Shown here: piece after piece, positions 1 to 64,000 of the stretch | Layout of the letters: each line of letters opens with the position of its first letter | Position numbering within the stretch: position 1 is the stretch's first letter | Origin: Acidimicrobiales bacterium | GTDB lineage: Bacteria; Actinomycetota; Acidimicrobiia; Acidimicrobiales; RAAP-2 | NCBI GenBank assembly: GCA_043782995.1 | Contig: JAYVZV010000009.1 | Span: 554 to 64,553 of the forward strand | Reading direction: 5' to 3' | Length of the DNA stretch: 64,000 bases | The notes under the pieces: generated by a model | Seen by the model: only the letters and a program-made list of their open reading frames with translations | What the model was told of the DNA's origin: nothing | Database searches by the model: none | Translations under genes and position numbers: made by a program

Positions 1-371
1 ATGCCGAACGACGCCGTACCCTTCGGCGCCACGACAACTAGCTTGGCTTTCGCTGTGGCATAGATCTGCGAACGTGAGGTGTGAACGAAGGTCACCGGGT
101 GCGGGCTCGCTGCCTTTGTGTGGGCAGTAATTGTCGGGAACCCTTCAAGTGAGCACGCGGTCGATCCGTGGTTAGTGATCAGAACTGGGAAGCCCAAGTT
201 CCCTGCTGCTGCCCCACCCTTGCCCACTCCGATCGTTAGTGCCGAAGCTGAACACACCGGCACCGTTGTCCCCCCGGAAGTGGTGGCGAGAACCATGAGG
301 TTGATCGGTGCGGCAGAGGCCACACCAGCGAACGCAAGGAGGCTGACAAGTCTTCTGGAACTCTGTTTCAT
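1..371 (-). CDS. secreted DUF4232-like protein, N-terminal part (gene runs off the left edge)
   Basis: Absent from the ORF track because it has no stop in the window. Reverse-strand ATG at 371-369 is preceded by GGAGG. Translates MKQSSRRLVSLLAFAGVASAAP (signal peptide) then CSASALTIGVGKGGAAAGNLGFPVLITNHGSTACSLEGFP, the same Cys/GxxG/N.G...C..G.P pattern as the 17589..18191 gene. Confidence 0.5.
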   Translation of the reverse strand, partial: MKQSSRRLVSLLAFAGVASAAPINLMVLATTSGGTTVPVCSASALTIGVGKGGAAAGNLGFPVLITNHGSTACSLEGFPTITAHTKAASPHPVTFVHTSRSQIYATAKAKLVVVAPKGTASFG

Positions 372-560
372 ACTCGACCTCCAACTGTATGGAGGTCAGC
401 CTAGCGGCCCGGACAGCAGTTTGACGGGCATGCAGGTCTCCCTGATCTCTTGGCGATTGGCGCAGACATTGGAACCCCCATTGATGAAATTCAAGAATGC
501 CGCCCACCGTTTGGAGAGTGTCGGTGTTCAACTTTCGAAGCCCTTCACGACGTCGAAACA

Positions 561-611
561 TCCAGCCTCCAGTGGAAGGTTGCGTTACTGTCGCGTCGGG
601 CCTCCGACACC
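561..611 (+). repeat. REP-like unit, copy 1 (CCTCCAGTG box, 20-nt spacer, GTCGG-GCCT-CCGAC hairpin, ACC)
   Basis: tccaGCCTCCAGTGgaaggttgcgttactgtcgcGTCGGGCCTCCGACACc. Lies between divergent gene starts. Confidence 0.8.
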
Positions 612-696
612 AGCAGAAGGAAATGCAATTTCCTCCGTTTGTCGTAGCTGGGAAGAAGTGCATTCAGCAACTTGAGGCCAATACTGGCTCTCCTGG

Positions 697-3510
697 ATGC
701 TCAGAGCACGAGAAAGTTCCATCTTCTACGATGCACCTATAGATACCCTGACCTTCCTGTTCACGGATATTGAGAAATCAACTGAACTCCTTCGTCGTGT
801 AGGCGGAGACGTCTACTCGAAAATCCTCGAACATCATCATCACCTCATACGTTCGAGCCTGCAGTCAAACAGTGGAGTTGAGCAAGGAACTCAGGGTGAC
901 TCATTCTTTGCAGTATTCACCTCACCAAGCGCTTGCGTCCAAGCGGCGGTGGAGGTGCAACGCGCGTTTGCCAGCAGCGAATGGCCCCTTGGTGAAAAGC
1001 CCCTAGTGCGCATGGGCATACATACAGGGGAAGTGGCAGAGTCGGCGACCGGCCTGGTCGGATATGAAGTCCATCGCGCCGCCAGGATTGGAGCGGTCTG
1101 TCACGGAGGTCAGGTTCTTCTGTCTTCGGCGTCGGCAGGGCTCGTGGCGGATATGTTGCCGGCGGGGGTCACGCTTCGCGACCTCGGCTCGCATCGACTG
1201 AAGGACTTAGGTCGCCCGGAAACTATTCTCCAGCTGGTCATTGAGGGTCTCAAGGATGATTTTCCCCCGTTGCGCTCGCTGGACAATCCAGAACTGGCCA
1301 ACAATCTGCCGGCGTCCTTGAGCCCTTTTATCGGGCGGGCAGACGAGCTCCTTGAGGTTCGGGCGCTCGTGACGAGGATGAGAATGGTTACGCTCATCGG
1401 CGCTGGGGGTTCAGGCAAGACCCGACTCGCTTTGCAGGTGGCGGCGGAGTTGCTCGACGGCAGCGGCGAGGGCGTATGGTTCGTCGACTTCTCTCCAATC
1501 AGCGACCCCGAACTAGTTCCCTCGATAGTGATCAGTTCGCTGCAATTGCGCCAGCAGCCAGACTGCTCGCCGGTCGACTCGCTACTGAAGACGCTGAGGG
1601 ACCAGAACGTCCTCATCATGCTCGACAACTGCGAGCACCTGGTCGATGCCGTCGCGAAACTTGCTGATCTCATTGGGCGGCACTGTCCTAGGGTCTCGCT
1701 GGTTGCTACGTCTCGCGAACCATTGGGTGTCGACGGGGAACAGGTGTACCTGGTTCGCACCCTCTCACTTCCGACCGAAGGCGTCGAAAGTGTTAAGGAT
1801 CTCGAAGGTTCAGATGCCGTCGAGTTGTTTGTGGCTCGAGCGCGGGGCCGTGATTCCACCTTCTGTTTAGAAGACGCAATTGCCCCGATAGTCGCCTCGA
1901 TTTGTCGACGCCTCGACGGCATCCCGTTGGCGATTGAGCTGGCTGCATCGAGATTGTCTTCGATGTCACTCGACGATCTGCACGAGCGCCTGGACCAGCG
2001 GTTCCACCTGCTTACAGGAGGAAGCCGGAGTGCGTTGCCTCGTCATCAGACTCTGGGAGCCATGGTCGCCTGGTCCTACGATCTGTTGATGGAGCCCGAA
2101 CAAGGAGTTCTTCGTCGCCTATCTGTGTTTGTCGGAGGTTTCGATCTGAAGGCCGCCGAAGCTGTCTGCGCCAGCGAAAATGTGCAACCTTTCGAGGTTA
2201 CTGATTTGTTGAGTTCACTGGTCAATAAGAGCCTCGTTGGTGCGGAGAGGTCGTCGACGTCGTTGCGCTACCGACTGCTCGAGACGATTCGCCAGTACGC
2301 GGCGGACCAGTTGATCCAGGTTGGCACGGAGATCGAGACTCTCGCCGCGAGGCGCTGCCACGCTGAGTACTTCCTCCGCCTGTGCGAGGAGGTCGCGCCG
2401 GAGCTGATTAGGGAGAATCAAGGACTCTGGATGAAGAAACTCGACTCAGAGTGGGACAACTTGCAAGCGACGTTCAATTATTTCTCGCGCGAAGGCGACG
2501 GGAGCGAGAAGATCCTGCGGATGGGGGTGTCCGCAAGCCCATTCTTCCTCACGCGACTGCACAAGATCCCGATCGGATTCATTCAAGCCGCGCTCAATAG
2601 TGACGCGGTTATTCCTACTCCCATGAGGGCACGGGCGTTGCTAACGCTCGGAGTACTGATTAGCTTGACCCAGGCGGGCGATCAACCAGAACAGACAGCT
2701 TTCGCGTTGTTGTCCGAAGCAGTGGAAATGGCGAGAGCTATCAATGATACTTCACTCCTTGTCGAGCTATGGCTCGCCAACAGCTCATTCCAACTTGGAT
2801 TCAATGAACTGATGCGCGGTTTCGCGCAGGAGTCAGTCGAAATTGCCAGAGACATCGGCGATGCGAGGTTACTGGGCCAAGCCTTGTTGACTTACGGTAT
2901 CACTCGACCCACTCCACAGGAAGGTCGAGGTTATCAGTTGGAGGCGTTGGCCAATCTGCGCCGGGCTGGGGATCTTCAAATGGTGTGCACTACCCTTTTC
3001 TACCTCTCAAACAGCGCTCTCTTCGAAGGGTTGCTCGAAGAAACTCTGGCTTTCCAGAAGGAGGCAACGGAAATTGCTGTGGAACTTGATTCCCCTTTCC
3101 ATAAAGAGTTGCTGTGGGGAGCAATCGGTGGGACCCTCTATCTGCTGGGAGAGGTGGTGGAAGCCGAGCGGTACAGTCGTCAGGCGCTCTTCAACTCGCG
3201 GCGAGTGGGTGCGCGATCGGACTCCATCTATTGGATCATTTTCGTTCTAGCGTGCTGCGCAACGAGCAAGGAGGATTATGTGCGAGGCGCTCAATTGGTT
3301 GGGGTGCACGAGGCGATAGAGCGTGAGCTTCCCGAGCCGTTGCGTGGGTTCTGGTCTCCGTTGGAAATCGAAATGCGCAGGCGAAATAACGAATGTTTGG
3401 CGGAAGCCCTCGGTGTTGCACAGTTCGAACGACTCAAGGGGATCGGCGGGGAACTGACTCTCGACCAAATGATCGATCTTGGCCTCGCCCGGATTCAAAT
3501 TATTCAATAG
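697..3510 (+). CDS. class III adenylate/guanylate cyclase domain fused to a STAND (AAA/NB-ARC-like) ATPase and TPR-like C-terminal repeats
   Basis: N-terminus LTFLFTDIEKSTELL...GDSFFAVF...GIHTGEV...EVHRAARI is a cyclase homology domain. Walker A is GAGGSGKTRLA. Long helical repeat tail. No LuxR-type HTH recognised at the C-terminus. Confidence 0.85.
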   Translation: MLRARESSIFYDAPIDTLTFLFTDIEKSTELLRRVGGDVYSKILEHHHHLIRSSLQSNSGVEQGTQGDSFFAVFTSPSACVQAAVEVQRAFASSEWPLGEKPLVRMGIHTGEVAESATGLVGYEVHRAARIGAVCHGGQVLLSSASAGLVADMLPAGVTLRDLGSHRLKDLGRPETILQLVIEGLKDDFPPLRSLDNPELANNLPASLSPFIGRADELLEVRALVTRMRMVTLIGAGGSGKTRLALQVAAELLDGSGEGVWFVDFSPISDPELVPSIVISSLQLRQQPDCSPVDSLLKTLRDQNVLIMLDNCEHLVDAVAKLADLIGRHCPRVSLVATSREPLGVDGEQVYLVRTLSLPTEGVESVKDLEGSDAVELFVARARGRDSTFCLEDAIAPIVASICRRLDGIPLAIELAASRLSSMSLDDLHERLDQRFHLLTGGSRSALPRHQTLGAMVAWSYDLLMEPEQGVLRRLSVFVGGFDLKAAEAVCASENVQPFEVTDLLSSLVNKSLVGAERSSTSLRYRLLETIRQYAADQLIQVGTEIETLAARRCHAEYFLRLCEEVAPELIRENQGLWMKKLDSEWDNLQATFNYFSREGDGSEKILRMGVSASPFFLTRLHKIPIGFIQAALNSDAVIPTPMRARALLTLGVLISLTQAGDQPEQTAFALLSEAVEMARAINDTSLLVELWLANSSFQLGFNELMRGFAQESVEIARDIGDARLLGQALLTYGITRPTPQEGRGYQLEALANLRRAGDLQMVCTTLFYLSNSALFEGLLEETLAFQKEATEIAVELDSPFHKELLWGAIGGTLYLLGEVVEAERYSRQALFNSRRVGARSDSIYWIIFVLACCATSKEDYVRGAQLVGVHEAIERELPEPLRGFWSPLEIEMRRRNNECLAEALGVAQFERLKGIGGELTLDQMIDLGLARIQIIQ

Positions 3511-3666
3511 TCTCCTTCTACGGTCATCGAACTGATACTTCGCTGCGCCAGACATTGGTTGATGTTGAGCCCGAAGACAGCGGCATCATGACGTCAATCG
3601 CCAGGGACTGGCAGCAGAACGATGACCTCGGGCCTCTGACAATCTTTAAGCCTTATCGGGTTGAAG

Positions 3667-3712
3667 TCGCCAAAGGTAGGTTGCATTCCTGTCACGTCGG
3701 GCCTCTGACGCC
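3667..3712 (+). repeat. REP-like unit, copy 2 (diverged)
   Basis: gtcgCCAAAGgtaggttgcattcctgtcacGTCGGGCCTCTGACGCC. Spacer is 20 nt. Intergenic, after the cyclase stop. Confidence 0.65.
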
Positions 3713-3749
3713 AGTGAGAGGATGGCTCCGAACAGTCTTGCAGTCAGGG

Positions 3750-4934
3750 ATGGGTATCCGGATCTATGAGCATCGGAGGTCGGCCGTTAAGTTTGGGAGA
3801 GTCACCGTAGGCTGCATTTCGCTCGCGATAGTGGTCGGCGTTGGCACGTTGATGCCGATTGCTCGTGTCGCGTCAGCCGTTGGCGCGACGTCGGTCACGC
3901 TGCCTTCCTACTTGAAAGCAACTCAGCCCGTGCAGGCATCGCGTGCCGGTTCGTCCTCGGCGATCTACGTGCTCTGGCAGCGGAGCGGCACCTGTACAAA
4001 TTGCTGGGTGCTCACCCGCACGACTTACGATTTTCGACCTCTCGTGCGCGTCACGACGCCACCGGACTCTCCGAATGCGAACGGTTCGCCGACTGGGACG
4101 CTGGCGTTCCTGGTCTTCGCTGACGCTCGTGATGGCATGGCCCTCTACCAATCGAGCGCTGGTCGTGACTCACTCTTCGTCACTCACGATGGAGCCGCAA
4201 CGTGGGTTCCCTGGCCAATGTCAAAGGGAGCGCAGATCATGGACCTGACGACTTCACCTACGGGGTTCTTCGCGACCGAGCGCGTGTGCGCGACCAGTTC
4301 ATTCAAGTGCGTTGACACCTTCCTGCTTCGCGCAAGCCCTCACGCCACACGTTGGACCATCACGCCAATTCCCGGTGCACAAAAGCTGCAGGGTGAAATG
4401 ATCAGTGTGGCCGCGTGGCGCCATCATGTTTGGCTCGCGGGGAACACGACGACCAAGACCTACGCATTCTTGGCCACTTCTTCTGACGGCGGCAGGACCT
4501 TTTCGACTCGCGGCGCTCAGGCTCTCATCAGTCTCTCGTCCTGCGGTCTCACCGCGTCATCCGAGACAGCCCTGTGGGCAGGATGCCGCGGAGGGATGGC
4601 GATCGACCTGATGCACAGTGCAGACGCCGGAGGAACGTGGACCCAGATTCCGACGCCGGCCCCGTTCATGGGTACTGGCGGAGGAATCTTGACCCCACTC
4701 TCTGGGTCGACTGCCTACCTCGACATGGGACTTGGAAAATTCCCCTTCTACTTCGTCGGCGGAAGCGGCCGCGCACTAACCGCACGGGGCAAGGCACCTC
4801 TCCAACTCTTCACATCTCTCGTGTTCGTCAGTCCGCGCCAGGGCTTGGCCCTCGGTCAAACGACGGAAGGGTCGAGTTTCTCGGCGGCGTTCACCAGTGA
4901 CGGCGGGCGTCATTGGACCCACGTCCATCCCTAG
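3750..4934 (+). CDS. secreted BNR/Asp-box repeat protein (sialidase / Ycf48-like beta-propeller)
   Basis: Four S/T-x-D-x-G-x-T-W/F boxes (THDGAATW, SSDGGRTFS, SADAGGTWT, TSDGGRHWT). Hydrophobic signal-like segment after the internal ATG at 3750. The upstream part of ORF 3393.. crosses a repeat unit and looks non-coding. Confidence 0.7.
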   Translation: MGIRIYEHRRSAVKFGRVTVGCISLAIVVGVGTLMPIARVASAVGATSVTLPSYLKATQPVQASRAGSSSAIYVLWQRSGTCTNCWVLTRTTYDFRPLVRVTTPPDSPNANGSPTGTLAFLVFADARDGMALYQSSAGRDSLFVTHDGAATWVPWPMSKGAQIMDLTTSPTGFFATERVCATSSFKCVDTFLLRASPHATRWTITPIPGAQKLQGEMISVAAWRHHVWLAGNTTTKTYAFLATSSDGGRTFSTRGAQALISLSSCGLTASSETALWAGCRGGMAIDLMHSADAGGTWTQIPTPAPFMGTGGGILTPLSGSTAYLDMGLGKFPFYFVGGSGRALTARGKAPLQLFTSLVFVSPRQGLALGQTTEGSSFSAAFTSDGGRHWTHVHP

Positions 4935-4948
4935 CCCCGACAGTCATC

Positions 4949-4983
4949 GGTAGATTCATTGTTGCATCCCGCCTCCGACACCC
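4949..4983 (+). repeat. REP-like unit, partial copy 3a (left hairpin arm lost)
   Basis: ggtagattcattgttgcATCCCGCCTCCGACACC. Confidence 0.5.
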
Positions 4984-4994
4984 GTCAACACAAA

Positions 4995-5052
4995 ATTGCA
5001 TCAAGCCTCCAATGCATGGTGGCAGAACTGTTGCGTCGGGCCTCCGACACCA
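4995..5052 (+). repeat. REP-like unit, copy 3b
   Basis: attgcatcaaGCCTCCAATGcatggtggcagaactgttgcGTCGGGCCTCCGACACca. Confidence 0.85.
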
Positions 5053-5086
5053 CAGGTTTGCAACCCTGGTTCAGTCCAACCTCTTG
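5037..5086 (+). repeat. 50-bp direct repeat, copy A (repeat-unit 3' end plus recombinase tail)
   Basis: 48 of 50 nt identical to 12593..12642. Confidence 0.9.
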
Positions 5087-5439
5087 CAACGTCACCAAAA
5101 ACGGTGGTGCGCCAACAACTTGAACCGTCAATCGGTCCGGGAAGATGTTGACCGAGTCCACGAGGTCATCGATCAGAAGTTAACGCTCGGCGGGACTCGC
5201 TTCCTCCCAGAACTCGTCGAGATTGAGGTCAGCGAGCAGTGCTGAAACTTGGTCGAACTTGCTCAATGCCTGCGTGCTGGTTCGCTGAACGAGTTCAACG
5301 GCTTCGACTTCAACTTGCAATCCCAATCGTTGCGTCGTGAGTCTGGTCGACTCGAGGGCGAAGCCATCTTGATCGATCTTGTCGGCATAGTAGAGATCGA
5401 GGAGCTTTCGTTCCTTCACCCTGAGTGAAGCGATCACTG

Positions 5440-6900
5440 AAGCCGCGCTGGGGCCCTTTGGGATGGGGCTGACGCGAAGATAGGCCTAACTCACGCAGCT
5501 GTGGGTTCCAAAGTCACCGTATAGCCCAAGTTTCGAAGTTGGTCGATGGCACGTCGTTTCGCTTTTTCGGGGTATCGCTTGGCGTAGAAGTCTGCACCGG
5601 GTTCGTTGTAGGGCTCTCCGGTCTGGAGCATGTTCCACGCCGTTATGAGCATGGCGTGTTCGATCGCCACCACCGCCTTGACGGGCCCTCGTCGCGAGGC
5701 GATTCGCCGATATTTGGCCGCGTAGTAGGTGCCGTGAGAGCGTGACGCGCTCAAGGCCGCAATCCCGAGAGCGCCCTTGAGGTAGGGGTTGCCCGGACGA
5801 GTACGCGTTGACTTGATCCGGCCCGCGGACTCGTTCGATCCGGGACACACTTCGGCCCGCGACGCCAAGTGGCCCGCGGTGAGGAACCTGCTCATGTCAG
5901 CACCGGTCTCGGCGATGATGACGTCAGCGACTCTCGTTGAGATCCCCGGGATCGTCGAAATCAGATCCCGGGCTGCTCGAAAAGGTTCCATCACCGCCCC
6001 GATGCGCGCCGTGATCTCGTCGGTCGCTCTGGCTCGCTGGTCGATGAGGTCCAATTGGATCTGCACCAGGAACGCGTGGTGTTCGCTGAAGCGACCGTTG
6101 AGTGCCTCAGTGAGCTCAGGAATCTTATTTCGTAGCCTGCCCTTGGCCATCTCGGCAAGAACAGACGGGTTGCGCTCGCCGGCCACGAGGGCGTCGAGAA
6201 TAATGCGAGACGAGACGCCGTTCATTGCCGTGGCGACCGACGAGAGCTTCACCCCGGTGTCCTCCATCAACTTCTCCAAGCGCTGGATCTCACGAGTGCG
6301 TTCACGAATGATGGTGGTGCGCGTGCGTGTGAGATCGCGAAGTTGGCGAATCGGCTCGGGTGGCACGAACGACGCCCGCACCAGACCGTGGGCGCCGAGC
6401 TGCGCCAACCACGCCGCGTCCGAGACGTCGGTCTTTCGACCGGGCAGATTCTTCACGTGTCGGGCATTGACGAGCATGACCTCGTAGGGCCCCTCCTCGA
6501 GCAGGTAGTAGAAGGGTTTCCAGTAGTCACTGGTCGCCTCCATCACGACCATCGTCACCCGCTCGGCGATGAGGTGTTCGCGCAGCGCCAGGATCTGGCT
6601 GGTCACCGCAGCCCACGTCGTCACCTTCGAGCTTGCTCTCGCTCGACCCGGTTCTTGAGTTCGCACGCAGACCATGACGTCTCTCTTGGAGATGTCCAGA
6701 CCCGCGCATCGGTAATGGACGATGTCCACGATGTCTCCCTTCCGTTGACTTTGTAGGTGTCCGGCCCGCGGAGAGCGAGATAATTCAGAAGTCTGACGCT
6801 CGTGCTCTAAGGCAACAGTCCACGGTTCTCGTGGTAGCCCTCCTCCACCATGCTGCTGAACAGGCTCATGGCACTACAGTCCCTTCGGTGTCTAACCGGA
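5440..6900 (-). mobile_element. IS110-family insertion sequence (ends not mapped; coordinates approximate)
   Basis: Intact transposase flanked by gene remnants on both sides. IS110 elements lack inverted repeats, so the ends cannot be read directly from a single copy. Confidence 0.5.
5491..6729 (-). CDS. IS110-family (DEDD) transposase
   Basis: 412 aa. N-terminus MDIVHYRCAGLDISKRDVMVCV, and C-terminal LISTIPGISTRVADVIIAETG helix-hairpin-helix region typical of IS110/IS116/IS902 transposases. GTG start preceded by AAGGGAGA. Confidence 0.9.
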   Translation of the reverse strand: MDIVHYRCAGLDISKRDVMVCVRTQEPGRARASSKVTTWAAVTSQILALREHLIAERVTMVVMEATSDYWKPFYYLLEEGPYEVMLVNARHVKNLPGRKTDVSDAAWLAQLGAHGLVRASFVPPEPIRQLRDLTRTRTTIIRERTREIQRLEKLMEDTGVKLSSVATAMNGVSSRIILDALVAGERNPSVLAEMAKGRLRNKIPELTEALNGRFSEHHAFLVQIQLDLIDQRARATDEITARIGAVMEPFRAARDLISTIPGISTRVADVIIAETGADMSRFLTAGHLASRAEVCPGSNESAGRIKSTRTRPGNPYLKGALGIAALSASRSHGTYYAAKYRRIASRRGPVKAVVAIEHAMLITAWNMLQTGEPYNEPGADFYAKRYPEKAKRRAIDQLRNLGYTVTLEPTAA

Positions 6901-7032
6901 CCGAACGTTTCGAATAGTACTGAGCGCGAGGACATTTGGCGAGTGGCAGATCACGTGAGTCCCGCACGAACTATCTTCTTTCCGCACGGCGAGCCAGCGG
7001 CGGGCTCTACGTTGCTGCTGACGATTCCCTTG

Positions 7033-7248
7033 TCACGTTGACAAGGAAACCATCAGCAGCCAATAACGGTGCGTAGTCAGCGCTCGCGTACCCACGGCGA
7101 TTGAGTCATTCGTCGGTCGCTGAGTTACCAAGACCGCGGTGCAACCAACGGCTCTACCAAGACTCAGATAGCGACGAAGGAGCCCGTTAGTATGAGCGCG
7201 TTGCTTCACGTCACCCGCTGCACCGATTTCGGCCCATTCATCAATCAC
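7033..7248 (-). pseudogene. FtsK/SpoIIIE-family (conjugative Tra-like) ATPase fragment
   Basis: MIDEWAEI...LLRRYLSLGRAVGCTAVLVTQRPTNDSI matches the Walker B to TQRP segment of FtsK-like translocases. Only about 70 codons are open. Confidence 0.5.
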
Positions 7249-7454
7249 CAGGACAATTCACGGATTTATGTTCGTAGAGCGGAGCGTCGCCGTTTGTGTA
7301 GTGGCCAAATGTTCGGCGCGCCACTGTATTTCCACGAGCAGGTCGTTGAGTAATGTGACATTCGCCCCAACTTCATTGCGTGGAACCTTGTCGCGTCGAC
7401 CCGACCCGCGGTCCGCCCGCTGTTGTAATTCGCCAGGGTGCGCCCACGCTCGGT

Positions 7455-8078
7455 CTAGGGCGAAGTGAAAAGTGCGCTGACGCTGCGTCGAAGAATGGAG
7501 CGGATCCGGGCCTTGTCGATGGCACTTGGCTCGACGGAAAGGTAGTCTACTTCCAAACCGGCAAGTAGTCCGAGGAGCACCTGTGCGTCGACCACTGGCA
7601 TCGGTGATCCCAGCCGGCCAGCCACATCGCTCAACTCTCGCCTCATTGGGATCTGCCACGAGCGCGATAGCGCCGCAAGGTTGGGCTCACGGGTTGCGCC
7701 GATGAGCAATTCGTACTCTGCGATCAACTGATTGCGATGGTCAGTGAGCCCGCCTATGAGAAACTTTGAGAGCTCATCAGCAAATTGGTGAGTCGAACGT
7801 CCGGGAGAGAGTTTGCGCGTAGCGGCAAGGACTCGATTGGTTTCACGTTCGGCGTGCAACTTGAAGGCTTCCGAAATTATGGCTGACTTCGAGGAGAAAT
7901 AGTAGGTCGTTGCACCAAGCGGAATGTCGGCCTCCAACGCGAGCGCCCTCATCGTCAGCTCGGAGAGGCCGTCTCGTGCGATGATCCGCAGGGCGGCGTC
8001 CAGGATTTCGATCTTCCTTTTCTTTCCGCGCTGGCTGAACTGGCGACCTACTTCCACGGCCGTAGGGGGGGCGTTCAC
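7455..8078 (-). CDS. TetR/AcrR family transcriptional regulator
   Basis: RKIEILDAALRIIARDGLSELTMRALALEADIPLGATTYYFSSK is an N-terminal TetR HTH. GTG start lies 2 nt after the SDR stop. Confidence 0.85.
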   Translation of the reverse strand: MNAPPTAVEVGRQFSQRGKKRKIEILDAALRIIARDGLSELTMRALALEADIPLGATTYYFSSKSAIISEAFKLHAERETNRVLAATRKLSPGRSTHQFADELSKFLIGGLTDHRNQLIAEYELLIGATREPNLAALSRSWQIPMRRELSDVAGRLGSPMPVVDAQVLLGLLAGLEVDYLSVEPSAIDKARIRSILRRSVSALFTSP

Positions 8079-8080
8079 CT

Positions 8081-8911
8081 TTACTCCACAATCTCTGCGG
8101 GCACGTGGATTCCGATCGTCTGGCCACCATCGACGACGATTTGCTGACCGGTGATCCAGGAGGCCGCCGGCGAGACGAGAAAACCCACTGCCGCGGCAAC
8201 GTCAGCCGGGACACCAAATCGACCGACCGGTATGTGGCGAAGATAATCGGGCCCATGCACCTGGTGCGTGATGAGGCTCTCGGTCATTCGGGTGGCTACT
8301 AAGCCGGGGGAGATGGCGTTGACGGTAATCGCGTCGGGAGCGAGCTCAATGGCCGCACTGCGAACGAGCCCGATGAGACCAGCCTTTGATGCGTTGTATG
8401 CGGTGAAGTTCGACTCGACGAAGAAGGCGTTGGTCGAGGCAATCACCACGATTCGCCCCCCTCGTCCAACCATTTGTTGCGCGGCCAGCTGAATGGTGTG
8501 GAACGCACCGGTGAGGTTAACCGAGATGACCTCGTCCCATTGTTCCTCGGTCATGTCGAGGAGGGGAGCACCGTGATCGACTCCCGCATTCGCCACGACC
8601 ATATCGAGCGCACCGAACCGGGCCACACATTCGTCGATGCTACTTGCCACGTCGCCTCGTAAGGAGACGTCGCTGACGAGATGGAACGCCCGTCCGGTTC
8701 CGAATCGGGCGCAGAGATCCTCGGCTACCTCGTCCCCGCCTGGCGATCTGGAGGTCATGCACACCGAGGTCCCCTTCTTCAAGAGGTACTCGACGATGCC
8801 CAGGCCGATTCCACGGGTACCACCGGTGACGACGGCCACCAAACCCTCAAGCGATTCTCCATCAGGAGGCATTGAGTCGGCGCCGGTATGGGTGGTTCGG
8901 TTCAAAAGCAT
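8081..8911 (-). CDS. SDR family oxidoreductase
   Basis: VAVVTGGTRGIG Rossmann motif and YNASKAG catalytic motif. ATG overlaps the upstream stop (TAATG). Confidence 0.85.
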   Translation of the reverse strand: MLLNRTTHTGADSMPPDGESLEGLVAVVTGGTRGIGLGIVEYLLKKGTSVCMTSRSPGGDEVAEDLCARFGTGRAFHLVSDVSLRGDVASSIDECVARFGALDMVVANAGVDHGAPLLDMTEEQWDEVISVNLTGAFHTIQLAAQQMVGRGGRIVVIASTNAFFVESNFTAYNASKAGLIGLVRSAAIELAPDAITVNAISPGLVATRMTESLITHQVHGPDYLRHIPVGRFGVPADVAAAVGFLVSPAASWITGQQIVVDGGQTIGIHVPAEIVE

Positions 8912-10263
8912 TATCTCGAAAACAGCTCGCTCAACACGTCGTCCATGACCTCAAAGTGTCCCTCGACTTCCTGGAGAGAGTGGGCGGAACAGAAGAGGGC
9001 CATGTTGTGAAACGGAGTGAGAACGTAACCACGATTGAGCGAATAAAGACGGAGCAGTCGCTCGAGCGGGTGGTCCATTGCTGCGTTCGCTTCCGCGCCG
9101 TTGGTGAAGGTTTGTGGCGCGAAGTGATACTCGGACCGGCATCCGAGTTGAGTAACGTGCCATGGAAGTCTGTGATCTGAAATGAGCGTGGCCATACCCT
9201 CTGTCCATCGTGTGGCGAGGGCGATCGAACGCTCGAAGGCCTCGGACGTGAGCACGTCGGCAAGCGTCGCGCGCATGGCTGCCAGCGACAACGCGTTGGC
9301 AGCGAGCGTGCCTCCAAGGCCCGGAGACTCGGTGCTCGTCATCGACGTCGCTAGAGCGGCCTTCCCCGAGCACTCCTCTGAAAAACCGTACGCTCCTGCC
9401 GGCATTCCCCCGGCGATTGCCTTTCCGACCACAACGATGTCAGGGTCTAATTGGTAGGCACGCGTGCAACCCCCGAATCCCGCGGACAGGGTGTGGGTCT
9501 CATCAATGATCAGTAGCGTCCCGTGGCGGCGTGTGAGATCGCGGAGTCTTTCGTGAAATCCCTCGTCTGGAAGGACGATGCCGACGTTCGTGAGCGCTGG
9601 CTCGGTTAGGACGGCGGCGACGTCGCCCATCTCCAGCGCCTCGGACACCGCTGGAACGTCATTGAATTCGACCACGCGCGTTGTGACCGCCGGGTCAATC
9701 GGGGGCCCCAGGCTCGTGACCGGAGCCACGACGCTGCCTCTGTCCAACGTGGCGAATGCCTCGTCGACGCTGCCGTGGTAGCAGTGGTTGAAGACCAGAA
9801 TTTTGTTGCGGCCCGTGATGCCCCTCGCGTAGCGAATCGCCGCTCGGTTGGCATCCGTCGCCGAAAGGGTGAACTGCCAACTAGCGATTCCGAATCGGGC
9901 TGAAAGTAGTTCTCCTACGACAAGCGCGTCGGGGGTCGGCAGCATAAATGTCATCCCTGATGAGAGCTGCTTGGTGATTGCGGCTACCGTTGCGGGCGGG
10001 CTGTGCCCGGACATCGCCGCGGTGTCGCCAAGACAGAAGTCGACGTATTCGTGGCCATCGACGTCGCGGAGCCGACCTCCTTCGGCATCTTCAACGTAAA
10101 TCGGGAAGCCTCCTGCCCAGTGCACCATCCACTGCATCGGCACTCGATTAAGCAACGAAGTCCGGGCGCGCTCGTGCAGGATCGCAGATTTCGAATGATT
10201 CGACCGGAACCGATCGAGCTCGCGCTCCGTCAACTCGAGAAGTCGTGTCGTGCTGTAATTCAA
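8911..10263 (-). CDS. class III (GSA-like) PLP-dependent aminotransferase
   Basis: 450 aa. IIDETHT...FGG and VVVGKAIAGGMPAGAYG (PLP lysine region) are typical of glutamate-1-semialdehyde aminomutase-like aminotransferases. Confidence 0.85.
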   Translation of the reverse strand: MNYSTTRLLELTERELDRFRSNHSKSAILHERARTSLLNRVPMQWMVHWAGGFPIYVEDAEGGRLRDVDGHEYVDFCLGDTAAMSGHSPPATVAAITKQLSSGMTFMLPTPDALVVGELLSARFGIASWQFTLSATDANRAAIRYARGITGRNKILVFNHCYHGSVDEAFATLDRGSVVAPVTSLGPPIDPAVTTRVVEFNDVPAVSEALEMGDVAAVLTEPALTNVGIVLPDEGFHERLRDLTRRHGTLLIIDETHTLSAGFGGCTRAYQLDPDIVVVGKAIAGGMPAGAYGFSEECSGKAALATSMTSTESPGLGGTLAANALSLAAMRATLADVLTSEAFERSIALATRWTEGMATLISDHRLPWHVTQLGCRSEYHFAPQTFTNGAEANAAMDHPLERLLRLYSLNRGYVLTPFHNMALFCSAHSLQEVEGHFEVMDDVLSELFSR

Positions 10264-10621
10264 GATCCCTCCAGATCTCTGGGCCAGTGAAACACGCCAT
10301 CAGTCGCGAGCAACCCATTGACAGTTCCGTTGGCACAAAGTACAATCTCTAAAGTAGTACAGATGTACAAGAATCGATGGACGTTGTGGTAATCGACCGG
10401 CAAGGTCGACCGCGCGACGATTGGGGGGGAATGAGGAATTATCGGATTTCGAGTCATGGGCAACGAGGCAAACGAGTTGGTGCCAACCACGTCCTAAGAC
10501 CGTCGGGGTTCCTCCAGCGCGAAGTTTGCCTGCACACCCGAGGCCTTGACCGTGCGCGACGTGCTGCATCGATCCAGCACCGTGGTCTGACAGGCGGGAC
10601 ACATCGCGAGGGGAGCGAAAC

Positions 10622-12148
10622 ATGCCTGGACTAGGAAGAGGTCGAGCGGCGACTGGATCAGGGTCGGGGTCGCCGGAGGCGCCGCCTCTGGCGGGGGAAC
10701 ACCATTCCGCCCTCACCTCGGCGGCCGACCGTTCCCAACATGAACTTGAGCCGAACGCGATTGGGCTCGTCCAAAGCACAATCATGTCAATTGCTTCGTC
10801 CGCGCCGACTGCGTCGATGACGATCTCCCTCGGCGCTCTGCTTGCGGTCGCCGCGTACGGCGGCGGCATGACGGTGCTGATCGTGATGCTCCCGATGCTC
10901 GCGATTGCCTATTCGTACTCGCGACTGAATAAGTGGGAGCCAAACTGCGGTGCGTCTTACGTGTGGGTCGGGCGATCGATGGGCCCGTATCTGGGATTCA
11001 TGGTCGGCTGGATCGTCTTGGCCGGCACTATATACGGTGACATAGCGAGTGCTCTGCCGGTCGGTCCGGCGTTCCTCTCGCTGCTCAACCTCAACCCTTC
11101 CAGTCGAATTGGCGCGGCGGTGGCGTCCACGGTGCTTTGCCTAATCGTGATGCTGATCGCGGCGCTCGGTATCGTGATTTCCGCTCGATTCCAAGTCGGC
11201 ATGTTCGCAGTTGAGTTCGCAATCTTGTTCTTGTTCGCTGGGATCGGGCTTTGGAAGACCTTCGTGACGCATCCCGCCGGATTCGTCCACCCATCGCTCG
11301 GCTGGCTGAGTCCTACCGGCGTCGGCGGACACGGAAGTTTAGTTGGCGGCCTGCTTATTGCGGTCTTCCTCATCGCAGGGTGGGACGCTTCGTTGTACGT
11401 GAACGAAGAGACTAAGCGGCCCACGGTCAATCCTGGAAGGGCCGTCATGCTATCGGTCATAGGTCTCGGTGTCGTCTACGTCATCATGATAATTGCTTTT
11501 CAGGGCGTCGCTTCAGAGCACGTCATGAGCAACAACACCGCGGCGGGCCTGTCTTTTGCAGCCCACCGCCTGGTTGGCGGCGGGTGGGATAAGGCGATGA
11601 GCGTTGCGATCTTGATGTCATCGATCGCCTCGACCCAGATCGGATTCGTGACACTCTCAAGAATCTGCTACGCGATGGGGGCAGACCAACTTCTTCCTCG
11701 TCCGTTCGCCCGGATCAATCACCGTCTCCGCACACCGGTGTTCGGCACAGTTGTGGTCGGACTGCTCATCATCGTCGTGCTCTTGTTGTCGATTTATCTG
11801 TCCACGGTGGCCAACGCCTTTGGCACAATCCTGACCTCAACCGGAATCCTTTTTGGCACGTTCTATGCGTTCGGCGCAATGGCGAACACATGGTTCTTTC
11901 GATCCCAGATCCGCCACAGCCTCAAATCGTTTCTCCTCGTCGCCGCCATTCCACTTGGTGCCGTCGCAGTCCTCGCGTGGATCATCGTCAAATCGCTTCA
12001 AGGTTTCAGCGCTGGCGCGAACATCGCTCTCGCTGTCACGATTGCCCTAGGCGTGATTGCCATGTTGGCGGCGCGGCTGACCAACTCACCTTTCTTTTCG
12101 ATTCCACGAGAGCGCTTTCATGAAGGGCCGCTGCGCGCTGAGGTCTGA
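10622..12148 (+). CDS. APC-family amino acid/polyamine permease
   Basis: 508 aa with about 12 hydrophobic segments and an N-terminal LEPNAIGLVQSTIMSIASSAP signature region. ATG preceded by GAGGGGA. Confidence 0.85.
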   Translation: MPGLGRGRAATGSGSGSPEAPPLAGEHHSALTSAADRSQHELEPNAIGLVQSTIMSIASSAPTASMTISLGALLAVAAYGGGMTVLIVMLPMLAIAYSYSRLNKWEPNCGASYVWVGRSMGPYLGFMVGWIVLAGTIYGDIASALPVGPAFLSLLNLNPSSRIGAAVASTVLCLIVMLIAALGIVISARFQVGMFAVEFAILFLFAGIGLWKTFVTHPAGFVHPSLGWLSPTGVGGHGSLVGGLLIAVFLIAGWDASLYVNEETKRPTVNPGRAVMLSVIGLGVVYVIMIIAFQGVASEHVMSNNTAAGLSFAAHRLVGGGWDKAMSVAILMSSIASTQIGFVTLSRICYAMGADQLLPRPFARINHRLRTPVFGTVVVGLLIIVVLLLSIYLSTVANAFGTILTSTGILFGTFYAFGAMANTWFFRSQIRHSLKSFLLVAAIPLGAVAVLAWIIVKSLQGFSAGANIALAVTIALGVIAMLAARLTNSPFFSIPRERFHEGPLRAEV

Positions 12149-12364
12149 ATTCGATCTGCCGAGCAACGTGGCGCCAATTTCTTTGGTCGGGTGCGCCTAG
12201 CCACGGGATGTGCACTGTCTCCACGCGTCTGATGGAGAGTAAGGACCTGATGCAATGTGGGGCTGATTGGTCCGACTGGGCGACTCGGCGGTGGCCGGAT
12301 CCCCGTGAACTGAGCCACAAGTAATGCGAGTCCTGATGCTCCAAAATGGAGCGAGGAGGACAGC

Positions 12365-12592
12365 ATGAACCAACGGCATCACACCCCCGAACAGGTGATC
12401 AGAAAACTCGCCGAAGTCGAGATGTTGCTCAACCAGGGCGACGACATCGCCGAGGTCTGTCGCCAACTCTAGGTCACCCAGTCGACCTGGCACCTCTAGA
12501 GAAATCACTACGGCGCCATGATGGCCAACGACGCCATGCGTTTGAAGGAGCTGGATAAGGAGAATACCCAACTCAAGCGCACCGTGGCCAAC
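12365..12592 (+). pseudogene. IS3-family transposase orfA remnant (two in-frame TAG, 3' truncated)
   Basis: MNQRHHTPEQVIRKLAEVEMLLNQGDDIAEVCRQL*VTQSTWHL*RNHYGAMMANDAMRLKELDKENTQLKRTVA. Stops at 12470-12472 and 12497-12499. A possible TG-initiated left end starts near 12306 (tgaactgagcc...). Confidence 0.7.
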
Positions 12593-12642
12593 CGGGCCTG
12601 CGACACCACAGGTTTGCAACCCTGGTTCAGTCCGACCTCTTG
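12593..12642 (+). repeat. 50-bp direct repeat, copy B (recombinase-tail fragment)
   Basis: 48 of 50 nt identical to 5037..5086. The reverse frame encodes QEVGLNQGCKPVVSQAR. Confidence 0.9.
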
Positions 12643-12644
12643 GC

Positions 12645-12706
12645 GCAGCGTCTAAGACGCGCACGTCGTGTTGAGCCTCAGCCCAGTCCACTCCAACAAA
12701 AATCAT
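12645..12706 (-). pseudogene. second IS110-family transposase, N-terminal ~20-codon fragment
   Basis: ATG at 12706 preceded by GAGGTGA. MIFVGVDWAEAQHDVRVLDAA resembles the conserved IS110-family N-terminus (VGIDWA..HDV.VLD). The frame then runs into unrelated remnants. Confidence 0.4.
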
Positions 12707-13150
12707 TTCGTCACCTCAGGTCGTTTGGTTGTTATTGAGCCCCGAGGTAACGGCGGCGACCTAATGGACCAGCGCTCGAAGCACGACACCCCTCCAGCCT
12801 TCTCCGCTGACCTCATCAACCGACCGGGACACTCTCTGCAACTAGAGTTAAACGCTCAGAACGGTCCAGTGCTCACCGGTCGGCTGCTCGGAGATAGCAT
12901 CACTCAAAAAAGTGGCGCGGTCCAGACCCACTCGACCTGTCACGTTGGGCCGGGCTCACCGTCCAAGTCAGAGGACCGGAGTCGAAAATCGTCAATTGGA
13001 GCCTTCAGTCGTGGAGATATCGAACCTCCCGGCGTCGAGGTTCAGACTGACTGGACCCAACTCGTTGCGTCGCTCTGCGAGCGAAGAGCGGACGGGTCGC
13101 GGTCGCTAGAATCAACGCGGAGTCAGGTCAATCTTCAATTTAGGAGACGC

Positions 13151-14110
13151 ATGGCAAGGTATCGAAACGGACTACCGCAAATCGACGGACAAATTTTCCT
13201 AACCGACACAGGCCTGGAAACGACGTTGATCTTCCGAGATGGCTATGAGCTCCCGTCTTTCGCATCATTCGTATTGTTGGGTGACGAAAAAGGCCGCAAT
13301 CGCATGGCCGAGTACTACAGAACACACGCGGCGATCGCCCAAGCGGTCGGGGCAGGATTCATCTTCGAGAGCGTGGGATGGCGAGCCAGTATTGACTGGG
13401 GAAACAAAATCGGCTACTCGCCCGTGGCGCTCGACCAGGTCAACCGTGATTCAATCACGTTGATGGCCGAAATCCAAAGTGAGTTTGACTCCTCCGATAT
13501 GCCAACAGTCCTCAGCGGTTGCGTTGGACCTCGCGGCGATGCCTACAACCCGGCAACGATCATGACCGAGGGCGATGCCGAAACCTACCACCGCGACCAG
13601 ATCCACACCTATAGCGAGACGGGCGCGGACATGATTAGCGCACTAACCATGTCCTACACCACCGAAGCAATCGGCATCATTCGTGCCGCGACCGGCCTCG
13701 ATATGCCCGTAGTGATTTCTTTCACGGTTGAGACTGATGGCTCGTTGCCTTCCGGAATGATGCTTCGTGACGCAATCAGGTCAGTGGACGATGCAACTGA
13801 CTCTGCGGCAGCCTATTTCATGATCAATTGCGCTCATCCAACCCACTTTGAGACGGTCCTTGACGACAACGCCGACTGGGCACAACGAGTACGGGGTATC
13901 CGCGCCAACAGCTCCCGCAAAAGCCATGCCGAACTAGACGAATCGGAGGAACTGGATGCCGGTGATTCGGATGAATTGGCTCGCGGATACGCACGCCTTC
14001 AGGCGAGATTCCCAAAGCTAACTGTCCTCGGCGGATGTTGTGGCACCGACGAGAGTCACTTACGGAAGATCGCTTCGCGTGCATTACCTCATCGCTTTGA
14101 ATCAAGTTGA
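13151..14110 (+). CDS. homocysteine S-methyltransferase family protein
   Basis: FLTDTGLETTLIF...ESVGWRAS...LGGCCGTDESHLRKIA (zinc-binding GGCCG motif). ATG at 13151 preceded by AGGAG. The upstream part of ORF 12668.. is non-coding-looking remnant DNA. Confidence 0.8.
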   Translation: MARYRNGLPQIDGQIFLTDTGLETTLIFRDGYELPSFASFVLLGDEKGRNRMAEYYRTHAAIAQAVGAGFIFESVGWRASIDWGNKIGYSPVALDQVNRDSITLMAEIQSEFDSSDMPTVLSGCVGPRGDAYNPATIMTEGDAETYHRDQIHTYSETGADMISALTMSYTTEAIGIIRAATGLDMPVVISFTVETDGSLPSGMMLRDAIRSVDDATDSAAAYFMINCAHPTHFETVLDDNADWAQRVRGIRANSSRKSHAELDESEELDAGDSDELARGYARLQARFPKLTVLGGCCGTDESHLRKIASRALPHRFESS

Positions 14111-14120
14111 AAGCGGGGAT

Positions 14121-14157
14121 CGGTTGGGTTCGAACCGAAGGTTCACCAAAGTGAACC
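14121..14157 (+). terminator. two adjacent hairpins immediately after the methyltransferase stop
   Basis: CGGTT-gggttcg-AACCG followed by GGTTCAC-caaa-GTGAACC (7-bp perfect stem). No T-tract follows. Confidence 0.3.
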
Positions 14158-14403
14158 TGACCGGATCTTCGGAGTCTCCACACCCAGGAAGTGACCAAAA
14201 GAAACTAACTCACGTCTCCAGTCAAGATTTCATGTTTGCGCAACACGACGATGTGCTCTCACGAACGTACGCCGAACGAACTGATCCACCAGTTGATACG
14301 TGGCATTTCCGATAATGATCCGTGGGTTCTACCCGACTAGAACCATGGACTCTTTCAACGATGAGAGGGCAAGATCTTCAGTCATGAGTCCAACACTGAA
14401 CTC

Positions 14404-14439
14404 TCCAGTCGGGGATTGTTGAAGTCGGGCCTCCGACAC
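14404..14439 (+). repeat. REP-like unit, copy 6 (short spacer)
   Basis: TCCAGTCggggattgttgaaGTCGGGCCTCCGACAC, flanked by the direct repeat acactgaactc. Confidence 0.7.
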
Positions 14440-14471
14440 TGAACTCAACGGTCGCAGATAATCTGACGACC

Positions 14472-15140
14472 ATGGGAAACGTCCAAGACGGAACTGTCTA
14501 TCTCAGTCTTGATGCCGACGTCTTAGATGATGAACGCACAGTGGCGCGATGGGTCGGACATTGTGAATTTGCAGAGCGATCTCAAATTGAGAGCGGACCC
14601 GAATTCTTAGACGCAAGTGACGCAGTGAAATGGTGGCGTAAGCGAGGGGCCAAGCGCATATATATTCGGCTCGACTTTGAGGAGTACCTGTGGGCCGGTG
14701 AAGGACCAGCACCCGATGCACCATCACGCCTACCTGTTTTTGATCCCGATGACCCGCGAGGTCGACCAGACGGTGCAGCACAGACTATTGATGAACGGCG
14801 CAAGCATTTTGCGGAAACTGTGATCGCTACGCGAGAGGCCGCATCGCTCGACGAAGGACGTCGACTTACGCGACGACGCGAAGCAGTCCATTTATCGGTT
14901 GAGGACTTGGCAGATCGGGTCGGACAGTCAACTGAATGGATTCAGGGCATTGAGTCCGGGAAATCAGCCTATGACGTGTCCTTTTTGCAATGGATAGATC
15001 TAGTTTGGGCTACCCGCCAAGGATGGCCGGAGGAGACGCGTGCAGATGAAACCAAAGGTGGGGGGTGGGTTGCCCAGAGAGGCCAGTTTCTTCGCGAAGC
15101 TGAGGTATTCGTGAACAACATGCTCGGTCTCTACGACTGA
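14472..15140 (+). CDS. hypothetical protein with C-terminal XRE-type HTH
   Basis: LTRRREAVHLSVEDLADRVGQSTEWIQGIESGKS resembles an HTH_3/XRE motif. N-terminal half not recognised. Confidence 0.55.
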   Translation: MGNVQDGTVYLSLDADVLDDERTVARWVGHCEFAERSQIESGPEFLDASDAVKWWRKRGAKRIYIRLDFEEYLWAGEGPAPDAPSRLPVFDPDDPRGRPDGAAQTIDERRKHFAETVIATREAASLDEGRRLTRRREAVHLSVEDLADRVGQSTEWIQGIESGKSAYDVSFLQWIDLVWATRQGWPEETRADETKGGGWVAQRGQFLREAEVFVNNMLGLYD

Positions 15141-15200
15141 GGATTACTCACGAACCATCCAGGCCATTGACATCGAATGCATTCGGTTTCGAGGCAACTC

Positions 15201-15252
15201 ATTGGAGCCTCCAGTGCAAGGGTGCAGTTCTGTTGCGTCGGGCCTCCGACAA
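15201..15252 (+). repeat. REP-like unit, copy 7
   Basis: attggaGCCTCCAGTGcaagggtgcagttctgttgcGTCGGGCCTCCGACAa. Confidence 0.85.
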
Positions 15253-15486
15253 GAACCAGCATCGCTTAGAGAGGTCGACAATTTTCGATCATAGATTCGA
15301 TACGTCATGTCGTTGTCATCAAGGACCTGCGGCTCACCGGGAGTGGGAGAACGGCGTGAACAGTGGGTTCCAAATTGGGGCACCGCATTACTGCCATTCT
15401 GACTCAGGAAACGCACGAGCTGCTTCGCCAGTGCAGGCCGAAGGTATCTCAAACAACACGGAGAGGTCAACCTATACGATTGGCTC

Positions 15487-15876
15487 ATGCTTGGCGATCA
15501 ACCCCTAGTGGCCTTTATCCCCGTTAGGAACCTGGACGCCGCACAGTCCTTTTATGTCGAGGTTCTGGGCCTCCATGTCAAGGAGCAAGGTCCCTACGCG
15601 GTGGTGATCGACGCGGGGGGAACGTCGTTGCGTCTTGCGCTGGTAGATGACCTTCAACCTCAACCCTTCACCATTGCGGGTTGGAGTGTGCTCGATATGC
15701 GAATGGCGATCGGATCGTTGGCGACCCGGGGAGTCGATTTCATTCGGTATGCGAGTTTGGACCAAGATGAGATTGGAATCTGGTCGACGCCCAACGGTGA
15801 TCAGGTTGCTTGGTTCAAGGACCCCGATGGCAACACCCTTTCGCTTACCTGTTTCGCTGTGAAAAGACGGGGATGA
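15487..15876 (+). CDS. VOC (glyoxalase/bleomycin-resistance) family protein
   Basis: FIPVRNLDAAQSFYVEVLGL...WFKDPDGNTLSL. Confidence 0.8.
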   Translation: MLGDQPLVAFIPVRNLDAAQSFYVEVLGLHVKEQGPYAVVIDAGGTSLRLALVDDLQPQPFTIAGWSVLDMRMAIGSLATRGVDFIRYASLDQDEIGIWSTPNGDQVAWFKDPDGNTLSLTCFAVKRRG

Positions 15877-15973
15877 CCGATACATCGAGCACCGACGAAC
15901 CCACGTCCACCGGATGACACCCCTATTGGAGACCGTAGAAATTACTTAGAGGAGCCATATCCAACCGGTCAAT

Positions 15974-16022
15974 CAAGCCGCCAAGGTTTGGTTGCAGGAC
16001 TGTTGCTTCGGGCCTCCAACAC
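15974..16022 (+). repeat. REP-like unit, copy 8 (mosaic of the two subtypes)
   Basis: caaGCCGCCAAGGtttggttgcaggactgttgcTTCGGGCCTCCAACAC. Confidence 0.75.
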
Positions 16023-16053
16023 TAATGTGATACCGAAGTGGTATCATGAAACC

Positions 16054-16260
16054 ATGGCTTTTACAGTTCGAACCGACGCTGCGCTTGAGGAGGCACTTGA
16101 CTCCCTTTCGAGAGTTGAAGGCATCTCGCGTCAAGAGATAATCCGACGTGCAGTTCTCGAACGATACGAGCGGTCGGGCCACGACGCTCGCGTGACCGAC
16201 GCGACGCGGCGGATGGCAGAGCGGTGGGCCGATGTGTTGGGGCGTCTCGGCGCTGAATGA
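16054..16260 (+). CDS. ribbon-helix-helix (CopG/Phd-like) antitoxin
   Basis: MAFTVRTDAALEEALDSLSRVEGISRQEIIRRAVLERYERS. Stop overlaps the Doc start (ATGA). Confidence 0.7.
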   Translation: MAFTVRTDAALEEALDSLSRVEGISRQEIIRRAVLERYERSGHDARVTDATRRMAERWADVLGRLGAE

Positions 16261-16637
16261 TCGAATTCGAGTACTTAGACATTGAGGACATCGTAGAGAT
16301 GATTCGGTTGCTCGGCATTGGCCCAATCCGTGATGTCGGTCTATTGGATTCAGCTGTGAATAGACCCCGTTCGAGCGCGTTTGGTGAAGACGCATATGAA
16401 ACGTTAGATCTCAAGGCGGCAGCGCTTCTCCATTCGATGACCAAGAACCATGCGCTTGTCGATGGAAATAAGAGGCTTGGGTGGCTCAGCACCGTCGTCT
16501 TGTGTGACCTGAACGGTTTGTCGCCCGATCTCAAGGATGATGACGCTTATCAGCTTGTCTGGGATATTGCCAGCTCAACGCAAGATGACATCACGGCGAT
16601 TGCAGACGGGTTGCATCTGACGCCAATCACCAACTGA
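16257..16637 (+). CDS. doc: Doc (death-on-curing, Fic-fold) toxin
   Basis: HALVDGNKRLG matches the Fic/Doc H.F.DGNKR motif. 126 aa. Translationally coupled to the upstream RHH gene. Confidence 0.85.
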   Translation: MIEFEYLDIEDIVEMIRLLGIGPIRDVGLLDSAVNRPRSSAFGEDAYETLDLKAAALLHSMTKNHALVDGNKRLGWLSTVVLCDLNGLSPDLKDDDAYQLVWDIASSTQDDITAIADGLHLTPITN

Positions 16638-16700
16638 GTTTCCTGCGACAGGGGCCTAGAGCCGTCCCAACGATCACGCGAGGTCTCATCTCAGTTCCAA

Positions 16701-16745
16701 GGCTCGAATGAATGGTTGCACTTCTGTGGTGTCGGGCCTTCGATT
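16701..16745 (+). repeat. REP-like unit, copy 9 (diverged)
   Basis: ggctCGAATGaatggttgcacttctgtggtGTCGGGCCTTCGATtc. Confidence 0.6.
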
Positions 16746-16922
16746 CGAAATCAATCCTTACCATTGGACCGTCTCACATTGCCGGGGATATTCAAGAATC
16801 CAGTTGCCTTGACTACGCATCGTTTCGGATATTCTCGCGTAACGAAACTATTTTCGATCGCCATACGGCGAATGGATCTCGTACGGTCTCTGAGAAGGAG
16901 AGAGGCGTGGGCGCCCTTCTGC

Positions 16923-17252
16923 CTACTCCAACTTGGGGAAAACGGCAACGCAACTGATTTCAACAATTGCATCGGGATAAATCAGTTCACTCACTCCCAC
17001 GGCAGTCCAAGCGGGATATGGATCATTTAAGAATTCGGAAGCGACTTTGAGTACGGTTTCAGTTTGGATTTGAAGACCGACATGGTAGGAGTTGATTTCA
17101 ACCACATTGGACCAATCCACACCTGCTTCCGCCAAGGTGTCGGCAATGTTGTTAAATACCTGGCGAATTTGCGCTTCCGGGTTGGCTGGCAAGGACCCGT
17201 CACCGGTCTCGCCCGTATGTCCGGTGAGTCGCAATACGCCGCCGGCGCTCAC
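16923..17252 (-). CDS. RidA/YjgF/L-PSP family protein (the true 5' end is probably upstream, near 17345)
   Basis: GVLRLTGHTGE...QIRQVFNNIADTLAEAG...VEINSYHV...PAWTAVGVSEL. The open frame and an AAGGAGAGG SD lie upstream of the first canonical start. Confidence 0.75.
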   Translation of the reverse strand: MSAGGVLRLTGHTGETGDGSLPANPEAQIRQVFNNIADTLAEAGVDWSNVVEINSYHVGLQIQTETVLKVASEFLNDPYPAWTAVGVSELIYPDAIVEISCVAVFPKLE

Positions 17253-17588
17253 GGCCGCTGGAATGTGGGTCTGCGCATAAAAATCAGCCCATATTTGAGG
17301 GACAATTACCGAATTTGGTGCTCCGTTGTCACTTGGTGTCTTGATGACCGGCCTCTCCTTTTGCGTTCGAGTTGAACCGTAAGGAATGTATCAAGGTCTT
17401 TGAGCCCTGGCTGAGCTCTGGTCTCGATTCAATCTCATAAATTTTGCTTCCTACTGGACTGGGCAATATTCAATGCACGCCGAAGGTAGAGCCTTGCCAC
17501 CTGTCAATTCTCCAGGCGGAGATTATTGACGTCAGCCCTCAGATAACTATGAAATCTTTGAAGAGCTAAATTCGATGCTTGCTACTTC

Positions 17589-18191
17589 CTACTGCATAAT
17601 CTCGGACCTCAAGGGTCGTGACGGATAGCTTCCCGACACGCCCGGGACCAACGGATTGACTTCGAATCCGCCACCGCAATAGGTCCAAGCTTGAAAGCCC
17701 TTTGGCACCGGTATCGACGCCATTCCGGTCAGTGATGTTACCGAGACCGTCAATTTGTCGGCATTGATGCACTTCGACATCACATCACTTCCGAAGATCC
17801 AAAAGGACGCGACTCGTCCGGACAAGAGTCGAATCGAAGGTGTCCGTCGACCGGGAGCGACTCCCATTTGGTCGTTGCCATTACGTCCCTTGAAGTCCCA
17901 TGTCTTCGTAGGGAGGCGCTTGTCCTTTAAGTAGACAGCCACAATCGGATATCCGCTTATCACGCACGGGAAAGCCCCATTGTTTCGGATCCAGAACAGG
18001 TCACCGAATGACCCTGCCAGGCCGCCAGTCGTCCCACGCCAGACAACGCTCAGTTGATCGGAGCCGCATTTCAGGCTGGATTGGGACATTGATGATGCTC
18101 CGGACGGGCTGCTACCTATCAGAGTGAGTGAACTCGCCACCACGATCAGTCCTAGCCATAGACCGCCGCTCTTCGAGATGGCTTGGTACAT
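17589..18191 (-). CDS. secreted DUF4232-like protein
   Basis: Internal ATG gives MYQAISKSGGLWLGLIVVASSLTLIG (signal/TM), then CGSDQLSVVWRGTTGGLAGSFGDLFWIRNNGAFPCVISGYP. Confidence 0.6.
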   Translation of the reverse strand: MYQAISKSGGLWLGLIVVASSLTLIGSSPSGASSMSQSSLKCGSDQLSVVWRGTTGGLAGSFGDLFWIRNNGAFPCVISGYPIVAVYLKDKRLPTKTWDFKGRNGNDQMGVAPGRRTPSIRLLSGRVASFWIFGSDVMSKCINADKLTVSVTSLTGMASIPVPKGFQAWTYCGGGFEVNPLVPGVSGSYPSRPLRSEIMQ

Positions 18192-18413
18192 GAGTGCAAA
18201 TCTATCTACAAGTGCTTCTACGGAGTTGTCGCCCCCGGTGTCCGGGTGTCGAGTCACGGAGACCACGGTTTCACCCGCCAGTCGGAGACTGTGGACGTCC
18301 CCGCAATGGACTCGCCTTCCGCGCTTGCCCTCCAGGACCTTTTCGCAGTTCACCCGTCGTCGTAACGCCTCGTGAGTGGGCGGCCGTCGTTCCAAGGATG
18401 TCGATGAATGTGA

Positions 18414-19043
18414 CTACTTGTCGTCGGCCCAGTCGAATTCGTAGGATATCCAGTTGGAGTCACTAAATTCCATGGCGATTCCAGAAGCCTCCACCGAGAA
18501 CGAGCCGACGCCGCAGTCACCCGATTGCCATATGAAGCCTTCCTCAAGGACAATCTTTGCGTTGTGTGGCTCGCCAGTCACCGGGTTCTTGAACGTACTC
18601 CCCGTTCCTTGGCCGATTCCTTCGGCCTTCAGGGTGACATCAAGGCCCGACCCTTCCAAGGTGATGCGTGCCTTGACGAGCCCCGCAATTTCGAAGGTTC
18701 CCCCGATGAGGGCCCACGGCATCCCGCCCAGTTGACCGGTGTAGATCTGGGCGAGTGCATCGACCTGCTCGTCAGTGGTCTCGGGCTCAACGATGAAGAC
18801 TGCCCGTCCACCACCATCGTGGATGGCCTTGGGCCAGTCAAAGACGCCGATTGCCTTGACACCAGTCAAGTCGACTTCGCCGCAGAAGCCTTCGTCAATG
18901 AAATTCCCTACATACGCCTTACAACTGCCGTCAGAAGAGCTCGGGAATCCCGAAAAGTTGCAGGTGCAACCAGGAGCGCAGTTGCAGAATTCATAGCCGC
19001 GGCCTCGCAACTGCCATTTTATGGATGTCTGGGTTGTTGTCAT
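18414..19043 (-). CDS. DUF1326-like protein
   Basis: MTTTQTSIKWQLRGRGYEFCNCAPGCTCNF... is the Cys-rich N-terminus characteristic of DUF1326. Internal ATG at 19043. Lies 11 nt downstream of its membrane partner. Confidence 0.7.
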   Translation of the reverse strand: MTTTQTSIKWQLRGRGYEFCNCAPGCTCNFSGFPSSSDGSCKAYVGNFIDEGFCGEVDLTGVKAIGVFDWPKAIHDGGGRAVFIVEPETTDEQVDALAQIYTGQLGGMPWALIGGTFEIAGLVKARITLEGSGLDVTLKAEGIGQGTGSTFKNPVTGEPHNAKIVLEEGFIWQSGDCGVGSFSVEASGIAMEFSDSNWISYEFDWADDK

Positions 19044-19054
19044 GTTGGATCCTT

Positions 19055-19843
19055 TCAGGTGATGCTGCTCATGAAGCTCGGATAAACGAGGAGGACAAGA
19101 CCAAGAAGAGCAAACAGTCCGGCGACGATGCGCGCAATCGCCTCTCCCGTGGCCGCTACTTTTTCCACGAAGATGAGCGCCGCGAGCGCGATCATCCAGA
19201 CGAGATTCATCGTTCCGAGGGCCACCAAGACCGACATCAGTGCCCAACAGCATCCAAGGCACACGAATCCGTGCGTCACTCCGGCACGCATGGCCCCGCG
19301 CACGCTACGCAGGTCACTCTTTTGGCGCACGAAGAAGGACATGGGCGTCCGACAGTGGCGCAGACACGCAGTCTTGAACGGAGAGACCTGATACACCGCA
19401 GCAACCACGAACACACCTCCGGCTACACGGGCGGCCCACGGACTGTTGTCGGCAATGGGTCCACGCAGAGATCGCCACGCGACGTAGGCCGGGATGGCGA
19501 CGGTCGACCAGATCAGGAGGTATCCGGCAACGAACGTCGTAGTCGGAGCGGCCAGACCGCGCGTCGATGCGCGTCGAAACAGGAGCACGACTGGAACGAC
19601 GGTGGGAAACATCATGGCGCTCATCATCGCCACCCATCCACCAACGAACGCCACGAGGGAGATCGACATCGGGGTCATGGACACACTCATCGTGTGGCTC
19701 GTCGTCATGTTGCCGGCCATATGGACCGACCACCACCAACCGGCAGCGGCGAGCGCAATCAGGACTCCGGGCACGAGCGAACTCTCGGTTAAAGATCGCC
19801 GCACCGGCGCCATGCGACTCACCGAACCCGCGAAATCGCCCAT
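19055..19843 (-). CDS. DUF2182-like integral membrane protein (putative metal-binding)
   Basis: Multiple TM segments and VTHGFVCLGCCWALMSVLVALG. Start chosen at the ATG preceded by GGGGGGA; longer starts up to 20011 are possible. Confidence 0.65.
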   Translation of the reverse strand: MGDFAGSVSRMAPVRRSLTESSLVPGVLIALAAAGWWWSVHMAGNMTTSHTMSVSMTPMSISLVAFVGGWVAMMSAMMFPTVVPVVLLFRRASTRGLAAPTTTFVAGYLLIWSTVAIPAYVAWRSLRGPIADNSPWAARVAGGVFVVAAVYQVSPFKTACLRHCRTPMSFFVRQKSDLRSVRGAMRAGVTHGFVCLGCCWALMSVLVALGTMNLVWMIALAALIFVEKVAATGEAIARIVAGLFALLGLVLLVYPSFMSSIT

Positions 19844-20151
19844 CGTCCCCCCGGTCAACGTGCTATCAAGTGAGGAATATACTTCTTTCAATCCCTTCGT
19901 GTCAAGAGAAATCACTCTGTACTGCATTGCAGCGATTACCCACCGGCGCGGCGGGAACCAGTTCGGGTCGCCCAGGGAAGTCCCGTGAGCAAGGGGATCA
20001 TTGGACGCCAATTGAGCGTGGTGGTCGTTGCACGAGGAACTAGGAATTGTCCAGAACTACGTTGTACTTGTTGACATAGGAACTATTGATCATTAGTTTC
20101 AGGCCAGGTGTCATTTCGCAATTTGCGAGTCACTGACAATGAGGGGGAAGA

Positions 20152-20934
20152 ATGACGAAACCAATTGTGCGAAGGTGGAATAGGGCAACCGGAGTAACGA
20201 AGCGGCTTGTACGAATCGCGTCGGTCATAGGGTTGCTGGCAACATTTGGCGGACTCGCCAACCCGGTGATGAGTTCGGCAAGCAGTACGCCGAGCGGCCA
20301 AGTGATGATCGGCAGTACCACTCTGACGATCCCCAGCAACGGAGGATATCCATACTTCACCGGCGGCGGCGGCTCAGTTGAGCCAGCGTACAACGACGCC
20401 AACGGGTCGCTGCTCTACCTACTCACTCCCACGAAGACGAAGGTCCAACTAAGCAGCAAGATCGTCCAGGATTCGACTGACATCGCTTTCCCCTTCCCGC
20501 ACCCGGTCAACGTGGCGCCACTCTTCTTGCCGGTCTACCCAACCAGTTCGGGTATTGATCCGGCGACGCTCAACTGCGCGCACGTCCCAGCAGACAACTG
20601 TCCGGACCACGGCCCAGCGGTCTCCGATGCGGTCCAATTCGGCATCGATCCCGGTATCTATGGTGCAGGCGTGATCGGACACGATCACCTGATCGGGGTG
20701 GCGGCAACGAAGGGTGATTGGAACATCATCTGGGAACCCGTGCTCGTCCTGTTCGCGCCGACGGCGGCCGGTGCCGCAGCAGCGGCGTCCCAGCACATCA
20801 CGACGCTCCAGCAACTCACCGACGACTTGAACGCGGGACTGGTCTTTGAGGTGCCACTCCCGACCCTCGATTTCCATTGCGGGATCGTCTCGGCGTCACT
20901 GTACGCACATGGGACTCCAGCCCCAACCGTGTGA
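20152..20934 (+). CDS. secreted hypothetical protein
   Basis: ATG preceded by GAGGGGGAAGA. Basic N-terminus plus hydrophobic segment (RLVRIASVIGLLATFGGLANPVMSSASS). No family recognised. Confidence 0.6.
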   Translation: MTKPIVRRWNRATGVTKRLVRIASVIGLLATFGGLANPVMSSASSTPSGQVMIGSTTLTIPSNGGYPYFTGGGGSVEPAYNDANGSLLYLLTPTKTKVQLSSKIVQDSTDIAFPFPHPVNVAPLFLPVYPTSSGIDPATLNCAHVPADNCPDHGPAVSDAVQFGIDPGIYGAGVIGHDHLIGVAATKGDWNIIWEPVLVLFAPTAAGAAAAASQHITTLQQLTDDLNAGLVFEVPLPTLDFHCGIVSASLYAHGTPAPTV

Positions 20935-21074
20935 TCGGTCGGGCTCTTTACGACTTGGATCTCCACGTGGAGTCGGCTCTCGGAAACGATTGGCGATTCC
21001 ACGTGGAGATCAATCTCGACCTGCGGGGAAGTTCCATGTCGTCCAGTCGAGGTCATTTAGCAGCCACATTCTCA

Positions 21075-21268
21075 CAGCCAGTGCAAGGTGGCAAAATAGT
21101 CACATCGGGCCTCCGACACCAGTTAGATCGCAATTGCATCGAGCCTCCAGTGCAAATGTGCAGAACTGTCAAGCCGGGCCTCCGACACGATTCCTAAGGT
21201 TCAAGCCGCCAGTGGGTGTTATCAGAATGAGTGCGTCGGACCTCCGACACCAGACCGCCTCCGACACC
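21075..21268 (+). repeat. tandem cluster of three REP-like units plus a 14-nt partial (copies 10a 21075-21120, 10b 21132-21188, 10c 21202-21252, partial 21255-21268)
   Basis: Each unit ends ...TCGGGCCTCCGACAC / ...GTCGGACCTCCGACACC. 10a and 10b are the TGCAG-type spacer, 10c the TATCAGAATGA-type. Confidence 0.85.
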
Positions 21269-21439
21269 AATTTTTGACCGCCAATCCTTAGGGTGTGGTG
21301 ACCGATCTGCAATGAGGCTTTCGCCGCAGTTCTCACATCGCTCAGGTAGCTGAATCGCGACGGGTTTCCGGGAGACTCTCTACTAAACCCAGTCCGCATC
21401 ACCACAGCAGTTTCGCGAGAATTGAAGTAGCGTCCACTC

Positions 21440-22231
21440 ATGTCTGCGGGAGATCTTGAGAGCGCGTTGGCCTTGAGTAGGTCGAGCGCTGGGACCTGGA
21501 GTGCCCACGCCGATCCGAACTACGAATCTGTAAACGGAATGTTTGGCGGTTGGACCGCTGCGATGTTGTTGCGAGCGGTCTGCGCCGAGGCCGATAGTAA
21601 GGCCGCGCCGTCTGCTCTCACCGTTAACTTTGTCCACAAGATCGAGCCGGGCAGCGACCTCTTGATTAGAACGTGGCGCGTTGGTGGAGGTCGATCTGTG
21701 GGCTATTGGCACTCTGAGTTCACGACTGCCGATGTCACGCTGGCGGTTGCCTCGGTTGTACTCACCGAACGACGCGAAACGGACGGGCACCTTGAAGTCA
21801 AGATGCCAGACGCCCCCGATCCCGCCACGCTAAATGCGATACACGCAGCGCCCGGACCGCATGGCGAACGAGTTTTCGATCGTCCAATCTTTGGGCTTCC
21901 TCCCTTTAATCAGGAGAGCACGTACTCGACCTCTTGGGTGCGTGAGACGAGCGGACGATCGGTCGACCATGCCCAACTTGCGTTACTCGCCGATCACCGC
22001 GCGCCGCGGTCGTTCTTCTGGAGTGACGGCCCCCGGCCGAGCTCCACACTCACACTCTCGGTCTACTTCCACGCCACCGAAAGCGAGCTGGCCGCCGTCG
22101 GGGACGACGAGATCCTAAGTGAGGCCTTCGGCACCCGAGGCGCACACTCGACTTCAGAGGAGCATCTTCGGCTGTGGAGCCGTCGGGGAGCACTGCTAGC
22201 TACGTCAGTACAGATGGCCTGGTTTAGATGA
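21440..22231 (+). CDS. acyl-CoA thioesterase (TesB-like double hot-dog) family protein
   Basis: NGMFGGWTAAMLLRAV... N-terminal hot-dog signature. 263 aa. Confidence 0.7.
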   Translation: MSAGDLESALALSRSSAGTWSAHADPNYESVNGMFGGWTAAMLLRAVCAEADSKAAPSALTVNFVHKIEPGSDLLIRTWRVGGGRSVGYWHSEFTTADVTLAVASVVLTERRETDGHLEVKMPDAPDPATLNAIHAAPGPHGERVFDRPIFGLPPFNQESTYSTSWVRETSGRSVDHAQLALLADHRAPRSFFWSDGPRPSSTLTLSVYFHATESELAAVGDDEILSEAFGTRGAHSTSEEHLRLWSRRGALLATSVQMAWFR

Positions 22232-22298
22232 CCGGAATTAACCCGTGATCCTTTGCACTCAGCCTCTGGGCTGACGGTCCGAAACGAGACCTAAACGG

Positions 22299-22348
22299 CC
22301 AGCCGCCAGTGGGTGGTATCAGAATGATTGTGTCGGGCCTCCGACGCC
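22299..22348 (+). repeat. REP-like unit, copy 11 (TATCAGAATGA subtype)
   Basis: ccaGCCGCCAGTGggtggtatcagaatgattgtGTCGGGCCTCCGACGCc. Confidence 0.8.
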
Positions 22349-22604
22349 AGCCTCAGAGCCAACAGCTAATTCGTGATGCTAGAGAAGGCGAGTCGGGGCA
22401 CCAACAGGACTGGTCCGTCCGGTGCCAGAGCTTGAAAGCAAAATATTCTCGTTGAACCTTCGCCGATGAGCAAAAGAGGATCGTCGAAAGTCTGTGCTCA
22501 GTCGGTATTATTGCGAATCGCCCATTCCCAATGTCAATCGCCCATTGTCAATGTCTTTGGGCAATGCTATGTTTCCGATGAAAATATCAAAGGGAGATTT
22601 CGAG

Positions 22605-22910
22605 ATGTGGGCACAACTGATCACAATGCGTTTGAAACCAGGTATGGACAATGAATTGGTGAGGTTGACTGAGATGTTGAAGGCAGCCGAACAACCAGGT
22701 TCCGGCCTCCTTCGCTCGACGATGATGAGGGACCAGAATGATCCCAGCCAGGTCTACACGCTGGTCGTCTTTGAAAACGAAGAGAAAGCTCGCGAACGTG
22801 AAAATGACTCACTGCGTCAAGCAGCCTTGAAGAACGTCAGGGCGCTCATGGTTGAGTTCTTCGACGGCCCCCCAGAATTTGTTGACTTGATGGTTGTCGC
22901 CGACAACTGA
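22605..22910 (+). CDS. ABM/Dabb-like (antibiotic biosynthesis monooxygenase fold) small protein
   Basis: ATG preceded by AAAGGGAGA. MWAQLITMRLKPGMDNE...VYTLVVFENEEKARE. Confidence 0.55.
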   Translation: MWAQLITMRLKPGMDNELVRLTEMLKAAEQPGSGLLRSTMMRDQNDPSQVYTLVVFENEEKARERENDSLRQAALKNVRALMVEFFDGPPEFVDLMVVADN

Positions 22911-23472
22911 CCTCGGACGCGCGGCCGTGGAGTATGGGCCGAGTTGGACCAGGGAATTCGAAGCCTGCCGCAAGGCGCCAATGCCTAATTCTCAGCATTG
23001 TTTCGTCGAGTTTCCGACACCAACCTCAGTAATGTCCAACCACCTAGAGCGGCGGCGACCACACAATCAAACGCCAGTCAGGGTCCCATTAGATCGTGCA
23101 GGTTGGCCCGCAGAAGTGCAGAAGATAATGTTCGACGAATGTCCGTGACTCTTCGACCGTTTGCCCTCTCCAGCTTTCCCGGCACGATTCAGGAATTTTG
23201 TACATCGGCTTGCCGACACCAACAATCTTTGAACTTTTAGTCAATTTCAATCTGTAGAATATTCGGGTCGAAGTTCGGCACACTTGGTGGTGCCGTTGGT
23301 CGAGAAATAGCGTGAACTGAACAGGTAACTCTCTTCGCCGGAACCACTAAATTGATCGTCTGCGTCTTTTGCGGCGTCTAAGTCGAATCATTCGAGAACC
23401 GAGGTGACTTCGCTGTAGCGGACCGCGGAGTTTCCATTGGAGGATGTAGTGTTTGCCACCCATACGTAGGAG

Positions 23473-24813
23473 GTGGTCGTGAGCGGTCAACCAGTTGCCA
23501 AGTCAGCTCGCCACATCGCTGCGGAGACCGCCGCCGCCTTAGTTCGATCCGGTGACTGGCTCGACTACGGCGCCGTGCTGGCCCAGCCCGACGCATTCGA
23601 CCGGGCGCTGGCGGGTCGAATCGGCGACCTCAACAACGTGAGCATCCGCGGATGTCTGAGCATGCGGCCAAGGGCGGTTGTCGAGGCCGACCCCGGTCGA
23701 GAGCACGCTTCCTTCTACAACTGGCACTTCGGCGGCTACGACCGCAAACAGAGTGACGTCGGCATCCAAAATTATATTCCATGCAACCTTGGCGAGATAC
23801 CCGACTACTACCGGCGTTTCATCGAGCCAGTGGACATGATGGTGGTCAAGACTTGTCCGGTTGACGCCCAAGGGTACTTCAACTACAGCGCCGCGAACCT
23901 CTGGCACGATGCTGTCGCCTCCCGGGCGAAGGTGATCGTTGTCGAGGTCGAGCCGTCGCTCCCTTACGTCCACGGCATCAACAATGGTCTACACATCAGC
24001 CAGGTCGACTACATCATTGACGGTGATGGCGGCCCGTTGCCGGCGTTGCCAGTCTTGGCACCCTCTGACGCCGATCGGGCGGTTGCTCGCCTTATTGCCG
24101 GTGAGATCGAGAATGGCGCGTGCCTGCAGATCGGGATCGGGGCGATGCCGAACGCAGTTTGTTCGTTACTGCTCGAGAGCGGCGTTCGCAACCTCGGCGT
24201 CCACACCGAGATGCTCACTGACGGCATCATTGATCTGTATCGAGCGGGCGTCGTCACCGGCTCCGCCAAGTCGGTGCATCCGGGCAAGATTGTCTGCAGT
24301 TTCGGTCTTGGATCACAGGCGACTTACGCTGCAATCGACGACAACATCGATATCTCCTGTCAGCCCGTCGACATGACGAACCTGCCCCACCTGATCATGC
24401 AGAACGACCGCTTGATGGCGATCAACAACACGACTCAAATGGATCTCCAAGGCCAGGCCGCGAGTGAGTCCAACGGTCATCGTCACATCAGTGGCAGCGG
24501 TGGTCAGCTGCAGTTCATTCGTGGGGCCTACGCGTCGAAGGGAGGAAAGTCGTTCGTGTGCATGTCGTCGACGTACGAACGCGACGGCGTTCGGCGCAGT
24601 CGCGTGGTGCTGAACCTGACCCCGGGAAACATCGTCACGGCCCCCAGAAGTGACATGATGTTCGTGGTCACCGAGTTTGGACTGGTCAACTTGAAGGGCA
24701 GGTCCGTCCCCGAGCGCGCCAAGGCGATGATCTCGCTGGCGCATCCAGATTTCCGAGATGACCTCGAACGAGACGCCCGAGCACACGGACTCATCCCTAG
24801 ATCATTCCGCTGA
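23473..24813 (+). CDS. acetyl-CoA hydrolase/transferase family protein (4-hydroxybutyrate CoA-transferase-like)
   Basis: 446 aa. GIGAMPNAV... and SGSGGQLQFIRGAYASKGGKSF C-terminal domain motifs. Confidence 0.85.
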   Translation: MVVSGQPVAKSARHIAAETAAALVRSGDWLDYGAVLAQPDAFDRALAGRIGDLNNVSIRGCLSMRPRAVVEADPGREHASFYNWHFGGYDRKQSDVGIQNYIPCNLGEIPDYYRRFIEPVDMMVVKTCPVDAQGYFNYSAANLWHDAVASRAKVIVVEVEPSLPYVHGINNGLHISQVDYIIDGDGGPLPALPVLAPSDADRAVARLIAGEIENGACLQIGIGAMPNAVCSLLLESGVRNLGVHTEMLTDGIIDLYRAGVVTGSAKSVHPGKIVCSFGLGSQATYAAIDDNIDISCQPVDMTNLPHLIMQNDRLMAINNTTQMDLQGQAASESNGHRHISGSGGQLQFIRGAYASKGGKSFVCMSSTYERDGVRRSRVVLNLTPGNIVTAPRSDMMFVVTEFGLVNLKGRSVPERAKAMISLAHPDFRDDLERDARAHGLIPRSFR

Positions 24814-25012
24814 GAGTCCTCTCCCGGCCCCAATTCGATTGTCGCTGCTCACGCCTGACGCTCACCGACAATTGAGTCTCGAGAGTTGCGGTGGATGTCA
24901 ACGTCCGGAAGTCCGGTTTCGTCGCCCTGGGCAATGTTCGCCTACCACGGGACTCTCGGTGGCAGCTCGGGCCAAGAGAATTGTGAGGGTAGCGACGGAA
25001 GCGGACGTAGAT

Positions 25013-25882
25013 TCACCCCATTCGCGCAGTGTCGAAGAAGTGCACCATCATCTGGGCAATCCTCGCCACGCCAGGTTTGATTCGTTTTGAACCAACCTGC
25101 GCGAACATGTGCCCCATGTTCCTAACCAGGACCAGTTGAGTTCGGTTACCCGCCGCTTTCAGATCCCCGTACAGTTCCATCGACTGCGACTTCAATACGA
25201 GTTTGTCTTCGATACCCTGAACCAGGAGAATCGGCGGCGCGTTCGGAGCAACGAAGTGAGTGGGACTCGCAAAAAGTACCTGGTCACGATTCTTGCCGAA
25301 TACCTGATGAATGTCGAAGGCGGAGAACCCTGACGCCCTCTCAGCGAGGTTCGCCGGTCCGAACATGTCTACCGCTGCGGCTAGATTGCTCGGCTCCGTC
25401 AGATATGGGCCGACGTCAAAGGCTGATTTCGGACCCGTGAGAGCAGCCAATGCCACGAGTTGGCCTCCGACACTGGTGCCGAATGCGTATATACGACTGG
25501 CGTTCAGGTCGAACTTTCGCGCCTCGTGTCGCAAGTATCTGATCGCGCACTTGACGTCCTCGATCTGCGCCGGGAAGTGAAACATTGGAGCCAGGCGATA
25601 GTTCACGGCGGCCACCGCGTACCCAGCCGAAGTGAGGGCATCAAGAAAGATGGGATTGAGGTCGGACTTGGCGCCTCCGGTCATTCCTCCTCCATGGACG
25701 TAAAGTGCTACGGGCAGTTGGTTAGTCACCGCGATGCGAGGGATGTAGAGATCCAGTCTTTGTGAGTTGCAGTAGGTGAGATTCGGGTGGACCGTGCCAC
25801 GCGAGAACGCCCCACCCTGTGGCGCGGAATTGCACCCAGATAACAGGCCCGCCGCGAGCAGTCCGGCAGCAAGTCGTCGCAT
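25013..25882 (-). CDS. alpha/beta hydrolase (esterase/lipase) lipoprotein
   Basis: MRRLAAGLLAAGLLSGC lipobox. HGGG oxyanion motif (LYVHGGGM). GTSVGG nucleophile elbow. Confidence 0.8.
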   Translation of the reverse strand: MRRLAAGLLAAGLLSGCNSAPQGGAFSRGTVHPNLTYCNSQRLDLYIPRIAVTNQLPVALYVHGGGMTGGAKSDLNPIFLDALTSAGYAVAAVNYRLAPMFHFPAQIEDVKCAIRYLRHEARKFDLNASRIYAFGTSVGGQLVALAALTGPKSAFDVGPYLTEPSNLAAAVDMFGPANLAERASGFSAFDIHQVFGKNRDQVLFASPTHFVAPNAPPILLVQGIEDKLVLKSQSMELYGDLKAAGNRTQLVLVRNMGHMFAQVGSKRIKPGVARIAQMMVHFFDTARMG

Positions 25883-26062
25883 TACGGGTACCCACCCCTG
25901 TCGACACTCGGCAATCGGCAAAACATGCGCGTGCACGCGTCAGTGATGATGGTCATGCCTCCAACATTCTCCACTTGCAATGTGTGGAATGCCGGCTCCC
26001 ACCTGCATGACCACATAGAGTTTTCAACTGACTTCAGACTCATCGGTAAAATACAGTCCGAC

Positions 26063-26476
26063 TCACGCCATCCAGAAAAATTCAAGTTGAACATTGTCGG
26101 GGTCGCGAAACACGACCACGGAGTAGCCAGAATGATCATCGAGTGCTTGGTAGGCGAGCGGAGAGTGTTCGACGTGGAGTTCCGTCAAGTGTCGTTCCCA
26201 CTCCTCTAATGCCGAAAGGTCGATAACAGCGAAACCCACGTGATCCAGACCGGTGCGGGTCTCGGAAAACGCCTCGCCCTCATTTGCATTGTGGACGTGA
26301 AGGCTTAAGACCACTGAGAACTCGGGATTAACCATCGTCTCAAGTCGTCCCGTGCCGTCGGGGTGTTCAGCGCTCAACACCGTCGAGAAACCAAGGACTG
26401 TTTGATACCACGCGACGCTACGGTCGAGGTCCGTTACCGTGATGGCTACATGGTGGATACCAGCGACGCTAGGCAA
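26063..26476 (-). CDS. VOC (glyoxalase) family protein
   Basis: GIHHVAITVTDLDRSVAWYQTVLGF...VVVFRDPDNVQLEFF. Confidence 0.8.
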   Translation of the reverse strand: MPSVAGIHHVAITVTDLDRSVAWYQTVLGFSTVLSAEHPDGTGRLETMVNPEFSVVLSLHVHNANEGEAFSETRTGLDHVGFAVIDLSALEEWERHLTELHVEHSPLAYQALDDHSGYSVVVFRDPDNVQLEFFWMA

Positions 26477-26855
26477 TTCACCTCCCGACTACTGTCCGGC
26501 AGCATAGGTCAAAAACCTCCGGAATTTGTGGAGACAATGATGAGTACAAGAAGATGGTTGTCGAGACTTAGTGACTTGCGCTGACGAAATGATACCTCGG
26601 TGTGGGAATGTCGGACGACTACTCATGTTGACCACACCAGTTATGGAAGGTGAGACGTTGTTGATTGATGCCAGTCCTGTCACGCCGGGTCTCCGCCACC
26701 GAGCGCTATCGACAGTTCGAGAACGCAATGTACAAGATGAGTGAGTCACGCCTCCGTCTCGCCGTCCTGGCGACAATGATCGCAGAGAACCGACGAAATG
26801 ATTCGTCGACTCGGGGTCGTATAGCGTCAGTCAGGCCACGATCTGTCAGACTTCG

Positions 26856-27530
26856 TTGATGGACGAAGAGCTGTGGTCGATGGTGGATACTTATTTGGTG
26901 TCTCTGCTCACCCCGCCAGACGTGGCACTTGACCAGGCGCTCGCCTTCAGCGACGAGGCGGGGCTTCCGCCAATCAACGTGGCGCCGAATCAGGGAAAAT
27001 TTCTGATGTTGATCTCGAAGATGTGTGGTGCTTCGCGCATCCTTGAGATAGGTACGCTCGGTGCTTACAGCACCATCTGGCTCGCGAGTTCCTTACCGAG
27101 CGATGGCGCGCTCGTCTCCTTGGAGCTGGACCCACACCATGCTGATGTTGCGCGTCGGAACCTCGAACGCGCGGGCTTCGGAACACGTGTCGAGATTCGC
27201 GTCGGACCGGCCAATGACTCGCTTCGTCAAATGGTTGACGGCGGCGAGGATCCCTTCGATTTCATATTTATTGACGCGGACAAGGAGGGCTACGCGGAGT
27301 ATCTGGATCTCTCGCTGCAGCTGTCACATGTGGGCACGGTGATCATCGCGGACAACGTGGTCCGAGGTGGCCAAGTTGCCAATTCCGCCGCTACTGATCC
27401 TCGGGTGTTGGGAGTACGCACCTTCCTCGAGCGTGCGGCTGCCGAGAGCCGACTCGATGGCACGGCGATGCAGACAGTGGGCAGCAAAGGTTATGACGGC
27501 TTTGCGCTCTTCGTGGTTGCGGGACCGTAG
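26856..27530 (+). CDS. class I SAM-dependent O-methyltransferase (caffeoyl-CoA OMT-like, family 3)
   Basis: ILEIGTLGAYSTIWLA...FIFIDADKEGY. 224 aa. Confidence 0.85.
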   Translation: MMDEELWSMVDTYLVSLLTPPDVALDQALAFSDEAGLPPINVAPNQGKFLMLISKMCGASRILEIGTLGAYSTIWLASSLPSDGALVSLELDPHHADVARRNLERAGFGTRVEIRVGPANDSLRQMVDGGEDPFDFIFIDADKEGYAEYLDLSLQLSHVGTVIIADNVVRGGQVANSAATDPRVLGVRTFLERAAAESRLDGTAMQTVGSKGYDGFALFVVAGP

Positions 27531-27752
27531 AACCTGTCAGGTCCTACGGGGGAGACGGAGTTCGCTGGGTTCGAGCCAATTCTTCGTGACATATTGATCA
27601 GTCGCCAATAGATGGTTCAGGGTTATCGGCCCGTGTCTCTGACGCAGGGCGACAATCCCAAATTGTCCGGTGAATTCACCGACGGACATGGCCGGGTCTC
27701 CCAGTGCTCTCTGAGGTCAAACTCGATTCACGTAGCCAACTATTCTGATCCT

Positions 27753-28019
27753 GTGAGCAGTCATCGAGTGCCCGCTGGGGTGGTGCACAAACTCCCCGCA
27801 GATCTACGGAAGGTCCTGATTGCCCATCCCACCGCACTCTATGCCTGGAAGGACATCACGCCCTTAGCCCGCAATGAATTCATTTGCTGGGTTGAGGACG
27901 CCAAGCAGGAGACCACCAGAGATCGTCGTATTCGCCGTACTAAGGAAGAGTTGGAAGAGGGCCAGCGCCGACCGTGCTGTTGGCCCGGATGCCGCCACCG
28001 CGAGCGCAACGGGAAATAG
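27753..28019 (+). CDS. YdeI/OmpD-associated family protein
   Basis: LPADLRKVLIAHPTALYAWKDITPLARNEFICWVEDAKQETTRDRRIRRTKEELEEGQRRPCCWPGC. GTG at 27753 gives the usual ~88-aa length; ORF 27612.. is the maximal extent. Confidence 0.65.
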   Translation: MSSHRVPAGVVHKLPADLRKVLIAHPTALYAWKDITPLARNEFICWVEDAKQETTRDRRIRRTKEELEEGQRRPCCWPGCRHRERNGK

Positions 28020-28117
28020 TGACAATTGCACGAGGCCGAGTCGCGGAGATCGCCAAGTACTATGGAGTGACGCAATGTGGTTTGACGTAAGTACTTCATT
28101 GATAATCGCTCCCTAGA

Positions 28118-28447
28118 TTGAAAAGGACGACGTTCGTGGTGACAATTTTCTCTGGCACATGGGATGTAATCCTCGATACCCCCATTGGCAAGATGGAAGT
28201 GGTCTTCGAGATCACCGAAGTGGACGGTGTCATCGGGGGGATCGCGCGATCGGATGCGGAGACGGTGGAAATTGTTGACGCCGTCGCAGACGGCAGTCGG
28301 CTGACGTGGGTGCAGACAGTGACGACACCAATGCGTCTCACGTTGAAATTTGACGTCACCGTCGACGGCGACACGATGACCGGCACCTCTAAGGCCGGCA
28401 TACTTCCGACTTCGAAGGTCAACGGGAGTCGAGTCACCGGCGGCTGA
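28118..28447 (+). CDS. hypothetical small beta-rich protein
   Basis: GTWDVILDTPIGKMEVVFEI...LTWVQTVTTPMRLTLKFDVTVDGDTMTGT. Start uncertain (TTG 28118 or a GTG just downstream). Confidence 0.45.
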   Translation: MKRTTFVVTIFSGTWDVILDTPIGKMEVVFEITEVDGVIGGIARSDAETVEIVDAVADGSRLTWVQTVTTPMRLTLKFDVTVDGDTMTGTSKAGILPTSKVNGSRVTGG

Positions 28448-28898
28448 GAAGCCCCCGATTTCGCTCGATTGTCCGTTGGGCCCGGGCGTAATGGTCCGGC
28501 TCGACATTTCGTGAGCGCCCCGAGCAGTTGACATCCATGGCGTGGCGCTGAATGGCCTACTCGTCCAATTCCCCGTTGCCGACCTGCGCCGGTTGGGCCA
28601 AGAACCGTATAAACGCACCGGGCTTTTCCACATCCGAAAGGCTGGTCATCGTGCCGTCCGCCAGGTGAAATATCGAGGACCAGCGACTGTGGTTTTCGCC
28701 ACGATTGTCATCGAGCCGGTGATGCCGTTCCGACGAATTGAGTTCGACCGATGATTCTGGGGATGAGTAGTGCTCGATTCGCTGCCGAGTTTCGTTAGAG
28801 GTCTGGTGGTCGACGAATCGGCTCGAACCAGTGTTGACTGGATTGGGTATGATGAGCCGACTTGGCCATTGGCTCGAGACTGAGGAGTCGTTGTTCGA

Positions 28899-29666
28899 AT
28901 GACGAATCGAATCACAGACAAGGTCTGCGTCGTCACCGGCGCCGGTTCGGGGATCGGTCGTGCGTCGGCGATACGACTGGCCGAAGAGGGCGGTCGGGTG
29001 CTCTGCGCCGACCTGAATGAGTCATCGGCCCTCGAGACGGCGTCCCTCATCGAGGCCGCCGGGGGCACTCCACTCGGTCTTGGTGTCGACGTGAGTTCGA
29101 GCGCAGCCGTTGACGCAATGATTGAGATCACGATCGCCCGATGGGGTCGAGTGGACGTCCTCGTCAACAATGCCGGGGTCAACCTTCCCGGAGTACTACA
29201 CGAGGTCTCTAACGAGACCATCGATCGAACGCTCGACGTTAATGTCAAGGGTCAGATATACGGGTGCCGGTCGGTGATTCCACACATGTTGGCTCAGGGC
29301 GGCGGATCGATTATCAACATCTCCAGTGTTAACGGAATCGTGAGTGAACCGTTCTTGGCGATCTACTCAGCCTCGAAGGGTGCAAGTGTCATGTTGACCA
29401 AAGGCGTCGCCCTCGATTACGCGAAGCGAGGAATACGGTGCAACGTCATCTGCCCTGGCTGGGTCGACACTCCCATCAACTACGCGCACGCCGAGATGCT
29501 CGGCGGGTTGCAGCACGTCTACGACACGATTGACTCATTTCAGCCCATCGGTCGACCCGGCCAACCACGAGAAATCGCCAACGTAGTTCTGTTTCTCGCG
29601 TCTGACGAGACGAGTTTCATGACGGGCAGTGTTCTCGTCGTGGACGGCGGGATGACCTCTCAGTGA
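28899..29666 (+). CDS. SDR family oxidoreductase
   Basis: VCVVTGAGSGIGRA, NNAG and YSASKGA motifs. 255 aa. Confidence 0.9.
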   Translation: MTNRITDKVCVVTGAGSGIGRASAIRLAEEGGRVLCADLNESSALETASLIEAAGGTPLGLGVDVSSSAAVDAMIEITIARWGRVDVLVNNAGVNLPGVLHEVSNETIDRTLDVNVKGQIYGCRSVIPHMLAQGGGSIINISSVNGIVSEPFLAIYSASKGASVMLTKGVALDYAKRGIRCNVICPGWVDTPINYAHAEMLGGLQHVYDTIDSFQPIGRPGQPREIANVVLFLASDETSFMTGSVLVVDGGMTSQ

Positions 29667-30046
29667 CCTATCAACGGTTGGTGCCCGAGCAATCAGTCTT
29701 GTTCGGTCTCCGTACGGTCTCTTCGCCGTCGACCGAGGCACCATAGGAAGAAGCTCCCGACCGGCCCGATGGTGCGAGTTGTCGTAGCCGGACCTTGGCC
29801 GGCACCCGGCTCAGAAGAGCCGCCACTGTCGCCGGCCAAGCCGGCCAACGGGACGCTGTTCGAGTCGCGGTACTTCGACACCCTTGGCATCTTGCGTCGT
29901 GCCTTGCGTGGCTTGCCACCTTCAGAACCCATATTCCCACTCTCCCACACCTCGGGGAACCGCCGACCTGGCACCCCCACTCCATTTGTCTCCGCTACGC
30001 TCCAATCGACGCTGCTCTGTTGGAGCGACACTCGAAGGAGTGATCG

Positions 30047-30244
30047 ATGACTGAGATTTCGGACTTCCACAGTTCGGGAGTAGAAGATGGCGATGAGCTC
30101 GTGTACCACAACCAAAGGGAGTGCGCGCCGGGCCAGGCAATTGCGAACAAGGGAACGGCCGTCCCCGGCCGGGGCTACTACCGGACACTCTGCCCGGAGT
30201 GTCGTGCCCTCCTCGAGGGCTACCGGCGAGTCGACCCCCTTTAG
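30047..30244 (+). CDS. small Cys-containing hypothetical protein
   Basis: ATG preceded by GAAGGAG. VYHNQRECAPGQ...RTLCPECRAL pattern seen in small actinobacterial proteins. Confidence 0.5.
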   Translation: MTEISDFHSSGVEDGDELVYHNQRECAPGQAIANKGTAVPGRGYYRTLCPECRALLEGYRRVDPL

Positions 30245-30298
30245 CAAGTTCACGACCGCGAGAAACCGTCGAAGGTCGACTGGCCACCGGGCTTCGAT

Positions 30299-30616
30299 GT
30301 GGTCGACTCAGTTATGCTTTCGTGCACGGAACTGCAGGTGAGCGAACAAGCGCGCGAGTATGTAGCGGCGCGGGGAGGAAAGCTCTGGCTTCGCGTGCGC
30401 CGAAGCAGGTGCTGCTCTGGGGGCGTCACCTTCCTCGAGGCCACCACCTCGGCACCTCGCGCTGGCGCCGACTACACCGCGATTGAAAACGATTCGTTGG
30501 ACGTACGCTTGATGAATCCCGGAACACACCTCCCGGCGAACTTGAGTGTCGACCTGCGTGGGAGAATCCGGCCGCGGCTCGTCGCCTACTGGGACGGTTG
30601 CGCTTACCGCCTGTGA
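30299..30616 (+). CDS. small protein with CC motif (tentatively CC/Se-motif family)
   Basis: AREYVAARGGKLWLRVRRSRCCSGGVTFLEA...SVDLRG...AYWDGCAY. Family assignment from memory only. Confidence 0.45.
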   Translation: MVDSVMLSCTELQVSEQAREYVAARGGKLWLRVRRSRCCSGGVTFLEATTSAPRAGADYTAIENDSLDVRLMNPGTHLPANLSVDLRGRIRPRLVAYWDGCAYRL

Positions 30617-31042
30617 CCGGAGTCGGCGGGCAAGGCGTCACCTTCGTGTCGTACCGCGGCGAGTCGCCGCTTGAGCTGGGGCATGCATCGTTCTCAACTG
30701 CCGGTCTACGCCAGGCCGGCCCCGAGAGCTGCGATGGCCATGGTGTCGGTGACGAGCCCTTCCGTTGATCCTTACGGCACTTTCGTCAGGCGGCAGCCCT
30801 CGAGGCGGTAGCCCTCCAGGCGTAGAACCCTCTGAGGACCGGCGTTGGCCCCAAGTCGAAACTTCACCGTCGCACCCCTAGCTCCTCGCGCGAACTGCTT
30901 TCCCCGCAGTGATGCAGTCCGAGTCACTACGCAATGACACGATCGAGGATTCATTGCCCGAAACATTCGAACTGACCTTCGAGAGAAGTCATGTGTCTGA
31001 CGCTCACGGCCGGTCCGGCGCGTCTGGTTCGGTGGCTCAGGA

Positions 31043-31553
31043 CTAGTGGCTCAGAAGCTGGGGATGAACCGCCGAGATAATCAGCACTACTAGGGCGGTC
31101 AACGAGATCAACGACATGGTCCAGAACCAGACTTGGATTGAGCGAAGTCCGTAGAGGCGAGCGACTATGCGGTCGGTAAGGCTGTGGGATTGACGCGGGT
31201 CGGTCACGACCCTCGCTCGCCGGACCCGCCATGGCAGTCCGTGGATCTCGCTCGCCCCGCGATCCTGCTCGTGTTCGTGTAACCACACCGCGTCGGTCAG
31301 CTCGGAGATGCGATGGCCGGCCAACGAGTGGAGCGAGGCTAGGGCCACAATGAGCGCGAGAACCGATGCGACAATCCGTCCGGCCCGCGATGTGGCTCCC
31401 CCCTAGTGAGATGGTGAAAAGGAAGGCCTCGCCCGTTAAAGCCATCGTGGGCACTTGCCAGAGCAGCGAGTCCCCCGGCGGGCGGCGACTGGCCACGATC
31501 GAGTACTGCTCGAGCCCCTTGGGGGTCATGGGATCTTCGTCGCTCACGGACAC
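31043..31553 (-). pseudogene. membrane protein split by a frameshift at a G6 run (31398-31403 on the plus strand is C6)
   Basis: Frame 1 reads MSVSDEDPMTPKGLEQYSIVASRRPPGDSLLWQVPTMALTGEAFLFTISLGG. Frame 2 continues ATSRAGRIVASVLALIVALASLHSLAGHRISE...QVWFWTMSLISLTALVVLIISAV. Both pieces have strong GC3 only in their own frame. Confidence 0.5.
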
Positions 31554-31640
31554 CTCGATTCAATCGAATCGACGAACTCCAGAGACGCCGGACACCGGAA
31601 GCGACGCCAACGACCTGAAGCTTCGCAACGCCCGGATAAA

Positions 31641-32087
31641 TCAGTTCCGTCGAGTCGCCACGAAGAGCGGAATCAGTCGCTTGGTCTTGGTCTGGTACGT
31701 CGCGTAGGGCGCGAAGGCGGTCACAGCCCGCTCCCACCATTCGGCGCGCTCGCTGCCCGTCGCCTCGCGTACCGTGACGTCGAATGGCTCGGGTCCGTCT
31801 TGAATGGTGACTTCATTGGGGTTGGCTTGGAGGTTGTAGTACCAGACGGGGTGACGGGGTGCTCCGCCCTGAGATGCGACGAGGGCGTATTGGCCTTCGT
31901 ATTCGACTCTCATCAGCGGTGTCTTACGGACCTTCCCGCTCTTGTTTCCCCGAGTCGTCACGATGATCACCGGCAGTCCGGTGTCGCGTAGCGTGCTCGC
32001 CTCCGTGCCGAGCGAGCGCTCGTAGGCCTCGACCTGATCGCGGACCCAGCCCGATGTGCTCGGCTCGTACTCGCCTTGGAGCGGCAT
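31641..32087 (-). CDS. F420H2-dependent (DDN-like) nitroreductase family deazaflavin-dependent oxidoreductase
   Basis: IIVTTRGNKSGKVRKTPLM...GGAPRHPVWYYNLQANP...TKRLIPLFV. Confidence 0.85.
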   Translation of the reverse strand: MPLQGEYEPSTSGWVRDQVEAYERSLGTEASTLRDTGLPVIIVTTRGNKSGKVRKTPLMRVEYEGQYALVASQGGAPRHPVWYYNLQANPNEVTIQDGPEPFDVTVREATGSERAEWWERAVTAFAPYATYQTKTKRLIPLFVATRRN

Positions 32088-32205
32088 GTGATGGTCCTCC
32101 CAGTGTGGATGGTCGCGATCACAACGAGTGTATTTGGCCCACCGTCAATTCGCGACGGCCATCGTCGCCACATTCGTGGCCCCGGTCCTATGCCAAGATG
32201 GGACC

Positions 32206-32577
32206 ATGATTGACCACCTATCCCTCCAGTGCGCCGACGTTGCCGCCAGCGCTGCCTTCTACGACGCGTTGCTAGAAACCTTGGGCGCAACTCGCGTCAT
32301 GGACTTCGGCGCCGTCATCGGCTACGGAGTACCTCCCATGCCTGACTTCTGGATCGGCGCGCAGGAAACGGGTGAGGGATTCCGCGAGGCGCATGTCGCC
32401 TTCTCGGCCCCGAACCGCCCGGCAGTCCTCGCGTTCCACGAGGCCGCGCTCGACCGCGGGGCGGAGATCCTCCACGAACCACGTCTATGGCCTGAGTATC
32501 ACCCGGACTACTTCGGGGTGTTCGTGCGCGACCCCGACGGAAACAATGTCGAGGCGTGCTGCCACCTACCTGAGTAA
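32206..32577 (+). CDS. VOC (glyoxalase) family protein
   Basis: MIDHLSLQCADVAASAAFYDALL...FVRDPDGNNVEA. Internal ATG chosen. Confidence 0.8.
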   Translation: MIDHLSLQCADVAASAAFYDALLETLGATRVMDFGAVIGYGVPPMPDFWIGAQETGEGFREAHVAFSAPNRPAVLAFHEAALDRGAEILHEPRLWPEYHPDYFGVFVRDPDGNNVEACCHLPE

Positions 32578-32764
32578 GTGACTCTCGTCGACAGGGACCG
32601 ACTTCACGAGGCTCCGGCCATCGCGGTTCGATGGCGCTTCTCGTCGATCGGACGCCCGTATCGTGGCTCACGAAGGTCGTCGACGGGCCCCCTTCATCAG
32701 GTCATGGATAGACGACTGGCTATTTCTCGTTAAGGCAAGTAGACCCAAGTATGAGAGGAGCCTC

Positions 32765-32959
32765 GTGTCAAGTGAGTTATCCGTGACCGCAACTTTCATC
32801 TTGGGCCGCGCGGAGCATGCGTTCGCGGCGGGAAAGTCGCAACTCGATTTCCTCAAACGGATCGACAATCAGGCGACTAACAATTCGACCGACCGTCTCC
32901 ATCACCTCTCCTCGGCACTGGAAGAGGCGATCGGTGACGAACGCTGGCCCTGGCCGTAG
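32765..32959 (+). CDS. hypothetical small protein
   Basis: GTG preceded by GAGAGGAG. 64 codons with GC3-rich usage. No family recognised. Confidence 0.35.
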   Translation: MSSELSVTATFILGRAEHAFAAGKSQLDFLKRIDNQATNNSTDRLHHLSSALEEAIGDERWPWP

Positions 32960-33395
32960 GCGACCGTCCTAGCGGCGATTGTCACGATGATGGACACGAA
33001 GTGTCCCTGCAGTTCGACGAGCCGCCGGGCGCAGAGCCAGTGGATCAGGAACCGGCAACTCACGGGTTCGCGCGGGCCGACGGTCCCGGCAGCCACCTCG
33101 AGCACCTCGGTGATCTAGGTGGACGCCTTGATTTATTGCCCAAGGAGATTGTCGTACAGGACGGCGTGGACGTCGGCCGCCTCCCAGAACGGTCCGGGCG
33201 TCTTTGCCCGCAAGTTGTGGACCGCTGCGAGCAACGGGGACGGTTCCCTGAAGTTCTGCCCGGAGAGCGCGCGGACGAATTTCTGGTCGAGATGGTTGGG
33301 CTGTGGACGAACTAAACACCCTGTTCCCGCCTAAGGACAAGGCCTACGTGTGACGCTAGTCTCGACGCATCCGCCCGCCTTCGCGAAGGAGCTCC

Positions 33396-34631
33396 ATGGC
33401 CATCGACTTCACCCTCGCCCCCGAACATGAGGCAATCCGCACTCGCGTCCGCGACTTCATCCAGGGCACGGTAATCCCCGTTCTCGCCGGGTCCGACGAC
33501 GACGAGCGGGCGCTCTCGCGCCAGGAGTACCTCACGACAATCTTGACGCTGCGCGAACAGGCGAAGTCGCTCGGCCTTTGGCTTCCGCACATGCCCCCGG
33601 AGTGGGGCGGCATGGGGCTCGGCCACGTCGAGTTGGCGATGGTTCAGGCCGAGGCCGGCAAGACTCGCGTAGGTCCGTGGCTGCTCAACTGCATGGCGCC
33701 CGACGAGGGGAATATGCACACGCTGTTGCACTGGGGCAACGACGATCAGAAGGAGCGATATCTTCGCCCGCTCTGCGAGGGGAAAGTGATGTCGTGCTTC
33801 GCAATGACCGAGCCCGAGGTCGCGGGATCCGATCCGACGCTGATCCGCACCCACGCCGAGCAGGACGGCGACGAGTGGATCGTCAACGGCCACAAGTGGT
33901 TCATCTCCAACGCACGTCGCTCGCAGTTCGCGATCCTGATCGCACGCACCGAGCCCGACGTGCCCGAAGGGTCCTCGGGAGCCACCACCGCTTTCATCGT
34001 CGACATCCCCTCGCAGGGCTGGAACGACGTCCGAGAGGTGGAGACGATGCACGGCTCAACTGGTCACAGCGAAATCGTCATCGAGGACTTGAGCCTCAAC
34101 GACGCCCAGATACTCGGTGGGCGCGGCAACGGTCATCGACTCGGTCAGGCACGGCTCGGCCCGGCCCGGCTCGCGCACTGCATGCGCTGGATCGCCCAGG
34201 CCGAGACTGCACTCGACATGATGGTCGACCGGTCGATTACGCGCTACTCACACGGCTCGACGCTCGCCGAGAAGCAGGGGATTCAGTGGATGATCGCCGA
34301 CTCGGCGATGGAACTTTACCAGTGCAAGTTGATGGTTCTGCACGCCGCATACAAGATTGACCGGGGCGACGACTTCCGCACGGAGGTTTCCATGACTAAG
34401 CACTTCGTTGCCAACAGCCTCAATCGAATCATCGACCGCGCGATCCAGGTTCACGGAGCGCTCGGGTACTCAACCGATACGCCACTGGCTTCGATGCTCC
34501 AACACGCCCGCTGGGCCCGTCTGGCCGACGGGGCCGACGAGATCCACCAAATGAGAATCGCCGAACGTACCATCGCGGCATTCAAGGATCAGGGCTCGAC
34601 ATGGTCGGCCACCGGCAGCCTGCCGATTTGA
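33396..34631 (+). CDS. acyl-CoA dehydrogenase family protein
   Basis: 411 aa. CFAMTEPEVAGSDP...GHKWFISNA...QVHGALGYS. ATG preceded by GAAGGAG. Confidence 0.9.
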   Translation: MAIDFTLAPEHEAIRTRVRDFIQGTVIPVLAGSDDDERALSRQEYLTTILTLREQAKSLGLWLPHMPPEWGGMGLGHVELAMVQAEAGKTRVGPWLLNCMAPDEGNMHTLLHWGNDDQKERYLRPLCEGKVMSCFAMTEPEVAGSDPTLIRTHAEQDGDEWIVNGHKWFISNARRSQFAILIARTEPDVPEGSSGATTAFIVDIPSQGWNDVREVETMHGSTGHSEIVIEDLSLNDAQILGGRGNGHRLGQARLGPARLAHCMRWIAQAETALDMMVDRSITRYSHGSTLAEKQGIQWMIADSAMELYQCKLMVLHAAYKIDRGDDFRTEVSMTKHFVANSLNRIIDRAIQVHGALGYSTDTPLASMLQHARWARLADGADEIHQMRIAERTIAAFKDQGSTWSATGSLPI

Positions 34632-35086
34632 GGCACCTTCGAGAGAGTTCCCGGCTGGGCGCGCCGGAGGAGTTCACAAACGGGTGGCTCGTAAACTTGA
34701 ATATCCTCGACCTCGAGGCGATACTCGGTTACCACACCGTCGACGTCGTGTTCACCTCCTCAGTCGCCGAGGGCTCCGTCGAGGTATCGCAGGGAGCGAT
34801 CCGGGAGCGCACTGCCCATCGCGCGCGCGGGTCGGAGAGACTGCCCGGTGAGCCGGACCTTCTCACTGAACTCCAGTCGCTCTACCCCGGCGTCGGGACA
34901 TTCGTGATTTGCTACCCCCGCCCGACCCGTCCACTCGTCTCCGACGGGCTCCGCTTCCGCAACGGAAAGGTCTGCACGGGCTACGCCATGAACCTTACGG
35001 ACGGACCGACACTGGCCGGCCGTAACCCTTGGGCATCTCTGCATCGTCAACGCCCGACTGGTTCACGCCATTCGACCGGCGGCTGA
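34628..35086 (+). CDS. hypothetical protein
   Basis: Strong GC3 bias in this frame throughout. Possible TTG start overlapping the ACAD stop (TTGA); the ORF track start at 34601 lies inside the ACAD gene. No family recognised. Confidence 0.4.
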   Translation: MRHLRESSRLGAPEEFTNGWLVNLNILDLEAILGYHTVDVVFTSSVAEGSVEVSQGAIRERTAHRARGSERLPGEPDLLTELQSLYPGVGTFVICYPRPTRPLVSDGLRFRNGKVCTGYAMNLTDGPTLAGRNPWASLHRQRPTGSRHSTGG

Positions 35087-35126
35087 CTCGAACGTGACCA
35101 TCGTCGGCTGAGCCCCGTACGATTCC

Positions 35127-35477
35127 TTGATGTTCATCGTGAGTAACGCGCGCTTCGAAGAGTTAGCCTCCGAAGCGCTGGACGACATGCCGGCGTCACT
35201 CTCGTCCCAGATGGACAACGTCGCGATCATCGTCGAAGACGAGGCGCCCGGCCGAAACCTCTTCGGCCTCTACGAGGGCGTGCCGTTGACCCGTCGCGGA
35301 GTACTCAGCTACAGCGGCGTCATGCCCGACCGGATCACCCTGTACCAGACGACGATCTGCAGTCAGTGCGAGAGCGAGGACCAAGTCCGGGCCCAGATTC
35401 GAAAGACCGTTATCCACGAGGTTGCCCACCACTTTGGCATCAGTGATCCTCGGCTCGAGGATCTCGGCTGGGCGTGA
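35127..35477 (+). CDS. zincin-like metallopeptidase family protein (DUF1025-type)
   Basis: RFEELASEALDDMP...LFGLYEGVPLTRR...DRITLYQ...HEVAHHFG. Confidence 0.8.
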   Translation: MMFIVSNARFEELASEALDDMPASLSSQMDNVAIIVEDEAPGRNLFGLYEGVPLTRRGVLSYSGVMPDRITLYQTTICSQCESEDQVRAQIRKTVIHEVAHHFGISDPRLEDLGWA

Positions 35478-35587
35478 GCGTGGTGGCGCCGCACCACGGC
35501 GGCTAGTCGAGAATCCGGATTCACAACTTCGTGACACTTCGCTCGGCGCGGGGAGTTGCGGCGGCCACGAAGGGGTACCTTGGACTC

Positions 35588-35911
35588 ATGTTCAAGCGGT
35601 TCGCGTTGCTGTTGGGCCTGCCCACGATGGGCGCGGGACTGTACCTCATCGCCATCGAGCGAGCGAAGGACGCGGCCTGCAACGCCCACCAGGGCCGGCC
35701 CGCCAGCTACGGAATGAGTCGAGAGTGCGTCCACGTCGTGTGGATCTACTTCGGCGGGATCGGGCTCATTGTCGCCGGGTTAGTCGTCGTGCTGATCGGT
35801 CTTGCGTCGATGAGGAAATTCGGAGACAATCGGGCCCCGCGCCATCGGGCGCACCTGACGGAGTTGGCAGCATGGGAATCCGGCAAACGTGGCGGGGAAC
35901 AACGACATTGA
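35588..35911 (+). CDS. hypothetical membrane protein
   Basis: MFKRFALLLGLPTMGAGLYLIAI... and a second TM, VVWIYFGGIGLIVAGLVVVLIGL. Confidence 0.5.
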   Translation: MFKRFALLLGLPTMGAGLYLIAIERAKDAACNAHQGRPASYGMSRECVHVVWIYFGGIGLIVAGLVVVLIGLASMRKFGDNRAPRHRAHLTELAAWESGKRGGEQRH

Positions 35912-36581
35912 CCTTGGGTCGCGACAGTCGGCGAGTTCGGCAATGTCCCGACAGTTCCGCTGGGCGCCGATGGATCGGCTCCGATGACATCGCCGTCGGA
36001 GAGCAGCACGACCGGAGGACGATCACTGGAATAGTGGGCCTCTCGAGTCCGCCTTGGCGCGCCAGCAAGTCCTCTTCCGAACGCCTCGCGCTCCGTCGTC
36101 GCGTCGCGCGAGTCCGGCGAGCGGCGCCGGGCGTGGACATCAGTATTGCGGGCGCTCGACCGATGGCGAGCGCCCACGCCGTGGAACCTAAGGAGCGATT
36201 GCCGAGTCGCCAATGCGCGCAATAAGTTATCGCGGTTGACCACCCCGGCGCCGAAGGTGGCCCGGCACTGGCCCGGTCGATGTGGGGCAGCAGTCGGTAG
36301 CCCGATCGCTCGATGCCCTCGAGGGGCGACAGGCTCGAGAATCGCGAACTCACCAGCCAGACCGTGACCAAGCGTAAAACCCCAGAGATTTGTTTACGGG
36401 AAGACGTCGACTGAGACGAGGGACGAGGGGAGGAATCCAACAGCGGCTCGCGCACTCTGGGGTGTCAAGTACCCCAGAACCCATTGTGAAAAAGGTGAGG
36501 GGTGTGTAACATTGCCGGCGAATACGCGTCCAACAGGAGATTGCTGACGCATGAACAGAGGTGACAACGCGAGGGGTTCGG

Positions 36582-37318
36582 GTGAGTGACGACGATCCGA
36601 CCTACGGTGACCTTGCCACCTCGTTCGCTGACGTCGCGCAAACCCTGTTCGTCGAGCGAACCGTCGAGGGAACGCTCTAACGAATCGTCGATTGCGCGCA
36701 AGCCACGGTCGAGGGCTGCGACGCGGCCAGTATCTCGCTGGTGACCCCGACGGGGATCACTACGCCGGTCAGCTCGGATTCCATCGCACTCGAGATAGAC
36801 GGCTTTCAGTACGAGTACGGAGAAGGCCCCTGCCTCGACGCGATCACCCTCGAGTCCATGCTCTACGCCGACGACCTGGCGAGCGACCTACGTTGGCCGA
36901 AGTTGGGACCGGTCGCGGTGACCATCGGAATGCGCAGTCTCCTGTCGTGCCGGCTGTTGGCCGAGGAGACCTTGGGCTCGCTCAACCTCTACGCGAGAAG
37001 CCCTCAGGCCTACGGTTCCGTCGACCGCACCAAGGCGCTGATCTTCGCGACGCACGCCGCAATCGCGCTCTCCGCCGCGGTAGTGCTGGCGAGCGCGAAC
37101 GCGACGCTCGACACCGAGTTGCGTCGCTCGGAGAACCTCCAGCTTGCGTTCAGCTCGCGAGAAGTCATTGGTCAGGCCGAGGGCATTCTTATCGAGCGCG
37201 AGCGCATCACGCCCGAACAGAATTTACGGTGTTGCGCCACGCCTCCCAGAACCTCAATGTTCGCCTGCGTGACCTGGCCCAGCACATCGTGGACACCGGC
37301 GAGGTCCCCGAACGCTGA
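36582..37318 (+). pseudogene. GAF-ANTAR RNA-binding antiterminator-type regulator, disrupted (in-frame TAA plus a 1-nt frameshift)
   Basis: GTG preceded by GAGGGG. ...ERTVEGTL*RIVDCAQATVEGCDAASISLV...EGPCLDA... is the GAF part (TAA at 36678-36680 where Gln is expected). REVIGQAEGILIERERITPEQ then a shift near 37218-37224 to FTVLRHASQNLNVRLRDLAQHIV is the ANTAR part. Confidence 0.7.
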
Positions 37319-37400
37319 TCTGTCGGCTCGTGGTCGGCTTTGCGGCGAGTGGGACCGGAAAGTCTTCGATAGGTCAAATCCACGAACCCGCAACTGACCA

Positions 37401-37434
37401 CCTACCTGGCGGTGGGCACGAGCCGCCAGGTAGG
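37401..37434 (+). terminator. 12-bp perfect inverted repeat hairpin downstream of the GAF-ANTAR remnant
   Basis: CCTACCTGGCGG-tgggcacgag-CCGCCAGGTAGG followed by ttggattgtgtgg. Confidence 0.35.
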
Positions 37435-38120
37435 TTGGATTGTGTGGCACAGCCGATCGGCGAATTCCCGCCGGCACGCGGGAAGTACCCCCCGGTCGCT
37501 CGTTCATCCGAAGAAGGCGAGATGCAAGGGCCGCACCCATCTCCTCCGAAGCGTGATAAATGTCTGGCTCTTCGTCAGCGTCCAATGAAGTGCGGGGAAA
37601 CAAATAGCTGGACTGACGGGCATGGGCCTCGGCACGGCAGCGCCGATTGTGGGCGCGATTATGCGCTTCGTGGTCTCGGCGCAGGACGATGGATTCAATG
37701 TTACGAAGATCGCAAACTCATTTTGATGTTCGCAGTTCTGATCGGATTGGTCGTTTCGAGTGTGCTGTTCATGCTCACCCGCCACGCTCGGGCCGTGGCC
37801 AATTACACAATGAACAATCGACTGGTAACTCCATGGGAAATACCGTGTTTACCGACAAGGTGCAGAATTGGCGGAGAGACGTGTAGAGGGGCTTGGCCGA
37901 AATGAAGTCTGCGTCGTCTCGTCCTTCATCGATCGCCCGTGATAGGCAATTCGGTCTCATTTTGAGCGTGCTTGACGTCGGCTCCGCAGTTCCGCCTAGG
38001 TTGCCTTCGTCCGGGGTCGTCGTTGAGTCGTCGGTCGGCGGAGCCGAGCAATGTGACCACGAATAGGGCTGAGACCGGTAGCCAGCAACGACCGTTGACG
38101 CTGCACGGGAATGTGACGTC

Positions 38121-39479
38121 GTGGTGCCCTTAGGACCCAGCGGAATCCCCGTTTGCCACAAGTGCCGTCACTATGGTTTTGACGTGAGTTGGAACGGGGA
38201 GGCGCGGTCCTGGGAGTCAGTCCCGGACATCTTGGACTACCTGCATTTCGCCGGCTTCGAGGTCACTCGCGACCAACTGGCCCGTTTGCATCGCCGTCGC
38301 CTGATCAATCAGCCCTTCCACGGACCGAACGGGGGACGGGGTTTGACGGCCATGTATCCGGCCGGCACTGCCGAACGGATGGTGCGCATTTCGCAGTTGA
38401 AGGAAAATACCAAACAGCTCGACGAGCTGGCCTGGCGGCTGTGGTGGGAGGGCCACGACGTCGAGCCCGACCTAGTGCGGTCCTACGTCACGAAGAAGGC
38501 CGAACGCTGGGATGAGCAGGTGGGAGAGACGCCCGTCATGACGAGCTCTCGTGGCGCGCCCGATGAAGTTGCGCTCGAGCGCGACGTGCTCGAAGAGGTC
38601 TTCTTCCAACACTTGAAGGTCGGTCCGTCGCTCGCCTCGGCTCGTCGACAGTTGGGTCGTGGCACGGAACTCTTCGTTGACTTCGGCGCGCTGCTGATCG
38701 ACCTATTGCGGGGGGACCTTACGGTGCTGAACCGTGACGACGTCGACTTGTTCCGCGATCCGGCGAGGGTCTCCACCGGATCCGTCGCGCGCGACGGGGC
38801 CCGACGGACCGGGGTGGTCGCGGCGGAGGCGATGCGAGCCAGCCTTGAGGTCCTGTACGTCCGGACGGTCGAAGAGCTCGACGACAAGGAGCTCGCGAGC
38901 GCTCGACCCATTGCCTTGAGGTTCCTCGGGATAATCGCCAACGTGGGAGGAATCGTCCAGCATGTATTCGGCGGCTCCGGGCGGGGCCGTGAGAATATCG
39001 GCAAGAGCTTGATCGGTGTGTCGGAGAGCCCGGACGAGCAGGTTCTCGCGCTGTTGCTGACCTCAGCGTTCCTGAGAGATGAACTCGTCCGCGAGGGCCT
39101 TCCGGATTTCGAGCCCTTGGCGATTCACCTTCCGGCCGTCACGTTCGGCGACTTCGTTCGCTTGCGCTACCTCGCCGGGGAGTTGGAGGGCCTGTCGGTC
39201 CTGCTAGCGCCGGAGCGAATGCGAGACGCCTTTGGTACGCCCGAGGGTGCGCAGCGATGGCGGGCCAGCCTCGAGGGATTCTTCCACGATCACATTCTGG
39301 AGATTGAGGAAGTGATGGGCCGCCGGCCGGACCTCTTCGAGGAATCGCCACCCGACGACGTCGCCGAAGTGCACGAAGAAATTGACGTGGCAAAAAAAAA
39401 AATCCTAAATGACGTCCGGGGCGGACCGTGGAGTGGCCAGTGCAGCCGCGTCCATGGCGTCGTCCACACCCCACAATGA
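38121..39479 (+). CDS. hypothetical protein (452 aa), no family recognised
   Basis: Consistent GC3 usage. The N-terminal segment ILDYLHFAGFEVTRDQLARLHRRRL could be a DNA-binding helix. Start uncertain. An A11 run lies near the 3' end. Confidence 0.55.
   Translation: MVPLGPSGIPVCHKCRHYGFDVSWNGEARSWESVPDILDYLHFAGFEVTRDQLARLHRRRLINQPFHGPNGGRGLTAMYPAGTAERMVRISQLKENTKQLDELAWRLWWEGHDVEPDLVRSYVTKKAERWDEQVGETPVMTSSRGAPDEVALERDVLEEVFFQHLKVGPSLASARRQLGRGTELFVDFGALLIDLLRGDLTVLNRDDVDLFRDPARVSTGSVARDGARRTGVVAAEAMRASLEVLYVRTVEELDDKELASARPIALRFLGIIANVGGIVQHVFGGSGRGRENIGKSLIGVSESPDEQVLALLLTSAFLRDELVREGLPDFEPLAIHLPAVTFGDFVRLRYLAGELEGLSVLLAPERMRDAFGTPEGAQRWRASLEGFFHDHILEIEEVMGRRPDLFEESPPDDVAEVHEEIDVAKKKILNDVRGGPWSGQCSRVHGVVHTPQ
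39392..39402 (+). repeat. A11 homopolymer inside the 3' end of the 452-aa ORF
   Basis: gtggcAAAAAAAAAAAtcctaaatga, read directly from the sequence. Confidence 0.95.
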
Positions 39480-39489
39480 GGGACTCTGG

Positions 39490-39993
39490 CTAGACGAGCG
39501 GGAGCACCAGCCTCGTTAGCGTCTCGACCTTGGCGAGAGTCGTGTGAACGGCGCCGACCGAAACTTCGACTCGCTTCTTCAAGACGGTGACTGAATAGGT
39601 AAAGCCGTAGGTTGCCGAGCCGATCGACGTCGAGAAGGCTGAATCGGGTTTGAAGTGAAGGTCGGTCTTGGGGTGCTCGCCCTGTTTCGTGGAGTTCGCC
39701 CGGTCCGAGCGCAAGCCCGCGACGCTATCGTTGGCCTGGGTCCGGATGAAGACGGCCTGGGAGTTCGCTCCGACCCGGTACCAGCACACGGCGACGTCAC
39801 CGTTGGACACTGCGGTCTCCCCAGTCACTTTAAGACTTAGGGCCTTGGCGACCTTGGGCGCCGCTAGCTGGCGACAGAGGGAATTCGCCGACCCCTCGGC
39901 CGGGCCCACGAGGGCCAGGGGAGCCCCCAGTGACGTAAGACCTAGCGCCAGGAAGGTCACGACGGATCGGTGCGAAATCGTTCGAATCGACAT
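39490..39993 (-). CDS. secreted hypothetical protein
   Basis: MSIRTISHRSVVTFLALGLTSLGAPLALVGPAEG signal peptide. 167 aa. Confidence 0.6.
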   Translation of the reverse strand: MSIRTISHRSVVTFLALGLTSLGAPLALVGPAEGSANSLCRQLAAPKVAKALSLKVTGETAVSNGDVAVCWYRVGANSQAVFIRTQANDSVAGLRSDRANSTKQGEHPKTDLHFKPDSAFSTSIGSATYGFTYSVTVLKKRVEVSVGAVHTTLAKVETLTRLVLPLV

Positions 39994-40094
39994 GGGAACA
40001 CCTTTGCTCAGGTCGCGGTCGTCACCTCTCGAGGGAACTGCTCCGATGCTACCTAGAGATTCGAACGGTACTGGTCACGCGTACTCCAGCACAC

Positions 40095-40358
40095 CTAGAG
40101 CCGTCCGAGAGCTTCGGACTTCGCGTGGAACTGTCGGTGGCAGGACTGGCAGAGCACCTGGCAGTTACTCAACTCGTCATTGCCGCCCGCGGCCACCAAC
40201 TTCTTATGGTGGAACTCGGTCGCCCGGACCCGGCAGCCCCCGTAGTGGGGACACGAGCTGAGCGTGCATTCGCACGTGCCTCGAGCGCGTTGACGCGCCA
40301 ATCGCTGCACTGGGTCGGGAAACGTCAACTGTCCCTTCTGGAGGGGCCGTGGAATCAA
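40095..40358 (-). CDS. HNH endonuclease
   Basis: CECTLSSCPHYGGCRVRATEFHHKKLVAAGGNDELSNCQVLCQSCHRQFH. TTG start preceded by GAGCGAGGG. The rest of the 299-aa ORF 40095..40994 is antisense to the next gene and low-complexity. Confidence 0.7.
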   Translation of the reverse strand: MIPRPLQKGQLTFPDPVQRLARQRARGTCECTLSSCPHYGGCRVRATEFHHKKLVAAGGNDELSNCQVLCQSCHRQFHAKSEALGRL

Positions 40359-40497
40359 GTACCCTCGCTCGAATTCCCCCTCAGTATCGCATGTGATAGG
40401 GCTCCAGTGCGTTCCTCTGATCCGTCGAAGTTTCCGAGGCCGGGGCCTCCTGACAAGATGGGGGCGACCCAGCGAGGCGGGGAACGGAGGAAGAACC

Positions 40498-42078
40498 GTG
40501 GCGAAGTTCCGGGACCGGATCGACGCGGGCCGGCAACTGGGGAAGCGACTCGGAGGCCTGGAGGGCCCGGACGTTGTAGTGCTCGGGCTCGTCCGGGGCG
40601 GGGTCCCGGTCGCGGCCGAGGTCGCAAGACACCTCCGCGCACCACTGGACGTCATCGTCATTCGAAAGTTGGGTCTGCCCTCCCAACCCGAGGTCGCGAT
40701 GGGGGCGATCGCCGAGGGAGGCGAGCGCGTGGTGGAGCGGCGCACGATCGAGATGTCGGGGGTGAGCGAGCTCGACGTCGCCCAGGTTGAGGAACGGGAG
40801 CGTCGGGAGTTGGAACGCCGCACCCAGTTGTTCCGGGGTGGTCGGGCCAGACTCGAGCTTCGCGGCCGCACCGTGATCGTCGTCGACGACGGCGTGGCGA
40901 CGGGAGCGACGGCGCGAGTCGCCTGTCGCGCCGTTCGACGGCTCGGTGCCTCGCGAATCCTCCTGGCGGTGCCCGTCGGACCATTTGGACTCACTCCGGG
41001 CGACGTTGACGCTGACGAGCTCGTCTGCCTGGCGGCGCCCCAGAACTTTGGCGCCGTGGGTCTTTACTACGACGACTTTCGTCCGACCGAGGACGAAGAA
41101 GTCCGGGAGCTGCTGTATGACGCCGACGTGCGCTGCGCGCGAGTCGCGAAGTGGGGGACCAATCGATGGTCGGCCCGGACCGACGACGGCGTCCAGGGTC
41201 GGTCTCGGCTCCCTTGCGCACCAGTGGCGGCGACCTTTGTTACTACCATTGAGCGAACGAGGAGAAACGTGTCCCAACTGCTCTTAACGGCTTTCAGTAA
41301 CCGCGTCGACGCGGTGCAACTCGCTCGGGAGGTCGGTCAGCGACTCGACGGCGAGGGAGTCACTTGGGCCCTGCACTTGCTCGACCTCGATGACCGACCG
41401 GACATCGACGGTGCGACGATGGTGGTGAGCCTTGGGGGAGACGGGACCTTTCTCAAGTCCGCCCGGCTGGCCCACCAGGTCGGTGCGCGGGTCCTCGCCG
41501 TCAACCTTGGGCGGATGGGATTCTTGTTGAATGTGCCGCCGACCGAGATCGTCGACGACGTCAAAGACGCCTTCGAGGGCGAGTTCGTCGCTGAGCGTCT
41601 GGCGCTGCAGATCTCGACGTCGGGCTCGGACGTGGACGAGTTCGCCCTGAACGAGGTGGTCGTAGAGCGTGCCCATGCCGGCCATATGGTGCGGCTGAAG
41701 ACGTTCGTTGATGACGAAGAGTTCCTGACCTACTCGGCTGACGGCGTGATGGTTGCCTCGCCGACCGGCAGCACGGGCTACAACTTCTCAGCCGGGGGTC
41801 CGGTTGTCGAAGCGACCCTGCCGGTCATGATCCTTACGCCGATCGCGCCGCACTTCACGATCAACCGGTCGATCGTGGTGGCCGACGACAAGGTCATCCG
41901 TCTGGTCGCCGACGACAAGCCGGCCGTCATCGTGGCCGACGGGCAGGCCATTGGCTCACTCGAGCCCGGCCAGTTCGTCGAAGTCCGCAAGAGCCCCTCG
42001 CCGGTGCGCGTCGTCGCCACCCGGAGCTTCGACCTCGCCTTTCGACTGCGCGAGAGCCTCCGAGAGGGACATGCCTAA
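40498..42078 (+). CDS. phosphoribosyltransferase-domain protein reading without a stop into NAD kinase (single ORF)
   Basis: GTG preceded by GGAGG. FRDRIDAGRQLG...VLGLVRGGVPVAAEVA...TVIVVDDGVATGAT (PRPP motif)...YDDFRPTEDEEVRELL, then a ~50-codon linker, then the NAD kinase domain. No in-frame stop anywhere in between. Confidence 0.6.
   Translation: MAKFRDRIDAGRQLGKRLGGLEGPDVVVLGLVRGGVPVAAEVARHLRAPLDVIVIRKLGLPSQPEVAMGAIAEGGERVVERRTIEMSGVSELDVAQVEERERRELERRTQLFRGGRARLELRGRTVIVVDDGVATGATARVACRAVRRLGASRILLAVPVGPFGLTPGDVDADELVCLAAPQNFGAVGLYYDDFRPTEDEEVRELLYDADVRCARVAKWGTNRWSARTDDGVQGRSRLPCAPVAATFVTTIERTRRNVSQLLLTAFSNRVDAVQLAREVGQRLDGEGVTWALHLLDLDDRPDIDGATMVVSLGGDGTFLKSARLAHQVGARVLAVNLGRMGFLLNVPPTEIVDDVKDAFEGEFVAERLALQISTSGSDVDEFALNEVVVERAHAGHMVRLKTFVDDEEFLTYSADGVMVASPTGSTGYNFSAGGPVVEATLPVMILTPIAPHFTINRSIVVADDKVIRLVADDKPAVIVADGQAIGSLEPGQFVEVRKSPSPVRVVATRSFDLAFRLRESLREGHA
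41269..42078 (+). CDS. nadK: NAD kinase (possible independent internal start within the fused ORF)
   Basis: GTG preceded by AGGAG. VVSLGGDGTFL, NLGRMGFL and ASPTGSTGYNFSAGGP motifs. Confidence 0.75.
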   Translation: MSQLLLTAFSNRVDAVQLAREVGQRLDGEGVTWALHLLDLDDRPDIDGATMVVSLGGDGTFLKSARLAHQVGARVLAVNLGRMGFLLNVPPTEIVDDVKDAFEGEFVAERLALQISTSGSDVDEFALNEVVVERAHAGHMVRLKTFVDDEEFLTYSADGVMVASPTGSTGYNFSAGGPVVEATLPVMILTPIAPHFTINRSIVVADDKVIRLVADDKPAVIVADGQAIGSLEPGQFVEVRKSPSPVRVVATRSFDLAFRLRESLREGHA

Positions 42079-43660
42079 GTCGCAACTGGTCGAGCTGTAC
42101 GCCTACGCCCTCGGCATCATCGATGAGGCTCGGCTGGAGTGCGGGCCGGGATTCAACGTGCTCACGGGCGAGACCGGGGCGGGCAAGACGCTCCTGATCG
42201 GGGCGCTCGAACTCTGTCTGGGCGACGACGGCTCGATTTCGCGTCACGCCCTCACGACGGACACCCGCGCGGCGGCGGTTTTCGCCCGGGGCGACGGCAC
42301 CGAGGTGGTGCTCTCGCGCGAAGCCGGCCCGACGGGCCGGCTTCGCAGCTCGCTCGATGGCGTTTCGAGCAGTGCGGCGGCCCTGCGCGCGCTGGCCGGT
42401 GAACTGATCGTGATCCACGGTCAGCACGATTCATTGGCCCTGCGCCACCGATCCGAGGTTCTTCGTATCATCGACGCCAGGGGTGCGGTGTCGACGAAAG
42501 AACTCGATGCGACTCGCGTCGCGTCGCACGAGGCCCGTCGGATGCGCGACTCACTCGGCGGCGACGCCGGCGAGCGCGAGCGCGAGCTCGACTACGTGAT
42601 CTTCCAGATTGGCGAGTTCGAGGCGGTGGCCATTGATGGCCCCGACGAGCTCGACCGGACGCTCGAGGAGCTGACGCGCCTGACCGGGCTGCGCGAGAGC
42701 CAAACGACGCTCGTCGAACTGGTCGACCGGCTTGACGCGGACAGCGACGTCGCGGTTCTGTCCCTCCTGGCCCGGGCGATCGGGCGAGTGCCGCCCGGTC
42801 ACGCCTACGAGGCGGCCCGGAAGCTCTTGCTCGGTGCCCTTGAGCAGGCTCGTGAGGGAGTGCACGAACTGAGCTCCCTGACCGACCCCGACGCCTTCGA
42901 CGCCTCCGCCCTGAAGGATCTGGAGGACCGCGCGACGATCCTCCAGCAGGTCGCTCGCAAGTACGGCGGGTCACTGGAGACGGCCATTTCAACACTCGCG
43001 CGACTGCGCGACCAACGAGAGGCCCAGTTCGACGCCTCGGCCCGGCTGGCGACCCTCGATCTTGAGATCGTTGAGCTCGCCGATCGGGAGGGGCGCCTGG
43101 CGCACGAGGCCCGCCGCGAGCGACTCGCGGCCGCCAAGGCTATGACCACGGCCGTAGCAGCCCAACTTCCCCGCGTTGCGTTGCCTCACGCGACGCTTCG
43201 CTTCGATGTCGACGGCGACGACGGTTCGCTGGCGCAGATCCTCTTCGCCCCCAATCCCGGGCTCCCCGAAGGGCCCCTGCAGGCCCTCGCCAGCGGGGGG
43301 GAGTTGAGTCGCGTCCTGCTCGCCCTATCGCTCGAGTCAGTCCACGAGGACGTCGTGGCAGTGTTCGACGAGGTCGACGGGGGCGTCGGGGGACAGGTTG
43401 CCCAGCAGATCGGCGAGTGCCTCGCCGAGCTGGGCCGTCGCCAGCAGGTGCTCGCGGTGACCCACCTGGCGTCGGTCGCCGCGAGGGCCGACAGCCACTT
43501 CGTCATCGAGAAGTCGGTCACCAAGGGAGTGTCGAGCACCTCGCTTCGAGTGGTGGATGGCGATGATCGGGTGGCCGAGATCGCACGGATGCTCGCGGGA
43601 GACGAGATCACCTCCGAGTCGCGCGCACTGGCACGTCGGATGCTGGAAACCAACAATTAA
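42071..43660 (+). CDS. recN: DNA repair protein RecN
   Basis: FNVLTGETGAGKT Walker A, long coiled-coil middle, LSGGE-like ASGGELSRV signature and VFDEVD Walker B. ATG overlaps the nadK stop. Confidence 0.9.
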   Translation: MPKSQLVELYAYALGIIDEARLECGPGFNVLTGETGAGKTLLIGALELCLGDDGSISRHALTTDTRAAAVFARGDGTEVVLSREAGPTGRLRSSLDGVSSSAAALRALAGELIVIHGQHDSLALRHRSEVLRIIDARGAVSTKELDATRVASHEARRMRDSLGGDAGERERELDYVIFQIGEFEAVAIDGPDELDRTLEELTRLTGLRESQTTLVELVDRLDADSDVAVLSLLARAIGRVPPGHAYEAARKLLLGALEQAREGVHELSSLTDPDAFDASALKDLEDRATILQQVARKYGGSLETAISTLARLRDQREAQFDASARLATLDLEIVELADREGRLAHEARRERLAAAKAMTTAVAAQLPRVALPHATLRFDVDGDDGSLAQILFAPNPGLPEGPLQALASGGELSRVLLALSLESVHEDVVAVFDEVDGGVGGQVAQQIGECLAELGRRQQVLAVTHLASVAARADSHFVIEKSVTKGVSSTSLRVVDGDDRVAEIARMLAGDEITSESRALARRMLETNN

Positions 43661-43714
43661 TCGGCGCGCGCCGGCAAGAGATGCGTTGGATGCTCTGCGT
43701 TCACTATGCTGTGA

Positions 43715-45936
<2,222 letters not shown>

Positions 45937-46840
45937 GGAGCTCCTCGCCGAGTACCTCCAGTGGCTCACGATCGAGAAGGGCCGCAGTCGTGCGACGACC
46001 GAGGCCTACCGTCGAGACGTGACTCGGCTCGTCGACTGGGCGCGCGAGCGGGGCACGGAACTCACGACGCTCACCGAATCCGACCTCGAGTCCTACGTCA
46101 ACGGGCTTCGCCGCCGACGGCGTGCCGAGAGTTCGATCTCACGGTCGCTGGCCGCGATCCGGGGGCTCTTCGCGTTCCTCGTTGAGGAGGGCCACCTCAC
46201 CAACGACCCGAGCGTGCGCTTGAAGGGCGGGCGGCGGGGTCGTACGCTGCCCAAGCCCCTCGCCGAGGAGGACATGGTCCGGCTCCTCGACTCGGTGACG
46301 CGCGCGACACCCCTCGACCTGCGCGACCGGGCGCTGCTCGAGCTGCTCTACGGCACTGGCGCGCGGGTATCGGAGGTCGTCGGCATCGAGCTCGGGGACC
46401 TGGACTTCGACGAGGAGCTGATCCTCGTGACCGGCAAGGGCGCCAAGCAGCGCTTGGTCCCGATGGGCGCGACGCTCAAGCAGGTCCTCGTCGAGTACCT
46501 GGGTCCCGGGGGTCGGAGCTCGTTCCCCGACGCCAAACGGGGCTCGCGACTCTTCCTCAACGCGCGCGGCGGGTCCCTCTCACGCCAGGGGATCGACCTG
46601 GTGATCGACAGGCGCGCGCTGGCGGCGGGCGTCGACCGTTCGAAGGTCAGCGCGCACGTCTTTCGCCACAGTTGTGCCACGCACATGCTGGCCCACGGGG
46701 CCGACATTAGAGTCGTACAAGAGCTCCTCGGCCACGCGTCCATCTCGACCACCCAGATTTACACGGCCGTGGCGCTCACGTCGTTGAAGCGCGAGTACCA
46801 GAACGCCCACCCACGGGCCCACGACTAAGCGGAAAGCACC

Positions 46841-47476
46841 ATGAAATTCGAGTATTACTTCTTCCTAGCCCTCGTGCCCTCGGTCGTCCTGCACGAGGTC
46901 AGCCACGGATGGGTCGCGAACTACTTCGGCGATCCGACCGCCAAGGACGCCCACCGACTAACCCTCAATCCGTTGCGCCACGTCGACCCCTTCGGCACCG
47001 TACTGCTACCGGCCCTGATGCTCATCAGCGGCCTGCCGGCCTTCGGCTACGCCAAGCCGGTGCCGGTCAACGTCTCGCGGCTTCGTCGTCCCCGCCAGCA
47101 GTCGCTCTACGTCTCGCTGGCCGGACCGTTCGTGAACATCGTCCTTTCGGCGATCGGCCTGGTGATCTGCAAGCTCACGCTGCCGGTGGCGGACATCTAC
47201 GGCAACTTCAACGTCAGCCCGATGTTCATGATCGGCGAGGCGCTGGGACTCGTCAACCTGATTCTGGCCGCCTTCAATCTGCTGCCGATCCCGCCGCTCG
47301 ACGGCTCGGCCATCATCGAACGTTTCATTCCGACCAAGCACATGGCGACCTACTACCAGTTCCGGGCCCGGGCGTTGCCCTTCGTGATGGTCTTCGTAAT
47401 CCTCGGCTCGTTCGTCTTCCACTTCGGCAACAGCGCGTTGGCGAGCCTCGAGAACTGGTGGCTCAGCCTGATCTAA
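46841..47476 (+). CDS. site-2 protease (M50) family membrane metalloprotease
   Basis: HEVSHGW zinc motif, LNPLRHVDPFG and NLLPIPPLDG. Confidence 0.8.
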   Translation: MKFEYYFFLALVPSVVLHEVSHGWVANYFGDPTAKDAHRLTLNPLRHVDPFGTVLLPALMLISGLPAFGYAKPVPVNVSRLRRPRQQSLYVSLAGPFVNIVLSAIGLVICKLTLPVADIYGNFNVSPMFMIGEALGLVNLILAAFNLLPIPPLDGSAIIERFIPTKHMATYYQFRARALPFVMVFVILGSFVFHFGNSALASLENWWLSLI

Positions 47477-48441
47477 CTAAGGCCCATGGCCCGGGCCGCC
47501 CGCCGGTAGACCGGCCCAGCCGCCTCGGCGGCCTTCACCGCTCCCCGGGCCGCGACGGCGTGCAGTTCGCCGGGGTCGGCCAGCAGCTCCGCGTATCGGG
47601 CCTGGATCGGGGCCAGGGACTCGACGAGCAGCGTCGCGAGGTCCTCCTTCAAGTCGCCGTACCGGGTGTAGCGCGCCGCGACCGCCTCGGGCGCCTCGCC
47701 GCTGAAACTGGAGTAAATCTCGAGGAGGTTCGAGAGTCCCGGCTTATTCTTCCAGTCGAAGCGCACTTCGTTGTCGGTGTCGGTGACGGCCTTTCGCACC
47801 TTCTTCTCGATGTCGGCCGGCGAGTCGAACAGGTGCAGTGAGCCGAGCGGGCTCGAGATCGACTTGGACATCTTGCGCGTCGGCTCCTGGAGGTCCATGA
47901 CCCGGGCGGCGACCTTGGGCTGGACGGCGATCGGCACCACGAAGGTCTCGCCGTAGCGGTTGTTGAATCGCTCGGCGATGACGCGGGTCAGTTCGAGGTG
48001 CTGGCGCTGGTCGTCGCCGACCGGCACCTCGGCCGCCTCGTAGAGCAGGATGTCGCCGGCCATCAGGACCGGGTAGGTCAGAAGCCCGACGCGATACCCC
48101 TCCTGGCGCTGGGCCTTCTCCTTGAACTGAGTCATGCGGCTCAGTTCGCCGTACGTCGCCACGCACTCGAGCAGCCAGTTCATCTGGGCGTGAAAGGGGA
48201 CCTGGCTCTGGAGAAAGACAGTGCAAAGGTCGGGGTCAAGTCCCGCGGCGAGGTACGTGGCCAGCAGGTCGGTCGTCTGGTCACGCAGCTTCTCGGGGTC
48301 GATCTGCAGGGTGAGAGCGTGAAGGTCCACGACGCAGTAGAAGGAGTCGGGGCCCTGAGTGGCCACCCACTGCTTCAACGCTCCGAGGTAGTTGCCGAGG
48401 TGCATAGGTCCCGATGGCTGCATTCCGGAAAGTACTCTCAT
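47473..48441 (-). CDS. trpS: tryptophan--tRNA ligase
   Basis: MRVLSGMQPSGPMHLGNYLGA (HIGH-type) and KMSKS. Internal ATG chosen. Confidence 0.9.
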   Translation of the reverse strand: MRVLSGMQPSGPMHLGNYLGALKQWVATQGPDSFYCVVDLHALTLQIDPEKLRDQTTDLLATYLAAGLDPDLCTVFLQSQVPFHAQMNWLLECVATYGELSRMTQFKEKAQRQEGYRVGLLTYPVLMAGDILLYEAAEVPVGDDQRQHLELTRVIAERFNNRYGETFVVPIAVQPKVAARVMDLQEPTRKMSKSISSPLGSLHLFDSPADIEKKVRKAVTDTDNEVRFDWKNKPGLSNLLEIYSSFSGEAPEAVAARYTRYGDLKEDLATLLVESLAPIQARYAELLADPGELHAVAARGAVKAAEAAGPVYRRAARAMGLS

Positions 48442-48495
48442 CACCCAATCGTAGATGAAGAGGGGTGCGGGCCCCCGTAGCGGTATTGTCTGTCG

Positions 48496-49272
48496 GTGAC
48501 CTTCGTCGTGACGACGCCGTCCTTTAGCGGCCCGGTGGAACTCCTGCTCCACTTGATCAGCAGCCACGAGGTCGACGTGCTGGACGTCCCGCTCGCGCCG
48601 ATCGTCGACCTCTTCGTCGCCGCCCTTCGGGACGATTCGGTCGAGGTCGCCGTCGAGGACCTCTCGGAGTTTCTCCTCATCGCGGCGATCCTGCTCGAGA
48701 TGAAGAGCAGGCGGCTCTTGCCGGGCCGCGACGCAACCGAGCCCGACGAGGAGTTCGTCGGCTGGGAGGAGCGCGACGTCCTGTTGGCGCGGCTGCTTGA
48801 GTTGCGCACCTACGCCGCCCTGTCGGACGCCTTCGTTTCGCTATTCGAACGGGCCGGCCGGTCGTTCCCGCGCCTCGCCGGCATCGACGAGGGCTTCGAG
48901 GTCCATCCGCCGGACCTGCTGGCGGGGGTGACGACCGCTCAGCTGGCCGGGGCCTACCTGCGCGGCATCGAAGAGAAGCCCGTCGAGGTCATCCGGCTGC
49001 ACCACGTCACGGTCGACGCCGTATCGGTCGCCGAGACGGTGGTCTCACTGGCCCAGCGCCTCCCCTTGATGGGTCGGCTCTCGTTTCGCACGCTCACTGA
49101 GGGTCTGGAGAGCCGAATCGAGGTGATCGTGCACTTCCTCGCGCTGCTCGAACTCTGCAAGCTCGGTCACATCGAGCTGGGTCAGGGCTCGACCTTCGGC
49201 GACGTGCAGATCGAATGGCTCGACGTGTCCCTCGGGCTCGAAATCGGAAGGGTGGACACCTATGAGGGATGA
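48496..49272 (+). CDS. scpA: segregation and condensation protein A
   Basis: FSGPVELLLHLISSHEVDVLDVPLAPIVDLF. Followed by an overlapping scpB. Confidence 0.85.
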   Translation: MTFVVTTPSFSGPVELLLHLISSHEVDVLDVPLAPIVDLFVAALRDDSVEVAVEDLSEFLLIAAILLEMKSRRLLPGRDATEPDEEFVGWEERDVLLARLLELRTYAALSDAFVSLFERAGRSFPRLAGIDEGFEVHPPDLLAGVTTAQLAGAYLRGIEEKPVEVIRLHHVTVDAVSVAETVVSLAQRLPLMGRLSFRTLTEGLESRIEVIVHFLALLELCKLGHIELGQGSTFGDVQIEWLDVSLGLEIGRVDTYEG

Positions 49273-49852
49273 GCTCTCCCTGGAGCAGAAGCTCGAGGCC
49301 CTGCTCACCGTGGCGCTCGAGCCGATCTCGGCTGAGGAGTTGGCTGACGCCCTCGACGCCGACGGGCTCGAGGTCACCGCGACGCTGCGGGCCCTGCGCG
49401 TCGCCTACGCCAGCGAGCGCCGCGGATTCCAGTTCGCTGAACTGGCGAGCGGCTGGGTGATGCAGAGCTCGCCCGAGGTCGCCAGTTGGGTCGCCAAGTT
49501 CGCCAATCGTGATGTCTCGCACCGCCTGAGCTCGGCGGCCCTCGAGACGCTGGCGATCATCGCGTACCGCCAGCCGGTCTCGCGAGCCCAGATCACCGCC
49601 CTGCGTGGAGTGAACGTGGACGGCGTCTCGCGGCTACTCGAACAGCGCGGTTACATCGAGGAGGTGGGCCGGGCCGGCGGACCGGGTCAGCCCATTCTCT
49701 ACGGAACGACCGAACTGTTCCTCGACCGGATGGGTCTCGCGACGTTGTCGGACCTGCCGCCGATCGAGGAGTTCATGCCCCCCGTCGAAACGGCCCACGA
49801 GTTGGCTGAGGAGTTGGACTTCGACGTCGACGACCCGAGCGAGGTCTCCTAG
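49262..49852 (+). CDS. scpB: segregation and condensation protein B
   Basis: LEALLTVALEPIS...LSSAALETLAIIAYRQPVSRAQI...RGV. Confidence 0.85.
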   Translation: MRDELSLEQKLEALLTVALEPISAEELADALDADGLEVTATLRALRVAYASERRGFQFAELASGWVMQSSPEVASWVAKFANRDVSHRLSSAALETLAIIAYRQPVSRAQITALRGVNVDGVSRLLEQRGYIEEVGRAGGPGQPILYGTTELFLDRMGLATLSDLPPIEEFMPPVETAHELAEELDFDVDDPSEVS

Positions 49853-50593
49853 TTGGACGAGGGCGAACGGCTTCAGAAGACCCTCGCTCGCGCCGGCTTC
49901 GGCTCGCGCCGAGCGTGCGAGATCCTGATTGGCGAGGGACGGGTCACGATCGACGGGCGGGTCGCCGAACTCGGCAACCGCGTCGACCCCGACGCCTCGG
50001 TCATCTGCGTCGACGGCGCACTAGCCCCGACGGCCCAGAACACCGTCTACTACCTCCTCAACAAGCCCGACGGCGTGGTCACGACGGCCTCGGACCCCCA
50101 AGGGCGCACCACGGTGCTCGACCTCGTGGAGTCCTCGGTGAGGATCTTCCCGGTCGGGCGCCTCGACATGAACACCGAGGGCCTCTTGATCCTGACCAAC
50201 GACGGAAGGCTCGCGCACTTGTTGACCCATCCGAGCTCGGGCATCCCCAAGGAGTACCTGGCGCGCGTCGAGGGCGATCCCTCGCCGTCGTCAATTCGAC
50301 GGCTGCGCGAGGGCGTTGAGCTCGACGATGGCGTGACCAGTCCGGCTCAGGTGAGCCGCGTCAGCGAGGGATTGCTGCGCATCGTGATCCACGAGGGCCG
50401 CAACCGCCAGGTGCGTCGGATGTGCTCGGCGGTCGGTCACGACGTCACGCGACTCGTTCGGACTCGCATCGGCCCGGTCCAGGACGCGACGCTCTCGCCA
50501 GGATCGTCGCGCCAGCTCTCGTTGGCCGAGGTGCGCCGTTTGATGGAGGCCGTCGGGATGACCGACGCGATCGCCTCTACGATGCCGTCATGA
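49853..50593 (+). CDS. rluB: rRNA pseudouridine synthase (RluB/RsuA family) with S4 domain
   Basis: RLQKTLARAGFGSRRACEILIGEGRVTIDG (S4 domain). GRLDMNTEGLLILTNDG catalytic motif. Confidence 0.85.
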   Translation: MDEGERLQKTLARAGFGSRRACEILIGEGRVTIDGRVAELGNRVDPDASVICVDGALAPTAQNTVYYLLNKPDGVVTTASDPQGRTTVLDLVESSVRIFPVGRLDMNTEGLLILTNDGRLAHLLTHPSSGIPKEYLARVEGDPSPSSIRRLREGVELDDGVTSPAQVSRVSEGLLRIVIHEGRNRQVRRMCSAVGHDVTRLVRTRIGPVQDATLSPGSSRQLSLAEVRRLMEAVGMTDAIASTMPS

Positions 50594-50961
50594 GCATCGC
50601 ACTCGTTCGGGCACTGCGGGGGGCTACGACCTGCGCCGCCGACCGGCCCGAGCTCATCAATGAGGCCACCATCGAGCTGCTCGAGGCCATCATGGAGCGC
50701 AACGACCTCGGCCACGACGACGTCGTGAGTGTCGTGTTCACGACGTCGCCGGACCTCACGTCGACCTTTCCCGCGGCCGGCGCGCGCCTCGTTGGCTTCG
50801 GTGACGTGCCGCTGCTGTGCGCGAGCGAGATTAACGTGCCCGGCGCGATGGCCCACTGCATCCGGGTCCTGCTGCACGTCTACACCACTAGAGAGCGCCA
50901 CCAGTTACGCCACGTCTATCTGCGCAACGCCCAAGCACTTCGCGATGACCTTCCCGAGTAG
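50590..50961 (+). CDS. aroH: chorismate mutase, AroH type
   Basis: VRALRGATT...VVSVVFTTSPDLTS...IRVLLHV. ATGA overlap with rluB. Confidence 0.8.
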   Translation: MSIALVRALRGATTCAADRPELINEATIELLEAIMERNDLGHDDVVSVVFTTSPDLTSTFPAAGARLVGFGDVPLLCASEINVPGAMAHCIRVLLHVYTTRERHQLRHVYLRNAQALRDDLPE

Positions 50962-52018
50962 CCGCCACGCCCACGTCGTCGGCCTCGGACTGATCGGGGC
51001 CTCAATCGCCCTGGCCCTGCGAGAGGCCGGATGGACGGTGACGGGCACGGACTCCCAGGCCAGTACCGAGGAGGCGGCACTGGAGAGCGCCGTTATCGAC
51101 GGCGCCGTCGCCTCGGCCCGGACGGGCCTCGTCGTCGTGGCGACACCGGCCGGTTCGGTCGCCGCGCTGGCGTCGGCCGCCCTGGCGGCGTTCGACAGTC
51201 CCGAGTTGATCGTGACCGACGTTGCCGGGGTGAAGGGCACCATCGTCCAGAGCGTCAGCGACGCGCGGTTCCTCGGGGGTCATCCGATGGCCGGCTCGGA
51301 GCTGCGCGGGCTCGCGGGCGCGCGCGCCGACCTCTTCCAGGGTTGCACCTGGGTGCTCACCCCGACCGCGGCGACCTCGCCCACGACCTACGGAGCCCTG
51401 CACGGAGTGTTGCGTGAGATCGGCGCCAACGTCGTGGCGGTCTCGGCCGAGGACCACGACCGGCTCGTCGCCGTGGCGAGCCACGTGCCCCACCTGTTGG
51501 CCGGGGCGCTGATGAACGAGGCGAGCCGCGTGGCCGAGCAGGACGCGGTACTACTGCAACTAGCGGCCGGCGGGTTTCGCGACATGACCCGGATTGCCGC
51601 CGGCGACCCTTCGATTTGGCCCGACGTCCTCTTCGAGAACCGCACCGCGGTGATTGCGGCCCTCTCATCGCTAGAGGTGCGCTTGGCGACGCTGCGCGAG
51701 GCGCTCGCCACGGACGGACGCGAAGTGATCACGGCGAGCCTGCGCTCCGCCGCGAACGCCCGTCACCGGCTACCTGGTCGGGCGCTCAGCTCGGAGAACC
51801 TCGCGTACCTCCGGGTGAAGGTGAGCGACCGACCGGGAGTGCTCGCCGCGGTGACCATGGCCGCCTCGGAGCTGCTCGTCAACATCTTCGACATCGAGAT
51901 CGCTCACGGCATCGAGGGCTCAGGTGGCACGCTGCTGCTGACCATCGACGCCACGCAGACCGAACTCTTCAGCCGAGCCCTGGCCGCGCGGGGCTTCCAG
52001 GCGGTGCGCGAGCAGTGA
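50945..52018 (+). CDS. tyrA: prephenate dehydrogenase
   Basis: HVVGLGLIGASIALAL Rossmann fold, GGHPMAGSE, and an ACT-like C-terminal region. Confidence 0.85.
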   Translation: MTFPSSRHAHVVGLGLIGASIALALREAGWTVTGTDSQASTEEAALESAVIDGAVASARTGLVVVATPAGSVAALASAALAAFDSPELIVTDVAGVKGTIVQSVSDARFLGGHPMAGSELRGLAGARADLFQGCTWVLTPTAATSPTTYGALHGVLREIGANVVAVSAEDHDRLVAVASHVPHLLAGALMNEASRVAEQDAVLLQLAAGGFRDMTRIAAGDPSIWPDVLFENRTAVIAALSSLEVRLATLREALATDGREVITASLRSAANARHRLPGRALSSENLAYLRVKVSDRPGVLAAVTMAASELLVNIFDIEIAHGIEGSGGTLLLTIDATQTELFSRALAARGFQAVREQ

Positions 52019-53295
52019 ACGACCGGCGCGTCACGCCAATATCCCGATTGCGCGGATCGGTGAGGGTGCCGGGCGACAAGAGCGCGTCGCACCGCGCCCT
52101 CATGATCAGCGCGCTGGCCAGCGGGGCGAGCACGATCGAGGGTCTTTCGAACGGATCCGACGTCGCCGCGACTCGGCGAATCCTCGCCCAACTGGGCGCG
52201 AGCTCCTCCGTCGAGGACGACGTCGCCGTCGTGCGCGGACCCCACGAGGGGCTCCACTCGAGTGAGAGTCCGCTCGACTGCGCGAACTCTGGCACCACGA
52301 TGCGCCTGATGGCGGGGATCGTGTCGACGATTCCTGGGGTGCACCACCTCGTGGGTGACGAGTCGCTGTCGCGCCGGCCGATGGACCGCGTGGCTGCGCC
52401 GCTCGCACTGATGGGATCGCGGGTCGAGGGCGTGGGGCCTCGCACGACGGCTCCGTTGGTCGTGCGGGGCTCGTCGGCCCTGCACGCCGTCTCCTACCGG
52501 GTGCCCGTGGCCAGTGCCCAGGTCAAATCGGCGATCCTGTTCGCCGGCCTGCGCGCGACGGGGCCGACCAGCGTGATGGAGGACGTGCGTACCCGCTCGA
52601 CGACCGAGGACATGTTGATCCGAGCCGGCCTGGAGGTCCTCAGCGTCGACCACGGCGACGGACGGACCGTGACACTAAGTCCCGGACGGCCGGATGCCCG
52701 TCAGTGGCGGGTGCCGGGGGACCCGTCCCAGGCCGCCTTCTTCGCCGTGCTCGGCGTGATTCACCGCGACGCCCGACTGAACGTCGTGGACATCGACGCC
52801 GCACCCGAGCGGGTGGGCTTCGTCGACGTGCTGAGGCGAATGGGTGCGCGTATCGCGCTGGTCACCAGCGGCGGGACGACGACACTCACCGTCGAGAGCT
52901 CGAAGTTGCGCGCGACCGAGGTCGCCGCCGCCGAAGTCCCCTCGGTCGACGAGGTCCCCGTTCTGGTCGTCGCCGCCGCCGCCGCCTCGGGCGTGAGCGC
53001 CTTTCGCGACATGGCCGAACTGCGCTTCAAGGAGTCGGACCGGTTCGCCGCCTCGATGGGGCTCGCCGCGTCGCTCGGCTGTCGGGTGTGGTCCGACGGC
53101 GATGACTTCTTCGTCGAAGGCCTCTCGGACGCCGACGCCTTCGGCGACTTCTCCGTCGACGCCCACCTCGATCACCGGATCGTCATGTCGAGCGCGGTCG
53201 CGGGCGCGGCGGGCCACGGCTGTTCGATCGCCGGGGCCGAGACGGTTGCTACTAGCTACACCGACTTCTTTCGCGACCTCGCGCTGCTCGGATGA
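52015..53295 (+). CDS. aroA: 3-phosphoshikimate 1-carboxyvinyltransferase (EPSP synthase)
   Basis: VPGDKSASHRALMISALA...NSGTTMRL...KESDR. GTGA overlap with tyrA. Confidence 0.9.
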   Translation: MNDRRVTPISRLRGSVRVPGDKSASHRALMISALASGASTIEGLSNGSDVAATRRILAQLGASSSVEDDVAVVRGPHEGLHSSESPLDCANSGTTMRLMAGIVSTIPGVHHLVGDESLSRRPMDRVAAPLALMGSRVEGVGPRTTAPLVVRGSSALHAVSYRVPVASAQVKSAILFAGLRATGPTSVMEDVRTRSTTEDMLIRAGLEVLSVDHGDGRTVTLSPGRPDARQWRVPGDPSQAAFFAVLGVIHRDARLNVVDIDAAPERVGFVDVLRRMGARIALVTSGGTTTLTVESSKLRATEVAAAEVPSVDEVPVLVVAAAAASGVSAFRDMAELRFKESDRFAASMGLAASLGCRVWSDGDDFFVEGLSDADAFGDFSVDAHLDHRIVMSSAVAGAAGHGCSIAGAETVATSYTDFFRDLALLG

Positions 53296-53921
53296 GCGAC
53301 CTCGTCATCGCCATCGACGGCCCCGCCGGTTCGGGCAAGTCGACGGTCGCCCGGGCGGTGGCTGACGCCCTCGGCTGGTCCTTCCTCGACACCGGTGCGA
53401 TGTACCGGGCCGTCACCTGGGAGGCCTTGGCCAGTGGCGTGGACGTGGCGAACGAGGCGGCGATGGCCGAGCTCGCTGAGCACGTCACCCTGGCGACACT
53501 GCCGCGCGTCACGGTGGACGGACGAGACGTTGAGGACGAGATCCGATCTGAGTCGGTCAATTTCGCGGTCTCAGTCGTTGCGGCGAACCCGAAGGTCCGC
53601 CAGACGATGGTCGCGCGCCAGCGCGAGATCGCCGCCGCCCAACCGGTCGGCACCGTCGTTGAGGGACGCGACATCACGACCGTCGTCTTCCCCGAGGCCA
53701 CGCTCAAGGTCTTCCTCACCGCGTCGCTGGAGGAACGCGCAACGCGTCGCGGCGAGGAGGGCGTGCACTCGGTCGCGCGCCGGGACTGGGCCGACTCGAC
53801 CCGCGAGGCCTCGCCACTGCGTCGGGCCGACGACGCCCTCGTGCTAGACACGACTGGTCGCATGGTCGAAGAGGTGGTCGAGGAGATCGTTCAGTGCCTG
53901 AAGAACCAACGTTCCAACTAG
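53292..53921 (+). CDS. cmk: cytidylate kinase
   Basis: IAIDGPAGSGKSTVARAVA...DTGAMYR. ATGA overlap with aroA. Confidence 0.9.
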   Translation: MSDLVIAIDGPAGSGKSTVARAVADALGWSFLDTGAMYRAVTWEALASGVDVANEAAMAELAEHVTLATLPRVTVDGRDVEDEIRSESVNFAVSVVAANPKVRQTMVARQREIAAAQPVGTVVEGRDITTVVFPEATLKVFLTASLEERATRRGEEGVHSVARRDWADSTREASPLRRADDALVLDTTGRMVEEVVEEIVQCLKNQRSN

Positions 53922-54553
53922 ACGCGACCAAGTCGCTGACCTACCGCGTGGTCGCGGGCATTATCGCTGTGGGCTCGCGGCTCCTGTTTCGCCCGAGCGT
54001 CACGGGGGCCGAGAACATTCCCATGAACGGACCGGTCCTGATCGCGCCGATCCACCGCTCGAACGTCGACTTCACCTTCACGCTCTTCATGTCGCACCGC
54101 AAGGTCTTCTTCATGGCCAAGGACTCCCTGTTCCGCATCCCGATGATCGGCTCGCTACTTCGCCACCTCGGCGCCTTCCCGGTGCGCAGGGGCGCGGCCG
54201 ACCGCGAGTCGATGGCTCTCGCCGAGGCGGTCCTGCGCCGGGGCCACGCCCTGGTGCTATTCCCGGAGGGGACTCGCAAGGAGGGCCGAAACGTCGCGCC
54301 GCTGCACGACGGGGCCATGTTCGTCGCGGCGCGCACCGGGGCGATGGTGGTGCCGGTCGGCATCGGGGGCAGTGACCGGGCCATGCCCAAGGGGGCGAGG
54401 CTGCCCCGCCCGGCTCGGGTGCGTATCGTCGTGGGCCGGCCGATTAGCCCACCGGTCTCCGAGGGGCGCGTCAGTCGCTCGGCCGTGACGGCCAAGAGCG
54501 AGGAGTTGCGCCGCGAACTCGAGTCCCTCTACCGCGAGAGCCTCGAGGGCTAG
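53894..54553 (+). CDS. plsC: 1-acyl-sn-glycerol-3-phosphate acyltransferase family protein
   Basis: HRSNVDF and FPEGTR motifs. Confidence 0.8.
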   Translation: MPEEPTFQLDATKSLTYRVVAGIIAVGSRLLFRPSVTGAENIPMNGPVLIAPIHRSNVDFTFTLFMSHRKVFFMAKDSLFRIPMIGSLLRHLGAFPVRRGAADRESMALAEAVLRRGHALVLFPEGTRKEGRNVAPLHDGAMFVAARTGAMVVPVGIGGSDRAMPKGARLPRPARVRIVVGRPISPPVSEGRVSRSAVTAKSEELRRELESLYRESLEG

Positions 54554-54554
54554 T

Positions 54555-55355
54555 TCAGCGTTCGCGCCACCACGTCCCGAATACGACGCGGGCGTAGCGG
54601 AACCCGTAGATCCAGGTCTTGCCCTTCTTCGTCTCGCCCGAGAAGCGCGGATGCCAGATCGTCGGGACCTCGCTGGCGCGCCATCCGCGCTTCAGGCAGG
54701 TGATTAGCGTCTCGGAGGTCTGGTACTGCTGTTGGGTCAGCCGGTCGACGACGTCGGCGAGCATCGTGACGCGCATCGCCCGGTAGCCCGTCGACGTGTC
54801 GGTGAGGCCGGCGCCGGTCATGCGGTTCATGATGAACGAGAAGAAGCGCACGCCGCTCTTGCGGATCCGGTCCGAGGTCTTGTCGACGCCGAGCACCCGG
54901 CTACCGAGCACGAAGTCGCACTGGTCGGCGAGCAGCGGCGCCAGGATCTGGGGGATCTCGGCCGGGTCGTTCTGACCGTCGGCGTCGAGGGTGACCACGT
55001 ACTTGACGCGGTGCGAGATGCAGTATCGGTAGGCCGTCTGCAGGGCGACGCCGTGGCCGAGGTTGACCGGGAACTCGATCACCACAACTCCCGGGAACGA
55101 CCGGGCGATGGTGGCCGTGGCGTCGTCGCCGCCGTCGACGACCACGAGGGCCGTGTAGGGCGCGCCGTCAATTGAGGTCGGCAGTTTCTCCAGCACGCCG
55201 GCGATGTTGCCCTCCTCCTCGTAGGCGCAGATCGCGGCGACGATCGCCTCGGGCTCGAAGCCCGGACGCTCCGTGGCGAGGCGCGCGAGGGCCTGGTCAA
55301 TGGCGTACTGGCGCAGTCCCTTCGAGCGGCCCAGTTCGAGATCGTCGTTGACCAC
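54555..55355 (-). CDS. family 2 glycosyltransferase (polyprenol-phosphate sugar synthase-like)
   Basis: VVVDGGDDAT...TLDADGQNDP. GTG preceded by AAGGAG. Confidence 0.8.
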   Translation of the reverse strand: MVNDDLELGRSKGLRQYAIDQALARLATERPGFEPEAIVAAICAYEEEGNIAGVLEKLPTSIDGAPYTALVVVDGGDDATATIARSFPGVVVIEFPVNLGHGVALQTAYRYCISHRVKYVVTLDADGQNDPAEIPQILAPLLADQCDFVLGSRVLGVDKTSDRIRKSGVRFFSFIMNRMTGAGLTDTSTGYRAMRVTMLADVVDRLTQQQYQTSETLITCLKRGWRASEVPTIWHPRFSGETKKGKTWIYGFRYARVVFGTWWRER

Positions 55356-55363
55356 TTCGCTCC

Positions 55364-55537
55364 TTAGATCGACTTCGCCCGAGCCAACACCCTGGTCACC
55401 ATGGGCTCGAACTGCTCGAGCGACTCGTCTTCGCAGTCGAGGTGAAAGGCCTTATGGTCCCCGACGTCGGCGAGGCGATCGGCGAGGGCGTACCACGGCT
55501 CGCGCGCAAAGACGTCCAGGCGGGGGAAGGAACTCAC
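55364..55537 (-). CDS. small hypothetical protein (57 aa, below the ORF-track cutoff)
   Basis: MSSFPRLDVFAREPWYALADRLADVGDHKAFHLDCEDESLEQFEPMVTRVLARAKSI. Very strong GC3 bias. Stop lies 8 nt before the GT2 start. Confidence 0.4.
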   Translation of the reverse strand: MSSFPRLDVFAREPWYALADRLADVGDHKAFHLDCEDESLEQFEPMVTRVLARAKSI

Positions 55538-55574
55538 CGTGAAATACTAACCATTCGTCCCGTTAGGGACCGAT

Positions 55575-56612
55575 TCAACGGACTGCCGCCGAGAGGACCT
55601 CGGCCGCGGTGAACTCACGGTCGGCCTGTCCGTCGAAGGTGGAGGGCGACGGCGTGCGCAGCACGAGGTCGAGCACGGCCGACAGGGTCTTGAGCATCTC
55701 GCGCAGTTCGGGCGGTGGGGGGAAGTACTCGTCCTCGACGGTCACCGATTTCACGGTCACGCCGTTGGTCGGGCTGAGCCTCTCGAGGACCTCGTTGACG
55801 AGCGACTCGGGCGCGGACGCGCCCGCCGTGACCGCGACGGTGCCGGTCAGGTCGTCGGGGAGCTCGAACGCGCCGTTGACCCGCAGTACTCGGGGGCAGC
55901 CGACCGCCTCGGCAACCTTGGTAAGGGCCACGGTGTTGGACGAGTTGGCCGAGCCGATCACGACGACGGCGTCAGCCTCGGCGGCGATCGCGCGAAGTGC
56001 GGCCTGGCGGTTGGTCGTGGCGAAGCACAGGTCCGAGCGATTGGGCATCCAGATGTCGGGGAACCGGGCCTCGGCGTGTTCGCGCAGGTCCTGCCACTCG
56101 TCGAGGCTGAGAGTCGTCTGGCTGAGCAGGGCGAAGGGACCGGCGCGCTGTCCGAGGGCGTCAATATCAGAAGTCGTCTCAATGAGGTGGACCGACTCGG
56201 GCGCCACCGCCATGGTCCCCACCGCCTCCTCGTGGCCCTCGTGGCCGACGTAGAGGACGGTGTAACCCTTGCGCGCTCGCACCTTCAGCTCGTGGTGGAC
56301 CTTGGTGACGAGCGGGCAGACCGCGTCGATGACGGTGCCTCCGGCCTGGCGGGCGATCTCGATGACCTCGGGCGGCGAACCGTGCGCGCTCAGCATCACC
56401 GGGGCACCGGCCGGCACCAGGGTGACGTCGTCGATAAAGACGACGCCGAGGGACTTAAAATAGTCCACGACGAACTGGTTGTGGACGATTTCGTGGTAGC
56501 AAAAGACCGGCGGGGTGAAGACCCGGGTCATCCAGTCGAGCGCCTTAATCGCCTTCTCGACGCCGGCACAGAATCCCCGTGGTGCCGCGAGCACCACCTT
56601 GTCCACGTTCAC
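55575..56612 (-). CDS. ispH: 4-hydroxy-3-methylbut-2-enyl diphosphate reductase
   Basis: PRGFCAGVEKAI...HEIVHN...VCPLVTKVH...SSNT. Confidence 0.9.
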   Translation of the reverse strand: MNVDKVVLAAPRGFCAGVEKAIKALDWMTRVFTPPVFCYHEIVHNQFVVDYFKSLGVVFIDDVTLVPAGAPVMLSAHGSPPEVIEIARQAGGTVIDAVCPLVTKVHHELKVRARKGYTVLYVGHEGHEEAVGTMAVAPESVHLIETTSDIDALGQRAGPFALLSQTTLSLDEWQDLREHAEARFPDIWMPNRSDLCFATTNRQAALRAIAAEADAVVVIGSANSSNTVALTKVAEAVGCPRVLRVNGAFELPDDLTGTVAVTAGASAPESLVNEVLERLSPTNGVTVKSVTVEDEYFPPPPELREMLKTLSAVLDLVLRTPSPSTFDGQADREFTAAEVLSAAVR

Positions 56613-56660
56613 CAGGCCAGCCTAGTTACCGTCCTCCGCACTAACTCCTAGGCTGGTGGG

Positions 56661-58037
56661 GTGTCGGGCGCCCGAATTTCCTCAATCTTCGCTGATTCTC
56701 CGGCCTCGACGGCGGACCTGGAGGTGGGCGACGTCCTGGTGAGCGTCAACGGTCGCGAGCCGACCGACATCATTGAGTACCAGCAGCTGATCGACGGCGA
56801 GCAGGTGACCCTGGTCACCCAGCGCGAGGGGGAGTCCCTGTCGCGCAAGGTGACGATCGCCAAGAGCGAGGGCCAGCCGCTCGGTCTCGGCATCGACTCG
56901 GCGGTCTTTGACCGCATTCGTACCTGCGACAACCACTGCTCGTTCTGCTTCATCTACCAGCTCCCCAAGGGAATGCGGCGCTCGCTCTACGTCAAGGACG
57001 ACGACTTCCGGCTCTCGTTCCTCTACGGCAACTACACGACCTTGACTCGCTTCACCGAGTTCGACCTGGAGCGGGTGGTCGAGGAGGGACTCTCCCCGCT
57101 CTACGTGTCGATCCACTCCACCGACCCCGAGTTGCGCGCCGAGATGCTGCGCAACCCGCGCGGGGCGACCAGCCTGCGCTGGCTGACCGAGCTGTTGCGC
57201 GCCGGCATCGAGGTCCACGCCCAGGTCGTGGTCTGTCCGGGAGTGAACGACGGCCCCCACCTCGAGCGCACCCTGCACGACGTGCTCTCGCTCTACCCCG
57301 AGCTGGCCTCGGTGGCGCTCGTGCCCGTCGGGGTCAGCGCCTTCTCGCTCGAGGCGACCATGCGCTCTCACACCCCCGACGAGGCCCGTCGGGTCATCAC
57401 GCTGGCCGAGCGGTTCCAAGGCCTGACCCTCGAACTACTGGGACGGGTGTCAGTCTTCGCCAGCGACGAGTTCTACCTGGTGGCGGGGGAGGAGCCTCCT
57501 CCGGCCACGCAGTTCGAGAGCCTCGACCAGGCGGAGAACGGCATTGGAATGGTCGCCGCCTTCATGCAGAGCTTCGTCGACCAGACGGAGATGGAGCGCC
57601 TCGGCACCGGTTTCTTCCAGTCCGTCGACGGCGCGCCGGCCATCGGGTACCGTGCTGCGCGCGGGAACCTGAGTTCGGTTCCTTCGAGCGATCACGTGGT
57701 CGTGGTTACGGGCGAGTACGCGGCCCCGTTGCTTCGCCGCCTCTTTGACCGTCACGGATTCGGTGACGTCGACGTCCTCGCCGTGAAGAACACCTACTTT
57801 GGGGGCAACATCAAGGTGGCAGGGCTCTTGACCGGACAGGACCTCGCCGCCGCGCTCGCCGACGTTCCGGCGACCAGCACCTGTCTGCTGCCCGACGTCT
57901 GCCTTTCCGAGGGCCGCTTCCTCGACGGACTGACCCTCGAGGACCTGGACCGTCCGATGGTCACGGTGCGCACCACCGGGCGGGACCTGCGCACCGCCCT
58001 CGAATCGGTGCGGACCGCGCGTCTGATCCCCTCGTGA
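56661..58037 (+). CDS. DUF512 domain protein with N-terminal PDZ-like domain
   Basis: GDVLVSVNGR... CDNHCSFCFIYQLPKGMRRSLYVKDDDFRLSFLYGNYTTLT. Typical position upstream of der. Confidence 0.8.
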   Translation: MSGARISSIFADSPASTADLEVGDVLVSVNGREPTDIIEYQQLIDGEQVTLVTQREGESLSRKVTIAKSEGQPLGLGIDSAVFDRIRTCDNHCSFCFIYQLPKGMRRSLYVKDDDFRLSFLYGNYTTLTRFTEFDLERVVEEGLSPLYVSIHSTDPELRAEMLRNPRGATSLRWLTELLRAGIEVHAQVVVCPGVNDGPHLERTLHDVLSLYPELASVALVPVGVSAFSLEATMRSHTPDEARRVITLAERFQGLTLELLGRVSVFASDEFYLVAGEEPPPATQFESLDQAENGIGMVAAFMQSFVDQTEMERLGTGFFQSVDGAPAIGYRAARGNLSSVPSSDHVVVVTGEYAAPLLRRLFDRHGFGDVDVLAVKNTYFGGNIKVAGLLTGQDLAAALADVPATSTCLLPDVCLSEGRFLDGLTLEDLDRPMVTVRTTGRDLRTALESVRTARLIPS

Positions 58038-59329
58038 GTCGGCCCCAGGTCGTCGTCGTTGGCCGGCCCAACGTCGGCAAGAGTTCGCTCGTCAACCGTC
58101 TCGCCGGCCAGCGCGTGGCGGTAGTCGAAGAGCATCGCGGAGTGACCCGGGATCGCAAGGCGATCGAGGTCGAGTGGCGAGGCGTCACCTTCGACGTGGT
58201 GGACACCGGAGGCTGGCTCGAAGCCGGTGACACCCTCGAGGCGAAGGTCTCCCAACAGGCCGAGGCCGCCCTCGCCGGCGCCGCCCTGGTGTTGCTCGTC
58301 GTGGACGTGACCACCGGCATGGTGGACGAGGACACGCACGCCGCGCGTTGGGCGCTGCGCAGCGGCCGACCGGTGGTGCTCGTCGTCAATAAGGTCGACG
58401 ACGCCCAGCACGAGGCGAGCAGCTGGGAGTTCCTCAGCCTGGGCGCCGGTGACCCCCACACGGTGAGCGCTCAGCACGGCCGCGGCTCGGGCGACCTGCT
58501 CGACTTCATCGTTGACCAGCTGGGCGAGATTGCGCAGGTTGAGGAGGTGGCCGAGGCCGACGACGACGGGGCGCTGCGGGTCGCGATCGTGGGACGCCCG
58601 AACGTGGGCAAGTCGACCCTGTTCAACCAATTGATCGGCGAGGAGCGCTCCGTCGTGCACGACCTGCCGGGCACGACCCGCGACGCCATCGACACCCTCG
58701 TCCAGACCGACGTGGGGCTAATTCGGTTCATCGACACCGCGGGCATGCGTCGGCGCGCCAAGACCGAGGCCGGTCTCGAGACCTACGCCGTCCTACGCAG
58801 CCTCGACGCGCTGGACCGCTCCGACATCGCGATCCTCGTCATCGACTCGACCGTGGGCGCCACCGGCCAGGACCAGCGGCTGGCCGAGCGGATCTCCGCC
58901 GCCGGCTGCCCGTCGCTGGTCGTGCTCAACAAGTGGGAGCTGGTCGCGGTCGAGGAGCGTGACAGTGTGCTCGCCACCGTGGGCGAGAAGCTCGCCTTCC
59001 TCGGCGATGCGCCGGTCATGAAGACGACCGCCACGTCGGGCAAGGGCGTGCACCGGATCCTGCCGGCCTTGTCGGTGGCCGCCGCCGACTACCAGAAGCG
59101 GGTGCCCACCGGGGCCCTCAACCGCGCCATCCGCGACCTGCAGATGAAGCAGCCCGCGCCCACCGGCAAGATTCGCTACGCGGTTCAGGGGGCAACGGAG
59201 CCGCCGACGTTCACCCTCTTCATCGCGGGACGGCTGCCGAGCACGTACTTGCGCTACGTCGAGCGGTCGCTGCGCGAGCGCTTCGAGCTCGGCTCGTCAC
59301 CGCTGCGCGTGCGGGTGCGGACCGAATAA
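58034..59329 (+). CDS. der: ribosome biogenesis GTPase Der (EngA)
   Basis: Two G domains (GRPNVGKSS and GRPNVGKST) plus a KH-like C-terminus. GTGA overlap with the upstream gene. Confidence 0.9.
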   Translation: MSRPQVVVVGRPNVGKSSLVNRLAGQRVAVVEEHRGVTRDRKAIEVEWRGVTFDVVDTGGWLEAGDTLEAKVSQQAEAALAGAALVLLVVDVTTGMVDEDTHAARWALRSGRPVVLVVNKVDDAQHEASSWEFLSLGAGDPHTVSAQHGRGSGDLLDFIVDQLGEIAQVEEVAEADDDGALRVAIVGRPNVGKSTLFNQLIGEERSVVHDLPGTTRDAIDTLVQTDVGLIRFIDTAGMRRRAKTEAGLETYAVLRSLDALDRSDIAILVIDSTVGATGQDQRLAERISAAGCPSLVVLNKWELVAVEERDSVLATVGEKLAFLGDAPVMKTTATSGKGVHRILPALSVAAADYQKRVPTGALNRAIRDLQMKQPAPTGKIRYAVQGATEPPTFTLFIAGRLPSTYLRYVERSLRERFELGSSPLRVRVRTE

Positions 59330-59511
59330 TGACCCAGTGGTGCGAAAACTGCGACCGACCGGTCGGGGGCGACACCTGCGAGGTCTGCGGAGCGTCGGTC
59401 GCGCAGATCGAGCGCGAGCCGATGCCGTGGATGTGGCGCTTCTTTATCGTCGCGACCGTCATCTACGTTATCTGGCGGATCTATCAGTTAGTTTCGTGGC
59501 TCAGCCACTAG
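59329..59511 (+). CDS. small zinc-ribbon plus TM hypothetical protein
   Basis: CENCDRPVGGDTCEVCG followed by WRFFIVATVIYVIWRIY. TAATG overlap with der. Confidence 0.5.
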   Translation: MTQWCENCDRPVGGDTCEVCGASVAQIEREPMPWMWRFFIVATVIYVIWRIYQLVSWLSH

Positions 59512-59521
59512 GAGGTCGACC

Positions 59522-60037
59522 ATGCCTATCTACGCACTCGGTGACCGGACGCCGACGATCCACCCCGACGCCTTCGTACACCCCGACGCCGTCGTGATCG
59601 GTGACGTGCGCATCGGCGCCCACTCGTCGGTGTGGCCCGGGGCCGTGCTGCGCGGCGACTACGGGACGATCATGGTGGGTGAGCGCACCTCGGTCCAGGA
59701 CGGCGCCGTCGTGCACGCAGTCGCCGACTACCCGACGGTCATCGGCGACGACTGCGTGGTGGGGCACCTGGCCCATCTCGAGGGCTGCGTCGTCGAGGAC
59801 CGGGCGCTGATCGGTAGCGGCTCGGTCGTGCTGCACGAGGCGACCGTGCGTAGTGGCGCGACAGTGGCCGCCGGGGCCGTCGTGCGCAACCGCACCGACG
59901 TGCCCGCCAACGCGCTCGCCGTCGGCGTACCCGCGACGATCAGACCCGACGCCAGCAACCGCGACGAGATCGCCCTGGGGGCCGCGCTCTACGTGCAAAA
60001 CGCCCATCGCTACCGCGACGAGCTACGCCTGGTCTAG
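59522..60037 (+). CDS. gamma-class carbonic anhydrase family (hexapeptide repeat) protein
   Basis: PTIHPDAFVHPDAVVIGDVRIG...SVWPGAVLRGD...VGHLAHLEGC. Confidence 0.85.
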   Translation: MPIYALGDRTPTIHPDAFVHPDAVVIGDVRIGAHSSVWPGAVLRGDYGTIMVGERTSVQDGAVVHAVADYPTVIGDDCVVGHLAHLEGCVVEDRALIGSGSVVLHEATVRSGATVAAGAVVRNRTDVPANALAVGVPATIRPDASNRDEIALGAALYVQNAHRYRDELRLV

Positions 60038-61053
60038 CCGTGAGAAATCTCGACGAGGCGCTCGAGGGCCGTCGCCGCGTGGCCCTCGACGACGCTCGCC
60101 GAGGCGAGCGCGAAGCCCTGGGGTAGGGACGTCGCGCGCCCGGCCACGATCAGTGCGAGGGCGGCGTTGGCGCACACGACGTCAAAGACCGGTCCCTGGC
60201 GGCCCTCGAGGAAGTCGCGCACGACGTTCACGTTGTGCGCAGTGTCGCCACCGCGGATGGTTTCGACGTCGTGGTGCAGTCCCAGCTCGGACGGAGCGTC
60301 GAGTCGTTGGACCTCGGCGCCGAGGGGGGTGATGACGTGCAAGGTCGACGGCGCACCGAGGGACAGCTCGTCCAGACCGTCGTCGGCGTTCACCAGGACT
60401 GCGTAGTCGACGCCGCGCGCGACGAGGACCCAAGCCATGTGGTCCAGCAGCCGAGCCTCGGCGACGCCAATGAGCGAGCGGCGCACCATCGCGGGGTTGG
60501 CGAGCGGACCAAGGACGTTGAAGATCGTCCGAAATCCAAGGGCCCGCCGAATCGGCGTGAGGTAGCCCAGAGCGTGGTGGAACGTGGGGGCGAAGAGGAA
60601 TCCAATGCCCGCGCCCGCGACGCAGGCGCGTACGACCTCCTCGGGCGCGTCGAGGCGCACCCCGAGCGCCTCCAGGACATCGGCCGACCCGACCGACGAG
60701 GAGGCGGCGCGGTTGCCGTGCTTGGCGACCGGCACGCCGCACCCGGCAACGGCCAACGACGCCATCGTCGAAACGTTCACCGTGTGCTGCCGATCGCCTC
60801 CGGTGCCGACAATGTCCATCGCCTCGGGCCCAACGTCGAAGGTGGTGGCGGAGGACATCATGGCGTCGATGAATCCGGTCATCTCGTCGGCGGTCTCGCC
60901 CTTGGCGGTCAGTGCCGTCAGGAAACTCGCTATCAGCACCCCCTCGACGCGACCCTCGAGGATGGCCGAGAGCGCGTCGCGGGCCTCGCCGCGCTCGAGG
61001 TCGGTCCCGTGAACGAGGGGGTCGAGAAATTCGCTGGAGAATGATCCGATCAT
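60034..61053 (-). CDS. trpD: anthranilate phosphoribosyltransferase
   Basis: DIVGTGGD...KHGNRA...; 339 aa. Confidence 0.9.
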   Translation of the reverse strand: MIGSFSSEFLDPLVHGTDLERGEARDALSAILEGRVEGVLIASFLTALTAKGETADEMTGFIDAMMSSATTFDVGPEAMDIVGTGGDRQHTVNVSTMASLAVAGCGVPVAKHGNRAASSSVGSADVLEALGVRLDAPEEVVRACVAGAGIGFLFAPTFHHALGYLTPIRRALGFRTIFNVLGPLANPAMVRRSLIGVAEARLLDHMAWVLVARGVDYAVLVNADDGLDELSLGAPSTLHVITPLGAEVQRLDAPSELGLHHDVETIRGGDTAHNVNVVRDFLEGRQGPVFDVVCANAALALIVAGRATSLPQGFALASASVVEGHAATALERLVEISHG

Positions 61054-61135
61054 GGGTGACGTCGCATGACGGGCCGTGACATAGGGACAAGTTAGTCGCC
61101 AATCGGGTGCCTTCTCGCACCACTACGATTCGGAG

Positions 61136-61925
<790 letters not shown>

Positions 61926-61933
<8 letters not shown>

Positions 61934-62567
61934 GTTCACGGACAGTTCCTACGTCAAAATCTGCGGGGTGACGACGACCGTCGATGTCGAGACGGTCGTG
62001 GCGTCCGGGGCCGACGGCCTGGGACTCATCCTGTCCGAGTCTCCGCGCGAGTTGACCCTTGACGCGGCCCGGTCCCTCGCCGACGCGGCGCGGGGACGCA
62101 TCCTCGTGACGGCGGTCTATCGCGGCCGCAACAACGACTTCATCCTCCAATCAGCGACGGCCCTCGACGTCGACGTAGTCCAGGTCCACGGTCCCTTGAG
62201 TGCCGAGTTGCGCGAAGCGCTTCGCGCCGACCAGCGTCTGATCGTGAAGGCCCTCGCCATCGACGGCGCAGAGTTCCTCGACTTCGACGACACCCTGGTC
62301 GACGCGGTGATGGTCGACGGACCCCAGCCCGGCAGTGGTATTCCCCACTCGTGGGACCGCCTCTCCGCCAGGACGTTTCGAGTGCCCGTCATCGCGGCCG
62401 GGGGACTGGCGCCCGCGAACGTGGTCGACGTGGTGCGACGGACCAAGGCCTGGGGCGTCGACGTTTCGAGCGGGGTCGAGTCGTCGCCGGGGGTGAAGGA
62501 CCCTACGCTAGTGAGACAGTTCGTGGAGAAGGCGCGACGAGCGCTGACAGAGAGGGCAGTCACGTGA
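61926..62567 (+). CDS. trpF: phosphoribosylanthranilate isomerase
   Basis: VKICGVTT...VQVHG...AGGL. GTG start overlaps the trpC stop. Confidence 0.85.
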
Positions 62568-63748
62568 GCGAGCCGCAGCACTACATGTCGGCGCCCGACT
62601 CGCGCGGTCGGTTCGGCAACTTTGGTGGCCGCTTCGTGCCCGAGGCCTTGATGCCGGCCTGTCTCGAACTGGAGAGGGCCTTCGTGGAGGCCTGGAGCGA
62701 CGTCGCGTTCGTCGACGAGTACCAGCGGGTGCTGCGCCAGTTCGCTGGTCGCCCGACGCCGGTCACCCACCTCGAGCGGCTGTCGGCGAAGCTCGGGATC
62801 CACCTCTACGCCAAGCGTGAGGACCTCGCCCACACCGGTTCGCACAAGATCAACAACGTCATCGGCCAGACCCTGCTCACCCAACGCATGGGCAAGCGTC
62901 GGGTCATCGCCGAGACCGGGGCCGGCCAGCACGGCGTCGCGACGGCCACCGCCGCGGCCCGTCTCGGACTGGAGTGCACGGTCTACATGGGCGAGGTGGA
63001 CACGGTGCGCCAGTCCCTCAACGTGTTTCGCATGGAACTGCTCGGGGCGACCATCATTCCGGTGACCGCCGGTAGCCGAACGCTGAAGGACGCCGTCAAC
63101 GAGGCGATGCGCGAGTGGGTGGCCTGCGTCGACGACACGCACTACTGCCTCGGCTCGGTAATGGGCCCCCACCCCTTCCCATGGATGGTCCGCGAGTTCC
63201 AGAGCATCATCGGGCGAGAGGCGACCGCGCAGCTGAAGGACCTGGGCGTGGGTACGCCCGACGTCGTCGTCGCTTGCGTCGGCGGGGGCTCGAACGCGGC
63301 GGGCATCTTCTCGGGGTTCGCCGATACCTCGGCCCGCCTGGTCGGCGTCGAGGCCGCCGGGGGGGCCGCGGTCGCCACCGGCTCGCCCGGCGTGCTGCAC
63401 GGGATGTCGTCGCTCCTCATCCAGGACGAGTTCGGCCAGATCGAGGAGGCCCACTCGATTTCGGCCGGCCTCGACTACCCGGGCATCGGTCCCGAGCACG
63501 CTCACCTGGCCGAGATCGGTCGCGCCGAATATTACCCGATCGGCGACGAGGACGTCCTCGACGCCCTGGCCCTGTTGAGCGAGCTCGAGGGCATCATCCC
63601 GGCGCTCGAATCGGCCCACGCAATCGCCTGGATCGCGCGCGAGTCCGGTCGCTCCATTGCCGAGGGATCGTCGGTCCTGCTCAACCTCTCGGGTCGGGGA
63701 GACAAGGACGTGGCCCAGGTTCGCGCCCTGCTGCGCGGCGAATCATGA
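62564..63748 (+). CDS. trpB: tryptophan synthase beta chain
   Basis: [13 protein letters not shown]...HTGSHKINN...GGGSNA. GTGA overlap with trpF. Confidence 0.9.
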
Positions 63749-64000
63749 AGTCCCTCGAGCGAGGTCTGCGCGAGTTGCGCGACTCGGGTCGCAAGGCCCT
63801 CGTGCCCTACTTCATGGGGGGCCTGACGCCCGACTGGACCCGCCACGTCGAGGCGGCGGTGCTCGCGGGCGCTGACGCCGTCGAGATTGGCGTGCCCTTC
63901 TCGGATCCGATGATGGACGGCGTCGTGATTCAGGAGGCCGCTTTGCGGGCCCTGGGAGCCGGCACGACGCTGGACTCGATCTGCGCCGACCTTGAGCACC
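63745..64000 (+). CDS. trpA: tryptophan synthase alpha chain, N-terminal part (runs off the right edge)
   Basis: [26 protein letters not shown]...[18 protein letters not shown] overlap with trpB. Absent from the ORF track because no stop lies in the window. Confidence 0.85.

Follow-up and report, generated by a model that had tools for sequence, protein, structure and literature searches.

Repeat units and cassettes of the locus

The window, a 64,000-nt stretch of an Acidimicrobiales genome, carries a sharply bounded 49-nt unit in 13 full and about five partial copies. All of these lie on the plus strand, from 564 to 23022, and a degenerate trace is found at 26.7 kb. The first unit (564..612, crossover at about 602|603) is the right end, or P arm, of a cassette with a Rep gene and a large serine recombinase (LSR) gene; this cassette begins some 3 kb before the window, at a tRNA-Leu gene. 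Next comes a plus-strand cassette (603..3634) for an adenylate/guanylate cyclase, a NACHT/STAND NTPase and a TPR protein (697-3510), which has homologues in the arrays of metagenome loci L043 and L012. Unit 2 (3596..3644), which is diverged, forms a 69-nt doublet with unit 3 (3665..3713). The next plus-strand cassette (3704..4973) encodes a 404-aa protein of unassigned function (3720-4934) that belongs to the most recurrent cargo family, found at 11 loci. A partial unit (4949..4983, E 0.03), whose core ATCCCGCC|TCCGACACCC is of the tRNA type, and unit 5 (5004..5052), the closest to the consensus, come next.

Unit 5 is followed by a P' arm (5043-5069) that mirrors the left arm of the unit. It lies at a truncated LSR gene on the minus strand (5039..5476; aa 326-471, 53-55% identity to intact LSRs), whose C-terminus adjoins the core of unit 5. 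The remnant is interrupted by an IS110-family transposase gene (5491..6729, minus strand), a secondary insertion that is not part of the system. A second, 96% identical copy of the core and P' arm is present at 12593..12642 on the plus strand; as it has no left arm and adjoins an IS3 OrfA pseudogene, we regard it as a rearrangement scar. The large rearranged cassette (5043-14431) is closed by a partial unit comprising the core and right half only (14420..14441).

Further along, the units at 15206..15254, 15976..16024 and 16700..16748 close cassettes for an HTH protein (14472-15140), a glyoxalase (15487-15876) and an RHH antitoxin with a Fic/Doc toxin, respectively. The toxin-antitoxin cassette is also found in L079, L047 and L027, with 82-91% identity and other neighbours. 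The unit at 21073..21121 closes a cassette (16739-21111) encoding RidA, DUF4232, DUF1326 and PpoB2 proteins and a 260-aa ORF. Mini-cassettes of 69 and 62 nt devoid of ORFs are bounded by the units at 21142..21190 and 21204..21252, the second of which belongs to a subtype with a GGTATCA spacer; an extra right-half fragment (21257-21272) lies just after it. Another unit of this subtype (22301..22349) closes an acyl-CoA thioesterase cassette (21440-22231), and the last clear unit (22974..23022), with the diverged core GTCGAGTT, closes an ABM monooxygenase cassette (22494-22910). Beyond it are a plus-strand trace (23203..23225), in which CCGACACCA is followed by ACAATCT, the start of the P' arm of a second LSR subtype, and a degenerate unit (26662..26701, E 0.002) in an older, low-GC part of the island that is syntenic with L066.

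Anatomy of the unit

The consensus of the unit reads AGYCGCCAGTG-CAA-GGTTGCA-GAA-CTGT-TGC-GTCGGGCC|TCCGACACCA. With up to two mismatches allowed, its core GTCGGGCCTCCGAC has 16 matches in the window, where 2.05 are expected, and none of 100 shuffles attains this number. Twelve of these matches are on the plus strand, between 595 and 22345, and a repeat search of the window returned a 14-copy family. A profile built from 148 units gave plus-strand matches starting at 561, 3594, 3664, 4959 (partial), 5001, 14420 (partial), 15205, 15973, 16698, 21077, 21139, 21201, 22299 and 22971, and a degenerate match at 26662-26695 (E 0.002), past which the profile found no unit in array orientation in the window. 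Its sole minus-strand matches there (5044-5067 and 12601-12623) are the mirror-image arms beside the recombinase remnant.

These data bear out an earlier note on this DNA, which had described a family of co-oriented repeats confined to the first 23 kb. That confinement is essentially right, although the array begins upstream of the window. All copies listed in the note were correctly placed, but the one at 3594-3644 had been missed and the one at 14404 is only a right-hand fragment. As for the spacer of exactly 20 nt attributed to ten units, a strict regular expression verifies six, and the remaining copies align in the same register. The two CCUCC motifs ascribed to each unit are present in the window. 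In a set of 194 non-redundant units, most 5' boxes read GYCGCC, and the position that is T in the window is G in 72%. Outside the window the second CCTCC is not conserved.

The boundaries of the unit are at -48 and 0, and its flanks are devoid of information. The left arm's 5' box (-48..-38) falls outside a typical 25-bp LSR half-site, is not mirrored in P' and is not accounted for by an LSR site. A few units join a tRNA-type core, GTCCCGCC, to a unit-type left arm, which a single crossover at the central CC does not explain.

Distribution of the arrays

A search with an exact pattern yielded 74 loci. One of them, L019, is a chance match; the other 73 carry about 300 copies in co-oriented arrays, with a median spacing of 0.77 kb. 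The profile matches amount to 323 in total when those of the window and of six duplicate loci (L001-L006) are counted in; within each locus they are co-oriented, with one exception. Nearly all loci are labelled Acidimicrobiales or Acidimicrobiaceae, and the few in metagenome-assembled genomes (MAGs) with other labels are probably mis-binned. In 10 loci, the array has the tRNA-Leu(GAG) gene at its 5' head. There are at least two array heads per genome and at least 15 cassettes per array.

The array head and its serine recombinase

The array of the window starts at a tRNA-Leu(GAG) gene, found at 6189-6275 in L001, that terminates with ...GTCCCGCC|TCCGACACCA. The right half of the unit, TCCGACACCA, is thus the 3' end of this tRNA. 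On the opposite strand, L001 harbours an intact LSR gene whose ORF extends into the tRNA 3' end. The 478-aa product has Resolvase, Recombinase and Zn_ribbon_recom domains. It matches the CcrA/B/C models at E ~1e-27, with scores so far under the family cut-offs that it is not a Ccr orthologue.

Ten of the 11 LSR genes or remnants found in the arrays are likewise on the opposite strand, with their C-terminus at a unit core or at the tRNA end; no unit was detected near the eleventh (L032). Starting from the recombinase, we surveyed metagenome loci with LSR homologues (44-87% identity), of which 72 were evaluable. In 65 of these, a T[CT]CGAC core lies somewhere between about 80 nt before and 40 nt after the 3' end of the LSR gene, and the left arm next to it is tRNA-Leu (21 loci), a tRNA fragment (8), a unit (13) or a unit-like variant (23). 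When reverse-complemented, the right arms beside LSR genes score from 4.8 to 20.1 with the left-arm matrix, against a mean of -17.6 (sd 6.9) for random sequence, in which 0.07% of sites reach 5. In the window, and likewise in 11 metagenome loci, the unit profile has a minus-strand match that coincides exactly with the P' arm. The presence of the mirrored left arm within LSR gene ends specifically ties the unit to the LSR, and the pair of arms would yield a palindromic attP. No mirror-image P' arm is found in cargo-only cassettes. The median distance at which an LSR cassette closes with a unit of its own is 3.5 kb (n=21). Of 80 loci, 31 have a Rep homologue beside the LSR.

Cassette sharing and the crossover point

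Different MAGs have cassettes in common, at 80-97% identity and with differing neighbours. The homology between shared cassettes ends in the unit itself, at a point within GGGCC|T, in the middle of the putative hairpin. In 16 pairs sharing the upstream cassette only, the units agree through GTCGGGCC and then diverge, while in 19 pairs sharing the downstream cassette only, rare variants of the right half accompany that cassette. The cassette pairs place the switch between -14 and -9. Each arm of the hairpin is therefore part of a different cassette. The analysis found no circular contig.

A proposed accretion mechanism

We consider it likely that the units are LSR attachment sites bounding cassettes that pile up by site-specific accretion at the 3' end of tRNA-Leu(GAG). 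A recombinase target was among the roles envisaged in the earlier note, and it is the one backed by the evidence; the link with the tRNA, the serine recombinase and the cassette nature of the intervening genes were absent from it. In this model the LSR family, which we infer from sequence to act on the units, would target the tRNA 3' end, each unit of about 50 nt being its attachment site. The site consists of a 39-nt left arm specific to the element (AGYCGCCAGTG..GGTTGCA..CTGT..GTCGGG), a central CC, at which strand exchange most likely occurs, and a 10-nt right half corresponding to the acceptor 3' strand of the tRNA plus ACCA.

Autonomous elements would be compact, about 3.5 kb, with an LSR gene usually beside a rolling-circle-type Rep gene. 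As the 3' end of the LSR gene holds the mirror image of the left arm, the circularised element would have a roughly palindromic attP of about 55-60 bp. Integration, into either the tRNA or a unit already present, would restore the tRNA 3' end. Each insertion would displace older material downstream, so that every array junction would read left arm, CC, start of the next cassette.

The short cargo cassettes (median 0.77 kb) encode no recombinase, and of the two arms they have the left one alone, at the 3' end. Canonical LSRs require two recognisable half-sites. Most junctions conserve just 10 nt on the right, and cargo cassettes would thus be unable to form a full attP alone. Most likely, they move by co-excision with an adjacent LSR element, a more distal unit serving as attR, which would represent an accretion, or cis-mobilisation, route. 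Integration into attL- or attR-type junctions is atypical for LSRs, Ccr excepted.

Alternative explanations

The cassettes might instead be decayed remains of complete LSR elements once integrated at the tRNA, and the units functionless leftover attR sites, in which case cargo-only cassettes would never move, alone or in cis. LSR remnants and P' arms are indeed common, a P'-type start, ACAATC or another, comes after about 10% of the units, and cassette order is unchanged in all contigs of this population with identical cargo proteins. The same kind of decay is seen in tycheposon and ssrA islands. Nevertheless, we find this scenario rather improbable. Cargo cassettes without any LSR trace are 90-97% identical across different species-level MAGs, where they have different neighbours, and their homology stops exactly at the unit core on both sides. 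In addition, the 39-nt left arm is strongly conserved in about 200 non-redundant copies with uninformative flanks, which argues that the site remains under selection.

It is quite unlikely that the units serve a different recombinase encoded elsewhere, of the integron type or another tyrosine recombinase, or an HUH enzyme, and that the LSR elements merely share the tRNA-Leu target. The MAGs were read as 8-kb tiles, and a second recombinase might be encoded elsewhere in the genome. The array does resemble a sedentary chromosomal integron, with single-gene cassettes, a site at each 3' end and a cargo rich in GNAT, APH, toxin-antitoxin, glyoxalase and DinB genes. Furthermore, the conserved portion of the site is almost wholly on one side of the crossover, like in attC, and a Rep/HUH-like gene is found alongside the LSR. 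However, tyrosine recombinases are absent from the 25 most frequent Pfam families of 150 array ORFs and from the array heads, whose flanks consist of core genes, tRNA and LSR. The unit has neither the R''-L''/L'-R' palindrome of attC nor fold covariation, and it is in LSR gene ends that its left arm is mirrored.

A transcribed RNA element, be it a terminator, an mRNA-stabilising 3' hairpin, a tRNA-like 3' tag or an anti-Shine-Dalgarno sponge, would fit with the location of many units 3' of a stop codon (median distance about 58 nt), with a GC-rich 5-bp stem followed by ACCA, like a tRNA acceptor end, and with the CCTCC motifs of the window. The mRNA 3'-end, intercistronic or anti-Shine-Dalgarno roles considered in the earlier note nonetheless appear highly improbable. 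Neither hairpin shows covariation (86.6% paired cells against 86.2% in shuffles), the GTCGG/CCGAC stem has one compensatory change among 148 units and no T-run after it, and Rfam has no match to the unit. Cassette genes have no consistent link with unit direction (64 on the same strand, 48 opposite), the stem arms come from different cassettes, and the second CCTCC is unconserved.

Finally, a REP/MITE-like repeat spreading by itself, also proposed in the note, would be short, intergenic and multi-copy with a small inverted repeat, as is the unit, and IS110-family elements, for which REPs and attC sites are frequent targets, do occur in the arrays; this is very hard to reconcile, however, with copies that are never dispersed but form only co-oriented arrays anchored at tRNA-Leu or a pseudo-tRNA site, that lack terminal inverted repeats and target duplications, and whose left arm travels with the upstream and right arm with the downstream cassette, so that the unit is not a self-contained insert.

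Comparison with known systems

The proposed accretion at tRNA-Leu(GAG) has its closest published analogues in Dehalococcoides ssrA islands and SCC elements. The former, associated with the LSR DsiB, lie in tandem directly on the downstream side of a t(m)RNA gene. Direct repeats of the ssrA 3' end mark their boundaries, and at the left edge is a reverse-strand LSR whose ORF overlaps attL (McMurdie et al. 2011, PMC3146451). About half of them have no recombinase, cis-mobilisation by accretion was proposed for these, and older, fixed material is found at the distal end (PMC3146451). The Acidimicrobiales arrays share this geometry, recombinase-less members included. They differ by their target, tRNA-Leu(GAG) rather than ssrA, by a 49-nt repeat of which 39 nt are element-specific instead of a 20-bp copy of the ssrA end, and by cassettes that are typically single genes (median 0.77 kb, at least 15 per array) rather than multi-gene islands. 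Other differences are an LSR-Rep module in place of the six-gene dsiB/dsiA module, the presence of at least two array heads per genome, and the hosts, Acidimicrobiales and Chloroflexi, respectively.

As for staphylococcal SCC/SCCmec elements (CcrAB/CcrC), they have in common with our arrays LSR-driven insertion at the 3' end of a conserved gene and composite tandem arrays delimited by direct repeats. Ccr recombinases were shown experimentally to mobilise tandem SCC-like cassettes, and ccr-less cassettes are mobilised by the Ccr of a neighbouring element (PMC11470126). In contrast, a single recombinase gene, scoring far below the Ccr cut-offs, replaces the ccrA/ccrB pair here, the target is a tRNA gene and not rlmH, and the cassettes are 10-50 times smaller and far more numerous.

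Tycheposons are islands beside tRNA genes with partial-tRNA repeats and fragmented integrases, in which new arrivals drive older elements deeper, and a minority of them use large serine recombinases (Hackl et al., 10.1101/2020.12.28.424599). Like other tRNA-targeting islands, they are built, as our array probably is, by repeated integration next to a tRNA. Nevertheless, their repeats are plain partial tRNAs, unlike the unit with its dedicated non-tRNA arm, and the elements span several kb, comprise replication and cargo modules and mostly use tyrosine recombinases. To our knowledge, dense arrays of sub-kb cassettes with such an arm have not been described for tycheposons or other tRNA-targeting islands.

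With integrons, especially sedentary chromosomal ones, the arrays share their length and co-orientation, mostly single-gene cassettes with a conserved site at one end, ORF-less cassettes, the types of cargo, IS110-family insertions, and cassettes common to several species in different orders. However, the IntI tyrosine recombinase is absent, the associated enzyme being a serine recombinase, and the unit is not an attC, as it has neither the R''/L''-L'/R' architecture nor a folded-strand signature. The platform is a tRNA gene and not attI with a Pc promoter, and unlike in integrons the cassette genes are not consistently oriented. The array is thus integron-like in its working but tied to a large serine recombinase instead of an integron integrase, and it is best read as a new, miniaturised integron-like variant.

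The repeat family in the window

The repeats in the first part of the window form a genuine family, as the earlier note had held. The 14-mer GTCGGGCCTCCGAC, searched with up to two mismatches, occurs 16 times against 2.05 expected, a number reached in none of 100 shuffles; 12 of the 16 matches are on the plus strand, between 595 and 22345. A repeat search of the window recovered a 14-copy family and longer sub-families in which a 69-nt spacing is recurrent. Each unit is a 49-nt repeat in which a 39-nt left arm and a 10-nt, tRNA-derived right half meet around a central CC. A profile built from 148 non-redundant units places plus-strand copies at 561, 3594, 3664, 4959 (partial), 5001, 14420 (partial), 15205, 15973, 16698, 21077, 21139, 21201, 22299 and 22971, and a degenerate one at 26662-26695 (26662-26701 for the unit as a whole), past which the profile found no unit in the array orientation in the window. 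The 20-nt spacer is exact in copies with canonical boxes. Compared over 194 non-redundant copies, the unit has sharp limits, 49 nt apart, and the sequence on either side is uninformative; since the 5' box is usually GYCGCC in these copies, the two CCUCC motifs previously described as a feature of the unit are local to the window.

The GC content of the window is 0.56-0.60 up to about 30 kb and 0.63-0.70 from there on; low GC runs some 7 kb beyond the last clear unit (23000-30000), with the degenerate unit inside. This stretch holds genes for an acetyl-CoA hydrolase, an esterase, an O-methyltransferase and an SDR. The esterase and methyltransferase genes are syntenic with those of one database locus (L066), and the acetyl-CoA hydrolase gene is a bona fide cassette in three others (L045, L054 and L071). 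The stretch has the look of old cassettes, fixed by now.

The head of the array and its gene content

The first gene of the window led to a 170-kb public contig, L001, which extends the window upstream (window position 1 is L001 position 9305). There, the core genes rapZ, cofD, gap, pgk, tpi, secG and an SBP gene are followed by a tRNA-Leu(GAG) gene ending in ...GGGTTCAAGTCCCGCCTCCGACACCA. Directly past it, on the opposite strand, lies an intact gene for a 478-aa large serine recombinase (LSR; L001 6238-7674) with all three Pfam domains, Resolvase, Recombinase and Zn-ribbon; a gene for a small Rep-like protein (PF23343), a DUF4232 gene and the first unit of the window come next. The LSR reading frame crosses the tRNA end, reading ...VVSEAGLEPARP and then stop. 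The tRNA ends in ...CC/TCCGACACCA, where the solidus marks the crossover discussed below; TCCGACACCA is repeated to the right of the crossover in every unit, and the 3' box of the unit, GTCGGGCCTCCGACACCA, is identical to the tRNA-Leu 3' end at 16 of 18 positions. The insertion therefore lies at the regenerated 3' end of a conserved gene, with direct repeats of that end. A truncated paralogue of the LSR (window 5039-5476, minus strand; 53% identity, E 2e-40) adjoins the fifth unit with the same geometry as the intact gene and the tRNA, and is cut off by an IS110 element. The interrupting sequence encodes an IS110-family RNA-guided transposase (window 5491-6729, minus strand; NCBIfam NF033542, 234 bits). 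Such transposases recur within arrays (3 of 150 ORFs), one copy being 24 nt from a unit (L033 457-1903), which recalls the IS1111-attC elements of integrons.

Between the units of the window is a miscellany of genes, namely those for a cyclase-NACHT STAND NTPase, an HTH protein, a glyoxalase, an RHH/Fic-Doc toxin-antitoxin pair, RidA, DUF4232 and DUF1326 proteins, PpoB2, a thioesterase and an ABM monooxygenase, in addition to a rearranged block with an IS110 transposase, a TetR regulator, an SDR, an aminotransferase, a permease and an IS3 pseudogene. The product of the cassette (the segment between two unit cores) at 697-3510, plus strand, is a protein of 937 aa that combines an adenylate/guanylate cyclase domain at its N-terminus with a NACHT/NB-ARC STAND NTPase and TPR repeats. 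Its architecture is defence-like; homologous cassettes are present in the arrays of L043 and L012. As for the rearranged block, a 50-nt duplication of 96% identity (5037-5086 and 12593-12642) covers the core and the arm found at the 3' end of LSR genes. Its second copy has no left arm and directly adjoins an IS3 OrfA pseudogene (about 12350-12590) that contains in-frame stops, so that the apparent cassette at 5.0-14.4 kb is a rearranged composite. We also observed mini-cassettes of 61-78 nt without an ORF at 3635-3703, 4974-5042 and 21112-21242, and 40 such doublets in other loci. They fall into two conserved types, one of 69 nt with the linker RTCAGR...TCAA and one of 67 nt whose right arm is not tRNA-like (RCAGAnCRGA-ACCCACACGGACTAACCnA).

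Cassette boundaries and the crossover

Many inter-unit segments are common to different MAGs at 80-97% identity while their neighbours differ; as in integrons, the arrays consist of mobile cassettes, each bounded by a site, in an order that varies between strains. When two loci have the upstream segment in common, their units are identical through ...GTCGGGCC and diverge after it, for example GGGCC/ACGGTCGTGA versus GGGCC/TCCGACACTT. When the downstream segment is the common one, the left arms differ and rare variants of the right half are the same (TCCGACGTCA, TCCGACACTT, TTCnAnTCGA). In a larger, threshold-based set of 16 upstream-only and 19 downstream-only pairs, the switch falls between -14 and -9, within GGGCC/T, at the centre of the 14-bp palindrome GTCGG-GCCT-CCGAC. 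This interval contains the central CC of the palindrome and is nearly invariant, so that the crossover does not map to a single nucleotide. The earlier note had read the palindrome as a hairpin; given the position of the switch, it is the core of a recombination site, with one arm from each of two cassettes.

In two MAGs, tRNA-Leu(GAG) ends in GACACT instead of GACACCA (L038 1085-1169; L050 7758-7842), and hence its last encoded bases, CCA included, depend on the first cassette. The 3' strand of the acceptor and the ACCA come from whichever cassette is first.

Link to the large serine recombinase

Within the arrays, 10 of 11 LSR genes or remnants are on the opposite strand, where the coding sequence of the C-terminus falls on a unit core or at the end of the tRNA; near the eleventh (L032), no unit was detected. 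Among metagenome homologues (44-87% identity), 72 loci could be evaluated, and in 65 of them the LSR gene has a T[CT]CGAC core at its 3' end. The left arm in these 65 is a called tRNA-Leu (21), a tRNA-Leu fragment at a contig edge (8), a unit (13) or a unit-like or pseudo-tRNA variant (23). Relatives in IMG/VR show the same arrangement, and in one of them (L084) a tRNA-like and a unit-like site form the boundaries, at a distance of 5.6 kb.

The arm inside the end of the LSR gene, called the P' arm hereafter, is the mirror image of the left arm of the unit, with which its reverse complement agrees at 14-18 of 22 positions (the reverse complement is AGGGTTGCAAACCTGTGGTGTCGG for the right arm at window 5052, and the left-arm consensus is AAGGTTGCAGAACTGTTGCGTCGG). 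Arms beside LSR genes have matrix scores of 4.8-20.1, against a random mean of -17.6 (sd 6.9), and 0.07% of random sites reach 5. Both in the window and in 11 metagenome loci, the unit profile matches the opposite strand exactly on the P' arm. An attP-like imperfect inverted repeat of about 50 bp is found only at LSR-bearing junctions. Cargo-only junctions, i.e., those of cassettes without a recombinase gene, keep 10 nt on the right, and no mirrored half-site was found at the starts of cargo-only cassettes, where scores equal those of shuffled sequence. LSR attachment sites are typically palindromic, with an attP built around a central dinucleotide. Since the mirrored arm lies in the end of that gene, circularisation of an LSR cassette would create a palindromic attP of about 55-60 bp around the central CC.

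An LSR cassette closes with a unit of its own, at a median distance of 3.5 kb (n=21). A conserved two-gene module recurs at LSR loci, in which a gene for a small Rep-like protein (PF23343, ORF2/G2P type) lies directly upstream of the LSR gene (L001 6238-8331; L081 1040-3621). As a Rep homologue adjoins the LSR in 31 of 80 metagenome loci, the autonomous member is a compact Rep-LSR element. HVN and YxxKY motifs are visible by eye in the Rep-like protein, and IMG/VR classes related contigs as viral; with its conserved module, the autonomous element may be an integrative rolling-circle replicon. The LSR scores 92-99 bits against the NCBIfam CcrB, CcrA and CcrC models, whose cut-offs are 700-900, and on these scores it is not a Ccr orthologue. 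We infer that the LSR is the enzyme of the units, to which all the evidence points.

Distribution of the arrays

An exact-pattern scan of one genome per species gave 74 loci, all with units except L019, a hit in a Lachnospiraceae MAG that we dismissed as the single chance match expected. Nearly all array loci belong to Acidimicrobiaceae/Acidimicrobiales MAGs of peat, fen and soil, and the few under other labels are probably mis-binned. We noted arrays in three loci labelled Acidobacteria (L016, L023 and L065) and one labelled Saccharibacteria (L027). Their cassettes are common to Acidimicrobiaceae MAGs at 82-86% identity, and these low-GC variable regions were most likely mis-binned.

The profile of window units found 323 copies, including those of the window and of six duplicate loci (L001-L006), co-oriented within each locus with one exception. 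The median spacing is 771 nt (232 spacings); 40 of the 232 are tight doublets of 61-78 nt, and almost none lies at 100-250 nt. Several genomes have at least two arrays 100-450 kb apart. Among 150 array ORFs, the dominant cargo comprises GNAT, DUF4232, APH, hydrolase, methyltransferase, DinB and TetR proteins, together with IS110 transposases. One Rfam match was noted inside a cassette array, to the actinobacterial sRNA Ms_AS-4 (L022 3879-3960, plus strand; 58.7 bits, gathering score 50).

In ten loci, the array is headed at its 5' end by tRNA-Leu(GAG), which has the orientation of the array. A second type of head is a pseudo-tRNA fragment that closes a conserved core block. In this second, non-tRNA chromosomal landing site, the 5' half of the tRNA-Leu T-arm is retained and runs directly into the unit core (GTGCGGGTTCACGTCGGGCC/TCCGACACCA). 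The site closes a conserved block of 5.7 kb (L007 6600-6725; L059 5800-5925). Neither ARAGORN nor Rfam calls it, and it is LSR-occupied in L119, L130-L132, L141 and L151.

Alternative readings

The recombinase target, the last of three roles offered by the earlier note next to a REP/MITE-like mobile unit and an mRNA 3'-end or intercistronic structure, proved to be the right one: the units are predicted recombination sites, a family that defines cassette arrays associated with a serine recombinase. The units might instead be passive scars with no present function, which is hard to reconcile with the strong conservation of the 39-nt arm and with LSR-free cassettes that are common to genomes at up to 97% identity and whose ends are exactly bounded by sites. 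Fragments of tRNA 3' ends left by ordinary prophage integration would explain too little, since most of the unit (39 of its 49 conserved nucleotides) does not derive from the tRNA and its core reads GGGC where the tRNA has CCCG. As for the Rep-like protein, its action as an HUH-type enzyme at the hairpin is not supported, because the crossover falls in the middle of the palindrome and the LSR gene contains the mirrored site; the protein may serve in replication.

Membership of the integrons is rejected, as there is neither IntI nor attC architecture. No IntI-type tyrosine recombinase was found at array heads, where the 8-kb tiles contain core genes (secG, SBP), tRNA-Leu and the LSR, and no tyrosine recombinase or Phage_integrase is among the 25 most frequent Pfam families of the 150 array ORFs in such tiles. 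By eye, the unit consensus has no R''-L''...L'-R' cores (RYYYAAC/GTTRRRY) and no whole-site palindrome; its sole inverted repeat is of 5 bp, without covariation.

A structured RNA, terminator or anti-Shine-Dalgarno element was likewise rejected. Both hairpins proposed in the earlier note were tested on 148 units, and neither gained covariation support: the share of paired cells is 86.6%, for 86.2% in shuffles, and the GTCGG/CCGAC stem has a single compensatory change. The RNA-structure idea was dropped. Rfam has no match in the window at gathering score, and in 18 array loci nothing relevant besides true tRNAs and the single Ms_AS-4 match. Genes lie on both strands; an operon/terminator test by ORF orientation and stop-codon distance gave a weak strand bias (64:48, with the longest ORF as gene proxy), and the arms of the stem come from different cassettes. 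Finally, REP/BIME or MITE elements do not fit units that are co-oriented, confined to arrays and never dispersed, and whose arms segregate separately.

Proposed mechanism and significance

The anatomy of the site, the organisation of the arrays, the crossover interval, the adjacency of the LSR and the mirror symmetry are observed, and they form the basis of the following proposal. Rep-LSR elements would integrate by attP x attB recombination at the tRNA-Leu 3' end, the pseudo-tRNA or a unit, regenerating the tRNA and shifting older material downstream. Internal junctions would all be of the attR type, with the P arm followed directly by the beginning of the next cassette. Cargo cassettes would move when an adjacent LSR element excises via a more distal unit, and stay behind when that element later excises alone. 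Such accretion, or cis-mobilisation, has been proposed for the ssrA islands of Dehalococcoides (PMC3146451), and mobilisation of SCC-like cassettes by this route has been shown (PMC11470126). Weak points are that the right half-site of most junctions keeps 10 nt only, that the -48..-38 box of the unit is not accounted for and that a few units carry a tRNA-type core. No circular form was found among the 80 metagenome contigs and the IMG/VR contigs, and no variants of cassette order were seen within the population, the contigs of other assemblies with identical cargo proteins (Fic, glyoxalase) all having the same order.

Integrons are the textbook system for the capture of single-gene cassettes and are based on a tyrosine recombinase; we know of none in Actinomycetota. 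The arrays of Acidimicrobiales, an abundant lineage of peat and soil, resemble chromosomal integrons in look and stock but are tied to an LSR and a tRNA gene. It is possible, though on balance we consider it doubtful, that the LSR acts in trans from the Rep-LSR element to capture and excise single-gene cassettes (39-nt left arm plus TCCGACACCA), with the tRNA-Leu 3' end as its 'attI', and that the arrays are a shuffleable adaptive and defence reservoir, i.e., a serine-recombinase analogue of the integron in a high-GC Gram-positive lineage devoid of integrons. If the mechanism proposed above holds, gene capture in cassette arrays would have evolved at least twice, with unrelated recombinase chemistries, and the accretion model of SCC and ssrA islands would reach down to single-gene cassettes. 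Hypervariable, low-GC regions of MAGs that are hard to bin would be explained and annotated, some array contigs being visibly mis-binned into other phyla. A compact LSR family would also become available, with its 49-nt site already defined and tRNA-Leu as a natural landing pad, and may be of use in genome engineering. With recombination as their predicted activity, the arrays are of high interest to mobile-element biology.

Comparison with known systems

Our literature searches found no description of such serine-recombinase cassette arrays. The closest published system is that of the ssrA genomic islands of Dehalococcoides, which are arranged in tandem downstream of the tmRNA gene with 20-bp repeats of its 3' end. 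They carry a CcrB-like LSR on the reverse strand, overlapping attL, and their recombinase-less members have been proposed to be mobilisable in cis (PMC3146451). The Acidimicrobiales arrays likewise have the recombinase at the left edge, on the reverse strand and overlapping attL. SCC/SCCmec composites (PMC11470126) and tycheposon islands (10.1101/2020.12.28.424599) are further relatives in kind. The arrays differ from these systems in that their target is tRNA-Leu(GAG), their dedicated 49-nt site is mostly not derived from the target and their core module is Rep-LSR. They are also miniaturised, with mostly single-gene cassettes, at least 15 per array, and an integron-like spectrum of cargo.
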